A stretch of DNA of 64,000 nt from Candidatus Poribacteria bacterium. Its GTDB lineage: Bacteria > Poribacteria > WGA-4E > GCA-2687025. Below, one piece after another: positions 1-64,000 of the stretch; position 1 is the stretch's first letter; each line of letters opens with the position of its first letter. The notes under the pieces were generated by a model. It had not been told where the DNA came from. It ran no database searches and was given only the letters and a program-made list of their open reading frames with translations. The translations under genes were made by a program, and so were the position numbers. The stretch lies in the NCBI GenBank assembly GCA_963665845.2, contig OY762492.1:928001-992000 (forward strand), given 5' to 3'.

Positions 1-63
1 CTGAAAAAGGCGGAAGGGTGAAAAATAGTCACGCAGCAGCTCAAAAAAGAGATGGTATAGCAT
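1..63 (-). CDS. mraY: Phospho-N-acetylmuramoyl-pentapeptide transferase, N-terminal fragment (runs off the window)
   Basis: Manual translation MLYHLFFELLRDYFSPFRLFQ resembles MraY N-termini; lies directly downstream of murF in dcw order. Confidence 0.8.
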   Translation of the reverse strand, partial: MLYHLFFELLRDYFSPFRLFQ

Positions 64-72
64 AAAATCCGC

Positions 73-1455
73 CTAGCCGTCTCCAAACGCTTCCAGTACC
101 TTTTCCAGCTGAATCGACCGCGAGGCTTTCAGCAGGGCGCAGTCGGTCGGCTGAAGGCGCCGGCGCAGCTCCAGCGCCGCTTCTTCGACCGTCGCGCATG
201 GCGCCGTTTCAAGGACGCCCGACGACGCCGCCGCTTCCGACATCGCATGCCGAAAACGCCCGACAGGGATGAATCCCCATAGCCATGACGGGTTCAGCCC
301 GCCTGCGATCTCTTCATGGAGGCGCCTCGCCCGCTCCCCTAGCTCCAGCATTTCGCCGAGAACGACCCAGCGCCGACCCTCGCACGGCAGCGCCTGAAAC
401 GACGCCAACGCGGCGCGCGTGGAGGCGGGGTTCGCGTTGTAGCAGTCGACGATGAAGCGGACGCCGTCCGCCGAGACGGGCTGCATGCGCATCGGCGGCG
501 GTTCCGCTTGAGCCAAGCGTTGGATCATCGTCTCCGCGGAGACGCCGAGAAGGCTGCCGACCGCGAACGCCGCCAGCGCGTTCATCGCCTGATGCGCTCC
601 CGGCGCCGGGACGAAGGCGCGCCCCGCCCGCTTGCCTTCCAGGCGCAGGTCGAAATGGACGCCGTCCGCGCGCGGCTCGATCTTTTCCGCCCGCGCGTCC
701 GCCTCCATGCGCGTCCCGAAGGTCTTAACCCGCGCGCAGCGTTCCGCCAGAGAAGCGACGCGCCGATCGTCCGCGTTTAGAACCGCCCATTCGGTTGAAA
801 GCGGCAGCGCGCTTTTCTCCTCTAAAATGCGCTCTTCGTTGATCAGATACTCCGAATGGGACAGGCTCACGTTTAAAAGCGCTCCGATTGTCGGGCGGGC
901 GATGTCAACCAGCTCGGCGATCTCTCCAAAGCGGTTCGTTCCCATCTCAAGAACGGCGTATTGATGAGTTGATTCCAGCCGAAGGAGCGTGTGCGGGACT
1001 CCGACGCGGTTGTTGAAGCTTTTGAACGGCTTGAGCGCGTCCTTCCCTAAAACAGCCGCCATCCACTCTTTTGCGCTGGTTTTGCCGTTGCTGCCGGTGA
1101 TGCCGACGACCGGCAAATCGACGCGGCTGCGTACATGCTTTGCAAGCGCGATGTACGCCTCTCCCGTATCCTTCGCGGCGACAGCGAACGCGAATCGGTC
1201 GATGCCGTTGGCGTCTGTCCGTTCCTCGGAGACGAGCGCGCCGACCGCGCCGCGGTCCGCCGCCCCGTTCAGATACGCATGCCCGTCCGCCGTTTCGCCT
1301 TTTAAAGCGACAAACATCTCCCCTGGCTCCGCCGTGCGCGAATCGGTGGAGACGCCGACCGACGCCGCGCCCGCCGAGTCATGCAGAATGCGTCCACCGA
1401 CCGCTTTCTGGACGTCTTGCGCCGAAAACGATGCGAGCAGACGGCGGCGGTTCAT
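73..1455 (-). CDS. murF: UDP-MurNAc-tripeptide--D-Ala-D-Ala ligase
   Basis: GITGSNGKTS P-loop, SFNNxxGVP, LEMG, DCYNANPAS, LGEMLELG and LKASR motifs; dcw context. Confidence 0.96.
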   Translation of the reverse strand: MNRRRLLASFSAQDVQKAVGGRILHDSAGAASVGVSTDSRTAEPGEMFVALKGETADGHAYLNGAADRGAVGALVSEERTDANGIDRFAFAVAAKDTGEAYIALAKHVRSRVDLPVVGITGSNGKTSAKEWMAAVLGKDALKPFKSFNNRVGVPHTLLRLESTHQYAVLEMGTNRFGEIAELVDIARPTIGALLNVSLSHSEYLINEERILEEKSALPLSTEWAVLNADDRRVASLAERCARVKTFGTRMEADARAEKIEPRADGVHFDLRLEGKRAGRAFVPAPGAHQAMNALAAFAVGSLLGVSAETMIQRLAQAEPPPMRMQPVSADGVRFIVDCYNANPASTRAALASFQALPCEGRRWVVLGEMLELGERARRLHEEIAGGLNPSWLWGFIPVGRFRHAMSEAAASSGVLETAPCATVEEAALELRRRLQPTDCALLKASRSIQLEKVLEAFGDG

Positions 1456-2931
1456 TTAAACGCCGTACCCTGCAGCCCGCAGACAAGCGCGCGCCGCTTC
1501 TCTGTCGTCAAACGAAGCGCGAACGCCGTTCGTCTCCTGATAGGTCTCATGCCCTTTTCCTGCGATGAGCGCGACGCTTCCAGGTTTCGCCGCGTCAACG
1601 GCGATGCGTATCGCCGCCATCCGATCCGTTTCGGAGACGCGGTCGGCGCCTTCAGGCATGCCTTTTTCGATCTGCTCAATGATCTCGTCGGGCTTTTCGG
1701 AGCGCGGGTTGTCGCTGGTGATGACGCTCAGGTCGGCGAGCCGTCCGGCGATTTCGCCCATCTTGGGGCGTTTGCCGGGGTCGCGGTCGCCTCCGCATCC
1801 GAAGACGACGATGACGCCGCTCGGCTTCAACGCGCGCGCCGCCAGCAGAAGCCGCTCCAGCGCGTCCGGCGTGTGCGCGTAATCGACAATGACGCGAAAC
1901 GGCTGCCCCTCGTCTATCGACTGAAAACGCCCCGGTATGGCGTCCACCGACTCCATGCCGCTGATTAGATACTTCGCCGAAAAGCCTAACCCATGTCCCG
2001 CCGCGGCGGCGGCAAGGGCGTTCAGCGCGTTGTATTCGCCGAGGAGCTGAAGACGGACGCCGCCGGCGTTTTTGCCGTCTATCGTCAGATCGAACGCGGT
2101 GAACGAGGCGTTCGATTCCAGATTGCCGGCGCGGACATCCGCCTCGCCGCCGAACCCGAAACGAACAAGGCGCGCCGCTTCGACTTCAGCCGCCGTTTCA
2201 AGATACAGCCCCGCCGACGGGTCGTCGATATTCACAGCCGCCGCGCCGCCCGGTTTCAGTTGACGAAACAGCTGCCGTTTCGATTGCCCGTACGCCTCCA
2301 TCGTGCCGTGATAGTCGAGATGGTCTTGGGTTAAATTGGTGAAAATCGCCGCGTCAAAACGGGTTGAAAAGAGCCGCCCTTGGTCTAGCGCGTGGGAAGA
2401 AACCTCCATCGCCGCCGCCTTGCCGCCGTTGTCGACCGCCTCGCGCAGGAGAGCGTTCGTCTCGATCGGATCGGGCGTCGTGGAGCGCGCCTCAACCGTC
2501 CGTCCGCCCGCTTCATGTCCTGTGGTGCCGATGCGGGCGCATGGCATGCCCGCCGCTTCAAAAACATTTTTGAGAAAATAGGTTGTGGAGGTTTTGCCGT
2601 TCGTCCCGGTGACGCCCGCCAGCGTCAACTGACGCGCTGGGTATCCGTACATAGCGTCTGCCAGATGCGCCAGTGCCTTGCGCGTATCGGGAGCCTGTAT
2701 CCACGCGGCGGTCTCAACGGTCGGCTCCGTCTCCGCCGCGACGACCGACGCGCCGCGGCGAACCGCCTGCTCAATGTAACGATGTCCGTCGGTATGAACG
2801 CCGCGCACCGCCACGAACAGAGACCCCGGCTGCGCCTCTCGGCTGTCTAAGACGATGGAGCCGACGCGCGCTGCGCCGTCCCCAAAAAGACGGGCGCCTG
2901 CCGCCGCTCGAACCAGCTCCGTCGCTTTCAT
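1456..2931 (-). CDS. murE: UDP-MurNAc-dipeptide--meso-DAP ligase
   Basis: GVTGTNGKTST, TTPD, MEVSSHAL, NLTQDHLDYH, DYAHTPDA, FGCGGDRD, DNPR (meso-DAP specificity), GKGHETYQ. Confidence 0.97.
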   Translation of the reverse strand: MKATELVRAAAGARLFGDGAARVGSIVLDSREAQPGSLFVAVRGVHTDGHRYIEQAVRRGASVVAAETEPTVETAAWIQAPDTRKALAHLADAMYGYPARQLTLAGVTGTNGKTSTTYFLKNVFEAAGMPCARIGTTGHEAGGRTVEARSTTPDPIETNALLREAVDNGGKAAAMEVSSHALDQGRLFSTRFDAAIFTNLTQDHLDYHGTMEAYGQSKRQLFRQLKPGGAAAVNIDDPSAGLYLETAAEVEAARLVRFGFGGEADVRAGNLESNASFTAFDLTIDGKNAGGVRLQLLGEYNALNALAAAAAGHGLGFSAKYLISGMESVDAIPGRFQSIDEGQPFRVIVDYAHTPDALERLLLAARALKPSGVIVVFGCGGDRDPGKRPKMGEIAGRLADLSVITSDNPRSEKPDEIIEQIEKGMPEGADRVSETDRMAAIRIAVDAAKPGSVALIAGKGHETYQETNGVRASFDDREAARACLRAAGYGV

Positions 2932-4766
2932 TCGTCCGCCTGCGCCTCATTGATAAACGGGTTCAACCGCTCGTACGACGCGATGCGTTTGTTTCGCATG
3001 ATCGCCTCGACAACCGCCTTGAAGGCCGGGCCGGCGACCGCGCCGCCGTAATACGCCCCGCCTCTCGGCTCATCAATCAGAATGATCATGGAGTACTCAG
3101 GGGCGTACGCCGGGAAAAAGCCGGCAAAACTGCTGATGTAGGACCCGCGCTTGTAGCCGCCTCCGTTTGGGCTTGCCTTCTGCGAGGTGCCTGTCTTGCC
3201 GCCAATCGAGACGCCTTCCACCTGAACAGCCCGCCCCGTTCCTTCCTCAACGACGCCGACAAGCAGGTCGGCGACGATGCGCGCCGTCCGCGCGCTGATC
3301 GGGCGCCCGATCTCCTTCGGCTTGATCTTCTCCACCGTCTCGCCGTTTTGATTTCGCGTCTCCAGAACGACCCGCGGCTGCATGATAACGCCCTTGTTCG
3401 CAATCGCGTTGAACGCCGTCAGCAGCTGTATCGGCGTCATCGAAATGCCCTGACCCCAAGGCGCAAAGTTGATCGCAAACCCGGCGCGGTTGTAAAGGTC
3501 AAGTATGGAACCGGAGCGCTCATGGGGTAGATCGATGTTCGTTTTTTGGTGAACCAAGAATCGCTTGATCTGCTCCCGGTACTCTTCCTGCGTCATGCGG
3601 CGCGCCAGCTTCGTAACGCCGATGTTGCTCGACTTGTAGATCACCTCCGCGACGGTCAGGTCGCCGTACGGATGCGAATCGCGGATCTGCTTTGGTATGC
3701 GCGGCGGCTTGAAGGCGCCGTTCTCGCAATAAATAATCTCGTTCAGATCGGTCGCCTTGCCCGACTCGATGAGCGCGGCAATCGTGAGCGCCTTGAAAAC
3801 GGAACCCGGCTCATACGGACTCCAGATCGCCTGGTTGCGTTTCGATTCTTTTTTCAGATCGGGATCGTTATACAGGTTCGGGTCGTAGGTCGGGTAATTC
3901 GCCATCGCCAGCACATCGCCGTTGCGCGGGTCCATGACAATGCCGACGGCTCCGACAGCGTTATGCTCAACAACCTGCGCCTCTAGAGCGTTCTCCAGCG
4001 CAAACTGAATCTCCTGGTCAATGGTGAGAACGACCCCCTCGGCGCGTTTCGGGACGCCGCCTTTGACAACCTCCAGGTCAGTAATCCGCCCGCGCGCGTC
4101 TTTCACCCCTGTGCGTTCGACCGTGCGCGCGCGTATTTTCTTGTCGTAGGTCAATTCGACGCCGTCGATTCCTTTTCCGTCAATGTTGGTGAACCCGACG
4201 ACATGGGAAGCGAGCGTTCCGCGCGGATACGCCCGGCTGCTTTCCACCTTCTCTTTCAAAGCCCCTTTTGGGAACCAGCGGAAGTTGTTCTCATGCAGCT
4301 CCCGCTCCAGCGCCTCAAACTCCGGCGGATCGATCCAGCGAATCGCATATTCAAAACCGCGCTCGCTCTCAATCTTTTTGAGCATGTCGTCCGGACTGGC
4401 GTTCTGCGGGTGATGCGCCGCAAGAATTTCCGCCATCTTTTTCTTTCGCCGGTTTAAAAACTCCGCGGAGTAGCGTTTTGCCAGATCCTTGTAATACCGC
4501 GTATCGACCGAGATGGAGTATTTGTTCTTGCTGACGGCGAGTTCGCGCCCTTTTCGGTCCCATATTCCGCCGCGCTGAATGTTCTCTTCAAAGCTGGCGA
4601 CCGTCTGATTGCCAAGCGACTTGAACTCTTCCGTCCGTATCCACTGAATATCGAACAGGCGGTAGATAAGTCCTAAGGCGAGAAGAGCCGCGGCATAGAT
4701 CATCCACTGTATGCGCGCGTTTGGACGAAACGGAAGACGCGGCTGCGCCTTTCTTCTGCGCTTCAT
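2928..4766 (-). CDS. ftsI: Class B penicillin-binding protein (PBP3)
   Basis: N-terminal TM, RGxIxDR, SxxK (GSVFK), SSN and KTGTSQ motifs; between ftsL and murE. Confidence 0.93.
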   Translation of the reverse strand: MKRRRKAQPRLPFRPNARIQWMIYAAALLALGLIYRLFDIQWIRTEEFKSLGNQTVASFEENIQRGGIWDRKGRELAVSKNKYSISVDTRYYKDLAKRYSAEFLNRRKKKMAEILAAHHPQNASPDDMLKKIESERGFEYAIRWIDPPEFEALERELHENNFRWFPKGALKEKVESSRAYPRGTLASHVVGFTNIDGKGIDGVELTYDKKIRARTVERTGVKDARGRITDLEVVKGGVPKRAEGVVLTIDQEIQFALENALEAQVVEHNAVGAVGIVMDPRNGDVLAMANYPTYDPNLYNDPDLKKESKRNQAIWSPYEPGSVFKALTIAALIESGKATDLNEIIYCENGAFKPPRIPKQIRDSHPYGDLTVAEVIYKSSNIGVTKLARRMTQEEYREQIKRFLVHQKTNIDLPHERSGSILDLYNRAGFAINFAPWGQGISMTPIQLLTAFNAIANKGVIMQPRVVLETRNQNGETVEKIKPKEIGRPISARTARIVADLLVGVVEEGTGRAVQVEGVSIGGKTGTSQKASPNGGGYKRGSYISSFAGFFPAYAPEYSMIILIDEPRGGAYYGGAVAGPAFKAVVEAIMRNKRIASYERLNPFINEAQADE

Positions 4767-5237
4767 CTACTCTTCGATCTCCAGGTTGTTTTGTCGGCTC
4801 AGCTCAAGGAACGTCTCTTGGACGACCGCCGTTTTTCGGGCGCTGAGCGATTCGCCGACCTGCGCCATCATCTGCGGCAACGGGGCGTCTGTCAACACCA
4901 CCACAGGGCGCCTCTCCGCTTTCACAAAACCGAGATCCTGCGCGACCGAGGCGACGTATGCGGGCGCATGCCGGCGCTCCACCTCAATGTGCGCAATGTC
5001 GATGGCGTTGCTGACCGATTCGATACGGTCGTTGATTTCGTTGATCTCAAACGAAATCTGCGTCTGCGAGTTGGCGAGCCATATCTGCACGGCGCAGACA
5101 GCCGCAAGCGCGCCCATCAAAAGGATTGGGGGCCATTTTGCCATCGCGTCTTTCAATTCTGCGCGTTGAGACCGGCGCATTTCAACACGCCTGCTCCGCG
5201 CCTTGCCGCTGTGACACTCCGAATTCATCGTCATCAA
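4767..5237 (-). CDS. ftsL: FtsL-like cell division protein
   Basis: Basic N-terminus, single TM, coiled coil, AxxLG motif; position between rsmH and ftsI. Confidence 0.65.
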   Translation of the reverse strand: MMTMNSECHSGKARSRRVEMRRSQRAELKDAMAKWPPILLMGALAAVCAVQIWLANSQTQISFEINEINDRIESVSNAIDIAHIEVERRHAPAYVASVAQDLGFVKAERRPVVVLTDAPLPQMMAQVGESLSARKTAVVQETFLELSRQNNLEIEE

Positions 5238-5250
5238 TCATCCTACATTT

Positions 5251-6135
5251 CTAGTATGGCGCGAATCGCAGCGCGCGCAACTTCGCGCTGCGAGACCGCG
5301 GATTCATACGAAGCTCATTGTCAGTCGGAGTCGCCGGCTTCTTGCGCAAAATTTCGTACGCGGGGTTGCGCCGCGCCTCATTCCGAAACCGCCATTTGAC
5401 AAGCCGATCCTCCAGTGAATGAAAGGAAAGGACGCACAGCGTTCCCCCGGCGTTCAACGCCGGGATCGCCGCGTCCAGACCCTCCCGCAGCTTGTCCAGC
5501 TCATGGTTGACAGCGATTCGCAGAGCCTGAAAAACGCGCGTCGCAGGATGAATGCGCCCGCCCGCTCCGCGCGAGCCGACCGCTTTCACAAGCTGCCCCG
5601 TCGTTTCAAATGGTTCCATGCGCCGCTGTTTCGCCACTGTATTCGCAATCTGTTTGGATCGCCGATCGCCTCCGAATTCGCGGAAGATCTGTTCAAGCCG
5701 CTTCTGCGAGTATGTGTTTAAAACGTCAGCCGCCGTTATTGACGTTTCAGGATTCATACGCATATCGAGCGGTTCGCCGCGCTGAAAGGAAAATCCGCGC
5801 CCCGAATCTTCCAGCTGGGCGGATGATACGCCCAGGTCCATGAGTATGCCGTCCGCCTTTGGCAGCTCCATACGGGCAAGGTCGGCAAAATTCGCATGCT
5901 CAAGGACGACGCGCTTCCCGAAACGCGCCAGACGCCGCCCCGCCGCAAACGCCGCCTCTGGGTCCTGGTCAATCCCCAGAAGACGCCCATCGGGCGCGGA
6001 CGCTTCAAGAATCGCCTCCGCATGTCCGCCAAGACCGACCGTCGCGTCAATATAAAAGCCGTTCGACTTCGGCTGAAGACATACCAGCGCCTCTTCCAGC
6101 ATAACCGGCTGGTGATGTCTGTAAGGCATGCGCAT
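5251..6135 (-). CDS. rsmH: 16S rRNA m4C1402 methyltransferase
   Basis: HxPVML, DATVGLGGHA, DLGVSS, PLDMRM, HPATRVFQALRIAVN, SFHSLEDR, NPRSRSAKLR. Confidence 0.98.
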   Translation of the reverse strand: MRMPYRHHQPVMLEEALVCLQPKSNGFYIDATVGLGGHAEAILEASAPDGRLLGIDQDPEAAFAAGRRLARFGKRVVLEHANFADLARMELPKADGILMDLGVSSAQLEDSGRGFSFQRGEPLDMRMNPETSITAADVLNTYSQKRLEQIFREFGGDRRSKQIANTVAKQRRMEPFETTGQLVKAVGSRGAGGRIHPATRVFQALRIAVNHELDKLREGLDAAIPALNAGGTLCVLSFHSLEDRLVKWRFRNEARRNPAYEILRKKPATPTDNELRMNPRSRSAKLRALRFAPY

Positions 6136-6181
6136 TTCCTCAACTCAACGACGCGCTCAAACAAAAGCCTGACTTGGGCGC

Positions 6182-6210
6182 ATTGTACAAAAAGGCGGCG
6201 GGCGTGTCAA
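6182..6210 (-). promoter_or_regulatory. Sigma-70 promoter of the dcw operon
   Basis: Minus strand TTGACA-17 nt-TACAAT, about 45 nt upstream of the rsmH start. Confidence 0.75.
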
Positions 6211-6308
6211 CTCCCAAATGCGCATTTCCGCCCTTTTCTTGACCCAAAACCCGTAAACTGCCATCATTATCAAGCGAAAGATGTTTCAAACGCAGAAAGG
6301 CGAACCTC

Positions 6309-6613
6309 TGATGGCTCTCTTCAAGGCGGCAAGGCTGCGGGAAATACCGCCGGGAACCCGCCGGCTCGTTGACATACACGGCATCGAAACGCTGCTCTTC
6401 AACATTGACGGAGAACTCTACGCCACCGGCAACTACTGCCCGCACGAAGAGATCGAACTGGACAGAGCCAGCCTGAACGGACGCATACTCACCTGCTGGG
6501 AACATGGCTACGAATTGCGAATCGACACGGGAGAATGCCTGACCGACTGCTCGCTGAAACTGCCCGTCTTCCCGGTTGTCGTCAAGGACGGGCTGGTGTA
6601 TGTGGAGCTGTGA
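6309..6613 (+). CDS. Rieske-type [2Fe-2S] ferredoxin
   Basis: CPH...CWEH Rieske ligands; start could also be 6281. Confidence 0.88.
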
Positions 6614-6623
6614 ACGGAGGCGG

Positions 6624-6713
6624 TGGCGGAGAGAGAGGGATTCGAACCCTCGGTGACGTTGCCGCCACACATGATTTCCAGTCATGCCAGTTCAGCCGCT
6701 CCTGCATCTCTCC
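6624..6713 (-). tRNA. tRNA-Ser(GGA)
   Basis: GGAGAGATG... acceptor stem, anticodon arm GCATGA-CTGGAAA-TCATGT, long variable arm, GGTTCGAATCC, encoded CCA. Confidence 0.97.
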
Positions 6714-6777
6714 GATCTGCGAACCATCATCAGCCTGAATCATACGCCCGATACAGCTCAAGGTCAAATGGAATGCT

Positions 6778-7046
6778 CAGATATTGAGGCTTTAGTTGGG
6801 ACGTGCCGGCGGACGGACGCGGACAGTTTCTGCGGCGCCTCTAGATTCCCGCTTGCGCGGGAATGACAAAGTGAGGTCGCATGTCGTTTTGTTCCCCCTT
6901 GAAAAGGGGGCTAGGGGGGTTTGATCCGCAAGGGATGGACTCTGGATTCCCGCTTGCGCGGGAATGACGGCGTGTAGTATGGACGCTTACGGTGAACTCG
7001 GACAGCGCCTGCGGCGCCTAAGATTCCCGCTTGCGCGGGAATGACG
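6778..7046. repeat. Mosaic intergenic repeat cluster: three ATTCCC-N8-GGGAAT palindromes, one CCCCCTTGAAAAGGGGG palindrome and a degenerate MITE end
   Basis: ATTCCCGCTTGCGCGGGAATGAC at 6845, 6946 and 7023; second palindrome near 6894; GGCTTTAGTTGGG shared with 41230. Confidence 0.9.
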
Positions 7047-7093
7047 AAAACGAGCGGGCGGCATTCGTTCATAAACAGAAGGCGCCCAGCCCG

Positions 7094-10000
7094 CTACAAC
7101 AGCTCCCCGCGCACCATCAGCGCCGACGAAACGGCGAAGTAGTCCCGCCCCGCCTCCACCCTGTCTTTCAGATAACTTAGGCTAAGGTTCAGGTCGGCGC
7201 GCACATGGCGGCTCAAACGGTATCCAAGCTGCAGCGCCGTCTGGTAACGCTCCGAGCGCTCTTCGGACTGGTCGCCGAGATTCCCGCGCCGAACGACCGC
7301 CGTCAAGTAGTTCGTCACGTTTAGGTTCTGCTCCAACTTCACAACCGTTCCGATGATCGGAACGCGCCAGCCGGACGCCGTTTTCAAGGTGTAGTCGACG
7401 CTCATGCTGGGCGTCACGATGATCGAGTTCGTTTCCACGCCGCTGCGCTCCTGGCGCCTAAAGTTGATGCGGCTGCCGAGGGACAGGCGCGTTTCGCCCA
7501 TCGTCTGCCGCCAGGTGAGCGCGCTTTCATGGGAGCGGCTGTCCCCAAAAATGGAGGCGCTGTTGGAACGCTCCGTCGTGTTGAAATTGTAGCTGAGCTG
7601 AATTGTGGAGCGTCCGCCGCGGGCGAATATCTGTGCGTCCGCCCCGGCGAGAAGCGAGTCGTCTTGAGAACCTGCGCCGACATTTTTTGTGTAGCTGTCG
7701 CGCATTGAGGCGTCCGCGCTGAGCGCGAGCCATTGAAGCGGATCGAACGACCCGCGCATCGACAGGCGGACGGAGCGCGTGGACGAGGAACGCTCCGGCG
7801 CGTCCTCCGGCATGCGCAGCGCGTCCAGGACCGTCGCGTCCAATTTCAGCCTGCGCAGATAATCGCGTATGTCGATGCTGTAATCGGCGCTGAGAGCCAG
7901 CGTGTTAACGGAGCGCTGAAACGGGTTCAGTCCGTCGTCGGCGAACCGATCGCGCCCGCCGGCAAGGGCGCGGTCCATCTGCATATTTCCCGCCCCAAGC
8001 CAGTCGGCGCGGTTCAGCTGCGCCTCCTCATAGGCGTACGGATCGTATCCGTACTGGCTCATGCGGTCGAGGCTCTCCTGCTCGCGGAAAAAATCCTCGT
8101 CCATCTCGACCGAATCGAGCGGCGGCGTATTCGATGAGCCGCTTGGCAACGGGGGAGGATTCGTTTCGGTTGACTCGTCTGTCTGCGCGGTCTCTTCAGC
8201 CGTCTCCGTTTCGGTTGAATCGTCCGTCTGCGCGGTCTCTTCAGTCGTTTCCGTTTCGGTTGACTCATCCGCCTGCGCAGTCTCTTCAGCCGTTTCCGTT
8301 TCGGTTGAATCGTCCTCATCCGCCTGCGCGGTCTCTTCAGCCGTCTCCGTTTTGGTAGAATCGTCTGTCGCGGCAGTTTCTTCTGCCGTTTCCGTTTCGG
8401 TAGAATCGTCTGTCGGCGTTGGCTCGTCAGCCGCTTCTGTTTCGGTTGAATCGTCTGTCGCGACGGTTTCTTCTGCCGTTTCCGTTTCGGTTGGCGCGGT
8501 CTCTTCAGCCGTTTCTGTTTTGGTAGAATCGTTCGCCGGTGCGGTCTCTTTTTCATCCGCTTCGGCGCCGTTTTCTATAGCAAGGGGACCGATGCCCGGT
8601 CCGTCCATCGGCTCCGTCCGCTTCGTTTCAAAACTGAAGAGCTCGGCGAGCCGAAAGGTGGCGCCGAACCGCGCGTTGAAGTTGAGCGAGATGTCTTTTT
8701 GCTGTTCAAACCAGTTCTCCCGCGCGTTCATCTGCGCCCCGATATTCGGACGCGCGCCGAAAAAAGAGCGGTTGATTGTCGGACGAAGCGACACCCGATG
8801 CCCCCGCTCCGACAACCCAAAACGCCCCTCCGATTTCCCCTCCTCCGTAGAAGACAGCGCCATCTCCCGCGTCACATCGTAGGTCGGCTGAAGGCGCAGC
8901 GACGCAAACGGGCTGAGCTGCAGACTGATCGAACCGCTGTCGATGATGCGGTCGTTCAGGCTGCTGCCGTAGTACCCGTAGTCGCCGCCGTCGGAGGCGT
9001 TCGGGTCTCCCGTTTCGCGGTCAACCCTCACATCCTCGTGCCGGTATTCGGCGTTCAACCCGAATTTGCGCGCCGCGTCGTACCGCAGCGTCGCCACGTA
9101 GAGATCGCTGAACTCGGTGCCGCGGCTTTCGTTCCAATGCTCCTGCGAGTCGTACATCACATTCAGCGAGGGCCATTTCTGAAATTGAACGCCGCCGCGC
9201 GCCGTGCGGTTGGAGACCGTATTGCGCCCCAGCTGCGCCGTCCGAATGAGGTTGTAACTCTCTTCGGTTTCGGTTTCCTGATTCCGGACGCTGTACTCCA
9301 GCGGAAGCCACCGCGCGGGCGTGAAACGCGCGTTCATACTGAAATCGTTTGCGCTCTGGCTCAACTGCTGATACCGCCTGCCGTAAGAGGAACCGGCGGG
9401 CTGCGCGGCGGACTCTTCAAACTCCTGATCTTGGCTCGACGCGCTCACCTGCACCTGCAGCAGATTTCCAAGCCGAAACTGGCTGTCCCCCCGCCGCGCC
9501 CAGCCCGACTCAACAAGCGGATCGGCGAGGTAGATGTCGTTCACCCACAGCTCGCCTTCCATCGTCTCGCCGGTCTCGTTCTGAATGCCCAGAACAACGC
9601 CGCCGACGCTTGTCAAGGAGGGCGAACCGGCGACGCGCAGCCCGTCCGGATGCCCGTCTCTGTTCTCGTCCGCTATCGATACGACCGCCTGCTTCCAGCC
9701 CGTGAAATCGATGGGGAGGGTGTATTCGTAGTAATCGACCAGCTCCTTGAACACATTCACCTTCGGCTCCTCCTTGTCGGCGCCGCTCCCAGTGTGACGG
9801 TAACTATAGGAGAAGTTGGAACGCAGCGCCGCGCTCAACCGCAGCACCAGCGACGCCCCCGTCGGACGCCCCGCCGGGTTGTAGACCCATATCTTGAGCG
9901 TCTGATGCTTGGAAAGGTCGGCGCCGTCGCCTTGGCGCGGTCCCTCAACCCGCCGCCAGGTGACGCCCAGAGAGTCGGGGTCCAACCCGTACTCCAGCGC

Positions 10001-13000
10001 GAGCGACTGCTCCCGCCGTTCCGTCACGCCGAGCTGGTACGCCGATTGAACCAGCGGATGCAGCCGTTGAAATTCGTCGTTGTCTTCGATCTGCTGATAG
10101 GCGAAGCGGTAGGAGTCGAAGTTGAAGTTGTCTTTGGCGCTGACCCGCATATATTCGCCTGTGTCGGGGCGCAGCTCGCCGTCTTTCCCGGCGACGACCC
10201 CTTGCTCCCACTGGTTGCCGACGATTTCAAGCGACGCAAACTGCAGCTTGCCCGTTATCGTCCCAGGGCGGTTTTTTTCAAGCAGAATGCGCGCCTGTTT
10301 CACAAAACCCCAGTTCGGCAGCCCGACAGGCTCCGTCTCGTTCAGCGGGATGGAGAGAAACTTCCAGCCGGTCGCCGCGTTCTCTTTCTTGATCCAGCTG
10401 TCCGGGATCGCGTTCAGCGGAACGGCGATGGTGAAATAGGAATTGAGCGTGTCCAGCGCGCTGTCGCCGTTCAAGTCCTCGGTGTCCAAGATCGTGTTGT
10501 TGGCGCCGATGCGCATGTCGGAGAGGGGTCCGTTCCAAACCCAGCCCTCATCCTCGTTCAGTTCCAGCTTGCCGTTGCCCCGAAACTTGTCCTCGTCCGA
10601 CAGATTTTCTAGGTCCAGATCCAGCAGGTCAATCACATTGTCGCCGTTCGTGTCGGTCAGGTCGGGCGGCAGGTCTTCGCTGTCGAGTCGGTTGTCGCCG
10701 TCCACATCCTCGCTGAAATGCCCGACGGCGATATGGAGCGTCGCGCTGTCGTCGCCGACGGAGCGTATCCACACCTCCAGCGATTGCCTGTTCAGATAAT
10801 CTTCTCCCTCGGCGCTGATCGGATAGGTCATCCCGCCCCACTCGGCGGAGACGTCGTTGAACAGGTACCCGATTTCGCCGATGAGCCGCTCCTCGCCGCC
10901 TCTGGGTATGCCGTCAATGGAGGAGGAGGCGACGCGCTGATTGCGGAAATAGTTGTCGGGCGGGTTGTCGTCGTCGCGCTGCTGAATCGGAAAATGAACG
11001 CGGGAGAAGTTGGACAGGCGCGGCGTTTCTGCAGGCGGCGCGGCGGTCTGCCATCGGCGTTTGAAAACCGGCATGGAGGAGGAGTCGCGCGCGCCTTCCA
11101 TGCTGTCGATGAGCGCGAGTCCGTACGAGTTCGGGTTGTTGTGGCTGAAAGCCGCCTCGCCGCTAAAATGGAGCGCGAGCGGCAACTTGCCGACATCGAC
11201 AAACGGAAGCGCGCTGACCAACCCCGACAGCTCAAAGGCGCGTCCGAGGCTTCCGTTCACATCGAACGCCTGAAGCCGCCCTGGCGTCTCGGCGATGGAT
11301 GGCGGACCGGCGGTACGCTGCCCGGCGTTGTAAATATACCCCGCCGCCAGCTGAAGCCCATCGATAAAGACAGGGTTGAAAAAACTGCCGGAGGTCAACC
11401 CGTACGCGCGGCGGGAATAGCTGCCGCCGTACGAACCGCCGTAGCTTCCCCCGTATCCGCCGTAGGAACTGCCGCCGTAACTGCTGTATGAGGAGCCGTA
11501 CGAACTGCCGCCGTATGAAGAGCCGTAGGAACTCCCATATGAGGAGCCGTACGAACTGCCGCCGTATGAGGAGCCGTACGAACTGCCGTATGAGGATCTG
11601 CCGCCGTATGAAGCGAGCGCTTGATCCAGCATATTCGACTGCGCGTCCCGCGGGTCTTCCTGCCGCTTCGGCGTCCACTCGTAGCTAAGCCAGACGCCCG
11701 CGACGGTCTGTTGAAGCGACGAGCCGAACGGGGAATACTCATACTCCACCTCCACCTCGTCAAACTCGCTCAAAGGGCGGTTGAAGGTGAGCGAGCCGAA
11801 TTCGTAAAAGATGTTGTAGTCGCCGGGCGCGAGCCGCTGTCCGTTGACGCGCACAATTTCGCTGCCGGGGATGATGTTCAGAACGTTCAGGTTGTACTCG
11901 TCCGAGCGGTAGGAGTAGGCGGCTTGAATTTGGTAGATCGGCGCGTTCGGGTTGTGCGAATCGCGGTAGAGCGCTAGGTTGGCGACCTCCTCCTGCAAAT
12001 GCGCATACGGATGCGGAGCTTCCAGCGCAAAGGGGCGCGCGTCAGGGAAAATAAGAAGCCCCTTTTCAAAGTCGATGATGAGCGAGTCGTATTGCCCGTC
12101 GCCGTCCCTGTCGTATTCGATGTCGACCCGCCCGTCGCCGTCCCTGTCCAACCCAAAAATCTGGATGTACGGGATCAGGTTGCCTGACTCGTCTTGGTGC
12201 GCCTGTTTTCCGCCTCTCCATATCGCCAGTTCAAAGTCGGTCGGGCTGATGTTGCGGTTGCCGAGGCTATATACATTCATCAGCTCCGTTCCGCGCAGCG
12301 ATTCCTGTTTTAAGACGACATGCCCGTCTTCCGCAAGCGGATTGCCCTTTTCTGGGTCCGGGTCGCCGACGGTTCCGCCGCCGGCGCCGACATACTCATA
12401 CGCGGCGACAATCTTGACGCGCGGCGACACCTGGTTGTTAAACTCAATGCGCCCCGTTTCGTAGTCGATGGCGTAATTTTCGCCGGCGTGTTGCAGGTTG
12501 AAATAACCGTCGATGGTCTGCGTCCCGGCGACATTGTTCGTTCCGTCTCTGTCATCGATATAGATGCGTTCGCTGTTGCGTTTGATGGGCAGATATTCGG
12601 GGTGTATTTCTCCATCTTCGCCGAGATGCAGCTGATAGTACTTCTGGCGGGCGAAGCTGGTGTCGGCGATCCGTCGTCCGCCGCCTCCGCCGGCGCGTCT
12701 GGACTGCCCGCTCGATTTCCATTTGCCTTTCAGCCCTTTCGTTCGGGAGCCGAAGAGCGTCGCGCGCGCGCCGCCCGCCTCGGCGACCAGCTGCGCGCCG
12801 AACAGGTTTCTGTTCATGCGCACAAAGCGCGTGTTCGGAAGTTCCAACGTGATGTCGCCAAAAGCGGCGCGCTTGACGATGTTCTCTTCTCCGCCCTCAT
12901 ACCAGACGGCGATGCGCTGCTGCTTCTCTCCGAAGCCGGTATAGGAACGCGCGGCGTCGGAATAGTCGACCGCCACATGCGTGTGCCGCCCGACGCGGCC

Positions 13001-13711
13001 GTGGATGCCGATCTGCAGCTCTTGGCGTATGTTGAACCCGTCGGCGCCACCGCCGTATCCGCCGTAGGAGGAACCGAAACCGCCGCCGTATCCGCCGTAG
13101 GAGGAACCGAAGCCGCCGCCGTATCCGCCGTAGGAGGAGCCGAAGCCGCTCCCGCCGTATCCGCCGTAGCCTCCATATCCGCCGTAAGAGCCGTAGCTGT
13201 CGTAGGAGCTGCCGTAGTCGAAATCGCGGTAGCCTGTGGAAAAACGCCCGCCGCCGAGGCTGCTGCCGTAGAGTCCGGTCAAGCCCTCGCGCCCGAAATA
13301 GTGCGTGTGGTTATACTGAAACAGGAACGATTTATGCCCCTTCACCTCTAGGCTGGAGTTGAGCGGCAGGTTGAAATTGGCGGCGCCGCCTCCTCTTCCG
13401 GCTCCTAGAGGGAGATCGCTTTCAAGTTCGGGGACGCCGCCTTCCGGAAGGGCGGCGAGCAATCCTGCCCCGTTCGTCCGCTGCGCGCGGTGATGCGAGA
13501 TCGCCGCGGCGATGAGTCTGGCGGCGTAGGAATCGCTTTCCGCTTCGCCGTCCATTTCGTCTGTTGTTTGAGAGGGTTTCCAGTCGCCGCGCGTTTCAGC
13601 GCTGGGGGCGAATTCGCGGGCGGCGTTCTCTTCATCGGTCTGGGCGGAGCATAGAAAAGCCGCGCCGAAAAGAAGCGCCGCTGCCGCCAAACGAGGCGCA
13701 AAGCATGTCAA
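7094..13711 (-). CDS. Very large SprA/Sov-like outer-membrane protein (T9SS translocon-like) with low-complexity inserts
   Basis: Signal peptide; segments recalled as SprA-like (ELMNVYSLG, IDFEKGLLIFP..RPF, NIIPGSEIVRVNG..L..GDYNIFYEFGSL, LIDSMEG, LDTEDLNGD..LDT.NSYF); alternating beta-strand pattern in the C-terminal half. Confidence 0.72.
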   Translation of the reverse strand: MTCFAPRLAAAALLFGAAFLCSAQTDEENAAREFAPSAETRGDWKPSQTTDEMDGEAESDSYAARLIAAAISHHRAQRTNGAGLLAALPEGGVPELESDLPLGAGRGGGAANFNLPLNSSLEVKGHKSFLFQYNHTHYFGREGLTGLYGSSLGGGRFSTGYRDFDYGSSYDSYGSYGGYGGYGGYGGSGFGSSYGGYGGGFGSSYGGYGGGFGSSYGGYGGGADGFNIRQELQIGIHGRVGRHTHVAVDYSDAARSYTGFGEKQQRIAVWYEGGEENIVKRAAFGDITLELPNTRFVRMNRNLFGAQLVAEAGGARATLFGSRTKGLKGKWKSSGQSRRAGGGGGRRIADTSFARQKYYQLHLGEDGEIHPEYLPIKRNSERIYIDDRDGTNNVAGTQTIDGYFNLQHAGENYAIDYETGRIEFNNQVSPRVKIVAAYEYVGAGGGTVGDPDPEKGNPLAEDGHVVLKQESLRGTELMNVYSLGNRNISPTDFELAIWRGGKQAHQDESGNLIPYIQIFGLDRDGDGRVDIEYDRDGDGQYDSLIIDFEKGLLIFPDARPFALEAPHPYAHLQEEVANLALYRDSHNPNAPIYQIQAAYSYRSDEYNLNVLNIIPGSEIVRVNGQRLAPGDYNIFYEFGSLTFNRPLSEFDEVEVEYEYSPFGSSLQQTVAGVWLSYEWTPKRQEDPRDAQSNMLDQALASYGGRSSYGSSYGSSYGGSSYGSSYGSSYGSSYGGSSYGSSYSSYGGSSYGGYGGSYGGSYGGSYSRRAYGLTSGSFFNPVFIDGLQLAAGYIYNAGQRTAGPPSIAETPGRLQAFDVNGSLGRAFELSGLVSALPFVDVGKLPLALHFSGEAAFSHNNPNSYGLALIDSMEGARDSSSMPVFKRRWQTAAPPAETPRLSNFSRVHFPIQQRDDDNPPDNYFRNQRVASSSIDGIPRGGEERLIGEIGYLFNDVSAEWGGMTYPISAEGEDYLNRQSLEVWIRSVGDDSATLHIAVGHFSEDVDGDNRLDSEDLPPDLTDTNGDNVIDLLDLDLENLSDEDKFRGNGKLELNEDEGWVWNGPLSDMRIGANNTILDTEDLNGDSALDTLNSYFTIAVPLNAIPDSWIKKENAATGWKFLSIPLNETEPVGLPNWGFVKQARILLEKNRPGTITGKLQFASLEIVGNQWEQGVVAGKDGELRPDTGEYMRVSAKDNFNFDSYRFAYQQIEDNDEFQRLHPLVQSAYQLGVTERREQSLALEYGLDPDSLGVTWRRVEGPRQGDGADLSKHQTLKIWVYNPAGRPTGASLVLRLSAALRSNFSYSYRHTGSGADKEEPKVNVFKELVDYYEYTLPIDFTGWKQAVVSIADENRDGHPDGLRVAGSPSLTSVGGVVLGIQNETGETMEGELWVNDIYLADPLVESGWARRGDSQFRLGNLLQVQVSASSQDQEFEESAAQPAGSSYGRRYQQLSQSANDFSMNARFTPARWLPLEYSVRNQETETEESYNLIRTAQLGRNTVSNRTARGGVQFQKWPSLNVMYDSQEHWNESRGTEFSDLYVATLRYDAARKFGLNAEYRHEDVRVDRETGDPNASDGGDYGYYGSSLNDRIIDSGSISLQLSPFASLRLQPTYDVTREMALSSTEEGKSEGRFGLSERGHRVSLRPTINRSFFGARPNIGAQMNARENWFEQQKDISLNFNARFGATFRLAELFSFETKRTEPMDGPGIGPLAIENGAEADEKETAPANDSTKTETAEETAPTETETAEETVATDDSTETEAADEPTPTDDSTETETAEETAATDDSTKTETAEETAQADEDDSTETETAEETAQADESTETETTEETAQTDDSTETETAEETAQTDESTETNPPPLPSGSSNTPPLDSVEMDEDFFREQESLDRMSQYGYDPYAYEEAQLNRADWLGAGNMQMDRALAGGRDRFADDGLNPFQRSVNTLALSADYSIDIRDYLRRLKLDATVLDALRMPEDAPERSSSTRSVRLSMRGSFDPLQWLALSADASMRDSYTKNVGAGSQDDSLLAGADAQIFARGGRSTIQLSYNFNTTERSNSASIFGDSRSHESALTWRQTMGETRLSLGSRINFRRQERSGVETNSIIVTPSMSVDYTLKTASGWRVPIIGTVVKLEQNLNVTNYLTAVVRRGNLGDQSEERSERYQTALQLGYRLSRHVRADLNLSLSYLKDRVEAGRDYFAVSSALMVRGELL
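8160..8560 (-). repeat. Intragenic acidic tandem repeat (DDSTETETAEETAQT-type, about 8-9 units)
   Basis: Directly visible in DNA and protein. Confidence 0.9.
11415..11625 (-). repeat. Intragenic (G)SSYG tandem repeat
   Basis: Repeated GAGCCGTACGAACTGCCG units; SSYG protein repeat. Confidence 0.9.
13050..13270 (-). repeat. Intragenic GFGSSYGGYGG (33-bp) and YGG repeats
   Basis: Three near-identical 33-bp units at about 13050-13150 plus YGG repeats. Confidence 0.9.
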
Positions 13712-14337
13712 GGGAGTCTCCGTTTCGTTGACGTCGTCTGGCGGTATGAACGAACGGCGGGCGCCGCTTGTTTACTTTGAAAGTGAATTGACCCGCTTTC
13801 GGCGATCAGCTCATCCAGCGGAACATCCCACGGCATCGGCTCAAACAGAGCCGTACGCTGACAATCGAAAGCGAGTCCAATCAACCTTGGGCGCGGCTCC
13901 TCGGCGAAGAAGCGGTCATGGAACCCGCCCCCAAGCCCGATGCGGTTTCCTCGGCTGTCGACGGCGGCGCATGGGATCAGCGCGGCGTCCAGCGCCTCTT
14001 TCTGAACGCGCGGCGCCGTCAACGGCGGAGCAGGTATGCCCCAGCGTCCGCGCTCCAGCTGGCGCATGTCGGTCAGCTCGTAGAGACGCATCGTTGTCGA
14101 GTCGGTCTCCACGCGCGGAACGGCGACGCGCCCGCCCTCAGCCCAGAGCCGCTGGATGAGACGCCGCGTCGGCGCTTCCGGGGGGACGCTCACATAACAG
14201 TACACAAGGCGCGCGTTCAGCGTTCGGAGGCGTTGAACCGCCCGCCGTTGAATCTGTTCGCCGCGCCGCCGGCGTTCTTTTTGAGAGAGGCTTCGGCGCC
14301 GTTTGAGCGCGCTGCGCCGTATCGCGTTGACGGTCAT
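13708..14337 (-). CDS. ygfA: 5-formyltetrahydrofolate cyclo-ligase
   Basis: VPRV, WGIPAP, D.ALIPC.AVD..G.RIGLGGGFHDR, EPMPWDVPLD motifs. Confidence 0.9.
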   Translation of the reverse strand: MTVNAIRRSALKRRRSLSQKERRRRGEQIQRRAVQRLRTLNARLVYCYVSVPPEAPTRRLIQRLWAEGGRVAVPRVETDSTTMRLYELTDMRQLERGRWGIPAPPLTAPRVQKEALDAALIPCAAVDSRGNRIGLGGGFHDRFFAEEPRPRLIGLAFDCQRTALFEPMPWDVPLDELIAESGSIHFQSKQAAPAVRSYRQTTSTKRRLP

Positions 14338-14621
14338 TTTTTGTAGACCGTCCGCCCCTGTATCTCGATGGCGTCCACGATCGCCATGACGACCGCGTCG
14401 ACAGGCTTGTCGGCGGTCGACTTCGTGAGCCGGGCGGAGCTTCCGCCGGCGACCAGAACCACCTCTTCTTCGCCCGCGCCGACCGAGTCGATGGCGACGG
14501 CGTGCCGGTCAAGCAGGCTTCCGTCTAGGCTCATCTCTTGGACGACGAGCAGTTTTCCGCCGGCGAGCTTTTCGTCTTTTTGCGTGGCGACAATCGAACC
14601 GACCACTTTGCAGAGCGTCAT
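14334..14621 (-). CDS. BMC shell vertex (pentamer) protein, EutN/CcmL family
   Basis: VVGSIVATQKDEKL.G.KLLVV, VAIDSVGAGEEE.VLV.GGSSAR, PVDAVVMAIVD. Confidence 0.95.
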   Translation of the reverse strand: MTLCKVVGSIVATQKDEKLAGGKLLVVQEMSLDGSLLDRHAVAIDSVGAGEEEVVLVAGGSSARLTKSTADKPVDAVVMAIVDAIEIQGRTVYKK

Positions 14622-14821
14622 ATGCAGGTCTCCCGTATTTATCTTACCGCATGCGCCGCCTCATGTCTAAACAGCCGACATGCCCCAAATCAAGAATCGC
14701 GCTTAGAAGTCAATGCGCGAAAACCATACTAGGATGGATGCAGACAGCATGAGCAGTTTGCAGCGAATGTTCAAACGCTAGAGGAATAAGCCGCCCCCTT
14801 TCTGCTTGAAAGGAGCATGAC

Positions 14822-15910
14822 ATAACATTAACCTCCTTTACAAAATCGACGGCGATTCTTGCGGCGTTCAGTTTCTCGTTTCTGTTGTGCGCGTCCGCGG
14901 AAGATTATATGCCGCTGGAAGATGTGACGAAACTAGAACGACCGACCCTCTGTCTAGATCGAGATGACGGGCTGACACTCATTGACTGGGACGGACAGAA
15001 CGAACGGCTCTGGATGACAGGCGACTTCGGCGGTCCCGCCAGATTTAGCCGAGACGGGAAATACGCCTGGATAGGCGCCTTCGAAAACAACCGCTACACG
15101 CTTTTCCTTCTGGAGCTGAAAACCGGGCGGGTCGTCAATATGAGAGAGCGGCTCGACAACCTCGGTTATGAACACATCTCCATCTCCGGCGCCTGGTGGT
15201 TTCCAGACGGGAGGCGGCTCGCATGCCGCGGAAAAGACTTGAACGGCCCAAACCGAGGTCAATCGGACATTTTTCTGCTGGATTTGCGCAACGAGAAAAT
15301 AAAACAGCTCACCAATACGCCGTTCAGAGACGAGTTCTGGGCGACTGTCTCCGCGGACGGCAAGAAGATCGCTTTCAACGGTTATCCCCCCAGCGAAGAA
15401 GAAAGAGCGGAGCTGGGCATTGATCACTTTCCTGACCATCTCTATGTCATGAACTCGCACGGGGGCAGAGCCGTCAATCTAACAAACAGCGGCGCGTCCT
15501 ATGCGTACCCTGAATGGTCGCCGGACGGCAACAAAATCGCGTTCGAAGGCTCCGGCCGCCCGGTGATAAAAGAGGAGGAGGGCGGCGTTCACATCTTTAC
15601 CATCAACCCGGACGGCTCCAGCCTAGAGCGGCTCACTTTCCCCAAAGACGGCAAGTGGGCAAGGCTTGAGGACTGGTCGGCGGACAGCAAGTGGATAATT
15701 TATACGATGGAGAAAGAAGACGAATTAGGTACGTCCTGGACCCTTTACCGCATCCATATAGAGACGCGGGAGATTGTGCGCATCACTAAGGGCAACTCTG
15801 CGAGGTGGGTTTATGCAGGCAAGAGCCGCTTCCTCTCCGTCAACCCGGCGGGCAAAGAGCATACGATGTGGGCGCCGCTCAAAGAGGAGGAGGAAGGTTC
15901 CGACGAATAA
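14822..15910 (+). CDS. Secreted TolB-like (PD40) beta-propeller protein with VNPAGKEHTMWAPLK tail; start uncertain (ATA 14822 or TTG 14885)
   Basis: FSRDGK, WFPDGR, VSADGKKIAF, PEWSPDGNKIAF repeats; in-frame upstream signal-peptide-like segment; AAGGAG at 14810. Confidence 0.8.
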   Translation: MTLTSFTKSTAILAAFSFSFLLCASAEDYMPLEDVTKLERPTLCLDRDDGLTLIDWDGQNERLWMTGDFGGPARFSRDGKYAWIGAFENNRYTLFLLELKTGRVVNMRERLDNLGYEHISISGAWWFPDGRRLACRGKDLNGPNRGQSDIFLLDLRNEKIKQLTNTPFRDEFWATVSADGKKIAFNGYPPSEEERAELGIDHFPDHLYVMNSHGGRAVNLTNSGASYAYPEWSPDGNKIAFEGSGRPVIKEEEGGVHIFTINPDGSSLERLTFPKDGKWARLEDWSADSKWIIYTMEKEDELGTSWTLYRIHIETREIVRITKGNSARWVYAGKSRFLSVNPAGKEHTMWAPLKEEEEGSDE

Positions 15911-16065
15911 CGCGGCGGCAGGGGGAATCGTGAATCTAGCAGACGGCGTCTGTATGCCGGCGTGTTCAAACGAAAGCCTTAAGGTCGGGAGCTGGACGCT
16001 TGCAAATATCCGCCTTTGGGGTATCATAACCTAAAGAAACGGGCAGCCGCAGAAAGAAGGATCCG

Positions 16066-17379
16066 ATGAAACGAATGATTGCCCTTGCCGCCGCCTTGTC
16101 CATCGCGGCGGCGGCGTTCGCAGAAAATTTGACGATTGATCCGAACAAACTGAAACAGATTGCGGAGGAATCAAGCGTGATAGCCGCCTTCGAACAGAAC
16201 ATGCAAACAGACGAGCAATTTCAGACCGTCATGCGCTTCATTCTGCCGGACCCAGGCGAAGCGAAATGGCGTCAGATACCATGGACGCCCGACATCTGGG
16301 AAGGCAGAATTCGAGCCGCGCAGCAAGAAAAACCGATGTTCATCTGGGCAATGAACGGCGACCCGCTCGGCTGCGTCTGAAACAACGGCGTGACGGGCCG
16401 TGCGTCCGTCTTCTCCGACGACCGAGTCATCAAAATACTCACCGATCAATTCATCCCTGTCGCCGACAACTGCTCCTTCACGCAGATTCAAAAAGACGCC
16501 GAGGGCGAGTTCTTCCGCAAAGTTGCTGAACAGGGGCATTACGCCGGCAGAACGAAGCCGACCGGCACCCGCCAGGGTCTCTACGCCTGCGCGCCGGACG
16601 GCGAGCTGCTCGCCTCCATCAACACGACGCGCGTTGAGCATGTCCTGAGCATGCTGAACAAGGCGCTGGAAAAGTGGAACAAAAAGAACCCGACGGCGGA
16701 TGTTCCCGCCTCCTATGAAAAGGACAAGTATTTCAACCGCTCCTTCCCTGAAGGCGCGCTCATCCTGCGCGAAACGATGCGCGACATCCCGCGCAAAGAC
16801 AAAAGCGGCGATGAAATCCAGACCTGGAAGCACAACTTTGACCATCTCTGGATACGGAAAGAGGAGGCGCAGGCGCTGATTCCCGACAACCCAAAGGCGG
16901 GCATGGAATATGAGGCGCCGAAGGAGCTGGTACGCCGCATCGCGCAGTACCATCTGGTTGATCATGTTCGGGGCGAGGCGCCGCCTTGGCATGACAAGCA
17001 TCTCCAAAAGGCGGGGTTGACGCTGCGCGTTGAATCCGTGGACGAAAACGCCGTGACGATACGTCTCGACGGGCATGCGTTTCTCGAAGCGGAGCCGTCG
17101 GGGCAGACGAACCCGTATTCAGGCTTCAAGATCGACATGAAACGCGGCATGGACGCCAAGATCAAAGGCGTCATCCGCTACAACCGAAAGACGAACGCCT
17201 TTGAGCAGTTCGACATGGTCGCCGCCGCTTCCCGATGGGGCGCGACGACGTACAACTTCCGGCAGAACGACCTCGGCCCCGCTCCGATCGGCTTCGCCTT
17301 TGAGCTGATACCGAGCGAGCCGAGAAATCAGACACCGCCGAAGTTCCTTTTGGGATCCTACTTTAGAAACGGCAATTGA
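16066..17379 (+). CDS. Candidate exported thioredoxin-fold selenoprotein (437 aa by read-through of TGA 16378-16380)
   Basis: ORFs 16066-16380 and 16390-17379 are in the same frame, separated only by TGA-AAC-AAC-GGC; context WAMNGDPLGCV(U)NNGVTGRASVFSD; signal peptide; SECIS-like hairpin. Confidence 0.82.
16392..16410 (+). promoter_or_regulatory. Putative bacterial SECIS hairpin
   Basis: GACGGGC-CGTGC-GTCCGTC: 7-bp stem beginning 11 nt after the UGA, with G at loop position 2. Confidence 0.68.
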
Positions 17380-17401
17380 AACGCCCTGATGTCATGCATA
17401 T

Positions 17402-17430
17402 CGTCATTCCCGCGTAAGCGGGAATCCAGA
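17402..17430. repeat. dRS3-like palindrome GTCATTCCCGCGTAAGCGGGAATCC
   Basis: Same family as the 6845 copy, opposite orientation. Confidence 0.9.
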
Positions 17431-17486
17431 GTCCTGCAGAAGACGTCCGCGTACCCATGCCGACATGCTGAAACTAAAGCCTCTCG

Positions 17487-17522
17487 CGGCCGGGGAGATG
17501 GATCTCCCCGGCCGTTTCTTTC
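17487..17522 (+). terminator. Intrinsic terminator between convergent genes
   Basis: Perfect inverted repeat CGGCCGGGGAGAT-GG-ATCTCCCCGGCCG followed by TTTCTTT. Confidence 0.75.
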
Positions 17523-17525
17523 AGG

Positions 17526-20712
<3,187 letters not shown>

Positions 20713-20733
20713 ATCTGATTCCTTCCGGTCGTT

Positions 20734-21942
20734 TTAAAAAATGCGTTTGACGCGCCGTTTTTTCGCTGTCCACAACACAGCGCGGATCGCATCCTCGGCG
20801 TCGTTTTCGTCCATGCCCGGCCAAAGCGGTATGCTCAAAACGCGCTCATAAAGCCGCTCGGCGTTCGGAAAGTCGTCCTGCGCCGACCGGCAGCTCTTGC
20901 GGTAATGCGTAAAGCGGTGGAGCGGGATGTAATGTACGGCGGTTCCAATGTTCAGCGCCTCCAGCTCGGCGGCGAAGGCGTCTCGGCTCACCGACAGCCG
21001 ATCCAGGTTCAACTTCAGTATATAAAGGTGCCACGCATGCCGTCCGTTGTCGGGTTCAGGCGGCGTCTCCAGCGCGTCCGCGTCCGCGAAAGCGTCCTGA
21101 TACATCCGCGCGATGCGCCGCCGTATCTCCATCTGCCGCTCCAGTTTCTCCAGCTGCGCCAGCCCGACCGCCGCCTGAATGTCGGTCATGTTGCACTTAT
21201 ACCCTTGCGCCGTCACATCATACGCCATGGCGGGTTGCTCGGCGTTGGCGCCGCTTTGGTCCGCCTCGCGCGTCCAAGCGTCCCGCGTGATCGCATGATA
21301 GCGGATGGCGCGGACGCCGTCGGCGAGCCGGCGGTCGTTCGTTGTCAACATGCCGCCCTCAATGGAAGTGATATGCTTCGTCGGGTAAAAGCTGAAGGCG
21401 GACGCATGCCCGACCCCGCCGATGCGCTTGCCGTTGTGTTCAGCGGCGACCGCATGCGCGGCGTCGTCCAGCAGGAGAAGATCATGCGCGTCGGCAATCT
21501 GTTGAAGGGCGGTCATATCGCATGGGTAGCCGGCGAGATGAACGGGTATAACCGCCTTCGTTTTTGGGTTAAGGGCGGCTTCAACCGTTTCAGGATCGAC
21601 ATTCAGCGTCGTCGGGTTCACGTCTAAGAAGCGAACCTCCGCCCCGGCGTGTAAAACGGCTTCGGCGGTGGCGGTGAAGGTGTAGACGGGAACAAGGACA
21701 TTGCCGCCCCGCCCGACGCCCGCGGCGACCAGCGCCAGATGCAGCGCGGCGGTGCATGAGTTGACGGCGACCGCTTCATCGGCGCCGACCGTTTCGGCGA
21801 AGCGCCGCTCAAAATCGCCCGTTTTTTGTCCGGTTCCGATCCACCCTGAACGGAAAGTTTCGGCGACCGCGTCAATCTCTTCAGAGCCTGTCCATGGCCG
21901 GTACAGATGCAGTTTTTCAGCCCGTTTGGGCGGCGGATTCAT
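20734..21942 (-). CDS. DegT/DnrJ/EryC1/StrS PLP sugar aminotransferase
   Basis: NSCTAALHLAL, TFTAT, DAAHA, SFYPTKHIT..EGGM. Confidence 0.95.
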   Translation of the reverse strand: MNPPPKRAEKLHLYRPWTGSEEIDAVAETFRSGWIGTGQKTGDFERRFAETVGADEAVAVNSCTAALHLALVAAGVGRGGNVLVPVYTFTATAEAVLHAGAEVRFLDVNPTTLNVDPETVEAALNPKTKAVIPVHLAGYPCDMTALQQIADAHDLLLLDDAAHAVAAEHNGKRIGGVGHASAFSFYPTKHITSIEGGMLTTNDRRLADGVRAIRYHAITRDAWTREADQSGANAEQPAMAYDVTAQGYKCNMTDIQAAVGLAQLEKLERQMEIRRRIARMYQDAFADADALETPPEPDNGRHAWHLYILKLNLDRLSVSRDAFAAELEALNIGTAVHYIPLHRFTHYRKSCRSAQDDFPNAERLYERVLSIPLWPGMDENDAEDAIRAVLWTAKKRRVKRIF

Positions 21943-22077
21943 GGAAGCCTCTCATCGCCGATTTCACACGCTGCATATGATGCCGCATGCGGCGGCGGAC
22001 GGCAACATTGTCGACGCCGCCGGTCGTCATTCCCGCCTCTGCGGTAAAACGCGCGGGAATCTTAGGCGCCGTTTCTG

Positions 22078-22094
22078 TTGGCATAAAAATTGCT
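22078..22094 (+). promoter_or_regulatory. Sigma-54 (-24/-12) promoter motif upstream of WD40 copy 1
   Basis: TTGGCATAAAAATTGCT = GG-N10-GC, matching the TGGCA-N6-TTGC consensus. Confidence 0.75.
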
Positions 22095-22132
22095 TACTTC
22101 TTTTTACGAACAAGGCGATTGGAGGGCGGCGG

Positions 22133-24403
22133 ATGAGATCAACGGCAATTTTGATGAGCGCATCGGCGCTGTTTTTTGCGGTTTCGGCAAGCGGCGTCGA
22201 TGTTCAAATGTATGAGGACGCGATCGATCTGTCGCGCAGAACGGGCAACTGGGGTACCGTTTATGCAGCCGCCTTTTCTCCCGACGGCAAGACGCTCGCG
22301 ACAGGCGGCATAGACGACTCGCTTGTGTTATGGGATGTTGACACAGGGCGCGCCCTGCGCCGTACCGTCGGACATGATCGGTCCATTAATGCGCTTGCGT
22401 ATTCGTCCGACGGCGCGCAGCTCGCTTCCGGCGACTACGGGGGAACCATTCATATATGGAACGTGAAAACGGGCGCGCTGAAAACGACAATCGATGAACA
22501 AACGGAAGTGATTCGCTCGCTGGCGTTTCTGCCGGACGGCAAGACGCTTCTCAGCTCCGGCAACGGCGTATGGCATTGGGATGCCGAAACGGGGGAGCTG
22601 ATCAAACAGCTGGGCGAAGGTTCCAAAACGTACACCGCAATGACGTTATCGTCCGATGGACAAATTGCCGCCGGCGCTGTGGACGAGTTCGGAAGCGCGA
22701 ACGACGCGGTCGTATTGATAGAAGTCGACACCGGCGCGTTGATGAAACAGCCATGGCGCGTCAGCTACATCCGGTCGCTCTCTTTTTCTCCCGACCGCAG
22801 ACGGCTTGCCGCCGCCGGCATCAGAGAAATAATGGTATGGGATGTGGAAACGGGCGAGAAGATCTACTCCATTGAGGACGATGCTTCCGCGTCCCAAATT
22901 CATTTTTTGCCGGACGGAGAACGGCTTGCTGTCTTGAGAAGCGCAACCTTTTGGATTTACAATCTCAAAACGGGGGAGCGCGTCCAGATCGCGTCCAGAT
23001 CGACCGTCTGGCCCGACATAGCGGTGTCGCTGGACGGAGAAAGAGCCGCGTTCCCCTTGGCAGGCGGCGCCGTCCAGGTATGGAACCTGAACGGCGGGAA
23101 CCTGCATTCAACGTTTGGCGGCGAAAACACTGGCGCGATCTATTCAGCCGCCTTTTCGCGCGACAGCAAAACGCTCGCCGTCGGCTCGGTCGACGGCGCC
23201 GTCCGCCTGTGGGATGTCCCGACGCTGCGCTTCCTGCACAAGCTCTGGATGGCTCCGTATTCTTATCAATACATCCAATCGGTCAGCTTTTCTAGAGACG
23301 GGAAAACAGTTCTCGGCGCCAATTTCGTGGACATCGCGCTGTGGGATGTGCAGACGGGTCAGTTCAAAAGAGCGCTCGGAGACGAATATAATCGCCAAAA
23401 CAGAAACACCAACCCTGCCGTCTATTCGCCGGACGGAGAAACGATCGCAAGCATACGGTATGAGTACAGAAACCGAAACGGCGTCTCGATCATTGAACTG
23501 CGAGACGCCGGCGCCGGCGAATCGGCCAAAGAGATCGTTATCGGAAAAGGATGGTATTCACAGTCGTTCATGTCCTATTCGCCCGACGGGCGGACGATTG
23601 CGCTGGCAGGCTCGCTGTTTTTCAATGTTGAAACGGGTCGGCTCCGAGCGACCGTCACGCATCATTCCTCCGCCTATAGCTTCGCTTATTCGCCGGACGG
23701 CGGAACCTTCGCTGTCGGGCATAGAGACGGAACCGTCACGTTCTGGAACGCGCAGACCTACAAGCGGATACGAAAGATTCTGTCGCAACCGATCACTGAC
23801 CGGACACCCCTTTATGCCCGCTATGTCGATGCAGTCGCGTATTCGCCGGACGGTCGGACGCTTGCCAGCGGCGGCGTTGACGGGCAGGTACGACTCTGGC
23901 AGGCTGAAACAGGCGAGCTGAAAGCCGTTTTGAAAGGGCATACCGGCGGAATCGACGCGCTCGCGTATTCGCCGGACGGGCGTTATCTTGTCAGCGGCTG
24001 CTCTGACGGTTTCCTTCTGCTCTGGAACGCGCGCCGAGGCGAGCAAACGCCGATTCAATGGGCGGACATACGCCTCCCAGAAAAAGCGGCGGAAGACGCA
24101 AACGCGCCCGCGGCCCCTGCCCTCCTGCAGAATTACCCAAACCCGTTCAACCCTGAAACGTGGATCCCCTTCGACCTGGCGGAAACCTCCCGCGTCCGCA
24201 TCGCCATTTACAACGGCGCGGGCGAACTGATCCGCGCGTTAGACCTTGGAACGCTGCCGGCGGGCTACTACCGAAGCCGACAAAAAGCGGCTTACTGGGA
24301 CGGACGCAACGACCTCGGCGAACGCGCTGCCAGCGGCGTCTACTTTGCGCGCATAGAGGCGGGGTCGTTCACGGCGGTTCGGCGCATGGTTCTGTTGAAA
24401 TAG
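22133..24403 (+). CDS. Secreted WD40-repeat protein with C-terminal T9SS-CTD/FlgD-like Ig domain, copy 1 (756 aa)
   Basis: GGAGG RBS then MRSTAILM signal peptide; many (F/Y)SPDG..LA..WD repeats; LLQNYPNPFNPETWIPF...WDGRN..GE..ASGVYF tail. Confidence 0.92.
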   Translation: MRSTAILMSASALFFAVSASGVDVQMYEDAIDLSRRTGNWGTVYAAAFSPDGKTLATGGIDDSLVLWDVDTGRALRRTVGHDRSINALAYSSDGAQLASGDYGGTIHIWNVKTGALKTTIDEQTEVIRSLAFLPDGKTLLSSGNGVWHWDAETGELIKQLGEGSKTYTAMTLSSDGQIAAGAVDEFGSANDAVVLIEVDTGALMKQPWRVSYIRSLSFSPDRRRLAAAGIREIMVWDVETGEKIYSIEDDASASQIHFLPDGERLAVLRSATFWIYNLKTGERVQIASRSTVWPDIAVSLDGERAAFPLAGGAVQVWNLNGGNLHSTFGGENTGAIYSAAFSRDSKTLAVGSVDGAVRLWDVPTLRFLHKLWMAPYSYQYIQSVSFSRDGKTVLGANFVDIALWDVQTGQFKRALGDEYNRQNRNTNPAVYSPDGETIASIRYEYRNRNGVSIIELRDAGAGESAKEIVIGKGWYSQSFMSYSPDGRTIALAGSLFFNVETGRLRATVTHHSSAYSFAYSPDGGTFAVGHRDGTVTFWNAQTYKRIRKILSQPITDRTPLYARYVDAVAYSPDGRTLASGGVDGQVRLWQAETGELKAVLKGHTGGIDALAYSPDGRYLVSGCSDGFLLLWNARRGEQTPIQWADIRLPEKAAEDANAPAAPALLQNYPNPFNPETWIPFDLAETSRVRIAIYNGAGELIRALDLGTLPAGYYRSRQKAAYWDGRNDLGERAASGVYFARIEAGSFTAVRRMVLLK

Positions 24404-24416
24404 GAGGCGCGCGGCG

Positions 24417-24433
24417 TTGGCATAAAATTTGCT
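24417..24433 (+). promoter_or_regulatory. Sigma-54 promoter motif upstream of WD40 copy 2
   Basis: TTGGCATAAAATTTGCT. Confidence 0.75.
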
Positions 24434-24471
24434 TCTATCTTCTGCAGATGAGGCTGCTGAAAGGATACGTT

Positions 24472-26757
24472 ATGAAAGCGACAGCATTTTTGATGAGCGC
24501 ATCGGCGCTGTTTTTTGCGTCTTCGGCGAAGGGCGTAGATGTTCAGATGTACGAGGACGCGATCGATCTGTCGCGCACGACGGGCAACTGCGGAACCGTT
24601 TCTCCAGCCGCCTTTTCTCCAGACGGCAAGACGCTCGCGGCCGTCGACTTAAACGATACGGTTGTGTTCTGGGAGGTTGATACAGGGCGCGTCCTGGGCC
24701 GTATCGGCGGACGCGCTCGGTCCATGGATGCGATCGCGTATTCGCGCGACGGGACGCAGCTTGCTTTCGGCTACTACGGGGGAGATATTCATATTTGGGA
24801 TGTGGAAACAGGCGCGCTGAAAACGGAGATCGATGAACAAACGGAACCGGTTCGCTCGCTGGCGTTTCTGCCGGACGGCAAGACGCTTCTCAGCGCCGGC
24901 AGAGGCATACGGCATTGGGACGCCGAGACGGGGGAGCTGATCAAGCAGCTTGACGAAAGTACCAAAACGTACACCGCAATGACGTTATCGTCCGATGGAC
25001 AAATTGCGGCCGCCGCTGTGAACAAGTACAGAAACGCGGACGGCGTCGTATTGAGAGAGGTTGATTTGAGAGAGGTTGACACCGGCGCGTTGGTGAAACA
25101 GTTTGTTCATTCATGGCGCGTCGGCTCCATCCGCTCGCTCTCTTTTTCTCCCGACCGCAGACGGCTTGCCGCCGGCGGCTCCGGAGGAATGATGATATGG
25201 GATCTGGAAACGGGCGAGACAATCTACGCCCATGAGGAAGGCAACTACGATACCGCGTTCAAAGTTCATTTTTTGCCGGACGGAGAACGGCTTGTTGTCC
25301 TGGCAGGCTCAGCCTTATGGGTCTACAATCTCAAAAGGGGGGAGCGGGTCCGGATCGCATCCAGATCGATCGCATCGCCCGCTGTAGCGGTGTCGCCGGA
25401 CGGAGAAAGAGCCGCGTTCGCCTTGGGAGGCGGCGGCGTCCAGATCTGGGACCTGAACAGCAGGAACCTGCATTCAACGTTTGGCGGCGAAAACACTGGC
25501 GCGATCTATTCAGCCGCCTTTTCGCCCGACAGCAAGACGCTCGCTGTCGGCTCCAGAGACGGGGGCGTCCGCCTATGGGATGTCCCGACGCGGCGCTTCC
25601 TGCACAAGTTCTGGCAGGCTCCGTACTCATACTACAGTATCGAATCGGTCGACTTTTCGAAAGACGGAAAAACGGTTCTTGGCGCCAACCATGTCGACAT
25701 CGCCCTGTGGGATGTGGAGACGGGGCAGTTCAAAAGGGCGCTCGGAGACGAAATCGGCCGTCTCTTTAGAAACACAACTCCAGCCGTCTATTCGCCGGAC
25801 GGAAAAACAATCGCAAGCATTCGATATGAACATAGAGACGGCATCCTCTTCCCAATCATTGAGCTGCGGGACGCTGAGACGGGGCAAGCGACCCAGAAGA
25901 TTGCGGTCGGCAGGGGTGTGCCTTGGCTGGCGTTCATGGACTATTCGCCCGACGGGCGGACGATTGCGTTAAAAGGCTCGCTGTTTTTCAATGTTGAAAC
26001 GGGGCGGCTCCGAGCGACCGTCACGCATCATTCCGACCCCTTCTGCTTCGCCTATTCGCCGGACGGAAAAACCTTCGCTGTCGGACATAGGGACGGAACC
26101 GTCACCTTCTGGAACGCGCAAACGTACAAGCGGATCCGGACGATCCAGGCGCAACCTAGAGCTGACCAGACGCCCCGTTATCACCCTTATGTCAATACGA
26201 TTGCATATTCGCCGAACGGACGGACGCTAGCCAGCGGCGGCGTCGACGGGATGGTTCGGCTCTGGCGGACAGACAATTGGGCGTTGAAAGCGGTGTTGAA
26301 AGGGGATGCGAGATGGGTCGGCGTCCTTGCTTATTCGCCGAACGGGCGTTATCTCGTCAGCGGCTCCTACGACGGAACCTTGCTGCTCTGGAACGCGCGC
26401 CTAGGCGAGCAGACGCCGATTCAATGGGCGGACATACGCCTCCCAGAAGACGCAAACGCGCCCGCGGCCCCTGCCCTCCTGCAAAATTACCCAAACCCGT
26501 TCAACCCTGAAACATGGATCCCCTTCGACCTGGCGAAAACCTCCACCGTCCGCATTTTCATCTACAACGGCGCGGGCGAACTGATACGCAAATTAGACCT
26601 GGGAACGCTGCCGGCGGGCTACTACCGAAGCCGACAGAAAGCGGCTTACTGGGACGGACGCAACGACCTCGGCGAACGGGCGGCAAGCGGGATCTACTTT
26701 GCGCGCATAGAGGCGGGATCGTTCACGGCGGTTCGTCGCATGGTTCTGTTGAAATAG
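24472..26757 (+). CDS. Secreted WD40 protein with CTD, copy 2 (761 aa)
   Basis: AAGGA RBS, MKATAFLM signal peptide; paralog of copy 1. Confidence 0.92.
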   Translation: MKATAFLMSASALFFASSAKGVDVQMYEDAIDLSRTTGNCGTVSPAAFSPDGKTLAAVDLNDTVVFWEVDTGRVLGRIGGRARSMDAIAYSRDGTQLAFGYYGGDIHIWDVETGALKTEIDEQTEPVRSLAFLPDGKTLLSAGRGIRHWDAETGELIKQLDESTKTYTAMTLSSDGQIAAAAVNKYRNADGVVLREVDLREVDTGALVKQFVHSWRVGSIRSLSFSPDRRRLAAGGSGGMMIWDLETGETIYAHEEGNYDTAFKVHFLPDGERLVVLAGSALWVYNLKRGERVRIASRSIASPAVAVSPDGERAAFALGGGGVQIWDLNSRNLHSTFGGENTGAIYSAAFSPDSKTLAVGSRDGGVRLWDVPTRRFLHKFWQAPYSYYSIESVDFSKDGKTVLGANHVDIALWDVETGQFKRALGDEIGRLFRNTTPAVYSPDGKTIASIRYEHRDGILFPIIELRDAETGQATQKIAVGRGVPWLAFMDYSPDGRTIALKGSLFFNVETGRLRATVTHHSDPFCFAYSPDGKTFAVGHRDGTVTFWNAQTYKRIRTIQAQPRADQTPRYHPYVNTIAYSPNGRTLASGGVDGMVRLWRTDNWALKAVLKGDARWVGVLAYSPNGRYLVSGSYDGTLLLWNARLGEQTPIQWADIRLPEDANAPAAPALLQNYPNPFNPETWIPFDLAKTSTVRIFIYNGAGELIRKLDLGTLPAGYYRSRQKAAYWDGRNDLGERAASGIYFARIEAGSFTAVRRMVLLK

Positions 26758-26770
26758 GAGGCGCGCGGCG

Positions 26771-26787
26771 TTGGCATAAAATTTGCG
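26771..26787 (+). promoter_or_regulatory. Sigma-54 promoter motif upstream of WD40 copy 3
   Basis: TTGGCATAAAATTTGCG. Confidence 0.7.
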
Positions 26788-26825
26788 TCTATCTTCTGCA
26801 GATGAGGCTGCTGAAAGGATATGTT

Positions 26826-29054
26826 ATGAAAGCGACAGCATTTTTGATGAGCGCATCGGCGCTGTTTTTTGCGGTTTCGGCGTCGGGCGTAGATGTTCAG
26901 GTGTACGAGGACGCGATTGATCTGTCGCGCACGACGGGCAACTGGGGAACCGTTTATGCAGCCGCCTTTTCTCCCGACGGCAAGACGCTCGCGACAGGCG
27001 GCATAGACGACTCACTTGTGTTATGGGATGTTGACACAGGGCGCGCCCTGCGCCGTACCGCCGAACATGATCGGTCCATTAATGCGCTTGCGTATTCGTC
27101 CGACGGCGCGCAGCTCGCTTCCGGCGACTACGGGGGAACCATTCATATATGGGATGTTGAAACGGGCGCGCTGAAAACGACGATCGATGAACAAACGGAA
27201 GCGATTCGCTTGCTGGCGTTTCTGCCGGACGGCAAGACGCTTCTCAGCTCCTCCGGCAACGGCGCATTTCATTGGAACGCCGAGACGGGGGAACTGATCA
27301 AGCGGCTTGGCGAAGGTTCCAAAACGTACACCGAAATGACGTTATCGTCCGATGGACAAATCGCCGCCGCCGCTATAGAAGAGTTCGGAAGCGCGAACGA
27401 CGCGGTCGTATTGATCGATGTCGACACCGGCGCGTTGATGAAACAGTCATGGCGCGTCAGCTACATCCGGTCGCTTTCTTTTTCTCCCGACCGCAGACAG
27501 CTTGCCGCCGCCGGCTTCAAAGAAATAATGGTATGGGATGTGGAAACGGGCGAGAAGATCTACTCCATTGAGGACGATGCTTCCGCGTCCCAAATTCATT
27601 TTTTGCCGGACGGAGAACGGCTTGCTGTCTTGAGAAGCGCAGCCTTTTGGATTTTCGATCTCAAAACGGGGGAGCGCGTCCAGATCGCGTCCAGATCGAC
27701 CGTCTGGCCCGACATAGCGGTGTCGCTGGACGGAGAAAGAGCCGCGTTCGCCTTGGCAGGCGGCGCCGTCCAGATATGGAACCTGAACGACAGAGGTCTG
27801 CATTCAACGTTTGGCGGCGAAAACACTGGCGCGATCTATTCAGCCGCCTTTTCGCGCGACAGCAAAACGCTCGCCGTCGGCTCCGAAGACGGAGGCGTCC
27901 GCCTGTGGGATGTCCCGACGCTGCGTTTTCAACAGAAGCTCTGGAAAGTTCCGTACTCATACTTTCCCGCCGAATCGGTCGACTTTTCTAAAGACGGAAA
28001 AACGGTTCTTGGCGCCAATTTCGTGGACGCCGCTTTGTGGGATGTGGAGACGGGGCAGTTCGAAAGAGCGCTCGGAGACGAATATGGCCGCGATTTTAGA
28101 AACACCAACCCTGCCGCCTATTCGCCGGACGGAGAAACGATCGCAAGCCTTCGACACGATTACAGAACCGACGTCTCGATCATTGAGCTGCGGGACGCCG
28201 ACACCGGCGAAGCGACCAAAGAGATCGTTATAGGGCAAAGATGGCATCCACAGTCGTTCATGGACTACTCGCCCGACGGACAGACGATTGCGCTGGAAGG
28301 ATCGCTGTTTTACAACGTTGAAACGGGTCGTCTCCGAGCGACCGTCACGCACCATTCCATTCCCGATTGCTTCGCCTATTCGCCGGACGGAAAAACCTTC
28401 GCTGTCGGGCATTGGGACGGAACCGTCACGGTCTGGAACGCGCTGACGTACAAACGGATCCGGACAATTCTGACGCATCTTGACGGCGTCAATGCGGTTG
28501 CGTTTTCGCCGAACGGTCGGACGCTCGCCAGCGCCGGCGTCGACGGGTTGGTTCGGCTCTGGCGGACAGATAATGGGGCGTTGAAAGCGGTTTTGAAAGG
28601 GCATACGAGAGGGGCCGGCGCCCTTGCTTATTCGCCGGACGGGCGTTATCTCGTCAGCGGCTCCTACGACGGAACCTTGCTGCTCTGGAACGCGCGCCTA
28701 GGCGAGCAGACGCCGATTCAATGGGCGGACATACGCCTCCCAGAAAACGCAAACGCGCCCGCGGCCCCTGCTCTCTTGCAGAATTACCCAAACCCGTTCA
28801 ACCCTGAAACGTGGATCCCCTTCGACCTGGCGGAAACCTCCCGCGTCCGCATTTCCATCTACAACGGCGCGGGCAAGCTGATCCGCGCGTTAGACCTGGG
28901 GACGCTGCCGGCGGGCTACTACCGAAGCCGACAAAAAGCGGCTTACTGGGACGGACGCAACGCCCTCGGCGAACGCGCTGCCAGCGGGATCTACTTTGCG
29001 CGCATTCAAACCGATTCGTTCACGGCGCAGCGGCGCATGCTTCTTTTGAAATAA
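26826..29054 (+). CDS. Secreted WD40 protein with CTD, copy 3 (742 aa)
   Basis: MKATAFLM signal peptide; N-terminal half nearly identical to copy 1. Confidence 0.92.
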   Translation: MKATAFLMSASALFFAVSASGVDVQVYEDAIDLSRTTGNWGTVYAAAFSPDGKTLATGGIDDSLVLWDVDTGRALRRTAEHDRSINALAYSSDGAQLASGDYGGTIHIWDVETGALKTTIDEQTEAIRLLAFLPDGKTLLSSSGNGAFHWNAETGELIKRLGEGSKTYTEMTLSSDGQIAAAAIEEFGSANDAVVLIDVDTGALMKQSWRVSYIRSLSFSPDRRQLAAAGFKEIMVWDVETGEKIYSIEDDASASQIHFLPDGERLAVLRSAAFWIFDLKTGERVQIASRSTVWPDIAVSLDGERAAFALAGGAVQIWNLNDRGLHSTFGGENTGAIYSAAFSRDSKTLAVGSEDGGVRLWDVPTLRFQQKLWKVPYSYFPAESVDFSKDGKTVLGANFVDAALWDVETGQFERALGDEYGRDFRNTNPAAYSPDGETIASLRHDYRTDVSIIELRDADTGEATKEIVIGQRWHPQSFMDYSPDGQTIALEGSLFYNVETGRLRATVTHHSIPDCFAYSPDGKTFAVGHWDGTVTVWNALTYKRIRTILTHLDGVNAVAFSPNGRTLASAGVDGLVRLWRTDNGALKAVLKGHTRGAGALAYSPDGRYLVSGSYDGTLLLWNARLGEQTPIQWADIRLPENANAPAAPALLQNYPNPFNPETWIPFDLAETSRVRISIYNGAGKLIRALDLGTLPAGYYRSRQKAAYWDGRNALGERAASGIYFARIQTDSFTAQRRMLLLK

Positions 29055-29074
29055 GGTTGTTGAAAGGCTACGTT

Positions 29075-31351
29075 ATGAAAACGGCAGCATTTTTGATGAG
29101 CGCGTTGACGCTGTTTTTTGCGGCGGCGGAGGGCGGCGCGGTTCCTGTTTATGTGGAAGCGGTCACGTTGACGCGCGACACCGGCCATTGGGGAACCATC
29201 AAATCCGCCGCGTTCTCTCCTGACGGCAAGACGCTCGCAACATTCGGAGACGACGACAGCCGCGTCGTTCTATGGGACGCCGACACAGGGCGCGTCAAAA
29301 GCCGCTTCTTCGCATCTTCCGATGGTAGCGCCGCGTTTTCGCCCAACGGCGGCGAGTTCGCCCACGGCGGACAGGATGGACACATTTTCATTAGAGACGC
29401 CGAAACAGGCGAGCTGAAAGCGGAACTCGAAAAACATGAGGATTCGGTCAACGGGATTGTCTACGGGCGGGACGGCAAGACGCTTTTCAGCGCCGACTAC
29501 AAAATCATGCACTGGGATGTCGAGAAGCGGGAACTGATCAAACGGATCGGTTCCAAACTATACACTGCATTGGCGTTATCGTCCGACGGTCAAACAATCG
29601 CCGCATCCAGCTCCGTCGGCTCCGTAGGAAGATATAACTCGATCATCGACTTGATGGATGTCGACACCGGCGCGCTCAAAAAAGAGATTCCGCTTCCGGA
29701 CGTCGGTCCCATTCGATTCCTTTCCTTTTCTCCCGACGGGAAAAAGCTTGCCGCCGCCGCCCGATACGACGGGCTTATGCTGTGGGATGTAGAAACCGGC
29801 GAGCCGATCGACGCTCTAGGAGAAGACAGCGGCGACAGCGCCTATGCGGTTCAGTTTTTGCCGGACGGAGAACGGCTCGCCGCCGTCTCATACAAGGGCG
29901 CTTATGTGTATGATTTGAAAACAGGCGAACGCGTCCGCATCGCGTCCATCCCCAACGGCGCGTCTAACTGGGGCGGCAAAGCGGTCTCGCCGGACGGAAG
30001 CAGGGTCGCGCTCACCTTTCCCTTCGGCGCCGTCCAGATATGGAACCTGAACGACGGGAGCCTTCAGGCGGCGTTTGGCGGGAACGACACCGGACATATT
30101 GTTTCAGTCGCCTTTTCAAGAGACGGCAAAACGCTTGCCCTCGGCTGCGGCGACGGGAGCGTCCGCCTGTGGGATGTCCATACGCTGCGCTTTTTGCACA
30201 GGCTTTGGCTGGCTCCGTATTCTTATAAAGAAATCGAGTTGGTCGGCTTTTCTAAAGACGGCAAAACGGTTTTTGGCGCCAATTCCGTAGACATCGCCCT
30301 GTGGGATGTGGAGACGGGGCAGTTCAAAAGAGCGCTCGGAGACGAAATCGACCGTCCATTCAGAAACGCTGCCCCAGCCGTTTATTCGCCTGATGGAGAA
30401 ACGCTCGCGAGCATTCGATATGAGTACAGAAAGAAAAACGGCAGATCGTTGATTGAGCTGCGAGACGCCGACACCGGCAAATTGGCTAAAACGATCGTCG
30501 TAGGATATAGACGGTATACACAGTCGTTCATGTCCTATTCGCCCGACGGGCGGACGATTGCGCTGGCAGGCTCGATGTTTTTCAATGTTGAAACGGGTCG
30601 GCTTCGAGCGACCGTCACGCATCTTTCCAGACCCTACTGCTTCGCCTACTCTCCGGATGGACAAGCCTTCGCCGTCGGACATAGCGGCGGAAAGGTCTCG
30701 ATCTGGAATGCGCAGACCTACAAGCGGATCCGAACGATTCAGGCGCAGCCTTTCACTGACCAGACGCCTAGTTATCTTCGAGATGTCGATGCGGTTGCGT
30801 ATTCGCCGGACGGTCGGACGCTTGCCAGCGTAGGCGACGACGGGATGGTTCGGCTCTGGGGTACGGACGACGGGGAATTGAAAGCGGTGTTGAAAGGGCA
30901 TACGAGATCCATCAGTACCCTTGCATATTCGCCGGACGGGCGTTATCTCGTCACCGGCGGCTCCGACGGCTCCGCCCAGCTGTGGAACATGGGCATCAGC
31001 GGCGGCAAGCCGATTCAATGGGCGGACATACGCCGCCCAGAAGAAGCAAACGCGCCCGCGGCCCCTGCCCTCCTGCAAAATTACCCAAACCCGTTCAACC
31101 CTGAAACGTGGATCCCCTTCGACCTGGCGGAAACCTCCCGCGTCCGCATTTCCATCTACAACGGCGCGGGCAAGCTGATCCGCGCGTTAGACCTTGGGAC
31201 GATGCCGGCGGGCTACTACCGGAGCCGACAGAAAGCGGCTTACTGGGACGGACGCAACGACCTCGGCGAACGGGCGGCAAGCGGGATCTACTTTGCGCGC
31301 ATAGAGGCGGGGTCGTTCACGGCGGTTCGGCGCATGGTTCTGTTTAAATAA
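29075..31351 (+). CDS. Secreted WD40 protein with CTD, copy 4 (758 aa)
   Basis: MKTAAFLM signal peptide; WD repeats; same tail. Confidence 0.92.
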   Translation: MKTAAFLMSALTLFFAAAEGGAVPVYVEAVTLTRDTGHWGTIKSAAFSPDGKTLATFGDDDSRVVLWDADTGRVKSRFFASSDGSAAFSPNGGEFAHGGQDGHIFIRDAETGELKAELEKHEDSVNGIVYGRDGKTLFSADYKIMHWDVEKRELIKRIGSKLYTALALSSDGQTIAASSSVGSVGRYNSIIDLMDVDTGALKKEIPLPDVGPIRFLSFSPDGKKLAAAARYDGLMLWDVETGEPIDALGEDSGDSAYAVQFLPDGERLAAVSYKGAYVYDLKTGERVRIASIPNGASNWGGKAVSPDGSRVALTFPFGAVQIWNLNDGSLQAAFGGNDTGHIVSVAFSRDGKTLALGCGDGSVRLWDVHTLRFLHRLWLAPYSYKEIELVGFSKDGKTVFGANSVDIALWDVETGQFKRALGDEIDRPFRNAAPAVYSPDGETLASIRYEYRKKNGRSLIELRDADTGKLAKTIVVGYRRYTQSFMSYSPDGRTIALAGSMFFNVETGRLRATVTHLSRPYCFAYSPDGQAFAVGHSGGKVSIWNAQTYKRIRTIQAQPFTDQTPSYLRDVDAVAYSPDGRTLASVGDDGMVRLWGTDDGELKAVLKGHTRSISTLAYSPDGRYLVTGGSDGSAQLWNMGISGGKPIQWADIRRPEEANAPAAPALLQNYPNPFNPETWIPFDLAETSRVRISIYNGAGKLIRALDLGTMPAGYYRSRQKAAYWDGRNDLGERAASGIYFARIEAGSFTAVRRMVLFK

Positions 31352-31370
31352 GGCGTAGAAAGGATTCGCT

Positions 31371-33638
31371 ATGAAAGCGACAGTATTTTTAATGAGCGCG
31401 TTGACGCTGTTTTTTGCGGCGGCGGCGGAGAGCGGCGGCGTTCCTGTGTACGTGGAAGCGACCACTCTGACGCGCGACACCGGCCATTGGGGAAACATCA
31501 AATCCGCCGTTTTTTCTCCAGACGGCAAGACGCTCGCGACCGTCGGATACGACAGCCGTATCATTCTATGGGACGCCGACACAGGGCGCGTTAAAAGCCG
31601 CTTCTTCAGCCCAAACCCCCATAAAAGTCTTGCGTTTTCACCCAACGGCGCCGAGTTTGCCCACGGCGATCACAGCGAAGACATTCTCATTAGGGACGCC
31701 GAAACAGGGACGCTGAAAGCTGAACTCAAAGAACACGAGGATTCGATCCATACGCTCATCTATGGACGGGACGGCAAGACGCTTTTCAGCGCCGGCGACG
31801 GAATCCTGATGTGGGACGCCGAGAAGCGGGAACTGATCAAGAGTATTGGCGAACGTACCAATACGTACACCGCATTGACGTTATCGCCCGACGGCGAAAC
31901 AATCGCCGCCGCAATAAGAATCCGCGCCTACCTGAAAAGCGACTCCGCCATCGAATTGAGGCATGCCGATACTGGCGCGCTCAAGAAACAGATTGATCTA
32001 TCGGGCGTCTCTTCCATCAACCGCCTCTCCTTTTCTCCCGACAGCAGAAAGCTGGCGTCTGACGGCTCCAACGGGATCATAATGTGGGATGTTGAAACGG
32101 GCGGGGAAATTGGCGCCCTAGAGGAAGACAGCGGCGCCGATCTGGTTCAGTACTTGCCGGACGGAGAACGGCTTGCGTTCTTCTTAGACGGATCCTTGAT
32201 GGTCCGCGATCTCAAAACGGGGGAGCGCGTCCAAGTTATTTCCAGCCCCGCAGCCCCGTTTAGCAAGGCGATTTCGCCGGACGGGCAAAGAGCCGCGCTC
32301 AGCTTCTTTTTTGGCGCCGTCCAGGTCTGGAACCTGAACGACGGGAGCCTTCAGGCGGCGTTTGGAGGGAACGACACCGGACCTATTTATTCCGCCGCCT
32401 TTTCAAGAGACGGCAAAACGCTTGCCCTCGGCTGCGCCGACGGGGGCGTCCGCCTGTGGGATGTCCATACGCAGCGCTTGCTGCACAGGCTCTGGCAGGC
32501 GCCGTATACTTACTACCGCGTCAAATCGGTCGACTTTTCTAAAGACGGAAACACGGTTGCCGGCGCTAGTTATGTTGACATCGCTCTGTGGGATGTGGAA
32601 ACGGGGCGGTTCAAAAGAGCGCTCGGCGACGAATATAATCGTCATCACAGAAACTATGGTCCAGCCGTCTATTCGCCGGACGGAGAAACGATCGCAAGCA
32701 TTCGATACGATGACAGAGACGGCGGCCGCGTCACCATCATTGAGCTGCGAGACGCCGACACCGGCGAAGCGACCCAGGCGATCACGATCGGGGACGGATT
32801 GTATTGGCAGTCGTTCATGACCTACTCGCCCGACGGGCGGACGATTGCGTATGCAGGGTCCCAGTTCTTCAATGTTGAAACGGGGCGGCTCCGCGCAACC
32901 GTAACACATCATTCTCCCGCCTATTGCCTCGCCTATTCTCCGGACGGCGGAACCTTCGCTGTCGGGCATAGAGACGGAACGGTCGCGATCTGGAACGCGC
33001 AGACCTACAGGCGGATCCGAACGATACAGGCGCAGCCGATCACTGACCAGACGCCTAGATATTCCCGCTATGTCAATGCAGTTGCGTATTCGCCGAACGG
33101 GCGGACGCTTGCCAGCGGAGGCGTTGACGGACTGGTTCGGCTCTGGGGTACAGACAGCGGGAAGTTGAAAGCGGTTTTAAAAGGGCATGCGGGATCGGTC
33201 TATGCGCTTGCCTATTCGCCGGACGGGCGTTATCTCGTCAGCGGCGGCTCCGACGGCTCAGCTCAGCTGTGGAACATGGGCATCAACGGCGGCAAGCCGA
33301 TTCAATGGGCAGACATACGCCTCCCAGAAGAAGCAAACGCGCCCGCGGCCCCTGCCCTCCTGCAAAATTACCCAAACCCGTTCAACCCTGAAACATGGAT
33401 CCCCTTTGACCTGTCGGAAACCTCCACCGTCCGCATCGCCATCTACAACGGCGCGGGCGAGCTGATCCGCGCGTTAGACCTTGGAACGCTGCCGGCGGGC
33501 TACTATCGAAGCCGACAGAAAGCGGCTTACTGGGACGGACGCAACGACCTCGGCGAACGGGCGGCAAGCGGCGTCTACTTTGCGCGCATAGAGGCGGGAT
33601 CGTTCACGGCGCTTCGGCGCATGGTTCTGTTTAAATAA
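31371..33638 (+). CDS. Secreted WD40 protein with CTD, copy 5 (755 aa)
   Basis: MKATVFLM signal peptide; WD repeats; same tail. Confidence 0.92.
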   Translation: MKATVFLMSALTLFFAAAAESGGVPVYVEATTLTRDTGHWGNIKSAVFSPDGKTLATVGYDSRIILWDADTGRVKSRFFSPNPHKSLAFSPNGAEFAHGDHSEDILIRDAETGTLKAELKEHEDSIHTLIYGRDGKTLFSAGDGILMWDAEKRELIKSIGERTNTYTALTLSPDGETIAAAIRIRAYLKSDSAIELRHADTGALKKQIDLSGVSSINRLSFSPDSRKLASDGSNGIIMWDVETGGEIGALEEDSGADLVQYLPDGERLAFFLDGSLMVRDLKTGERVQVISSPAAPFSKAISPDGQRAALSFFFGAVQVWNLNDGSLQAAFGGNDTGPIYSAAFSRDGKTLALGCADGGVRLWDVHTQRLLHRLWQAPYTYYRVKSVDFSKDGNTVAGASYVDIALWDVETGRFKRALGDEYNRHHRNYGPAVYSPDGETIASIRYDDRDGGRVTIIELRDADTGEATQAITIGDGLYWQSFMTYSPDGRTIAYAGSQFFNVETGRLRATVTHHSPAYCLAYSPDGGTFAVGHRDGTVAIWNAQTYRRIRTIQAQPITDQTPRYSRYVNAVAYSPNGRTLASGGVDGLVRLWGTDSGKLKAVLKGHAGSVYALAYSPDGRYLVSGGSDGSAQLWNMGINGGKPIQWADIRLPEEANAPAAPALLQNYPNPFNPETWIPFDLSETSTVRIAIYNGAGELIRALDLGTLPAGYYRSRQKAAYWDGRNDLGERAASGVYFARIEAGSFTALRRMVLFK

Positions 33639-33658
33639 GGCGGTTGAAAGGATACGTT

Positions 33659-35938
33659 ATGAAAGCGGCAGCGTTTTTAATGAGCGCATTGGCGCTGTTG
33701 GTTGCGTCTTCGGCGTCGGGCGTAGATGTTCAGGTGTATGAGGACGCAATCGATCTGTCGCGCAATACAGGTCATTGGGGATCTATTACAGCAACCGCGT
33801 TTTCTCCCGACAAAAAGACGCTTGCAACAGCCGCCTACGACGACTCGATCCTGTTATGGGACGTCGACGATGGGCGCATCCGAGGCCAACTAACTGGTCC
33901 TCAAGGATATGTCAGCGCGCTTGCGTATTCCCCCGACGGCTCCGAACTTGCTGCCGGCGACTCCGATGGAACCATTCAGATTTTGGACGCTGAAACGGGC
34001 GCGCTGAAAGCGACTCTTGAACAGCATGAGAAGCGGATCGATTCGCTGGCATATAGTTCGGACGGCAAGACGCTTCTCAGCGCCGGCGACGGAATAATGG
34101 TCTGGGACGCCGAGAAAAAGGAGCTGATCAAAAGTATCGGCGAACGTACCATAACGTACAGGGAACTGACGTTTTCGTCCGACGGCAGCGCGATCGCCGG
34201 CGTTCTCAAAGCCGACATCTTCGTAAATAGAACCGGCGCTATTGAATTGTGGGATGTCGACAGCGGCGCTCTCAAGAGGCGGATCGATCCAACGCATATC
34301 GACAACATCCGGTCGCTCTCTTTTTCTTCCGACAGCAGAACGCTTGCCGCCGCCGGTTTTCTCGGGATCAGGTTGTGGGATGTTGAAACCGGCGCGCCGA
34401 TCAACGCCTTAGAGGAATACAGCAGCGTCAGCGTCAGGAAGGTACATTTTTTGCCGGACGGGAAACGGATCGCGCTCTTTATTGGCAGATCAATTTATAC
34501 GCTTGATCTGAACACAGGCGAGCGGTTCCTCGTCATGACCAGCTTGATGACCTCAACCAGCGAGTCCATTTCGCTGGACGGAGAACGGGTCGCGCTCGGT
34601 TTTGGGGACGCCTCCGTTCAAATCTGGAACCTGAACGACAGGAGCCTGCATGCGGCGTTCGAATGCGACAATACAGGACCTGTTTGCTCTGCCGCTTTTT
34701 CGCGCGACGGCAAAACGCTCGCGGTCGGCTCCTATGACGGAAGCGTCCGCCTGTGGGATGTCCCGACGCTGCGCTTCCTGCACAAGCTCTGGCAGGCTCC
34801 ATATTCAAATCATTCTATCGATTTTTCTAAAGACGGAAAAACCGTCCTAGGCGCCAATTATACTGACGTCGCCCTGTGGGATGTGGAAACTGGACAATTT
34901 AAAAGAGCGTTCAATGTCGAACCCGGCAATGTAGAAAAATATGTCGCTCCGGCTGCCTATTCGCCGGATGGAAAAACGATCGCAAGCATTCGATATGTTT
35001 ACAGGGACACCGGCGTCAGAGATGTCATTGAGCTTCAGGACGCCGACACCGGCGAGACGATCCAACAGATATCGATCGGGGGCGGGTTTTATTCACGGGG
35101 ACTCATGGACTACTCGCCGGACGGGCGGACGATTGCGCTTGCGGGTTCGCTGTTTTATAACGTTGAAACGGGGCGGCTCCGAGCGACTGTCACGCACCAT
35201 TCCATTCCCGATTGCTTCGCGTATTCGCCGGACGGCGGAGCCTTCGCTGTCGGACATCGAGACGGAACGATCACCATCTGGAACGCGCAGACCTACAAGC
35301 GGATCCGGACGATCCAGGCGCATCCCGTCTATAACCATGCGCCTAGATATATCCGCTACGTTGAAGCGGTTGCGTATTCGCCGGACGGTCAGACGCTCGC
35401 CAGCGGGGGCGACGACGGGCTGGTTCGGCTCTGGCAGACTGAAACGGGCGGGCTGAAAGCGATTTTGAAAGGGCATACGAGATGGGTTGAGGCGCTCGCG
35501 TATTCGCCGGACGGGCGTTATCTTGTCAGCGGCTCCTACGACGGAACCCTGCTGCTCTGGAACATGCGCCGAGGCGAACAGACGCCGATTCAATGGGCGG
35601 ACATACGCCTCCCAGAAGAAGCGCCGGAAGACGCAAACGCGCCTGCGGCCCCTGCCCTCCTGCAAAATTACCCAAACCCGTTCAACCCTGAAACGTGGAT
35701 CCCCTTCGACCTGGCGGAAACCTCCGCCGTCCGCATTTCCATCTACAACGGCGCGGGCGAGATGATTCGCAAATTAGACCTTGGGACGATGCCGGCGGGC
35801 TACTACCGAAGCCGACAAAAAGCGGCTTACTGGGACGGACGCAACGACCTCGGCGAACGGGCGGCAAGCGGGATCTACTTTGCGCGCATAGAGGCGGGGT
35901 CGTTCACGGCGGTTCGGCGCATGTTCCTTTTAAAATGA
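33659..35938 (+). CDS. Secreted WD40 protein with CTD, copy 6 (759 aa)
   Basis: MKAAAFLM signal peptide; WD repeats; same tail. Confidence 0.92.
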   Translation: MKAAAFLMSALALLVASSASGVDVQVYEDAIDLSRNTGHWGSITATAFSPDKKTLATAAYDDSILLWDVDDGRIRGQLTGPQGYVSALAYSPDGSELAAGDSDGTIQILDAETGALKATLEQHEKRIDSLAYSSDGKTLLSAGDGIMVWDAEKKELIKSIGERTITYRELTFSSDGSAIAGVLKADIFVNRTGAIELWDVDSGALKRRIDPTHIDNIRSLSFSSDSRTLAAAGFLGIRLWDVETGAPINALEEYSSVSVRKVHFLPDGKRIALFIGRSIYTLDLNTGERFLVMTSLMTSTSESISLDGERVALGFGDASVQIWNLNDRSLHAAFECDNTGPVCSAAFSRDGKTLAVGSYDGSVRLWDVPTLRFLHKLWQAPYSNHSIDFSKDGKTVLGANYTDVALWDVETGQFKRAFNVEPGNVEKYVAPAAYSPDGKTIASIRYVYRDTGVRDVIELQDADTGETIQQISIGGGFYSRGLMDYSPDGRTIALAGSLFYNVETGRLRATVTHHSIPDCFAYSPDGGAFAVGHRDGTITIWNAQTYKRIRTIQAHPVYNHAPRYIRYVEAVAYSPDGQTLASGGDDGLVRLWQTETGGLKAILKGHTRWVEALAYSPDGRYLVSGSYDGTLLLWNMRRGEQTPIQWADIRLPEEAPEDANAPAAPALLQNYPNPFNPETWIPFDLAETSAVRISIYNGAGEMIRKLDLGTMPAGYYRSRQKAAYWDGRNDLGERAASGIYFARIEAGSFTAVRRMFLLK

Positions 35939-36580
35939 GAGGCGCGCCGCTTCGACAGCCGACGCCAACTCCCGCGCCGCGTTCGTCAACAAGCCGAAAC
36001 TGCCCTCGGCGATCCAGTCTCTCTTCGCCAGGGCGCTGCCGACGCCGACCGCCGCCGCCCCCGCCTTCAGATATTCTCCCGCGTTCGATGCGTCAATCCC
36101 TCCCGTCGGGACAGGCGATAAGTGCGGCATCGGCGCCAAGATGTCTTTTAAAAAACGCGGACCGAGCAGGTTTGCAGGAAATATTTTTACAAAATTCGCC
36201 CCCGCTTCATGCGCCGTCAACGCCTCCGTCGGCGTGAAGGCGCCCGCCATGGACGGAACCTGATACCGCCGGCACACCTGCATGACCTCCGCCTTCACAA
36301 CCGGCGACACCACAAATTCAGCGCCCGCCAAAAGAGCCGCCCGCGCCGTCTCTCCGTCCAAAACCGACCCGACGCCGACGACCATCTCGCCAGTCGCCGC
36401 GCTGCGCGCCGCTTCAATCGCCGCGAGCGCGTTCGGCGTCGTCATCGTGATCTCCACAATATCAACGCCGCCCTCCGCCAGCGCCAGCGCCGTTGACACA
36501 AGCCGCTCGGAGCTGTCGGCGCGCAGAATAGCGACGACGCCCCGCTCTCGTATCCGCGCGCATAGATCATGATGGTTCAT
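35930..36580 (-). CDS. eda: KDPG/KHG aldolase
   Basis: VVAILR, VEITMTTP, GVGSVL, GAEFVVSP, TPTE, KIFPA, PTGGI; ATG 36580 overlaps the upstream stop (ATGA). Confidence 0.93.
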   Translation of the reverse strand: MNHHDLCARIRERGVVAILRADSSERLVSTALALAEGGVDIVEITMTTPNALAAIEAARSAATGEMVVGVGSVLDGETARAALLAGAEFVVSPVVKAEVMQVCRRYQVPSMAGAFTPTEALTAHEAGANFVKIFPANLLGPRFLKDILAPMPHLSPVPTGGIDASNAGEYLKAGAAAVGVGSALAKRDWIAEGSFGLLTNAARELASAVEAARLSF

Positions 36581-39500
36581 GGAGAGTCTCCTCCGTTTTC
36601 GTTTTGGACGGCGGCGGACGCTTGCCAAGCGCGAAAGGCGAGAAGCCCATCCTCGGCGTTCAGCAGCGGCAGAACCGCCGGCAGCGCCGCCTGCGCCTCC
36701 GCCCCCTCGTCCGCGATGGTTTGAAGCGCCGACAGGCGCGCCGCGAGCGGAACCTGCTCATCGGCGATCTTCTCGGACGCGAACGCGTACTCGCCCAGCT
36801 GGATCAGCGCTTTCAGGGCATACCGCCGAACGGCGGCGTCCGCGTCGTTTTCAAACGCTTCTTTCAGCGGTTCTACCGCCGCCGCATGCCTCATTTCGCC
36901 CAGCGCGAGCGGGACGTTCCGCCGCTCTTCGACGCTCCCCGCGTTTGTCAACAGGTCGATGAGAACGCCGCCGGCGCGCGTTCCGCCCGCATGTCCGAGC
37001 GACCGGATCGCATGCGCGCGAATATGCTTGTCTGCGTTGTTTTCGATGATGTCCAGAAGCGCGTCCGCCGTGTCCGTCCCTGGTATGCGCCCCATCGGCC
37101 GCGGCGCATGCCGCCGCGCGGCTACAGGCGCCCATTCATTCTCCGTCATCGTTTGAAGGGCGGGCAGCAGCCGGCGCGGCATCGGCAGATTTTGAGCCGC
37201 GCGCGCCGCCGCTTCCCAAAAAATATAATGGTCAACCGCCTCGATCTGTCCGAGCGTTCGCTCCGTCGGGTCTAAAAGTCGGTCCGCCAGCGCCTGGCTT
37301 GCCCGATTTCCCCCAATCTGCCCAAGCGAAACCGCCGCCGCGATGCGCGCGTCCCGCGACTCGCCGCGCGATTCCAGTATCCGCGCGAGCGCGCCCGCCG
37401 CCTCTTCAGCCCGCGCATTTCCGACCGCTTTGAGTACCGCCAGCCGAGTCAGCCCGATCTCTCTCGGCAGAAGTTCATACAAGGCATCGACCGCCTTCTC
37501 TCCGCCGATGAGACCGAGCGCGTCAATGGCGGCGATGCGAGTCGCTTCATCTTCCGAACGGCGCAGCGCAACGCGCGACAACGCCTCGGACGCCTCCTCG
37601 GCGCGAATCGTTCCAAGGGCTGTTGCCGCCGCCGCCCGTATGTTCGGATGGTTCGATTCCAGCGCTTCCATGAGCGACGCCGCCGACCTGCGCGCATAGG
37701 ACGCGCCGAGACTCCATGCCGCCGCCGCCCGTATGCGCGCCCGTTCCTTCTCGTCGGCGAGGATTCGCTGAAGCGGCTCCGCCCCCTTCACAAGACGGAT
37801 AAGTCCAAGCGCCTCCACGGCGCGCTGTCGGGCTGTCGCGCTTTCATCCGCCTCAATGATGCGCAGCGCTTCGTCGTAGGTCTGCGGCGCCTTGATACGC
37901 GCTAAAATGTCGATGGCAACCGCTCTCGTTTGCGCGTTTGGATGGCGCAGCGCGGGAAGCAGCGGCGCGGCAGAATCCGCCCCGTTGTCCAGAACGCGCG
38001 GCGCGCCCGCCGAAATCAACGACGCGCGCGCCTTTGTCGCTAAAGGCGAGGACATGTCTAAATCCCGATCGGTCAACACGTTTGCCAAACCTCGTATCGT
38101 GGAGTCGATCTTGATCTCGCGCAGGGAGTGGGCGGCGTTGACGCGCGTCGTTTCATAATCGTCTTCGCGTATCGCTTTGAGCAGCGCGCGGACGGCGTCT
38201 TCGCCGCGGTGTTTTTCCATCGCCGAAGCGCAGGCGGCGCGCACCGAGCCGACCTCGTCGTTCAGCATGGCGTCCATGAGCGCCTCTTTGCCCTTGGCGA
38301 TCTCCTTGAGCGCGAGCGCCGCCGCTTTTCGCACGGAGGCGCTCTGGTCGTTTTGAAGCGTTTCAACGAGCGCCTCTTCCGCCTCGGCGCCTTTGATCTT
38401 GCGGTATGCGTGGACAATCTCGGTTCGCGCCAGGCTCGGTATCGCCTTCACTTCGCGGAAGCTGCGGTAACCAGCCGTCCATCCCATGCGCTTCCATTCG
38501 TCGTTGAGGCGGTTTTCGTTTCCGTAAAGCTGCTTGATTCTGCGCAGAAAATCTTTCTGGTCTTCGCGCCCGATGCGCAGTATTTCGCGCATGGCGGGGG
38601 CGGCGTCTTCGGCGTCCGCGCCGAGGTCGCCGAGAGCGAGAGCCGCCGCTTTTCGCAAAGTGTCCGGCTCTTTTTCGTCTAAAAGAACGGTCAACAGCGC
38701 GCGCGAAGCCCCCGGCGGTTTGACGCGGCTCAACGCCTGCACAGCGGCGGCGCGGGCGCTTTCGCGGTAACCTCTCGACACCGCCGTTTCGCGGTCGACA
38801 GCCGACAATAGCCACTCGGTCGAACCGCTTTCTTTAAAGGCGCTCAAAGCGTTCACTGCGGCGAGACGCGCGCGCGGATCCCGCGCCGACAACAGCGCCT
38901 TGTCGACCCGCTCAACAGCCTCCCGCGGGCGCATCGTTTCTAGCGCGGCGATCACAGCCGCTTGCGCTTCCGCCTCCCGTTCGTTTTCCACCCGTTTTAA
39001 TAAGGCGGGCGCCGCGTCCAGATCGTTCATATTTCCAAGCAGTTTCACCGCCGCGGCGCGAATGCGTATGTCCGCGTCGTCCAGATATTCCATCAGAAGC
39101 GGAAGCGAGGGGTTTCCGAACGCTTGCAGCGCCGACGACGCGGCGGAACGCAGATCGTCGTTGGCGAAGGCGTCCGCAAAGAGGTTGAGCGCGCGCTGGC
39201 GCTGAAGATCGCTCATGACGGTCGCTTCGCGCAGATTGACGAGAACATCCGCCGCTTGCCCGAACAGAGCGCGCCGTCTTGCCGCCTCTCTGTCAGGGTC
39301 AAAAACGGCGACCGCGGAGAGCTGGGCGGTCTCCCATCCGCCTTCCAGCAGCTCCAACAGCGGCGGAATGGAGGCGTCGCGCAGCGAGACGAGAGCCGCC
39401 GAGGCGCGTTCAATCACATAGGCGTTGTCGTCGCCGAGGCGCTGAATGAGCGTCGGTACCGCTTCGCCCACGAGCGCGGGGCGCCGCAGCAGTTCTAGCG

Positions 39501-40314
39501 CGAGCAGGTCTGCCGCCTGCGCGCGCGCCCGCGCCGAGCCGACCGCATAGGAGCCGTCCGCGTTGAGCCGCAGCATTTCCATGAGCGCGCGCGCCGCTTC
39601 GGGCGCGTTGATTTTATAAAGCGCGCCGGGCAGCTCATACAGCGGTTCTGCCGCCGTTTCAACGCCGATGCGCCGCCGCAGCGGTTCCGCATCCTCCGCG
39701 TTTTGAAGCCTTCCCAGAAAATGTACCGCTTGCGCCCGCGCGGTCGGGCCGCCGCTTTCGAGCGCCTTCAGCAGAAACGGTCGGGCGCTGCCTCCGAGAG
39801 TCTGCAAGAGTTGGCGCGAGTCGTTCAGCGCCTGCGGATGCAGCGCCTTGCCGGCAAGAAGCGCCGTCTCCGCCGTCCAGTCGGCATGGCTGCGCAGCTC
39901 TTCGTCCGGGCGCGCCGCGAGAAAAGCGGCGAGGCTCCGCGCCGCCGTATCGCGGGCGGAATTGAGCAGCCGAACCGTTTGCGCCTCTCGGTTGTCGATC
40001 TCCTCCGCCTTCGCGCGCGTTTCGATGGCGCGCGCGAAGGCGTCCGCCCCCCGCAGCTGTTTCAGGATGTCAGGGTACGCCTGTTCCCAGTCGCTGGGCA
40101 TGAAGAGCGACATCTGTACAGCGCCGCTGAGTTCGGTCGAAAAAGCGCCGACGCCGTTCAGCAGCTCGGCGATTTTTTCAGGTTCAGCGCCGCGTTCCAC
40201 GGCGCGGCGAACTTTGTAAAGCGCCGCTTCGTCGTTGGACCCGCAGGCGGCGACGGCCGCCGCCATGACGCACACGGCGGCCGTCCGCCAAAATGTTGTG
40301 TGGATGCTGCGCAT
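36577..40314 (-). CDS. Large HEAT/PBS-lyase repeat lipoprotein
   Basis: Lipobox VAAC after a signal peptide; numerous R..AA.ALG.I repeats; start set at MRSIHTT. Confidence 0.88.
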   Translation of the reverse strand: MRSIHTTFWRTAAVCVMAAAVAACGSNDEAALYKVRRAVERGAEPEKIAELLNGVGAFSTELSGAVQMSLFMPSDWEQAYPDILKQLRGADAFARAIETRAKAEEIDNREAQTVRLLNSARDTAARSLAAFLAARPDEELRSHADWTAETALLAGKALHPQALNDSRQLLQTLGGSARPFLLKALESGGPTARAQAVHFLGRLQNAEDAEPLRRRIGVETAAEPLYELPGALYKINAPEAARALMEMLRLNADGSYAVGSARARAQAADLLALELLRRPALVGEAVPTLIQRLGDDNAYVIERASAALVSLRDASIPPLLELLEGGWETAQLSAVAVFDPDREAARRRALFGQAADVLVNLREATVMSDLQRQRALNLFADAFANDDLRSAASSALQAFGNPSLPLLMEYLDDADIRIRAAAVKLLGNMNDLDAAPALLKRVENEREAEAQAAVIAALETMRPREAVERVDKALLSARDPRARLAAVNALSAFKESGSTEWLLSAVDRETAVSRGYRESARAAAVQALSRVKPPGASRALLTVLLDEKEPDTLRKAAALALGDLGADAEDAAPAMREILRIGREDQKDFLRRIKQLYGNENRLNDEWKRMGWTAGYRSFREVKAIPSLARTEIVHAYRKIKGAEAEEALVETLQNDQSASVRKAAALALKEIAKGKEALMDAMLNDEVGSVRAACASAMEKHRGEDAVRALLKAIREDDYETTRVNAAHSLREIKIDSTIRGLANVLTDRDLDMSSPLATKARASLISAGAPRVLDNGADSAAPLLPALRHPNAQTRAVAIDILARIKAPQTYDEALRIIEADESATARQRAVEALGLIRLVKGAEPLQRILADEKERARIRAAAAWSLGASYARRSAASLMEALESNHPNIRAAAATALGTIRAEEASEALSRVALRRSEDEATRIAAIDALGLIGGEKAVDALYELLPREIGLTRLAVLKAVGNARAEEAAGALARILESRGESRDARIAAAVSLGQIGGNRASQALADRLLDPTERTLGQIEAVDHYIFWEAAARAAQNLPMPRRLLPALQTMTENEWAPVAARRHAPRPMGRIPGTDTADALLDIIENNADKHIRAHAIRSLGHAGGTRAGGVLIDLLTNAGSVEERRNVPLALGEMRHAAAVEPLKEAFENDADAAVRRYALKALIQLGEYAFASEKIADEQVPLAARLSALQTIADEGAEAQAALPAVLPLLNAEDGLLAFRAWQASAAVQNENGGDSP

Positions 40315-40422
40315 GCGCGCCCCTCTCTTGAAACCGATCCTAATGCAGAAAACGCGCCGGCGGCTCTTCAACCCTGCAATTCTGGATCAGACGCAAGCTC
40401 CGCTCTGTCAAGTTTGCCCGCT

Positions 40423-41130
40423 CTATTTGATCTTTGCCATAAGGATGCTGGTGAGCAGTTCCACCTTCGCTTCGAGCGCCACGACGCGCATTTCAAGGCT
40501 TCGGACATCGGGCGCGGCGGATGTCGGCGCAGGCGCTGGAGCCGGCGCTGGAGCCGGCGGCGTTTCAACGGCGGCGGCGGGCAGGAGCGGTTCGATCGGC
40601 GTTTCTTCCTCTTTCACTGCAGGTTCAGGCGTCGGCTCCAGTTCAGGTTCAGGTTCCGGCTCCGGCTCCGGTTCAGGCTCCGGTTCAAAGGTGCGCCCTT
40701 CCAGGTAGCGCTCGTTCCCCTCGCCGCCAAACTCGCTGAACGCGTCCAGCGCGGAGATGACCGTTTCGGCTCCGAGCTTCAGCCCGACTTGTTCAACCAG
40801 CGCATCCTGTATCTCGCTGATGGACATCGGCGCTCTCGCCTCTTCAAACATTTGATGAAGGCTCTGGTACAGGTTGGGTCCGCCGCGCCGCACGGTTAAG
40901 CGGGCGGGCGAGCTCTCAACGAGTTGGACAAGTTCTTTCAGCACCTCGTTGACATCGAACATATAACGAAAGCGCGAGGATTCGGTGCCGGGGTGAAGCG
41001 GAATCTGTACGGCTCCGATTTCGCCGTCTCTGGCGCGGGCGCGTATGGTGAGATCGCTGCCTCTTCCGAGTATCGTTTTCACATCTGCAATCGGCACGCG
41101 ACGCGCGCCTTCCACCATTTCTTCAGGCAT
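40423..41130 (-). CDS. Hypothetical protein with (PE)n/(PA)n linker and C-terminal coiled coil
   Basis: GAAAGGA RBS before ATG 41130; EPEPEP repeat; plausible composition. Confidence 0.7.
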   Translation of the reverse strand: MPEEMVEGARRVPIADVKTILGRGSDLTIRARARDGEIGAVQIPLHPGTESSRFRYMFDVNEVLKELVQLVESSPARLTVRRGGPNLYQSLHQMFEEARAPMSISEIQDALVEQVGLKLGAETVISALDAFSEFGGEGNERYLEGRTFEPEPEPEPEPEPEPELEPTPEPAVKEEETPIEPLLPAAAVETPPAPAPAPAPAPTSAAPDVRSLEMRVVALEAKVELLTSILMAKIK

Positions 41131-41178
41131 GCGGTTCCTTTCATTTAAAAAAACATGCTCGCAACGACGCATAGCGAT

Positions 41179-41208
41179 ATGATATGCTATTCAATATGTT
41201 TATGTCAA
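41179..41208 (-). promoter_or_regulatory. Sigma-70-like promoter with overlapping imperfect palindrome
   Basis: Minus strand TTGACA-18 nt-TATCAT; ATAGCGATATGATATGCTAT dyad at 41170-41190. Confidence 0.55.
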
Positions 41209-41219
41209 CAGCGGCGCTT

Positions 41220-41676
41220 CTGACCTTAAGGCTTTAGTTGGGGTAAGTCGGCGAATGCGCGCGATGACGACCGATAGGGCGCGGGGTTTCTAGACTCCCC
41301 TTGAAAAGGGGGTTTCTAAACTCCCCCTTGAAAAGGGGGGCTGGGGGGTTTTTTTAGCCGCGCCCAAAATGCATGTCCTCGCGGGCATGTCCTCGTAAAA
41401 ACGGGGAAGCGGGGAAGGGAGCGCGCGGGTTGCGCTTGGTTTTGAACTAGGATTTTCAGGATTTTGAGATGCGGCATGTGGTGGGCGGTGTGTCGGTTTT
41501 TAGCAATTCTCCTGGCAATCTTTTCAATCATGCAAATCTTAGTTCAAACAGCAGACGGTTTCGGGTTCGCCTCTAGATTCCCGCTTGCGCGGGAATGACG
41601 GCGTGTTGGCGACGCTTTTTCCCATGAAGAAAGGCTTTAGTCGTAACAACTGTCCCAACTTAAGACGTGATGTCAG
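41220..41676. mobile_element. MITE-bounded composite repeat region
   Basis: Ends CTGACCTTAAGGCTTTAGTTGGG and TGTCCCAACTTAAGACGTGATGTCAG are imperfect inverted repeats; the right ~125 bp is an inverted homolog of 57779-57910; interior holds several palindrome modules. Confidence 0.7.
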
Positions 41677-41745
41677 GGGTTCTGAATTGCGTTTCGCGCG
41701 CCGATGCGCTACAATCGATTCCATGAAACCCCGCGAGAGAGAACC

Positions 41746-43167
41746 ATGACGCATATCCCGATCCTGCGCGCCGGCAAACCGTACAAAAGCTTAGACGCCG
41801 CCCATATCCGCCATGTCGAAACGGGCGAGATTTATGCCGAAGTGAGCCAAGCGAACCCAGGACTGATCGCGCGCGACATGTTAAAAGCGCCCGACCGCAA
41901 ACGCGCCATGGAACGCATCCAGATCGCGGAAATGCTGGACATCTGCAAGCGCGCCGCCCGCGTTTTCATGGAGGACGCGCTGCCCGTCGGAGACGAAACG
42001 CAAACGCCCGAAGACTATGTCCGCCAAACCTCCGCCTCCACAGGCTTGCCCCAAACGCTCTGCCGACTCAACATGGAGAAGATACGGCACAACCTCGACA
42101 ACATGGAAACGATACTCGGCGGACTGACGCGCGGGCTAGACCTGCGCATCATCGAAAACGGATGGGGCGTTCAGGACGGGCGGCGGCTCAGTTACGCGCC
42201 GCTGACCGACGCGCTCGGCGCCGTCCTGCCGAGCAACTCCCCCGGCGTCCATTCGCTGTGGCTGCCGGCGGTCGCGCTGCGCGTACCCGTTGTGTTGAAG
42301 CCCGGCAGCGGCGACCCGTGGACGCCTTACCGCATCGCGCAGGCGCTCATGAAAGCGGGCTGCCCCGCCGAAGCGTTTTCGTTCTACCCGTCCAGCCACA
42401 ACGGCGCCAATGAAATCCTTGTCCGAACGGGAAGCTCCATGCTGTTCGGCGGCGCCGACACGGTGCGCCCATGGCGAAACGATCCGCGCGTTCAAATTCA
42501 CGGACCGGGCTGGAGCAAGGTACTTTTTGGAGAGGACGCGGCGGACGACTGGCGCTCTCATCTGGATATGCTGGCGCATTCGGTCGCCGACAACGGCGGG
42601 CGCTCCTGCGTCAACGCTTCAGGCGTCTGGACGCCCGCGCATGCGCGCGCAACGGCGGAAGCGCTGGCGGAGCGGCTCGCGCAGATAGAAGCGAAACCGC
42701 TGGACGATCCCGACGCGCAGATCGCCGCCTTTGCGAACCCGCGCGCCGCCCAAGCCGTCTCCGATATGATCGACGCGCGCCTGAAAACAGACGGGGCTAT
42801 CGACTTGACGGCGCAATATCGAAACGGGCCGCGCTTCGTTCAGATCGGAAACTGCGGCTATGTTCAGCCGACGGTCATCTACTGCGAAAGCGCGGAGCGC
42901 CCGCTGGCGAAGATGGAGCTGCTGCTGCCGTTTGTCAGCGTCGTTCAGGTTCCGCAGGCGGAGATGCTGCCGCGCATCGGACCGACGCTCTCCGCCGCTG
43001 TCGTCACGGAGGATGCCGAATGGATGCGCGAACTCATGTCGGCGCCGCATATTGAGCGGCTTAGTTTCGGGTCGATCCCGACGAACCGCGTCGCGTGGGA
43101 TCAGCCGCATGAGGGCAACCTGTTTGAGCGTTTATACCGCCAGCGCGCTTTTCAGGCGTCCGCTTAG
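41746..43167 (+). CDS. Atypical aldehyde dehydrogenase family protein
   Basis: LPSNSPG, VVLKPG, GGRSCVNAS catalytic Cys, ELLLPFVSV. Confidence 0.85.
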   Translation: MTHIPILRAGKPYKSLDAAHIRHVETGEIYAEVSQANPGLIARDMLKAPDRKRAMERIQIAEMLDICKRAARVFMEDALPVGDETQTPEDYVRQTSASTGLPQTLCRLNMEKIRHNLDNMETILGGLTRGLDLRIIENGWGVQDGRRLSYAPLTDALGAVLPSNSPGVHSLWLPAVALRVPVVLKPGSGDPWTPYRIAQALMKAGCPAEAFSFYPSSHNGANEILVRTGSSMLFGGADTVRPWRNDPRVQIHGPGWSKVLFGEDAADDWRSHLDMLAHSVADNGGRSCVNASGVWTPAHARATAEALAERLAQIEAKPLDDPDAQIAAFANPRAAQAVSDMIDARLKTDGAIDLTAQYRNGPRFVQIGNCGYVQPTVIYCESAERPLAKMELLLPFVSVVQVPQAEMLPRIGPTLSAAVVTEDAEWMRELMSAPHIERLSFGSIPTNRVAWDQPHEGNLFERLYRQRAFQASA

Positions 43168-43206
43168 CGGGAGGCTTTGGTTTGTTTAAAAAAGAGCCGG
43201 CGCCCG

Positions 43207-44355
43207 ATGCGACCCATCTATCTTGACAACAACGCCGCCGCCCCGCTGGCGCCAGAAGCGCTGGCGGCGATGACGCAGGCGGCGCAAGACGCATACGGCA
43301 ACCCGTCCAGCCTGCACCGCATGGGCGTCAAAGCGTCCCGCGTTTTGGAAGACGCGCGGGCATGCCTCGCCCGTCATTTCGGCGCGGAACCGCGCGAGGT
43401 CGTCTTCACCTCCGGGGCGACCGAAAGCGTCAACATGGCGCTCCTCGGAGCCGCCAAAGCGCTGCGCCGCCAGGGGAACCGCATCATAACCTCCGCCGTT
43501 GAACATGAGTCGACGCTGGCGGTCTGCAAGCATCTCCATAGCGAGGGTCATCAGATTGACATATTGGAGACGGACGCTTTTGGGCGCGTCTGTCCAGACC
43601 GCCTTGCCGCCGCCGTTCAAGACGACACGATTTTAGCGGCGTTTGGACATGTGAACGGCGAACTCGGAACGATTCGCCCGATTGGCGAACTTGCGCAGAT
43701 TGTCAAACGAAAAAACCGGCGCGCCGTCTTTTTTTCTGACGGGGCTCAAGCGTTCGGCAAAATGCCGGTCAACGCGCGCGCCGTAGATCTTTACGCCGCC
43801 AGCGCGCATAAACTGCATGGGCCAAGGGGAATCGGGGCGCTGGTTGTCAAGGGGGTTGCGGTCAAGCCGCTGCTGTTCGGCGGGGGGCAGGAGCGCGGGC
43901 TTCGCCCCGGCACAGAGAACGCGCCCGGCGCCGCCGGGTTTGCCGCCGCCGTAGAAGCCGCGTATCAGGACATGCCGGCATGTCGGGAACGCCTGCGCAA
44001 ACTGCGCCGGCGGTTCCTTGACGCGATCCCCCCTATCGGCGATGTCCGCGTCAACTCCCCCGACGACGCCCTCGAAACGACCGTCAACGCCGCTTTCCTG
44101 GGCGTCCCCGCCGAGACATTGTCGCACGCCTTGGAGGAGCGCGGGGTGTATGTCTCCACCGGCTCCGCCTGCTCCTCAACAAAACGGGGCGTCAGCTCCG
44201 TTCTGGCGGCGCTGCCGATGCCGGAAGCGGCGCGCCGTTCCAGCCTGCGCTTCTCCTTCTCGCGCTTCACAACCGACAACTGCATCGACCGCGCCGCGGC
44301 CGCCCTGCGCGAGGCGGTCCCAAAACTGCGCCAACTGTACAGGCTCGCCCAATGA
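43207..44355 (+). CDS. iscS: Cysteine desulfurase
   Basis: IYLDNNA, GNPSS.H, FTSGATES, DGAQ, SAHKLHGP, STGSACSS. Confidence 0.93.
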   Translation: MRPIYLDNNAAAPLAPEALAAMTQAAQDAYGNPSSLHRMGVKASRVLEDARACLARHFGAEPREVVFTSGATESVNMALLGAAKALRRQGNRIITSAVEHESTLAVCKHLHSEGHQIDILETDAFGRVCPDRLAAAVQDDTILAAFGHVNGELGTIRPIGELAQIVKRKNRRAVFFSDGAQAFGKMPVNARAVDLYAASAHKLHGPRGIGALVVKGVAVKPLLFGGGQERGLRPGTENAPGAAGFAAAVEAAYQDMPACRERLRKLRRRFLDAIPPIGDVRVNSPDDALETTVNAAFLGVPAETLSHALEERGVYVSTGSACSSTKRGVSSVLAALPMPEAARRSSLRFSFSRFTTDNCIDRAAAALREAVPKLRQLYRLAQ

Positions 44356-45575
44356 AAATGAACAGGCTGATTCTTGTCAAGGACGCGCCGGAGATTGGGC
44401 TGAAAGGCAAGAACCGCAACCGCTTTCGACAGCGGCTCATCCAGAACCTGCTGCGCGCCGCCGAACTGCCCGCCGACCGGGCGCGGGACGAGCCGGGGCG
44501 CGTCTATCTGGATGTGAGCGCGGAGGAAATGGACGGCGTTCTGGACGCGCTCGGACGGGTGTTCGGCGCGCATGCGTTCGCGCCGGCGCATCGAACGGAG
44601 CCTGACCTGGACGCGGCGGGGGAAGCGTGTCTGCGCGTCGCGGAGGCGGCGGGGTTTCAAAACGCCTCGTTCGGCGTCCGCGTCAAGCGCGCCGACCGCT
44701 CCTTTCCCGTCTCGTCCAACGAAGCGGAACGGCATCTCGGCGCCCTTATTCTAGACCGCTTTCCGTCATGGCGGGTCGATCTGACGGCTCCCGATCTGTG
44801 GGTTTATGTGGAGTTTCGGCATGGCAGCGCGTATGCGTACTCCAGCCTAGACGAACGGGCTGGACCAGGCGGCATGCCGGTCGGCGCGTCGGGTCGAGCG
44901 TTGGCGCTGCTGTCGGGCGGCATCGACAGCCCCGCCGCCGCGTGGATGGCAATGCGCCGCGGGTTGAGCGTCGACGCGGTTCATTTTCACAGCTTCCCGT
45001 TCACCGGCGAAAAAGCGAAGGAGAAGTGCCTCAATCTGGCGCGCGTTCTCTCCCGATGGAAGACGCTGCCGATGAATGTATACGTTCTGCCGTTCGCCGA
45101 GACGCAGACCGCCGCCGCCGAGAAGGTTGACCAGAGCCTATGGACGCTTCTGTTTCGGCGGATGATGGACAGGGCGGCGGCGCGGCTCATGAAAGCGCGG
45201 CGGTATCGGGCGCTCATCACGGGCGACAATCTGGGGCAGGTCGCCAGCCAGACCGTAGAAAACCTTGCCGCCATGGACGCCGCGGTCGATATGCTGCGCC
45301 TGCGCCCGCTCATCGCTTACGACAAGGCGGACACCATCGCGCTCGCCCGCCGTATCGGAACCTATGAGATTTCCATTTTGCCGTATGAGGATTGCTGCAC
45401 GGCGTTCACGCCGAAGCAGCCGAAGACGAAAGCGACCGCAAGAGCGCTTGAACAGGCGGAGGCGGCGCTGCCGGTGGAAGCGCTGACAGACGCCAGCGTC
45501 AAAGGCGCGCAGATGTACCGCGTCCGCCCCGACAGCATCGAAGAAGCGGACATGCCCGATTTAAAAAACGCATGA
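44352..45575 (+). CDS. thiI: tRNA 4-thiouridine synthase (THUMP + PP-loop, no rhodanese domain)
   Basis: EIGLKGKNR, GGMPVG, LLSGGIDSP, GDNLGQVASQT, PYEDCC. Confidence 0.95.
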   Translation: MKMNRLILVKDAPEIGLKGKNRNRFRQRLIQNLLRAAELPADRARDEPGRVYLDVSAEEMDGVLDALGRVFGAHAFAPAHRTEPDLDAAGEACLRVAEAAGFQNASFGVRVKRADRSFPVSSNEAERHLGALILDRFPSWRVDLTAPDLWVYVEFRHGSAYAYSSLDERAGPGGMPVGASGRALALLSGGIDSPAAAWMAMRRGLSVDAVHFHSFPFTGEKAKEKCLNLARVLSRWKTLPMNVYVLPFAETQTAAAEKVDQSLWTLLFRRMMDRAAARLMKARRYRALITGDNLGQVASQTVENLAAMDAAVDMLRLRPLIAYDKADTIALARRIGTYEISILPYEDCCTAFTPKQPKTKATARALEQAEAALPVEALTDASVKGAQMYRVRPDSIEEADMPDLKNA

Positions 45576-46027
45576 CCGTTTCTCATAACGTACTTAAAAG
45601 GAGCGCCGCGCTGTTGATTGAAACGTCGGGGCGCGTCCTGCTGGTGAAGCGTCCGCTGGAGGATGCGGAATTGCCGGGGGTGTGGGGTTTGCCTGCCTGC
45701 TCGCTTGAGGCGGAGGAACGTTGGCGCCAGGCGGCGCGCCGATGCGCGCGCGTCAAGCTGGGCGTTCGGCTCAAGGCGGTTGAGCCGGCGGGCGAGGGGC
45801 GGCAAGAGCGCTCCGACTATGCGCTCCATATGCGGCTTTTTTCGGCGGCGTTGGCGCCTGGAGAGACGCCGAAAGTCCCGCAGCCGGGCGCTGGGATGAC
45901 GCAATACAGCGCCTGGCGATGGGCGTCCAAAGCGGAGGCGGCCGGCGTTTTCAAAAAAGGGGCGGGGCAAGGTTCTCTCTGCTGCGCCCTCGCCGCGTCC
46001 GATTTCCCCCTTGAAAAGGGTGGCTAG
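45572..46027 (+). CDS. NUDIX-like hydrolase with a degenerate Nudix box
   Basis: VLLVKRP...LPGVWGLPA..L...E....AARR....KLGV. Confidence 0.75.
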   Translation: MTVSHNVLKRSAALLIETSGRVLLVKRPLEDAELPGVWGLPACSLEAEERWRQAARRCARVKLGVRLKAVEPAGEGRQERSDYALHMRLFSAALAPGETPKVPQPGAGMTQYSAWRWASKAEAAGVFKKGAGQGSLCCALAASDFPLEKGG

Positions 46028-46092
46028 GGGGGTTTAAAAGACGGACGCGGCGACTGCGATGCCTTAAGATTCCCGCTTGCGCGGGAATGACG
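46003..46092. repeat. CCCCCTTGAAAAGGG palindrome plus dRS3-like palindrome
   Basis: Nearly the same two-module unit as 51470-51563 and 53546-53626. Confidence 0.88.
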
Positions 46093-46234
46093 ATCGGCGA
46101 CGCGGACGCTTTAGGGTTAAAAATGAAAAACTCCGTATAAGCGTACCGCCCGCTTCCGCCAAGCTAGACGCCACACGCCGCATGCGTTAAGATGGCGGCG
46201 CAAGAAAATGAACGACCTTCAGAAAGGGCGATAG

Positions 46235-47209
46235 ATGAATCAAGCGCGCGTAGGTTTTATCGGCGTCGGCGGCGTCGCGGGAGGGCATCTCAACATCCTG
46301 AACGGCTTTGAGGACGCGCAGCTCGCCGCGCTGTGCGACATTGACGAGGGGCGGTTAAAAGGGCGCGCCGAGGCGTTCGGCGTCGCCAATACCTACACGG
46401 ACTACCGCGAAATGCTGTCGGCGGAGGAGCTGGACGCCGTCTATGTGTGCGTTCCGCCGTTCGCGCATGGAGAAATTGAGGAGGAGATTGCGGCGGCGGG
46501 CGCGGCTCTGTTTGTTGAAAAACCGGTCGATCTGTATCTGGAGCCGGCGATCCGCAAGCATGAAGCGATACGGGACGCGGGCATTCTGAACACGGTCGGC
46601 TACTGCGTCCGCTACCTCAGCACGGTGGACGATGTGGCGCAGACGCTGGACGGCGTCCAGATCGACATGGCGCTGGGGTACTACATGGGCGGGGCGCCGG
46701 GCGGATGGTGGCGGCAAGTGAACAAGTCGGGCGGGCAGCTGGTGGAGCAGACGACGCATATCGTCGACACGGCGCGGTATCTGGTCGGGGATGTGGCGGC
46801 GGTGGGCGGGGCGTTTGCCGCGCAGACGCCGCTGGACGACACCGCCGACATTGAGAACGTCTCCATCGCGCATCTGTTTTTTGAAAACGGCGCCGTCGGG
46901 GCAATCATGTCCGCATGCATGCTGGGGCGCGGCTTCAAGACGGGTCTCGACATCTTTGCGAAAGGCTACACGGCAGAGTTCACCTACGGCAAAACGCGCG
47001 TCCACACAGGCGGCGAATCGCATGAATTCGACCCGAACAACAACATGTACGAGTCGGAAGACCGCGCGTTTATCGACGCTGTCAAAACGGGAGACATCTC
47101 GGCGCTGCGCGTCGATTACGAGGACGCGGTGAAATCGCTGGAGGTGTCGCTCTTGGCGCGGGAGGCGAACGACAAGCGCGCCGTCTTGGAGACGACCTTC
47201 AAGGGTTGA
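46235..47209 (+). CDS. Gfo/Idh/MocA family oxidoreductase
   Basis: GFIGVGG, LDAVYVCVPP..H, FVEKP, SGGQLVEQTTH.VD. Confidence 0.93.
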   Translation: MNQARVGFIGVGGVAGGHLNILNGFEDAQLAALCDIDEGRLKGRAEAFGVANTYTDYREMLSAEELDAVYVCVPPFAHGEIEEEIAAAGAALFVEKPVDLYLEPAIRKHEAIRDAGILNTVGYCVRYLSTVDDVAQTLDGVQIDMALGYYMGGAPGGWWRQVNKSGGQLVEQTTHIVDTARYLVGDVAAVGGAFAAQTPLDDTADIENVSIAHLFFENGAVGAIMSACMLGRGFKTGLDIFAKGYTAEFTYGKTRVHTGGESHEFDPNNNMYESEDRAFIDAVKTGDISALRVDYEDAVKSLEVSLLAREANDKRAVLETTFKG

Positions 47210-47224
47210 CGCCAACAGGGTCGT

Positions 47225-47400
47225 TCCCCGCTTACGCGAGGACATGCATTCCCGCGCCCTTATAGCCTGCCCCCGTGAAAACGGGGGTCATTCCCGCGTA
47301 AGCGGGAATCTAGAAACCGCGTCAAGCGTTTAAATCTCCGAACCCCTTGACAGGGGGCTTCTACTCTCTCCCCTTCAAAAGGGGGGCAGGGGGGGTTTTC
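47225..47400. repeat. Mosaic palindromic repeat cluster between convergent genes
   Basis: GAGGACATGC module, CCCCCGTGAAAACGGGGG, dRS3-like palindrome at 47290, CCCCTTCAAAAGGGG. Confidence 0.85.
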
Positions 47401-47418
47401 TGCGACACTCTCTCCGCG

Positions 47419-48855
47419 TCAAAGAATGCCGTTGCGCCGAAGCTCGGCGACCAAGAACGCCTGACTGCGGTTTCCCTTGACCGAATTGCATGCGCCGCAC
47501 AGCAGCTGCAGGTTGTCGAGATGATCCGAACCGCCCTTGCTCTTCGGCACAATATGATCAATCGTGAAATTCCTGAACGGAAACACGATTTGACAGCCCG
47601 CGCATTCGCCCTCCTGCTTCCCAAACAACGTATGCTTATGCGTCCGGTAATTCGGCAGTTTTCCGAGATCGGTACGGTTCGGTATATCGGTTCGATGCGC
47701 CATCGGATGCTGCGAAAACAGAAGCGGGTTGTCCTTTTCAATGCGTATCTTCACCAGCTGCGCCGCCTTCGGCGACAGGTCGATTCCCGCCCATTGACGG
47801 TTCAAACGTTCGGCGGCGACGCATGCGGTTGCGCAGCCGCAGAACGGATCCAGAACCATATCGCCCTCGTTAGACGACGCCTTGACGATCCGCTCCAACA
47901 GCTCAAGCGGCTTCTGCGTTGGATAGCCGATCCGCTCCTTCGACCTGGCTTGCACCGGATTGATGTCGGCAATCACATCCTGAGCAGCCATTCCCTCCAT
48001 ATCGTCAAAATACCTTTTGAAGCGAGGAACGGAACCTTTCGGCGGCCAGTAGACTCGACCAATTTTATCCAAATACTCCAGCGCTTCCAAAGTGGATTCG
48101 GGCATCGTCTCTGCGCCGGGAAATTTTCGCGGAACCGCCCAATGCCGCCCTTTTGAAGTCGGATCGTACCCTCGCCATGGCGTACCGGACTCGCCTTCTC
48201 TAATTCCTGAGCCTGTCAAATCCCCCACCTGAAATTTTCGTCCATTATCGTCCTCATATCGATAGTTTTTATCGATATATTCTTGATTGTAGGGTTGATA
48301 AACGCGGTTCCAGCGGTATTTTTTCGATTTGGCGTAAAATAAAATGATGTCGTGGACAGCTCCAAACCGGCGCGCGCCGGAATGAGCGCTCGTCCTTTTC
48401 CATGTGATTTCGTTCAGAAAATTTTCCCGTCCGAAGACGGCGTCCATCGCCAGTTTCAGATAATGGCTCGCGGTCGGATCGCAGTGGAGATAGATGGAGC
48501 CGGTCGATTTCAGGATGCGCCGCATCTCCAGCAGCCGAACGGTCATCATGATCGCGTACGCTTTCATGCTTTTGCTGTGGGCGTTGCCTGCGGCGTCGAT
48601 GACAGAGTAGAGGGCTGGTTCCCTGTCCGCGATCTCACCGTGCCAAGCGAGGTCCACGTCGTCCAGCGTCCATGAGTCTTTGAACGCCGCGCCCGCAGCC
48701 TCAGAGCCGATCGGCGCCTCGTAGGCGCGGTTGGAGTTGAACGGCGGGTCCAGGTAGATCAGGTCAACGCTGTCGGAGTTCATGCCGCGCATGATGTCCA
48801 GGTTGTCGCCTGTCCACATGGTGCGGTTTGTCCAGTTCGGCTTGCCTTGACTCAT
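47419..48855 (-). CDS. Beta-class N6A/N4C DNA methyltransferase fused to a C-terminal HNH nuclease
   Basis: GDNL, LIYLDPPF, YPTQKP, LDPFCGC; C-terminal CAGC...DHIVPKSKGGSDHLDNLQLLCGACN. Confidence 0.92.
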   Translation of the reverse strand: MSQGKPNWTNRTMWTGDNLDIMRGMNSDSVDLIYLDPPFNSNRAYEAPIGSEAAGAAFKDSWTLDDVDLAWHGEIADREPALYSVIDAAGNAHSKSMKAYAIMMTVRLLEMRRILKSTGSIYLHCDPTASHYLKLAMDAVFGRENFLNEITWKRTSAHSGARRFGAVHDIILFYAKSKKYRWNRVYQPYNQEYIDKNYRYEDDNGRKFQVGDLTGSGIREGESGTPWRGYDPTSKGRHWAVPRKFPGAETMPESTLEALEYLDKIGRVYWPPKGSVPRFKRYFDDMEGMAAQDVIADINPVQARSKERIGYPTQKPLELLERIVKASSNEGDMVLDPFCGCATACVAAERLNRQWAGIDLSPKAAQLVKIRIEKDNPLLFSQHPMAHRTDIPNRTDLGKLPNYRTHKHTLFGKQEGECAGCQIVFPFRNFTIDHIVPKSKGGSDHLDNLQLLCGACNSVKGNRSQAFLVAELRRNGIL

Positions 48856-48976
48856 GATCGCTCCTTGACCGTTTCGCTTCAACGACCCATAATATACTGC
48901 AACGCTCAGGAGAAATCCAGCGCGTTCAAATCAGGCGACGCAAGGCAGGTTTGTTGCTGAAGCACAGGAGTTAAGA

Positions 48977-49666
48977 ATGTTCAAAATCTTCAGTCGGCTC
49001 CGTCGGCAAGATGAAGCGGAAGTTGACCAGCTCAATCTCGAAGTTGACGAAGAGGAAGTTGAGCAGCCCGATCTCGAAGTTGACGAAAAGGATGTGGCCA
49101 TATGTTTTCTTATGGCTGATCTTGAAAAGGCAGATGACGACGTCCTTCAGATTAGACTGCATGACCTGAAGACTCTGGATTGGTCCGCTCTGGAAAAGAA
49201 ACTCAAAAAATCCAACAGCTTCCAAGACAGCCCAGTCAGCGGATGGCTAATGAAGAAAAAAGAGCGAGAAAGTAAGGTAATTGAGAAATGGGTTTGCAGG
49301 GGTGGCGTACGGCTCGAAGACTGCTGGACGAGCGGAATAAGGCCGGTGGAGGAGGATCCGCGGTTCCAAGAGGCAGTTGACGATGTAGAAGGGAATCTTG
49401 TTCGCTTGAGCAAACATCCGTACGTGGTCGAGGTCAAGGAATTTAAAAAAACAATGCCAAATTGCAACAACCGAACGCTGATTGGAATTTATCACGAAAA
49501 GATTGGGGAAAAACAAGGCAGCGTTGAGATCATTGATGGAGCGCACCGGCTCGTTGCGATGTGGAAAAATGGAATGCGAAAAACAGACATGTTTCTAGGT
49601 AAGCCGACCGCAGGATCGCATACGGCTATGGGAACCGTTGCTCCAAAAAAACGGTCAGAGCAATGA
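48977..49666 (+). CDS. Hypothetical protein with ParB/Srx-like IIDGxHR motif
   Basis: CAGGAG RBS; IIDGAHRL; visibly more AT-rich than its neighbours. Confidence 0.7.
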   Translation: MFKIFSRLRRQDEAEVDQLNLEVDEEEVEQPDLEVDEKDVAICFLMADLEKADDDVLQIRLHDLKTLDWSALEKKLKKSNSFQDSPVSGWLMKKKERESKVIEKWVCRGGVRLEDCWTSGIRPVEEDPRFQEAVDDVEGNLVRLSKHPYVVEVKEFKKTMPNCNNRTLIGIYHEKIGEKQGSVEIIDGAHRLVAMWKNGMRKTDMFLGKPTAGSHTAMGTVAPKKRSEQ

Positions 49667-49715
49667 TTCTTAATAGCGGCTGCAAGGCAATCTAGCCGCG
49701 TTTGGCAAGGGATGT

Positions 49716-49916
49716 TTAATGCGCCCCTTCCGTTTCATCATACAGGCTGACCGCCGCCTCCGCGACCGCCTCCGCCTTTACATCGTCCATGCGCCGCGCG
49801 CGCGTTTGGCGTCGGCGTTGACGCGGGCTGGCGTTTTCATTCAGCGCGCTCGGCTCCACAACGCGGTTGACCGACCCGACCGGACCCCACCGCCGAGGAT
49901 CGGTCGGTCCAAAGAC
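49716..49916 (-). pseudogene. Orphan duplicate of the 3' end of the GT9 glycosyltransferase gene
   Basis: 49732-49916 aligns with 50449-50633 (offset 717); has its own ending LYDETEGAH*. Confidence 0.92.
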
Positions 49917-49987
49917 GGGTTTGCGTCATGCGTCGCGTTGGCGTATCATGTTGAGGCGTTGACAGGTTTCCATGAAGGAGACGCTCG

Positions 49988-50392
49988 ATGAACACAACGC
50001 AGGACCCCCAGAACGAGGGGCTTCCGCTGGATCCAAACGCTTATGCGACAAAGCTGGACATCGCGAATCTTCGGTACGATTTCAAAGATGAAACCGCGAC
50101 TCTTCGGTCAGAATTCAAAGATGACATCGCGGCGGTCCGAAGCGAAATTTCGGAGACGAAATCCGACCTCAAAAGCGAAATCGCGGCGGTCCGAAGCGAA
50201 ATCGCAGAGACGAAGTCTGAACTCAAAAGCGAACACACAGAGACTCAAATTGGGCTTGCAGCGCTGACGAGCAGGGTAGAGGGGCTTGAGAAGCAAATGA
50301 CCTCTTTTCAAAACCAAATGAAATTGATGTTTGTGTTCCAAACTGGAATTTTGATCGCGCTCGTGAGCCTCTTTCTGAAGGGTATGTTCTGA
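49988..50392 (+). CDS. DUF1640/CCDC90/Bdr-like coiled-coil protein with C-terminal membrane anchor
   Basis: AAGGAG RBS; ATKLDI motif, 18-aa IAAVRSEI.ETKS.LKSE repeats, hydrophobic C-terminus. Confidence 0.8.
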   Translation: MNTTQDPQNEGLPLDPNAYATKLDIANLRYDFKDETATLRSEFKDDIAAVRSEISETKSDLKSEIAAVRSEIAETKSELKSEHTETQIGLAALTSRVEGLEKQMTSFQNQMKLMFVFQTGILIALVSLFLKGMF

Positions 50393-50432
50393 AACGGAAA
50401 GAGGTTTTGGTTCCGCGCCTGGAACGACGCGG

Positions 50433-51455
50433 CTAAGAGGTTCCGCCTGTTTCGTCATACAGGCTGACCGCCGCCTCCGCGACCGCCTCCGCCTTCACAT
50501 CGTCCATGCGCCGCGCGCGCGTTTGGCGGCGGCGTTGACGGGGGCTGGCATTTTCATTCAGCGCGCTCGGCTCTACAACGCGGCTGACCGACCCGACAGG
50601 ACCCCACCGCCGAGGATCGGTCGGTCCAAAAACAGCGACAAGCGGAACGCCCAAAGCCCCCGCGATATGCATCGGTCCAGAAGCGTTGACGAACAGCAGG
50701 CGGCATCGGCTCATGAGCGCCGCCGCTTCGCGTATCGACATGTTTTGCGCGATGTCGGCGCGCGCGGCGGCTGCCTCAACGAAGCGGCGCGCCTCCGCGG
50801 TGTCCGCCGGCCCGGCGAACGCGATCAGCGCCGCGCCGTCCGCGCGTTTTGCTAAGGCGTCCGCCGCAAACGCAAACCGCTCAACAGGGTATTGCCGCGA
50901 TAGGTCGCTCGCCCCAGGGTGCGTTCCAATCAGCGCCGCGTTCGTTTCCAAGCCGCGTTTTTGTAGCCACTCGTCCGCAAACGCATGCTCCTGTTCGTTC
51001 AGCGTCAGGCGCGGCATTCGGTTTTTAGGTTGAACGCCCGCCGCTTCCACAAGCCTCAGGTTTCGTTCCGTTTCATGGAGCGCCTCGTCCGGCCCGCCGC
51101 CGGGGAGCGTCCGCGTCAGCAGCCGATGGAACGGCTTGCCCGTATAGCCGAACCGCTCCCGCGCGCCCGACAGCCCCGCGATCAGATGCGTTCGCGTAGA
51201 CGATTGAAGCGCGAAGGCGGCGTCGTACCGCCGAGAGCGCATTTCCCGTATCAAGACGCGAAGCGGACGCCCGCCGTCCAGCAGAATCTCCGAGACGGAC
51301 GGACGCCCCTCGATTAGCTGGGCGTTCAGCGGGCTTGCCAACAGGTCAATCTGGGCGTCGGGGAAGGCGTCCCGCAGCGCGTCGATGGCGGGGAGCGCGC
51401 AGACCATGTCGCCCAGCCGGTCGGGGCGGATGAGAAGAATGCGCCGCCTGTTCAT
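50433..51455 (-). CDS. GT9 LPS heptosyltransferase-like glycosyltransferase
   Basis: ILLIRPDRLGDMV, HPGAS, NASGPMHIAGALGVPLVAVFGPT. Confidence 0.92.
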   Translation of the reverse strand: MNRRRILLIRPDRLGDMVCALPAIDALRDAFPDAQIDLLASPLNAQLIEGRPSVSEILLDGGRPLRVLIREMRSRRYDAAFALQSSTRTHLIAGLSGARERFGYTGKPFHRLLTRTLPGGGPDEALHETERNLRLVEAAGVQPKNRMPRLTLNEQEHAFADEWLQKRGLETNAALIGTHPGASDLSRQYPVERFAFAADALAKRADGAALIAFAGPADTAEARRFVEAAAARADIAQNMSIREAAALMSRCRLLFVNASGPMHIAGALGVPLVAVFGPTDPRRWGPVGSVSRVVEPSALNENASPRQRRRQTRARRMDDVKAEAVAEAAVSLYDETGGTS

Positions 51456-51459
51456 GCGC

Positions 51460-51636
51460 GTCGGCGCCTCCGATACCCCCCTTGAAAAGGGGGGCTAGGG
51501 GGGTTTAAAGAGCGGGCGCGTCGGCTGCGACACCTTAAGATTCCCGCTTGCGCGGGAATGACGAGAAGAGACGCGGGAGTCCGATTCCCCCCTTGAAAAG
51601 GGGGGCTAGGGGGGTTTAAAGGACGGGCGCGTCGGC
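51460..51636. repeat. Two CCCCCCTTGAAAAGGGGGGCTAGGGGGGTTTAAA units around a dRS3-like palindrome
   Basis: Direct repeats at about 51470 and 51581; ATTCCC-N8-GGGAAT at 51540. Confidence 0.9.
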
Positions 51637-51707
51637 GCGGCAGTTGCAACCGCCCGCCAAGAAGCGTATCGTAACGCTGGACAATCTTGACACGGCGGGG
51701 AGTTACG

Positions 51708-52031
51708 ATGGCAGACCAGACGCGCGAGCAGTTGATTTTAGAGGTCATAGAGCAAGACCCAGACGATCCGATGCTGTTTTTTACGCTGGGAAGATTATAC
51801 CTGGACGAGGAGCGTTTTGAAGAGGCGCAGAAAGCGCTGAAAAGGGCGGTGGAGCTGGATGAGGGTTACAGCGCGGCATGGCTGGAGCTTGGCAGGGCGC
51901 ATATCGGCGCGGACGACGAAGAGAAGGCGCGCGAAGCGTTTGAGCAGTCGGCAAAGCATGCGGCGGCGAACGGCGATCTGCGCGTCAAAAACGAGGCGCG
52001 GGACGCCCTTGAACAACTGGACGAGTTTTAA
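51708..52031 (+). CDS. Small TPR protein
   Basis: DPDDP...FTLG..Y.....EEA...L..A.ELD..YSAAW..LG pattern. Confidence 0.85.
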   Translation: MADQTREQLILEVIEQDPDDPMLFFTLGRLYLDEERFEEAQKALKRAVELDEGYSAAWLELGRAHIGADDEEKAREAFEQSAKHAAANGDLRVKNEARDALEQLDEF

Positions 52032-52046
52032 ATTAGAGGCGTTACG

Positions 52047-52334
52047 ATGGCAATTTCAAAAATGCGCATACGCGGAGCGCCCGCCGCCGACTCTGCCCCG
52101 CATGACGCTCCTGTCCGGCGGTCGGCGCGCCTGCGGGTCGACCGCGTTTCCAACGATTATCCCGATCAAGGCGATCAGCCCGATTTTGCGTATGTTCAGC
52201 TGCTCGCCTATCCAAAAGAAGGCGATCCGGTGTTATGGACATCCGACAGCGGCAATGTGTTGACGGTCTACTGCAAGGCGCTCATGCGGGCTGGCGGCGT
52301 CGCGTTTCTGGTTACGGGGGTTGATCATGCTTAA
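52047..52334 (+). CDS. Hypothetical protein
   Basis: GAGG RBS; fills the gap in an apparent operon and overlaps the next start. Confidence 0.5.
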   Translation: MAISKMRIRGAPAADSAPHDAPVRRSARLRVDRVSNDYPDQGDQPDFAYVQLLAYPKEGDPVLWTSDSGNVLTVYCKALMRAGGVAFLVTGVDHA

Positions 52335-53574
52335 GAAAAAAGCGTTTCTCGTCTCGTTCGCGTTCATCATCGCGCTGTCAGCGTACGCGGAAACGGTTCA
52401 TATCCGCCCGTCCGATCTGCCGAAGCCCTTTCACAGCGACTCGGTCCACAACGCGCCGATTGTGATCCCCAAAATGAATGTCGACAGGCTTACCATGCCG
52501 GACGGTTTCAAAGTGGAGCTGTGGGCTGAAGGGTTTCGGATACCGCGGCAAGCGTATATCGCGCCGAACGGCGACGTTCTGGTCGTCGAGTCGGGCGGCG
52601 GAAAAGTAACGCTCCTGCGCGACGCCGACAACGATGGCAAAGCGGAGTTCCGCTCCGAGTTTTTGACCGGCCTTCAGCGCCCTTTCGGCATCGACGTTCA
52701 CAACGGCTATCTTTACATTGCGAACACGCACAATGTCGTTCGTTTGCCGTATGCGCCTGGACAAGAGAAGGCGGAAGGCGAACTGGAGGTTGTCGTGCCG
52801 AACATCCCGACAGGCGGACACTGGACGCGCGACGTCATCTTTTCGCCGGACGGCTCCAAGATGTATGTCTCCATCGGCTCCAGATCGAACATTGACGAGG
52901 AGCCGCTGCCGCGCGCGACGGTCATGGAGTACAACCCTGACGGAAGCGGCGCGCGCGTCTACGGGTCGGGGCTGCGGAACGCCGTTGGGCTGCGTTTTCA
53001 TCCAAAGACGGGCGCGCTCTGGACGACGGTGAACGAACGGGACGGACTCGGCGACGACCTGCCGCCCGACTATGTAACCTCCATCCAGGACGGCGGATTT
53101 TACGGCTGGCCTTACGCCTATATCGGTCCCAACGCGGACCCGCGGCTCAACGGCAAGCGGATGGACCTGGTCGAAAAGACGCTGGCGCCGGATGTTCTGA
53201 TACAGTCGCATTCGGCGGCGCTCGGGCTTCTGTTTTATACAGGAGAGATGTTTCCTGAAGAGTATCAGGGCGAACTGCTGGTCGCCCTGCATGGCTCATG
53301 GAACCGCGCGCGGCGCACGGGGTATAAGATCATCCGCGCGCATATGAATCCTGACGGAACCGCCGTCGGCAGCTACGAAGACTTTATATCAGGATGGAGC
53401 GAGAACCCCGACTCTAAAGAGGTATGGGGGCGACCTGTCGGTTTGGCGCAGCTGCTGGACGGGTCGCTGCTCATCTTAGAGGACGGCGGACACAAGATCT
53501 GGCGCGTTTCATATGCGCCGCCTGAAGAAGAAAGCGATCCGCCGTCCGATTCCCCCCTTGAAAAGGGGGGTTAG
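52327..53574 (+). CDS. PQQ-dependent sugar / L-sorbosone dehydrogenase family protein
   Basis: Signal peptide; GHWTR, YVSIGSRSN, GLRNAVG, NERDGLGDDLPPDY, HGSWNR, GRPVG. Confidence 0.9.
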   Translation: MLKKKAFLVSFAFIIALSAYAETVHIRPSDLPKPFHSDSVHNAPIVIPKMNVDRLTMPDGFKVELWAEGFRIPRQAYIAPNGDVLVVESGGGKVTLLRDADNDGKAEFRSEFLTGLQRPFGIDVHNGYLYIANTHNVVRLPYAPGQEKAEGELEVVVPNIPTGGHWTRDVIFSPDGSKMYVSIGSRSNIDEEPLPRATVMEYNPDGSGARVYGSGLRNAVGLRFHPKTGALWTTVNERDGLGDDLPPDYVTSIQDGGFYGWPYAYIGPNADPRLNGKRMDLVEKTLAPDVLIQSHSAALGLLFYTGEMFPEEYQGELLVALHGSWNRARRTGYKIIRAHMNPDGTAVGSYEDFISGWSENPDSKEVWGRPVGLAQLLDGSLLILEDGGHKIWRVSYAPPEEESDPPSDSPLEKGG

Positions 53575-53645
53575 GGGGGTTTAAGGCTCGCGGCGCCTCT
53601 GGATTCCCGCTTGCGCGTGAATGACGACGCATGGGAGCGGCGCCT

Positions 53646-54656
53646 CTACGACTCAACAAACCAGAGCGTCGCATGGGCGATGCCGAACCGGTCGCGCAGC
53701 TCGTCGGCGAGCGCAACCCGCAGCTGCGACGCCTCCTGAACCGACATGCCCTTCACCTCAAGGCGCGCCGACAGACAAACATACTGCGATGTGATCTCCC
53801 ACACATGCAGGTCTTCCACCGCCACCTTCTCGGAGGAGCGGGCGCGCATGCTTTCGGCCACCTCGTCCAGATCGATTCCGTCCGGCTTCCGCTCCATGAG
53901 AATGCGTATCGAATCGCGCAGCAGGGAATACGCCCACCGCCCAATCACCAGCGCAATCGCAATGCTCAGCAGCGGATCGATAATCGTCCAGCCGGTGAAC
54001 CAAACGATCCCCGCCCCGACAACGATGCCGACGGAGGAAAGCGCGTCGCCCAGCATATGTATAAAGGCGCTTTTGGTGTTCAGGTCTTCCACGCCGGAGC
54101 GGAAAAGAATGGCCGCGGTTCCGAGGTTCACGAAAAGCCCGAAGACGGCGACGATAAACATCTCCTTGACGAGAATATCCTTTGGATGCGCGATATGATG
54201 GATCGCTTCGTACACGATCCAGATCGTAAAGAAGACCAGCAGAACGCCGTTGATAAACGCGCCCAGTATTTCGATGCGGAACAAGCCGAACGAGTAGCTC
54301 CCGCTTGTCCGGCGGGACGCCAGCAGGATGGCGGCGTAGCTGACGCCCAGCGCGGCGGCGTGCGAAAACATATGTATCGCGTCGCTGTGGAGCATAAGGC
54401 TGCGGAAGAGGTAGCCGCCGACCGTTTCGACGATCATCATGGCGATCGTCAGCAGTATGCAGATCAGAAACGCGCGCCGCTGCGCCGGGCGGTGAAGCTG
54501 ACCCGCATGATAATGATGATGATGCCCGCCGGCATGCGAATGCCCATGATGATGTCCATGCCCGTGATGATGCCCATGCGCATGAGAGCCATGACTTTCC
54601 GCAATGAGCGGCCGATGTTCATGAAAAGGACCGGTGAGAGCTTCGCTGTTTTGCAT
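53646..54656 (-). CDS. CDF family Zn/Co/Cd efflux transporter with His-rich N-terminus
   Basis: Poly-His tract, SDAIHM, SFGLFRIEILGAFING, AFIHMLGDAL, DLHVW; GGAG RBS before ATG 54656. Confidence 0.93.
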   Translation of the reverse strand: MQNSEALTGPFHEHRPLIAESHGSHAHGHHHGHGHHHGHSHAGGHHHHYHAGQLHRPAQRRAFLICILLTIAMMIVETVGGYLFRSLMLHSDAIHMFSHAAALGVSYAAILLASRRTSGSYSFGLFRIEILGAFINGVLLVFFTIWIVYEAIHHIAHPKDILVKEMFIVAVFGLFVNLGTAAILFRSGVEDLNTKSAFIHMLGDALSSVGIVVGAGIVWFTGWTIIDPLLSIAIALVIGRWAYSLLRDSIRILMERKPDGIDLDEVAESMRARSSEKVAVEDLHVWEITSQYVCLSARLEVKGMSVQEASQLRVALADELRDRFGIAHATLWFVES

Positions 54657-54756
54657 ATCAGACTCCGCCAATCGCCTGCAAGTATCCTGTTTAAAACGCT
54701 GCGCGGAAAATCCCGCATTAAGAGTACAGCATATCGCATGCGCCATGTCAAACATT

Positions 54757-55021
54757 CTGACCTCATGCCCGCGGGAATCTTAGACGCCGCCGGCGCCGTC
54801 CCAGTTGTCTAAACTAGGATTTTTAAGATTGAAAAGAAAGACAGGCTTCGGAATAACGCTGAAATGGGCAGCCGCATTTAAAATAGCCCGCCCGCGCCCA
54901 AAGAGGCGCTATGCCTCATAGTAGAAAGAAACGCAGGTTCGCGTATTCTGGACATTGCGGGGAACAACCCGTGCCGCCCGCCATTCGCATGGCGGCATGT
55001 CCAGTTAAGACGTAAGGTCAG
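54757..55021. mobile_element. Degenerate MITE-bounded segment
   Basis: Left CTGACCTCATGC (as at 57779), right TGTCCAGTTAAGACGTAAGGTCAG; internal AACTAGGATT module. Confidence 0.55.
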
Positions 55022-55030
55022 CAAAGCCTT

Positions 55031-55059
55031 TTGACATTCTAACCGCGGCGGTGTAATCT
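55031..55059 (+). promoter_or_regulatory. Sigma-70 promoter
   Basis: TTGACA-17 nt-TAATCT, 33 nt upstream of ATG 55093. Confidence 0.65.
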
Positions 55060-55092
55060 ATGAACAGCGGATATCATTGGGGGGGGTGATCT

Positions 55093-57459
55093 ATGAACGC
55101 GCTTGACACGAGAATGATCGCATACAGAGCTGAAGGTTCTACAGTTCTGGTGAAGACGGAAAATAGGACGGTCAACGGCTTCTTCGTCCGAGAGGGGCTT
55201 GTCGCGACCAGCGCCCGCATCCTGGAGGATGGCGCCGACCGCCTCTATCTTCAGCGGGATACGGAAGACCCTGTCCTGTTTCATGTGGACGGCGCCGCTT
55301 TTCAAGACTCAGAGAGCGGCATTGCTTTTCTGCGCGTTTCATCGCTGACGCAGCGGGTCTTGCCTCTTTCTGTCGACTCTCTGCAGGTCGGCGAGCGCGT
55401 CTATGTGGTTGAAAACATCGAAAAATATTCGCGGACCGTCTGGCGGGAAGCGACGGTGAACAGCTTTCAAATCGACCCTGACATGCCGCGCATTCTGTTC
55501 GACGGCAGCGTCCCTGGCGGCGCGGTCGGCAGCGCTGTTCTGAATGAGCAAAGCGAGGCGGTCGGCGTCATTGTGGATGTTCCGACCGGGGGCGGAACCT
55601 TCGCCGCAATGCCATCCGTCCAACTGAAAGAGGCGGTGTCGCAAATCAAGCATGACGGCTCCCGCAGAATCGACTTCAACCAAGCAACGAGGCGTTTCGG
55701 AAAGGGGCCGGTTAAATGCCTCGCCTTTTCGCCGGACGGAAAGACGCTTGCGGTCGGCTCCAGCCTCTCTGTTAGGCTTTACGACGCCGAGACGGGCGCG
55801 CAGCGTAACCGCTTCAACGCATGGCAGGTGCAGGCGGTCGCCTTTTCGCCGGACGGAAAGACGCTCGCCGCCGCTCTTGAAATGGGCTATGTGGAGCTGT
55901 GGGATGTTGAAACGGGTCGAAGCCCCGAAATATGGGGGCATAATTACGATGCGAAAGCCTTGGCATTTTCGCCGGACGGACAAACCCTTGCAACCGGATC
56001 ATGCGACGACATCATGCTGTGGAACCTGCAGACAGTCGAACGCATTGCGCGCTTTCAGCATGACGAGAAGAGAGTTAGTTACTGGGCGCATGCCTTTTCG
56101 CCTGACGGACAAACCGTTGCCAGCTCCCGCGAGGATCATACCGTTCGGCTCTGGAATCCCGAAACGCAGGAACCCGAAATAACTTTGAAAGGGCATACGA
56201 ATCTGGTTCATGCCGTCTCCTATTCGGCGGACGGGCGGACGCTCATCACAGGCGGGGACGACAAGACGATACGAATCTGGAACGCCGAAACGGGCGACTG
56301 CGTTCAAACGCTGGAAAACGCCTCCGAGTTTGTCCGCTCCATTTCCTGTTCGCGCGGCGGAAACCTGTTTGTCAGCGGCGGCTGGGGCGGCGATCTGCTC
56401 ATCCGAGACATAGAGACTGGGCAGATTCAACGGCGCATTGAAGCGCATACGGAAGACATCCATTGCGCCGCCATTTCGCCGGACGGAAAAACGGCTGCCA
56501 GCGCCGCCAGGGACGCCGAGATCCGATTGTGGAATGTCGAGACGGGCGAGGCGCAGACGGTTGTCAAAGGGCATGTGAGAGGAGGAGAAGCCGCCGCTTT
56601 CTCCCCCGACGGAGAGACGCTTGCTGTCGCCGCCGACAACAAGATCTGGCTATGGAGCGCCGAAACAGGCGACGAGCGAATCGTATTGAGAGGCTGCGCG
56701 GGCAGGACATATTCCACCGCCTTTTCCCCCGACGGAGAGACGCTCGCCAGCTGCGGAGAAAACGGCGCGGTTCGGCTTTGGAACGCGCAAACGGGCAAGC
56801 TGGAAGCAGAGATGAAGGGGCATACCGATAAGGCGCTGTTGACCGCCTTCTCTCCCGACGGAAAAACGGCGGTCAGCGCCGGCGAAGATAAAACCGTGCG
56901 CGTTTGGGATGTCCAAACGAAAACAGGTCGAACCGCCTTCACGGCAGAGAACAGCGTCAACTTTAAGGCGCTGTCGGCGGACGGGAAGACCGTCGCCGGC
57001 GTCTGCAAAGAGAACGGGCTGCAGGTCTGGAATGTTGAGACGGGTGAACTTCAAGCGACTCTCGCCGCGAACGCCGAAGGCATTTATCGAGCCGCCTTCT
57101 CGACGGACGGGAGAACGCTCGCCAGCGCGGAGGAAAGGGACAAGAGCATTGCTGTTCGGCTCTGGGACCTCCAAACGGGAGAATGCAAAGCGGCGCTGAC
57201 AGGACACCGCAATTCCGTTCATCGCATTGTGTTTTCGCCGAACGACGCCATTCTTGCCACCTCAAGCTATGGGGTGGTTACACTCTGGGATATTCAAAAA
57301 GAATGGCATATCATGACGATCGATACAGGCTTAGGCTACACCGCTTACCCCGTCTTTTCAGCGGACGGGACGAAGCTGGCGACCGCCGGAAGTACTGGCT
57401 CCACATTGTTGTGGGACATCGCCGATCTGCTGCCCGCGGACGCGCCGCGCCCCGCTTGA
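55093..57459 (+). CDS. Degenerate trypsin-like domain fused to WD40 repeats
   Basis: N-terminal NGFFV...VATSARIL...IAFLRV...VGERVYVV...GAVGSAVLN...AVGV trypsin-like pattern; about 13-14 WD repeats; no signal peptide. Confidence 0.85.
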   Translation: MNALDTRMIAYRAEGSTVLVKTENRTVNGFFVREGLVATSARILEDGADRLYLQRDTEDPVLFHVDGAAFQDSESGIAFLRVSSLTQRVLPLSVDSLQVGERVYVVENIEKYSRTVWREATVNSFQIDPDMPRILFDGSVPGGAVGSAVLNEQSEAVGVIVDVPTGGGTFAAMPSVQLKEAVSQIKHDGSRRIDFNQATRRFGKGPVKCLAFSPDGKTLAVGSSLSVRLYDAETGAQRNRFNAWQVQAVAFSPDGKTLAAALEMGYVELWDVETGRSPEIWGHNYDAKALAFSPDGQTLATGSCDDIMLWNLQTVERIARFQHDEKRVSYWAHAFSPDGQTVASSREDHTVRLWNPETQEPEITLKGHTNLVHAVSYSADGRTLITGGDDKTIRIWNAETGDCVQTLENASEFVRSISCSRGGNLFVSGGWGGDLLIRDIETGQIQRRIEAHTEDIHCAAISPDGKTAASAARDAEIRLWNVETGEAQTVVKGHVRGGEAAAFSPDGETLAVAADNKIWLWSAETGDERIVLRGCAGRTYSTAFSPDGETLASCGENGAVRLWNAQTGKLEAEMKGHTDKALLTAFSPDGKTAVSAGEDKTVRVWDVQTKTGRTAFTAENSVNFKALSADGKTVAGVCKENGLQVWNVETGELQATLAANAEGIYRAAFSTDGRTLASAEERDKSIAVRLWDLQTGECKAALTGHRNSVHRIVFSPNDAILATSSYGVVTLWDIQKEWHIMTIDTGLGYTAYPVFSADGTKLATAGSTGSTLLWDIADLLPADAPRPA

Positions 57460-57487
57460 GCCAGCCAACGCCTGTCCGCTCCTCGTC

Positions 57488-57725
57488 TTTCCCCGCTTCC
57501 CCGTTTTCACGAGGACATGCCCGCGAGGACATGCATTCCCGCCCCTGCGGTAAAACGCGCGGGAATCTTAGCTGTTGTCTGAACTAGGATTTCCAGGATT
57601 GAAAAGATTGCCAAGAGTATTCCCGAAAACTCCGTCCTGAAAATCTTACTAATCCTTCAATCCTAGTTCAAAACCAAGCGCAACCCGCGCGGCTAAAACC
57701 CCCTATCCCCCTTTTCAAGGGGAAT
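57488..57725. repeat. Mosaic repeat cluster, inverted homolog of modules in 41320-41550
   Basis: CCCCGCTTCCCCG..GAGGACATGC x2, ATTCCCGCC.CTGCGGTAAAACGCGCGGGAAT (also at 22029), TGAACTAGGATT...AATCCTAGTTCA, CCCCTTTTCAAGGGG. Confidence 0.85.
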
Positions 57726-57778
57726 CGGAGACAGCGCCGCGAATATCTGCGTATGAGCATACTGCCGGCCGGCATGAA

Positions 57779-57946
57779 CTGACCTCATGCATAAAGTAGG
57801 GACATTTGAACCGACAATCGCTTTATTCATGGGAAAAAGGCGCCGCCAACCAAACCGTCATTCCCGCGCAAGCGGGAATCCAGAGTCTACCCCGAAACCG
57901 TCCGCGTTCACAACCAGAATTGTCCCGACTCTAAGGGTGAGGTCAG
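57779..57946. mobile_element. 168-bp MITE with ~26-bp imperfect TIRs and 6-bp target duplication CATGAA
   Basis: catgaa|CTGACCTCATGCATAAAGTAGGGACA...TGTCCCGACTCTAAGGGTGAGGTCAG|catgaa. Confidence 0.85.
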
Positions 57947-57987
57947 CATGAATTGTTGTCGAAGCGGGGCTTATATGGTATTCTTGT

Positions 57988-58833
57988 ATGGACGCCATAT
58001 TTTTAGGACGCCGCATTTTGCTGAAAGCCACGCCCAACCTTCATCCAGAGCGGAAGCAGGCGCTCGATTTTTCCTACCTTTCCGACGACGACATGGAAGC
58101 GCTCGTCGATCTGGAGCGCATGCCGCGCCATATCGCCATCATCATGGACGGCAACGGGCGGTGGGCGACTCGGCGCGGGCTGTCGCGCATTGAGGGTCAC
58201 CGCGCCGCTGTGGACGCGGTCTGGGGGGCGGTCGATGAAAGCAGCCGGCTGCAGGCGGAGGCGCTGACTCTTTACGCCTTTTCTTCTGAAAACTGGAAAC
58301 GGCCCGCCTCCGAAGTGAAAGCGCTCATGGGGCTGTTTCGGAGCCAGCTGCGAAAACAGACCCCCCGCCTCAACCGCAACAACGTGACGCTGCGCGCCAT
58401 CGGCGATCTTCGGCGCCTCCCGCTCAATGTCCGCTGGGAGCTGAACCGTTCGATTCGCCGCCTGCGGGGGAACGACGGGCTTGCGTTGACGCTCGCGCTC
58501 AGTTACAGCGGCAGGCAGGAGATGGTACGCGCCGTTCAAGCGGTCGCGCGGGATGTTGAGGCGGGGCGCCTTTCCGCCGACGAGATCGACGAAGCGGCGG
58601 TCGCCCGTCGGTTAGACACGGAGCCGCTGCCCGACCCCGACCTGATTATCCGCACCAGCGGCGAGATGCGCTTGAGCAACTTTCTGCTGTGGCAAAGCGC
58701 CTACGCCGAGTTTCATTTTACCCCGACCTGCTGGCCCGACTTCCGCCGGCGCGATCTTTACGAGGCGGTGTTGACCTACCAAGGGCGCGACAGGCGATTT
58801 GGCGCCGTCCATTCAGTCAAGGGGGGCGGTTGA
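57988..58833 (+). CDS. uppS: Undecaprenyl diphosphate synthase
   Basis: HIAIIMDGNGRWA, YAFSSENWKRP, DPDLIIRTSGEMRLSNFLLWQ.AY.E; exact start uncertain. Confidence 0.97.
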   Translation: MDAIFLGRRILLKATPNLHPERKQALDFSYLSDDDMEALVDLERMPRHIAIIMDGNGRWATRRGLSRIEGHRAAVDAVWGAVDESSRLQAEALTLYAFSSENWKRPASEVKALMGLFRSQLRKQTPRLNRNNVTLRAIGDLRRLPLNVRWELNRSIRRLRGNDGLALTLALSYSGRQEMVRAVQAVARDVEAGRLSADEIDEAAVARRLDTEPLPDPDLIIRTSGEMRLSNFLLWQSAYAEFHFTPTCWPDFRRRDLYEAVLTYQGRDRRFGAVHSVKGGG

Positions 58834-59268
58834 GCAGTTGGCGCACTCTCCAAAGATTTCGATGCGCAGCCGTTTGAATTCAAAATCGCGCGCCGCCGCC
58901 TCTTTCTTGAGCGCGTCTTCTAAAAAGTCGCTACGGAACTCAATGACGCGCCCGCAGCGGGTACAGATCAGATGCTCATGCTGTCGGCTGTCCAGCATGT
59001 TCTCATAATAGGTCTGCTTTCCGGCAGACGAAAAGGAGCGGCGCAGCAGGTTGGCGTCCAGCAGCAGCTTGATGGTGCGGTAGATCGTCGCGCGGGAGAC
59101 GCGCCGCCCGCCCCGCCGCAGAGACACCTGCAGGTCTTCCGCCTCAAAATGCCCGTCAAACGCCAGCGCCTCGCGCAGAACCGCCATGCGCTCCTGGGTG
59201 ATTTTTAAGCCGCGTTCGCGCAGGTATGCGGCTAACTGCGTCTGCGCCGATTCAACCGCCGCTTTCAT
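58813..59268 (-). CDS. fur: Fur-family transcriptional regulator
   Basis: GLKIT.ER, HFEAED, VSRATIYRT, HEHLICTRCGRVIEF, GECANC. Confidence 0.9.
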   Translation of the reverse strand: MKAAVESAQTQLAAYLRERGLKITQERMAVLREALAFDGHFEAEDLQVSLRRGGRRVSRATIYRTIKLLLDANLLRRSFSSAGKQTYYENMLDSRQHEHLICTRCGRVIEFRSDFLEDALKKEAAARDFEFKRLRIEIFGECANCSTAPLD

Positions 59269-60433
59269 ACTGTTCCATCGCGGCGGACAGCCCCGCGCCG
59301 CGCGGTATCGACTGCCCCTGGCTTCGCAAAATCGACTCAAGAGCCTCTAGGAAACGCATCACGTTCGCGCGGCTGCACGATTCGCCCATCAAGCCGATGC
59401 GCCATGCCTTTCCTGCGAACGCGCCCAGCCCGCCTCCGATCTCAATGCCGAACTCCTCCAGCAGACGGCGGCGCGCGGCGGCGTCCTCCACCCCGTCCGG
59501 TATGAGAACCATGATCAGCATCGGCGCGCGGTACCCTTCTTGAGCGCCGAGAGTCAATCCGAGCGCTTCGAGGCCGGCGCACAGCGCGGCGGAATGCAGG
59601 CGGTGCCGTTCATACCGCGCTTTAAGCCCCTCCTCGACGACGAGGCGCAAGCTTTCGCGCAGCGCATAGATCATGGAGATGGGCGCCGTATGGTGGTAGA
59701 CCCGCTCCGCCCCCCAGTATTTGGAGATGAGCGTCATGTCCAAATACCATGAGGCAACCTTGCTGCGCCGATTCTGTATCGCTTCAACCGCCCGTTCGCT
59801 GAAGGTGATCGGAGACAAGCCAGGGGGGCAGCTCAAGCATTTTTGCGTTCCGCCGTAACAGATGTCGATGCCGATCTCGTCCACATCAACCGGCGCGCCG
59901 CCGAGCGACGTCACCGAGTCCACCAAAAACAGCGCGCCGCTTTCATGCGCCAGCCGCGCCGTCTCGCGCAGCGGCTGACGCGCGCCTGTAGATGTTTCCA
60001 CATGCACAACTGCCAAGGCCTTCGGATTCGGCGTCTCGTTGAGCGCGTCGGCAACTTTTTCAGGCGGAACAATCTCGCCCCAAGGCGCCTCCACAAGAGT
60101 CGCATGCGCGCCGCACCGCTCAACGATGTCCGCCATGCGCCCGCCGAAGACGCCGTTGACGCAGACGACCGCATGGTCGCCTGGTTCAAGAATGTTGACA
60201 AGCGCCGCCTCCATTCCGGAGCTGCCGGTTCCAGAGACCGGTATCGTCAGCTCGTTCTCGGTACCGAAGACGGCGCGCAGCAGCTCGCGCGTTTCGTCCA
60301 TGATCGCAAGAAAAGCGGGGTCTAAATGCCCCAGCAGCGGCTTGCCCATCGCTTCCAGAACGCGCGGATGCACGGCGCTCGGACCGGGACCCATCAACAC
60401 GCGCTGCGGCGGGTTTAATTCTCCCAGCTTCAC
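59252..60433 (-). CDS. Alanine-glyoxylate / serine-pyruvate aminotransferase (class V)
   Basis: LMGPGPS, SGTGSSGME, VHVETSTG, DSVTSLGG, GTQKCLSCPPG, YHHT. Confidence 0.95.
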   Translation of the reverse strand: MKLGELNPPQRVLMGPGPSAVHPRVLEAMGKPLLGHLDPAFLAIMDETRELLRAVFGTENELTIPVSGTGSSGMEAALVNILEPGDHAVVCVNGVFGGRMADIVERCGAHATLVEAPWGEIVPPEKVADALNETPNPKALAVVHVETSTGARQPLRETARLAHESGALFLVDSVTSLGGAPVDVDEIGIDICYGGTQKCLSCPPGLSPITFSERAVEAIQNRRSKVASWYLDMTLISKYWGAERVYHHTAPISMIYALRESLRLVVEEGLKARYERHRLHSAALCAGLEALGLTLGAQEGYRAPMLIMVLIPDGVEDAAARRRLLEEFGIEIGGGLGAFAGKAWRIGLMGESCSRANVMRFLEALESILRSQGQSIPRGAGLSAAMEQYESGG

Positions 60434-62028
60434 TGCGTCTCTTTCTGCTCAGGCTTTTTGTCAGCTCCGTCCGCCAAAACCGCCTCCAGCTGGGCGACCA
60501 GCTTAGGGCTGTTCGGCTCCGCGCTCGGCGTAAAGCGCGCGATCACTTCGCCGTCTCGGTTCACCAGGAACTTGTCGAAGTTCCATCGGACATCGCCGCG
60601 CAGCGTTTCATTCGCCACCTCCTGCGTCAGATACGCATACAGCGGATGGATCTGCTCGCCTTTGACGACGATCTTGGAGAAGAGCGGGAAGGTGACCCCG
60701 TAGTTCTTTTTACAGAACTGCTTGATCTCCACATCCGATCCCGGCTCCTGCTGTCCGAATTCGTTCGATGGGAAGCCCAAGACCGAAAAGCCTTGGTCTT
60801 TGTATTTGTTGTAAAGCGCCTCCAGCCCCTCGTATTGCGGGGTGAGACCGCAGTTGGACGCCGTATTGACGATGAGAAGCGCTTGGTTGCGGTACGTTTC
60901 GAGCGGCGCTTCCTCTCCGCTGATTGTCTTCATCGTGAAGCCGTACAGGGGCGCTTCCGTTTCGTAACCGAGCGCGTCCTCTAGCTGGGCGACCAGCTGT
61001 TCATCGTCCGGTTGAGAGCGCGGCGCAAAGCGGGCGATCACTTCGCCGTCTCGGTTCACCAGAAACTTGTCGAAGTTCCATCGGATGTCGCCGCGCAGCG
61101 CTTCATTCTCGATCTCCTGCGTCAGATACGCATACAGCGGATGGATCTGCTCGCCTCTGACAGCGATCTTGGAGAAGAGCGGGAAGGTGACCCCGTAGTT
61201 CTTTTTGCAGAACTCCTTGATCTCCACATCCGATCCCGGCTCCTGCTGCCCGAATTCGTTTGACGGGAAGCCCAAGACCGAAAAGCCGTGGTCTTTGTAT
61301 TTGTTGTAAAGAGCCTCCAGCCCTTCGTATTGCGGGGTGAGACCGCAGTTGGACGCGGTGTTCACGATCAGAAGCGTCTGATTGCGGTACGCTTTGAGCG
61401 GCTTTTCCGCGCCGTTGATCGTCTTCATCGTGAAGCCGTAGATGGGCGGCTCCGGTTCATAACCGAGCGCCTCCTCCAGCTGGGCGACCAGCTCGGGGCT
61501 GTCCGGCGCAACGCGCGGATCAAAGCGCCCGATCACGTCGCCCTCTCGGTTCACCAGAAACTTGTCGAAGTTCCATCGGATGTCGCCGCGCAGCTGTTCG
61601 TTTTCCACCTTTTGCGTCAGATACGCATAAAGCGGATGGATCTGCTCGCCTCTGACGGCGATCTTGGAGAAGAGCGGGAAGGTGACGCCGTAGTTCTTTT
61701 TGCAGAACTGCTTGATTTCGTCGTCGGATCCAGGCTCCTGCTGTCCGAATTCGTTCGACGGAAACGCCAGGACCGAGAACCCGTGATCTTTGTACTTGTG
61801 GTAGAGCGCCTCCAGCGCCTCGTATTGGTTCGTCAAGCCGCATTTGGACGCGGTGTTGACGATGAGAAGCGCCTGGTTGTGAAACGATTTCAGCGCGACC
61901 TCATTGCCGTCAATGCTTTTCATTTTGAACGAGTACAGCGGGGCCGATGTTGTCAGAGACGACGATAAGTCGCAACCGGCTATGAGCGCCGCCATGCAAG
62001 CTCCCAGTAGCGCAAGTCGAATCGCCAT
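60430..62028 (-). CDS. Lipoprotein with three tandem Cys-type glutathione peroxidase domains
   Basis: AGGAG RBS, lipobox IAGC; three copies of NTASxCGLT / FPSNEFGQQEPG / WNFDKFL with exact 495-bp period. Confidence 0.95.
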   Translation of the reverse strand: MAIRLALLGACMAALIAGCDLSSSLTTSAPLYSFKMKSIDGNEVALKSFHNQALLIVNTASKCGLTNQYEALEALYHKYKDHGFSVLAFPSNEFGQQEPGSDDEIKQFCKKNYGVTFPLFSKIAVRGEQIHPLYAYLTQKVENEQLRGDIRWNFDKFLVNREGDVIGRFDPRVAPDSPELVAQLEEALGYEPEPPIYGFTMKTINGAEKPLKAYRNQTLLIVNTASNCGLTPQYEGLEALYNKYKDHGFSVLGFPSNEFGQQEPGSDVEIKEFCKKNYGVTFPLFSKIAVRGEQIHPLYAYLTQEIENEALRGDIRWNFDKFLVNRDGEVIARFAPRSQPDDEQLVAQLEDALGYETEAPLYGFTMKTISGEEAPLETYRNQALLIVNTASNCGLTPQYEGLEALYNKYKDQGFSVLGFPSNEFGQQEPGSDVEIKQFCKKNYGVTFPLFSKIVVKGEQIHPLYAYLTQEVANETLRGDVRWNFDKFLVNRDGEVIARFTPSAEPNSPKLVAQLEAVLADGADKKPEQKETQ

Positions 62029-62150
62029 AACAAAACTCCTTGAGTTGCAAACCATGCCATGCACATGATGACTTTTATTTTTAGCGGGGTCAAGCGGATT
62101 CATTGATTTTTTCACTCCCGCGCGTTAAGATAAACGAAACGGAGGAGAAG

Positions 62151-62678
62151 ATGGCTGTCTTAAAAATCGCGCGCATGGGGCATCCCGCTTTGCGGCGGCA
62201 GGCGCTGCCCGTTCCAAGCCGAGAAATACGGTCGCCCCAAACGCGCCGACTCATTGACGACATGATCGACACGCTCGAAGAGTATAACGGCATCGGGCTT
62301 GCCGCGCCGCAGGTGCGCGAATCCAAACGGATCATTCTCGCCGTTCCTCCTCCGCCTGATGAACATACCGAGCCTGAACTGCTCATTTTGATCAACCCGA
62401 AGGTTGTCGAACGCTCCGAAGAGACGCTTGAAGACTGGGAGGGCTGCCTCTCCATCCCCGAAATACGCGGTCTCGTGGAGCGCCCCGTCCGCATTGTCGT
62501 CGAAGCGAAAGACCCGCTTGACCGCGACCGGCGCATCGAAGCCGAGGGTCTTGCCGCGCGCATCCTGCTCCATGAGATTGACCATCTGGACGGCGTCCTG
62601 TACCTAGACCGCATGAGCAGTATGCAGTCGCTCGCCTATATCGACGAAATGCGCCGGCGCGAGGCGGAAACGGATTAA
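62151..62678 (+). CDS. def: Peptide deformylase
   Basis: GIGLAAPQV, EGCLS, HEIDHLDG; GGAGG RBS. Confidence 0.97.
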   Translation: MAVLKIARMGHPALRRQALPVPSREIRSPQTRRLIDDMIDTLEEYNGIGLAAPQVRESKRIILAVPPPPDEHTEPELLILINPKVVERSEETLEDWEGCLSIPEIRGLVERPVRIVVEAKDPLDRDRRIEAEGLAARILLHEIDHLDGVLYLDRMSSMQSLAYIDEMRRREAETD

Positions 62679-64000
62679 CGAACGCGCGCGCCCGGCTCCC
62701 CTTCTTGAAACGACTGCTCCAACCACGGATCCTTCGTTTCGATTCTAAACTGCATCAGCTTTTTGCGCATCTCCTGAACCGTCCCCGCCAGTTTCGGTTC
62801 GTCAATCAGGTTGCGCGCCTCCGCCGGGTCGTTCTCCATGTCGTATAACGCCTCCGCCGGTTGATTCAAAAAATGGCGCCGCGGCCGTTCTCCTAAGTTT
62901 TCAATGTTTTCGTTCCGTACCGCCGTCCATGTGATGGAGCGGAACAGGTCGCTCGGCAGCGGCGTCGGCAAACCGCTCGCCAGGTTGCGCGTCAATTTGT
63001 AACGGCGTCCGCGCAGGACGCGGTACGGGTAATAATTCGTCACCTCGTGGAAGCAATGCGAAAAGTAGGTTTCTTCCCATTCGCCTCCGCCTGGACGTTC
63101 CGAGTCGTCTTCCAGTATCGGCAGGAGCGAGCGTCCTGGGAGAGGCGCCGCGCCGTCTGGATACTCCGCGCCGCACCAGTTCAGTATCGTCGGGCAGAAA
63201 TCGACCCAGTTCATGAGCGCCTTGTTGACGACGCCGCGCCGCGTCTGCTCTGGGCTGCTGACGATGAGCGGGCAGCGGTGTCCGCTGTCGAAGCTGGACG
63301 CCTTCGCGCCGGGAAACGGCATCGCATGGTCGGTCGTGACAACGATCAGCGTTTCGTCCGCGCGCCCCGACTCTTCCAGCGCCTCTAGAACGGCGCCGAC
63401 GACCTGATCGTAGCGCGAGACGCTTTCATAATACTCTGCCAGATCGCGCCGCGTCGCTTCGTTGTCCGGCAGGAAGTTTGGAACAGGGACATCGGCGGGG
63501 TCGTATGGAACGCGCTGAACGCCCGGCTGAACCTGCTCGTTGCCGTAGCCTTGCCCCGCCCGATGCGGATATGTGCATCCGACATGGCAGTAAAACGGGC
63601 GGTCGGGGTTCATCGCCAAAAAGGTGCGAACCTTCGCCGCCATGTCAAGCGGGCTGCGCGCGTTCACCGCCGGCTCATACGCAAACGGGTAGACGGACGG
63701 CGGATCGACATGCTTTTTGCCAACGCATGCGGTCGCAAAGCCTTGAGAGCGCAAGATTTTCGGGATCGACTGGGAGCCTGCATGCGTGCGGAAACCGTGT
63801 ATGCCGTGCGAATGCCCGTATTGCCCGTGCGTGTGGCTGTGCTGACCGGTGAGAATGCAGGCGCGGCTGACGGCGCAGGAGGGGCTTGTGCAAAAAGCGT
63901 AGTCGAACAGGACGCCCCGCTCCGTCAGCGCGTCGATGTTCGGCGTCTGAATGATCGGATCGCCGTAGGCGCGGCTGAGTCGGCTCCAGTCGTCCGCGAT
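62675..64000 (-). CDS. Sulfatase (sulfamidase-like), 5' end outside the window
   Basis: Frame stays open to the window edge: IADD...TPNIDAL...FCTSPSCAVSRACILTG, GKKHV, TDH, ALYD...DP.E.RNL. Confidence 0.92.
   Translation of the reverse strand: MADDWSRLSRAYGDPIIQTPNIDALTERGVLFDYAFCTSPSCAVSRACILTGQHSHTHGQYGHSHGIHGFRTHAGSQSIPKILRSQGFATACVGKKHVDPPSVYPFAYEPAVNARSPLDMAAKVRTFLAMNPDRPFYCHVGCTYPHRAGQGYGNEQVQPGVQRVPYDPADVPVPNFLPDNEATRRDLAEYYESVSRYDQVVGAVLEALEESGRADETLIVVTTDHAMPFPGAKASSFDSGHRCPLIVSSPEQTRRGVVNKALMNWVDFCPTILNWCGAEYPDGAAPLPGRSLLPILEDDSERPGGGEWEETYFSHCFHEVTNYYPYRVLRGRRYKLTRNLASGLPTPLPSDLFRSITWTAVRNENIENLGERPRRHFLNQPAEALYDMENDPAEARNLIDEPKLAGTVQEMRKKLMQFRIETKDPWLEQSFQEGEPGARVR

Follow-up and report, generated by a model that had tools for sequence, protein, structure and literature searches.

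The window analysed here is a stretch of 64,000 nucleotides from a Candidatus Poribacteria bacterium (GCA_963665845.2 OY762492.1:928001-992000). Between positions 7094 and 35938 it contains a gene for a very large putative outer-membrane protein on the minus strand and seven genes for β-propeller proteins on the plus strand, with the following features:

7094..13711, minus strand: putative outer-membrane translocon resembling SprA/Sov, 2205 aa, present once (TIGR04189, PF14349, Foldseek)
14822..15910, plus strand: PD40 β-propeller protein with a signal-like N-terminus and a short C-terminal tail (PF07676; tail profile 36.4 bits)
15836..15883, plus strand: short tail SVNPAGKEHTMWAPLK of the class SVxPxGKxxxxWxxLK
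22133..24403, plus strand: WD40 cargo 1, 756 aa, with signal, propellers, W-motif linker and Ig-type tail (isolated tail, TIGR04183: 26.0 bits, cut-off 23)
24472..26757, plus strand: WD40 cargo 2, 761 aa
26826..29054, plus strand: WD40 cargo 3, 742 aa (TIGR04183: 23.7 bits)
29075..31351, plus strand: WD40 cargo 4, 758 aa (TIGR04183: 24.7 bits)
31371..33638, plus strand: WD40 cargo 5, 755 aa
33659..35938, plus strand: WD40 cargo 6, 759 aa
35585..35608, plus strand: W-motif PIQWADIR in cargo 6, similar to the latter half of the short tail
35645..35938, plus strand: Ig-type C-terminal domain of cargo 6 (TIGR04183: 25.9 bits; PF13860: 36.1 bits; PF18962: 26.9 bits, just below the cut-off of 27)

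The minus-strand frame is open over all 2205 residues, starts with a TTG codon preceded by a GGAG site, encodes a hydrophobic signal-like N-terminus, and overlaps by 4 nt the stop of the upstream 5-formyl-THF cyclo-ligase gene. The profile search with TIGR04189 identified its relationship to SprA in three stretches (E-value 1.4e-53), but with a score of 181.7 bits against a cut-off of 200, while PF14349 matched above its cut-off (36.6 versus 27 bits). A profile of 44 sequences that included intermediates from other lineages retrieved the structure of Flavobacterium johnsoniae SprA (6H3I/6H3J) over residues 145-1891 with an E-value of 3e-148, whereas searches of the PDB with the single sequence or with a 27-sequence alignment of close homologues gave no match, so that the direct link to the solved SprA depends on the intermediates. 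Low-complexity stretches rich in Ser, Tyr and Gly occur in the protein, as does an acidic insert of repeats at about residues 1700-1870. The model covers residues 1100-2205, the C-terminal half, and contains 26 strands of at least 10 residues arranged in hairpins, to be compared with the 36-strand barrel with a cap and a lateral opening that characterizes SprA. Foldseek reported SprA structures at ranks 1-4 (E-values 2e-19 to 2e-14; next match 2e-5), and VIA found its longest alignments with SprA (680-708 residues, covering 1259-2401 of the chain); the structural agreement is rough (TM 0.33, rmsd 11-13), and by Z-score MtrB and CymA rank above SprA. On profile and model evidence we regard the ORF as a full-length SprA homologue, with predicted fold evidence for its C-terminal half. 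An earlier note on this DNA, made from the sequence alone, had proposed a signal-peptide protein of this length, with a β-strand-rich C-terminal half and similarity to SprA, in a lineage outside Bacteroidota, and all of this was borne out; of the putative very large barrel, the modelled half supplies the 26 long strands and matches SprA best.

The sprA gene occupies one locus in the genome, and a relative is present in 120 of 121 genomes of the phylum, the record named WGA-3G included; the named homologues of the protein come from Ca. Poribacteria. In the tree the poribacterial SprA sequences share a separate branch with those of Elusimicrobiota (where 86/91 genomes possess a relative) and Aerophobetes.

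The six tandem WD40 genes encode proteins of 742-761 aa with signal-like N-termini, each ending in a NYPNPFNPETW..WDGRN tail, as the earlier note had described. The starts given above are the likely ones; the listed ORF starts lie further upstream in five of the six genes, in four of these within the preceding gene. The last 300 nt are 89-95% identical among the six, which indicates a single recent tandem expansion and not six independent cases. The TIGR04183 cut-off was passed by two of the six full ORFs and by both tails submitted in isolation. The model of the cargo 6 tail has pLDDT >90 within the domain, and its top Foldseek match is the C-terminal domain (CTD) of PorU; in VIA the PorU CTD is tied for the top (Z 9.8, rmsd 2.8, 91 aligned residues) with unrelated Ig folds, many more of which fall within 1-2 Z, and the CTDs of PorZ (Z 8.8) and mirolase (8.2) follow. 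The assignment of the tails to the T9SS type is thus supported by the TIGR04183 matches and the nearest fold, although by sequence they are closer to flagellar FlgD than to the solved T9SS CTDs. Genome-wide we counted 61 Ig-type tails (45 canonical and 16 divergent), strictly C-terminal and attached to unrelated signal-bearing proteins. A W-motif precedes the tail in all six window cargoes and in 17/45 canonical-tail proteins overall; packing of this motif on its own Ig tail was considered and not seen in the model, which has low confidence there.

The proximity of sprA to tail-bearing cargo, from which a local export system had been suggested, turned out to be incidental, the clustering being no more than expected by chance. 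Positions of 6.6 kb drawn at random lie within 10 kb of an Ig-tail locus in 27% of cases and of a short-tail locus in 41%. Among 33 related loci in Poribacteria (up to 10 kb of flank per locus) an Ig-tail gene lies near sprA in two and a PorV gene in one; sprA is unlinked to cargo, PorV or PorU. A single secretion locus, inherited as a unit and made up of sprA and the propeller genes nearby, would find some support in the rarity of arrays of at least five cargo genes that close to a randomly chosen position (within 10 kb; 3.6%, a post hoc figure), but the housekeeping genes ilvC, ilvD and an aminotransferase gene lie in between on the other strand, the array is itself a recent expansion, and the neighbours of sprA vary across the phylum; we consider this explanation largely refuted and very improbable. 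In 12 loci outside Poribacteria sprA stands beside a pair of membrane-protein genes, presumably lptF/lptG.

The window contains no porK/L/M/N or porV genes, as was correctly stated before, but relatives of PorV and PorU are encoded elsewhere in the genome and in 27/27 Poribacteria, which argues against a system of SprA alone. Five ORFs exceed the cut-off of NF033709 (PorV family); none of the PorV-family ORFs of this genome reaches the equivalog cut-off of NF033710, and the best score against the specific NCBIfam cut-off is 70.9/250. Nonetheless, the profile of one of them identified F. johnsoniae PorV in the PDB (E-value 2.5e-24), and the family was found in 52/52 SprA-bearing genomes; the poribacterial system has 12-15 such genes. 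Their matches to the PorP/SprF model TIGR03519 are weak (20-25 bits). Co-folding of the cargo 6 tail with one PorV-family protein (G000:C1:3740834-3741820) gave a score of 0.88, against 0.02 for the best of three controls, with contacts agreeing in at least 98% and a partner pLDDT of 92; the mark used is reached by 116/157 solved complexes and 2/215 mismatched pairs. This predicted complex may owe its score to likeness to solved PorV-CTD complexes. A PorV-family gene lies within 1.3 kb of 6/16 genes with divergent tails and of 0/45 with canonical ones (p 1.4e-4), and on this gene pattern the divergent-tail proteins likely use a private PorV encoded alongside, while the 45 canonical tails would share one.

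Two ORFs encode PorU-like C25 proteases of about 2000 aa (PF01364: 253 and 294 bits), both with a tail of their own and with the His-Gly and Cys motifs that we take to be the catalytic pair; NF033707 gave 320 bits, under its cut-off of 420. One of the two genes is directly followed by a PorV-family gene. A full-length PorZ was not found in the genome, the matches being confined to the tail region.

Across genomes, all 48 that have SprA but not the motor possess an expanded set of tails (4-86 matches each). Among hand-picked Elusimicrobiota they occur in 8/10 SprA-positive and are absent from 4/5 SprA-negative genomes (p 0.09); in this small and weak test tails were not seen to be common without SprA. 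These data bear on the explanation that the SprA relative has another role in the envelope and that the tails, as FlgD-like Ig domains, serve a structural function, binding a surface layer or scaffold, and are not export signals. The likeness to FlgD, the absence of linkage between sprA and its supposed partners, and the lptF/lptG-looking neighbours speak in its favor; yet the tails are confined to the C-termini of unrelated secreted-type proteins, are carried by the PorU-like proteins themselves, pair with PorV genes when divergent, co-fold with PorV, and accompany SprA across genomes. We judge this explanation improbable.

The T9SS motor is the part that could not be found. At an E-value threshold of 0.001, GldM and GldN matched nothing in 27 Poribacteria genomes (including four single-contig genomes of 98-99% completeness) or in 21 other SprA-bearing genomes, and GldL exceeded its cut-off in 0/27 Poribacteria, with one weak match, of 22 bits, to a 1155-aa frame in genome G004; the same sequence profiles detected GldL, GldM and GldN in 4/4 Prevotellaceae each, but these are close Bacteroidota and leave the sensitivity to deep homologues unproven. 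GldK is represented in the source genome by partial matches (85 bits versus a cut-off of 350), the two best of which lack signal-like N-termini, one having instead an N-terminus that we take to be J-domain-like. A weak GldL match of the source genome and two MotA matches were rejected as a hidden motor, since all fall inside a Zorya-like cluster and the former is a ZorA-like coiled coil, and a weak GldM match (E-value 0.2) lies within a WD40 cargo frame. That the system is an ordinary T9SS whose GldK/L/M/N hub has diverged beyond the reach of TIGRFAM profiles is nevertheless compatible with the divergence of all other parts, which score under their cut-offs, with the 90% completeness of the source genome, and with the energy demand of extraction in F. 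johnsoniae (PMC10994853). We think it unlikely, because in the very genomes where GldM and GldN are unmatched SprA, PorV and PorU are detected at very low E-values, and the GldL and GldK candidates have the character described above.

In Bacteroidota, cargo stays stuck on SprA once the motor is removed (PMC10994853); hence a motor-less route requires another source of energy. An ExbB-ExbD-ExbD operon is conserved across the phylum, with a 1150-aa barrel-like lipoprotein encoded ahead of exbB, and no physical tie of this operon to SprA was seen. A reading of the lipoprotein as a half-size SprA found no support (hhalign probability 1.2% and 3.3%), it has no match in PDB, Pfam or NCBIfam, and its look-alikes in the Atlas are unnamed proteins of Gemmatimonadota and Latescibacterota. 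As for a TonB-tailed SprE, the three TonB-domain genes of the source genome are frames of 284-341 aa without a long TPR part. One TonB-domain gene precedes two TPR-like lipoprotein genes. The ExbB-ExbD-ExbD operon, as a Ton-type motor, is a possible, if doubtful, candidate for energizing extraction.

The PD40 propeller gene terminates in VNPAGKEHTMWAPLK, confirming a seventh propeller with a VNPAGKxxTxWxxLK-type tail, with the caveat that its signal-like N-terminus starts from an ATA codon (14822) in place of the Met of a paralogue; the same letters are found in contigs from 4/4 public runs. The short-tail class comprises 113 proteins in the genome. Sorting-domain models matched none of the short-tail proteins searched (4 with NCBIfam, 7 with Pfam, plus the window protein), and the tail was found in 0/25 genomes outside Poribacteria with a narrow model built from the source genome, which diverged relatives could escape. 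It is a separate genome-wide class, and export of its members by the SprA route is hypothetical. The motif also stands immediately before the Ig tail, a site at which cutting would turn it into the new C-terminus; this suggests a docking or retention peptide more than an export signal itself, a reading to which we give somewhat less than an even chance.

With relatives found of the giant pore, of the carrier and of the protease that cuts the tails, and the known motor not found, we consider it likely that this bacterium exports about 60 tail-tagged proteins by a differently powered type IX machine, and we hold with reasonable confidence that the genome runs a SprA-PorV-PorU route powered without the known motor. 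Of the divergent or minimal SprA-based pathway envisaged at the outset, the divergence stands, and the reduction to SprA alone does not. Cargo with signal-like N-termini would cross the inner membrane by Sec; the Ig tail is predicted to bind PorV loops by two of its strands, the YPNP strand and the last one, which has a conserved Arg, while PorV likely sits at the lateral opening of SprA, as in the solved F. johnsoniae complexes. PorV, private or shared, would then take the folded cargo to the surface, where the PorU-like protease likely cuts the tail and the cargo is released or anchored. Energy for extraction would come, as the foremost but tentative candidate, from ExbB-ExbD-ExbD, else from an unrecognized motor or from none, and the short W-tail would, on the leading but tentative reading, serve in docking or retention. 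We also speculate, as a long shot, that this is an ancestral type IX system predating the GldLM motor, in which SprA and a dozen PorV carriers are energized by the phylum-wide ExbB-ExbD-ExbD with its 1150-aa lipoprotein, and in which the 16-residue W-tail is a new export or surface-docking signal of >100 small proteins per genome.

TIGR04183 tails on WD40 proteins of Poribacteria were described by Kamke et al. 2014 (PMC3909097), who detected no structural genes and did not settle the pathway; our proteins share the phylum and the architecture, and the SprA, PorV and PorU relatives, detected also in the record named WGA-3G, would now supply the machinery behind the eukaryote-like surface proteins of this dominant phylum of sponge symbionts. 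A 2026 preprint names an expressed poribacterial SprA in passing. Use of T9SS has been proposed in the FCB phyla Fibrobacter (PMC6851124) and Cloacimonadota (PMC8542988), which, in the available portions of these papers, resemble the present case in having T9SS-type tails outside Bacteroidota and were argued from tails, not from an inventory of the machine. Both are listed in PMC11285876, which reports no T9SS genes outside the FCB phyla and in which Poribacteria are not listed; SprA in Poribacteria and in most Elusimicrobiota contradicts that boundary. Current models require GldLM for the extraction of cargo from SprA, so a phylum possessing SprA, PorV and PorU without the motor makes the energy step, and the idea of a translocon older than its motor, testable. 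The short tail singles out a large group of proteins still to be explained, for whose readers there are concrete candidates.

Compared with the T9SS of Bacteroidota (F. johnsoniae SprA-PorV, PDB 6H3I, 8GL6, 8GL8; Porphyromonas gingivalis Sov, PorV, PorU), the poribacterial system is alike in its near-full-length SprA homologue and PorV carriers, in a gene for a PorU-like C25 protease followed by porV, and in cargo with a Sec signal and a C-terminal Ig β-sandwich with a YPNP start and a predicted tail-PorV interface. It differs in that no GldL/M/N and no full-length PorZ were found, in the number of PorV-family genes (12-15 versus 2-3), in the length and duplication of the PorU-like protease, in a longer, FlgD-like tail with a WDG motif, in the extra short tail class, and in a SprA that branches with Elusimicrobiota and Aerophobetes. 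The type B cargo-PorP/SprF pairs of F. johnsoniae (PMC12618676) are similar in placing a cargo gene beside its own carrier barrel, as with the divergent-tail genes here, whereas the carriers here belong to the PorV family, with weak resemblance to PorP/SprF, and most tails are YPNP-like and do not show the type B motif.

The 2205-aa frame that the earlier note had placed at window positions 7094-13711 and likened to SprA from motifs is present there, on the (-) strand, and is the only such locus in the genome (3.98 Mb, completeness 90%), in which the window spans G000:C1:928001-992000. The profile search supported the relationship, with a match to TIGR04189 (E-value 1.4e-53; 181.7 bits, below the cut-off of 200) and one above the cut-off to PF14349. 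A profile of 44 sequences that includes distant relatives matched F. johnsoniae SprA (residues 145-1891, E-value 3e-148). PDB searches with the single sequence or a profile of 27 close homologues matched nothing, hence the link to SprA depends on intermediates. The AlphaFold model of residues 1100-2205 (mean pLDDT 70) comprises 26 long hairpin strands and a disordered acidic insert, and a barrel fold is predicted for this C-terminal half. Foldseek reported SprA chains as its top four matches (E-values 2e-19 to 2e-14; next match 2e-5; TM 0.33); in the structure-alignment comparison (VIA) SprA ranked sixth by Z (15.7, rmsd 11.1), after MtrB and CymA, with the longest alignment of all, extending to the C-terminus.

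The tailed propeller genes described in the same note were also recovered: six tandem WD40 genes with a C-terminal Ig-type domain (NYPNPFNPETW..WDGRN, the Ig tail) and one PD40 gene with a separate short tail. From their likely starts the WD40 proteins measure 742-761 aa and carry signal-like N-termini; the 3' ends of the six genes are 89-95% identical, which marks them as a single recent expansion. The idea that this cargo is local to sprA did not survive a comparison of sprA loci and random positions, in which the clustering proved incidental. The PD40 gene starts with an ATA codon (window 14822) that follows a good ribosome-binding site and aligns with Met in a paralogue; the codon, confirmed by contigs from all four public runs (one study), may be a rare start or mark a decaying copy. 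Directly past the WD40 array lies a HEAT-repeat lipoprotein (1264 aa, window 36577-40371 (-), PF13646). The WD40 protein at 55093-57459 (+) lacks both a signal-like N-terminus and a tail, which makes it a natural contrast to the array, and a lipoprotein at 60430-62115 (-) has three tandem domains that are presumably glutathione-peroxidase-like.

Contig C1 encodes 45 canonical and 16 divergent Ig tails; these counts leave aside C2 and C3, which resemble duplicate assemblies of low quality (the region of the second PorU-like gene recurs on C3 as many short frames, and C2 is fragmented too). A crude signal-peptide rule was positive for 39 of the 45 canonical-tail and 92 of the 113 short-tail proteins, versus 467 of 1875 long frames. 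TIGR04183, against which the earlier note proposed to search the tails, was passed by two of six full ORFs and by both isolated tails. The modelled tail has the PorU CTD as its nearest match, and its sequence is closer to FlgD. Co-folding with the PorV that scored best against the Bacteroidota PorV model, one candidate among paralogues, gave a score of 0.88 (0.02 for the best control; contacts agreeing in at least 98%, partner pLDDT 92). Of the solved complexes 116 of 157 reached the mark, as did 2 of 215 mismatches; because similar complexes have already been solved, the pass shows likeness. The predicted tail fold and contact place the YPNP strand and the last strand, with Arg92, at the interface; by position, Arg92 may correspond to the conserved Lys described in PMC10994853. 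A PorV-family gene lies within 1.3 kb of 6/16 divergent versus 0/45 canonical tails (p 1.4e-4).

The short tail (consensus SVxPxGKxxxxWxxLK) occurs 113 times in the genome, each time at most 25 residues from a stop, with no internal match of 12 bits or more. Its carriers are small and unrelated (LamG, CBM4/9, CBM9-like and PD40 proteins, all frames <500 aa), and it matched none of the sorting models of NCBIfam and Pfam. With a narrow model it was found in 27/27 Poribacteria (9-128 matches each, lower bounds) and in 0/25 other genomes. Of the 45 canonical proteins, 17 also have its second half immediately before the Ig tail, among them all six from the window; one near-canonical protein has it too. 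If the Ig tail were cut off, this motif would form the new C-terminus, and we therefore read the short tail as a possible docking or retention peptide.

The genome search suggested by the note for PorV and PorU was positive for both. Twelve PorV-family matches were found (15 ORFs with our own profile), five of them above the NF033709 cut-off, as well as two PorU-like ORFs of ~2000 aa outside the window, with a C25 domain, His-Gly and Cys motifs and their own tail; one is directly followed by a PorV-family gene. The PorZ profile matched only in its tail region. Also noted were three barrels:

G000:C1:2940669-2942906 (-), PorV-family barrel fused to a SPOR domain (domain matches)
C1:789330-790847 (+), PorV-family barrel fused to a lytic transglycosylase domain (domain matches)
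G000:C1:2162401-2163771 (-), BamG-like barrel (NF053685, E-value 3.5e-13, below cut-off)

Among 52 SprA-bearing genomes (27 Poribacteria, 21 of other lineages, 4 Prevotellaceae) the PorV family is present in all and PorU-like proteins in 44, including all Poribacteria and none of the Elusimicrobiota or Aerophobetes. At profile sensitivity, the motor was matched in this panel only in the four Prevotellaceae: GldM and GldN had no other match, and GldL had none above the cut-off, with three weak matches in long unrelated frames. A weak GldL match in the source genome is false; it falls in a cluster with weak PF01618 matches (G000:C1:1316798-1326777 (-)), which we take to be Zorya-like, with three MotA-type proteins with long coiled-coil tails, four MotB/OmpA-type partners and an HNH protein.

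At the sequence level the genes, homologies and distribution in Poribacteria are established. SprA is matched in 120 of 121 genomes of the phylum (the sole miss is 81% complete) and in a record named WGA-3G (L071), by its name presumably one of the single-cell genomes in Kamke et al. 2014. All named close homologues of the large protein belong to Candidatus Poribacteria, and the same holds for the named homologues of one PorV and the tail; on these grounds the genome is assigned to Poribacteria. In a FastTree phylogeny (41 sequences, 1298 columns, without outgroup or clade test) Poribacteria are recovered as a single clade. A branch with support 1.0 sets the FCB sequences apart from Poribacteria, Elusimicrobiota, Aerophobetes and some records with odd labels; this argues against recent transfer from Bacteroidota, the tree giving no direction. 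In 12 non-Poribacteria loci (L083, L089, L090, L097, L098, L103, L105, L106, L109, L116, L117, L118) sprA has membrane-protein genes in divergent orientation nearby, which look to us like lptF/lptG; the Elusimicrobiota have a porV gene and a protease-like gene with a tail next to this lptF/lptG-like pair.

Across the panel, each of the 27 Poribacteria has 20-85 matches to FlgD-type tails; the range is 4-86 for the other 21 motor-less genomes and 0-1 for the four Prevotellaceae. Of 91 Elusimicrobiota genomes, 86 have a SprA relative (~1700-1900 aa); tails are absent from 4/5 SprA-negative versus 2/10 SprA-positive genomes, the ten being picked small ones (p 0.09), which hints that tail absence tracks SprA absence. 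The fifth SprA-negative genome, with 6 tails and 15 PorV matches, may reflect an assembly gap. Three Elusimicrobiota genomes tested have PorV and tails, and neither PorU nor motor was found in them, a still smaller parts list.

In F. johnsoniae cargo loading needs no energy and motor removal traps cargo, according to PMC10994853. A candidate replacement for the missing motor would be an operon:

G000:C1:2371966-2378228 (+), 1150-aa lipoprotein-like, barrel-like protein; ExbB; two ExbD

The barrel-like protein has Asp-rich repeats, and the ExbB an extra periplasmic, carboxypeptidase-regulatory-like domain. The 1150-aa protein's gene is found in 27/27 Poribacteria (one partial) and is followed by exbB in 24/24 loci (operon loci L169-L192, L203-L212); BLAST against the source genome revealed no TonB-like neighbor in 10/10 wider loci. 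A 790-aa paralogue (weak SlpA barrel match, PF21620) adjoins a PorV-family (PorV/PorP-like) gene in 4 of 10 other genomes (L193, L199, L200, L202), with a tail-bearing F5/8-domain gene in three genomes; in the source genome (C1:1504226-1509336) a DNA-methylase-like gene separates the two. This genetic thread makes the operon a candidate energizer, although Ton-type motors serve many other jobs. Elsewhere, a TonB-domain gene precedes two TPR-like lipoproteins (G000:C1:1464541-1468806 (-)), which may make up an SprE-like or Tol-Pal-like module.

Some Poribacteria proteins already carry NCBI labels for T9SS type A sorting or the PorV/PorQ family. The motor-less SprA-PorV-PorU set in Poribacteria appears to be new, no account of it having been found in a literature search that covered few subscription journals. 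We infer export and cleavage by this route, as well as its energy source and the role of the short tail. A T9SS also has a motor-hub (GldL/GldM, GldK/GldN), and its absence at profile sensitivity sets the Poribacteria system apart. The divergent tails beside PorV-family genes echo the linked cargo-shuttle pairs of F. johnsoniae, as described in PMC12618676, and the system quite probably functions as the outer-membrane half of a T9SS does.

Follow-up and report, generated by a model that had tools for sequence, protein, structure and literature searches.

A Candidatus Poribacteria gene with a conserved in-frame TGA codon, predicted to encode an uncatalogued thioredoxin-fold selenoprotein

Introduction

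The window, i.e. the whole stretch of 64,000 nucleotides of a Candidatus Poribacteria bacterium analysed here (contig OY762492.1, positions 928,001 to 992,000), contains two consecutive open reading frames, of 104 and 329 amino acid residues, which share one frame and are stored in databases as two proteins. The question that this locus raises is whether these are indeed two genes, or a single one in which the internal UGA specifies selenocysteine (Sec), and, in the latter case, what kind of selenoprotein it would encode. A preliminary description, made from the sequence alone, had proposed a hidden exported selenoprotein with an in-frame UGA in a C-V-U context.

Gene organization

By inspection of the sequence, the start ATG is at 16066, the in-frame TGA at 16378–16380 and the terminal TGA at 17377–17379; the codons around the internal TGA read GGC TGC GTC TGA AAC AAC GGC GTG, in the frame of the 329-residue reading frame. 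The single frame noticed beforehand was thus borne out, as were the remarks that the second reading frame has no convincing ribosome-binding site (no Shine-Dalgarno-like sequence is present upstream of GTG 16390) and that standard annotation splits the gene. Promoter-like and terminator-like sequences flank the frame on either side:

16000..16027, + strand: sigma70-like promoter candidate, TTGCAA-16-TATCAT (9/12 matches; consensus match only)
16056..16061, + strand: Shine-Dalgarno-like GAAGGA, preceding ATG 16066
16066..17379, + strand: proposed single read-through gene, 437 amino acid residues, a continuous frame whose only internal stop is the TGA of codon 105
17486..17515, + strand: intrinsic terminator candidate, facing the convergent ilvC

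The gene neighbours are a PD40/TolB-like gene and the convergent ilvC, and neighbourhood clustering of the family loci gave no conserved partner gene and none hinting at a substrate. Among RNA runs only relatives of the gene were observed, as contigs; one of these, of 1391 nt, spans from 16050 to the terminator, a weak hint of transcription across the frame that gives neither the strand nor single-transcript status. A 90%-identical locus labelled Candidatus Poribacteria carries the same TGA.

Conservation of the internal TGA codon

A search of 176 genomes of the phylum gave 23 matches, 11 of which (including G000, the genome of the window) hold the family and 12 a weaker, SCUG-type group. TGA is present in all 17 family genome loci spanning the column, a number that includes the window itself and one locus counted twice, and in all 79 spanning metagenome loci among the best 80 of 111, chosen by similarity (one peptide pattern). 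Combined, TGA occupies the column in 96 of 96 spanning loci, with 72 distinct 60-mers; the loci are related and were selected by similarity, so that these counts overstate independence. The terminal stops of the same genes vary (TGA 34, TAA 10, TAG 9). The residues N, N and G that follow the TGA are kept in 69/72, 71/72 and 72/72 distinct sequences, with synonymous codon variation, and a possible start codon at +4 exists in only 30 of the 72; since amino acids are kept past the TGA and so few sequences have a start there, a two-gene reading cannot explain the data.

The search for homologues with TGA or Cys at this column, suggested in the preliminary description, returned both, TGA in every spanning locus and Cys in two distant homologues. 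Other residues, TAA or TAG had been named there as evidence against Sec: TAA and TAG never occur in the 96 loci, and Ala, Asp, Arg and Ser were found in four distant homologues; these lie on long branches and leave the Sec reading standing.

Selenocysteine machinery of the host genome

The components expected for Sec insertion (selA, selB, selC and selD) were all found in G000, with selA and selB adjacent, a selD that is itself interrupted by an in-frame TGA, and a tRNA-Sec with anticodon UCA. A second selA/selB pair lies on contig C3, a 97%-identical copy of a region of contig C1; both small contigs of this genome, C2 and C3, are ~97%-identical copies of C1 regions and probably represent strain haplotypes. 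TGA is the commonest stop in G000 (660/1403 long ORFs), so that this codon is not generally recoded, and the sole tRNA with a UCA anticodon is tRNA-Sec, tRNA-Trp having CCA. Across the phylum, tRNA-Sec is present in 96 of 101 sampled genomes; the machinery being nearly universal, finding it alongside the gene is a necessary condition and does not discriminate. SelB is encoded in 9/9 relatives with an intact family gene and was not found in G057 (80% complete), which has a decayed family fragment (locus L020 on G057:C310, with two TGA and one TAG). In G000 (90% complete), neither a paralogue of the gene nor a SCUG-type gene was observed.

The SECIS hairpin

Behind the UGA, the following structure is predicted:

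16392..16410, + strand: candidate bacterial SECIS hairpin (7 bp, 5-nt loop CGUGC, loop starting 18 nt after the UGA)

It is the centroid structure, begins 11 nt past the UGA and has a G in loop position 2, exactly as previously described, and the loop G and U lie at positions 23 and 24 from the U of the UGA, as in E. coli fdhF. In G000, the loop of the selD hairpin likewise starts 18 nt after its UGA. The bSECIS rules, as given in PMC13188914, ask for a loop 16–37 nt after the UGA, a G in the first two loop positions, a stem of at least 4 bp and an energy of at most -7.5; in our own implementation of these rules the window hairpin (18 nt, CGUGC, 7 bp, -15.0) lies within all of these bounds. 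Hairpin energy was nevertheless rejected as proof of a SECIS element, since by itself it is at chance level (z = -0.21 versus shuffles) and the loose consensus passes 39–45% of controls (117/300 terminal TGAs and 159/355 in-ORF positions), versus 60/72 family sequences, 12 of which fail it. A strict geometry, found in 39/72 family sequences versus 0/660, is biased, having been defined on the same family, and a genome-wide survey of TGA codons with hairpins was too noisy for use.

What exceeds chance in these alignments is the comparative signal, i.e. the invariant TGA, the covariation of the stem and a codon bias under the loop. Among 67 distinct rows, the 7-pair stem has 81.7% of its cells paired and shows 59 double changes; no shuffle out of 500 gave as high a value, a test that sequence kinship can inflate, and slid controls gave 35–45%. 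The codon of the invariant Arg residue under the loop is CGC in 0/71 sequences, versus 45% elsewhere in the same genes, and CGT in 46/71, versus 12%, a bias that points to selection on the RNA. In around 15 members, most of which encode the conserved Arg by AGA/AGG, the hairpin is shifted 4–5 nt downstream; in the AGA/AGG loci L104, L105, L110 and their relatives the shifted loop is AGUCU-like, giving two SECIS registers in one family. Covariation and codon bias across the family support the fdhF-type SECIS-like hairpin that had been suggested, and the invariant TGA, the machinery and the covarying hairpin together favour the hidden selenoprotein with its C-V-U context. Judging from sequence comparison, the two reading frames are very likely one gene, with the internal UGA decoded as Sec.

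Two other readings of the locus have to be weighed against this one. The databases hold it as two genes, which would be an exported peptide of 104 residues, terminated by a genuine TGA stop, and a translationally coupled 329-residue protein starting at GTG 16390, and GTG does occur at +4 in 30/72 sequences; yet the stop is never TAA or TAG across the 96 loci, the spacer codons are kept as amino acids, 42/72 sequences have no start at +4, and the split would cut the thioredoxin domain past its first strand and part the signal peptide from the body of the protein, so that we regard this arrangement as very improbable. Even harder to credit is a UGA read as Trp or Cys. Trp stands at the column in two database proteins, but the same clusters hold identical N-terminal fragments that end at the TGA (65 contigs versus 1–3), and both the use of TGA as the commonest stop and the anticodons of G000 speak against such decoding. 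Trp read-through was therefore rejected, the two Trp forms, present as protein records only, being most likely code-4 gene calls.

Domain composition and predicted active site

If read through, the 437-residue product would contain the following elements:

16066..16122, + strand: predicted Sec-pathway signal peptide, residues 1–19 (inspection; hydropathy window 2.43)
16255..16689, + strand: predicted thioredoxin-fold domain, residues 64–208 (AF2 model; DsbH/Thioredoxin_7/AGR/UAS class)
16372..16374, + strand: Cys103, proposed resolving cysteine (Cys in 68/72 distinct sequences)
16378..16380, + strand: predicted Sec105, in-frame TGA (96/96 loci), at the first-Cys position of CxxC in the 3f9u alignment
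16525..16578, + strand: family-specific conserved segment, residues 154–171, ending at the cis-Pro position
16729..17376, + strand: predicted C-terminal curved antiparallel beta domain, residues 222–437 (AF2 pLDDT 93.5)

The predicted signal peptide has a basic n-region, an Ala-rich h-region and an A-F-A cleavage site, in agreement with the preliminary description of the window protein. As a family trait it did not hold: judged by a crude hydropathy threshold, about 23 of the 56 complete members have a hydrophobic stretch at the N-terminus, and export, with a signal-type N-terminus predicted in under half of the members, is not family-wide.

The structure prediction of the 437-residue product, which had been recommended, gave an AF2 model with a mean pLDDT of 88.7 (below 50 at residues 103–111, which makes the active-site loop unreliable), composed of a thioredoxin fold (residues 64–208) and the beta domain (residues 222–437). 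The thioredoxin domain is closest to 3f9u (VIA-align Z 12.9, rmsd 2.5, 111 residues aligned; Foldseek E 1.6e-5), and the TGA is located between its first strand and helix, in line with the strand-loop-helix context recognised earlier. The same chain, which tops both fold searches, is also the sole PDB sequence match of the domain profile, with a weak E value of 1.5. In this alignment (E 1.5) to the CVNC motif of 3f9u, Sec105 falls on the first Cys, with Cys103 two residues ahead of it, and Gly108 on the second Cys; Gly171 is matched to the Pro preceding strand 3, the cis-Pro position. Gly replaces the second CxxC Cys in 72/72 sequences and the cis-Pro in 71/71. The predicted site architecture is then U-x-x-G preceded by a Cys, as in deiodinases. 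Thr is present at -1 in 47/72 sequences and Cys at -2 in 68/72, which makes C-T-U the motif of most members; Cys103 is absent in 4/72, one of them an Ala variant. The CxU spacing had been called unusual: a Cys does lie two residues upstream, but the spacing is shared with deiodinases and with four bacterial families of a 2026 catalogue (PMC13188914).

In the family-specific segment (residues 154–171), Q156, G157, H158, Y159, R169, Q170 and G171 are conserved. The beta domain has many invariant charged residues and invariant Arg, Asp and Asn. No specific fold match was obtained for it (best Z 6.9, generic; nothing from Foldseek at E≤0.001), a result that does not make the fold a new one.

Comparison with known thioredoxin-fold families

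Fold likeness of residues 64–208 extends to 3f9u, 3ph9, 2ju5 and 3ira (Z 12.9, 11.7, 9.9 and 10.1), representing DsbD-gamma-like, Thioredoxin_7, DsbH, AGR-ERp18 and UAS domains. With these the protein shares a nucleophile at the first CxxC position; it differs from them by Sec in place of Cys, Gly in place of the second Cys and of cis-Pro, the conserved insert and the additional 215-residue beta domain. Iodothyronine deiodinases (PF00837) also have Cys-x-Sec in the loop after thioredoxin strand 1, with an occasional Ala for Cys, but belong to a different thioredoxin subclass and lack the extra beta domain; as their profile matched 0/36 family members at E≤0.1, the likeness is best described as a mechanistic analogy, not membership. 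The VPGUxxT selenoproteins (NF041383) and Trx-like Sec.1 (CxU, PF13192) are likewise bacterial thioredoxin-fold proteins with an in-frame SECIS, and differ in motif, length and beta domain; NF041383 gave weak hits in 2/36 members (best E 0.0046) and none for the window protein, and the VPGUxxT motif is absent.

Relation to selenoprotein N

The preliminary description had pointed to a resemblance to the thioredoxin-like region of eukaryotic selenoprotein N (SELENON/SEPN1). Within the phylum, the SCUG-type group (loci L021–L032) has the motif S/A-C-U-G-S-G-K-x-x-R, with TGA in 12/12 loci, and its members are probably SELENON orthologues, judging from this motif. A Poribacteria orthologue of SELENON is reportedly described in an unpublished thesis. 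SCUG is the motif given for SELENON in PMC12839072. The SCUG-type profile matches that of our family with an HH probability of 95.9 (E 5.9e-9) over 66 columns around Sec, with Sec aligned to Sec in the common register U-x-x-G-x-x-x-R, and a eukaryotic 'Selenoprotein N' cluster is the second Atlas hit of the Cys homologue P0348 (0.91, 194/256 features, a scale on which shuffled proteins reach 0.9 in 4–10 of 100). In the thioredoxin-like region the noted resemblance therefore holds. Location may be comparable too, SELENON being lumenal and the window protein predicted to be periplasmic.

The differences are considerable. SELENON and the SCUG-type group have S-C-U-G, whereas the family has C-V/T-U-N (C-V-U-N in the window protein); SELENON has an EF-hand and an N-terminal membrane anchor, whereas the family has no EF-hand and a cleavable signal or none; the thioredoxin domain precedes the beta domain in the family, an order reversed in the SCUG-type group; cis-Pro is lost in the family; and a very long branch separates the two in the tree. 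As judged by motif, EF-hand and anchor, the window protein is not a SELENON member, and its predicted active site appears distantly related to that of SELENON, the likeness holding for the thioredoxin part. Between the beta domain and the domain that precedes thioredoxin in the SCUG group, a motif-level likeness was seen by eye; profile comparison gave an hhalign probability of 0.5–2%, with two weak segments in collinear order (P 0.025 and 0.063), and in Atlas the beta domain alone retrieved hypothetical clusters only, among the matches listed.

The SCUG-type, SELENON-like group is expanded in Poribacteria family f9 (L021–L032, e.g. L023:820-2394; proteins P0146–P0265). Its genes are also split in databases, non-Sec paralogues occur (C-G-A/G-S-G), and the group is absent from the accessible part of the 2026 catalogue. 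Some arrangements look tandem, P0166 spanning from the Sec site of one copy to that of the next.

Extent of the family

An exhaustive search returned 1220 representatives (50%-identity clusters) at E≤0.001. In the best 150 of these, everything N-terminal to the Sec column is missing from 145; the five full-length proteins have Cys (twice), Ala, Asp and Arg at the column, the natural Cys homologues being P0348 and P0387 (protein records). Among homologues of similar length, 106/109 start at or past residue 109. Nearly all of this family of at least 1220 clusters thus appears in databases in the form of truncated hypothetical proteins. A search, itself weak, for longer proteins with the N-terminal part in common gave none. 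The names of the sources include Poribacteria, Planctomycetota, Armatimonadota and Limnochordia; beyond Poribacteria, this range is drawn from metagenome loci and from a small number of names in databases, the single-protein contig search having given one locus.

In P0335, P0109, P0292 and P0326 the family domain is fused to others, among them a Ser/Thr kinase with Kelch repeats (where Asp occupies the Sec column), an ECF sigma factor (where Ser does), and a PQQ-type propeller or further C-terminal domains, which suggests reuse as a sensor module. In the thioredoxin-domain tree (bootstrap not converged), the non-Sec forms are scattered within the Sec forms and most of them have long branches, which fits a secondary loss of Sec. 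The near-exclusive use of Sec, with Cys forms rare, suggests a chemistry that needs selenium.

No family model was present in Pfam and NCBIfam 20.0, the window protein having no Pfam match at E≤1; Rfam gave nothing and plasmids no match. In the accessible part of the 119-family table of prokaryotic selenoproteins (2026, PMC13188914), we noticed no entry with such a motif and none that is SELENON-like, and no description of the family was found in the open-access literature searched. A large thioredoxin-fold family, very likely of selenoproteins, is missing from the catalogues checked. As it is stored truncated and absent from the 119-family list, selenoproteins are undercounted in Poribacteria, Planctomycetota, Armatimonadota and others.

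Proposed mechanism and alternative functions

We propose, as the reading that seems rather more probable than the others, that one Sec-decoded gene gives an exported thioredoxin-fold enzyme with Sec105 as nucleophile and Cys103 as resolving residue. SelB with Sec-tRNA would bind the hairpin behind the UGA, leading to Sec insertion, and the signal peptide would direct the protein to the periplasm. The catalytic scheme, which we hold to be somewhat more likely than not and thus far less secure than the Sec read-through, is that of a selenol reductase: the selenolate of Sec105 would act as attacking nucleophile, with neither a CxxC partner nor cis-Pro, on a specific substrate in its oxidised form, lodged in a cleft that the beta domain forms with the conserved E-Q-G-H-Y...R-Q segment. 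A Cys103–Sec105 selenenylsulfide may then form, by analogy with Cys168–Sec170 of deiodinase 3, where Cys168 resolves Sec170 (PMC12025243); Cys103 would be dispensable in the four sequences without it, as in DIO2. Re-reduction could occur via a DsbD-type relay, the membrane domain of DsbD being encoded in G000, or via small thiols. Since the second Cys of CxxC and cis-Pro are both lost, a dedicated reductase is favoured over a general protein disulfide isomerase.

The protein could alternatively be a selenoprotein of more general function, either a DsbH/TlpA/ERp18-like extracytoplasmic protein thiol-disulfide reductase/isomerase or, in the manner of SELENON, a reductase acting on one partner protein, the beta domain being a protein-binding module. 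The closest folds (the DsbD-gamma-like 3f9u, AGR3, DsbH and ERp18) are in keeping with this, the Ser/Thr kinase and ECF sigma factor fusions suggest a protein-interaction or sensing role, and SELENON is described as a protein-partner reductase (PMC10298544); against it, the hallmarks of dithiol-disulfide exchange, second Cys and cis-Pro, are invariant Gly, and over half of the members have no signal peptide, so that we consider it rather unlikely. We give still less weight to a deiodinase-like reductive dehalogenase of halogenated aromatics, acting through a Cys-Thr/Val-Sec triad. Conserved Glu and His residues lie close to the site, and a relative was found in a sponge RNA library, sponges being rich in organohalogens. 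The prevalence of C-T-U and the single Ala variant, as in DIO2, would also agree with it (PMC12025243), but the family belongs to another thioredoxin subclass, unmatched by PF00837, and is common in non-marine metagenomes too.

A bolder version of the proposed selenol reductase, which we advance only tentatively, would make the family a domain-swapped bacterial sister of SELENON and one of the largest uncatalogued bacterial selenoprotein families, using deiodinase-like Cys-x-Sec chemistry on a small-molecule, possibly halogenated, substrate. If true, it would provide a soluble, tractable model for SELENON chemistry. SELENON is a myopathy protein for which our PDB searches gave no solved relative, and the link to it makes soluble bacterial proteins available for work on structure and substrate.

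Other features of the window

Outside the gene, between its end and the terminator candidate, lies a repeat that occurs genome-wide:

17406..17425, strand not assigned: palindromic repeat ATTCCC-N8-GGGAAT

The repeat, which resembles Neisseria dRS3, has 866 copies on contig C1 and is absent from this site in the contig of a relative; elsewhere in the window it is found at 6845, 6946, 7023, 41577, 46069, 47290, 51540 and 57860. At 7094–13711 (- strand), an exported protein of 2205 residues is encoded, with Gly/Tyr/Ser-rich and Thr/Glu-rich repeats and SprA-like by eye, adjoined by a lone eutN/ccmL gene (14334–14621). Tandem paralogous WD40-repeat genes occupy 21701–26757, and their C-terminal domain is presumably of a Poribacteria-type, sorting-like kind.
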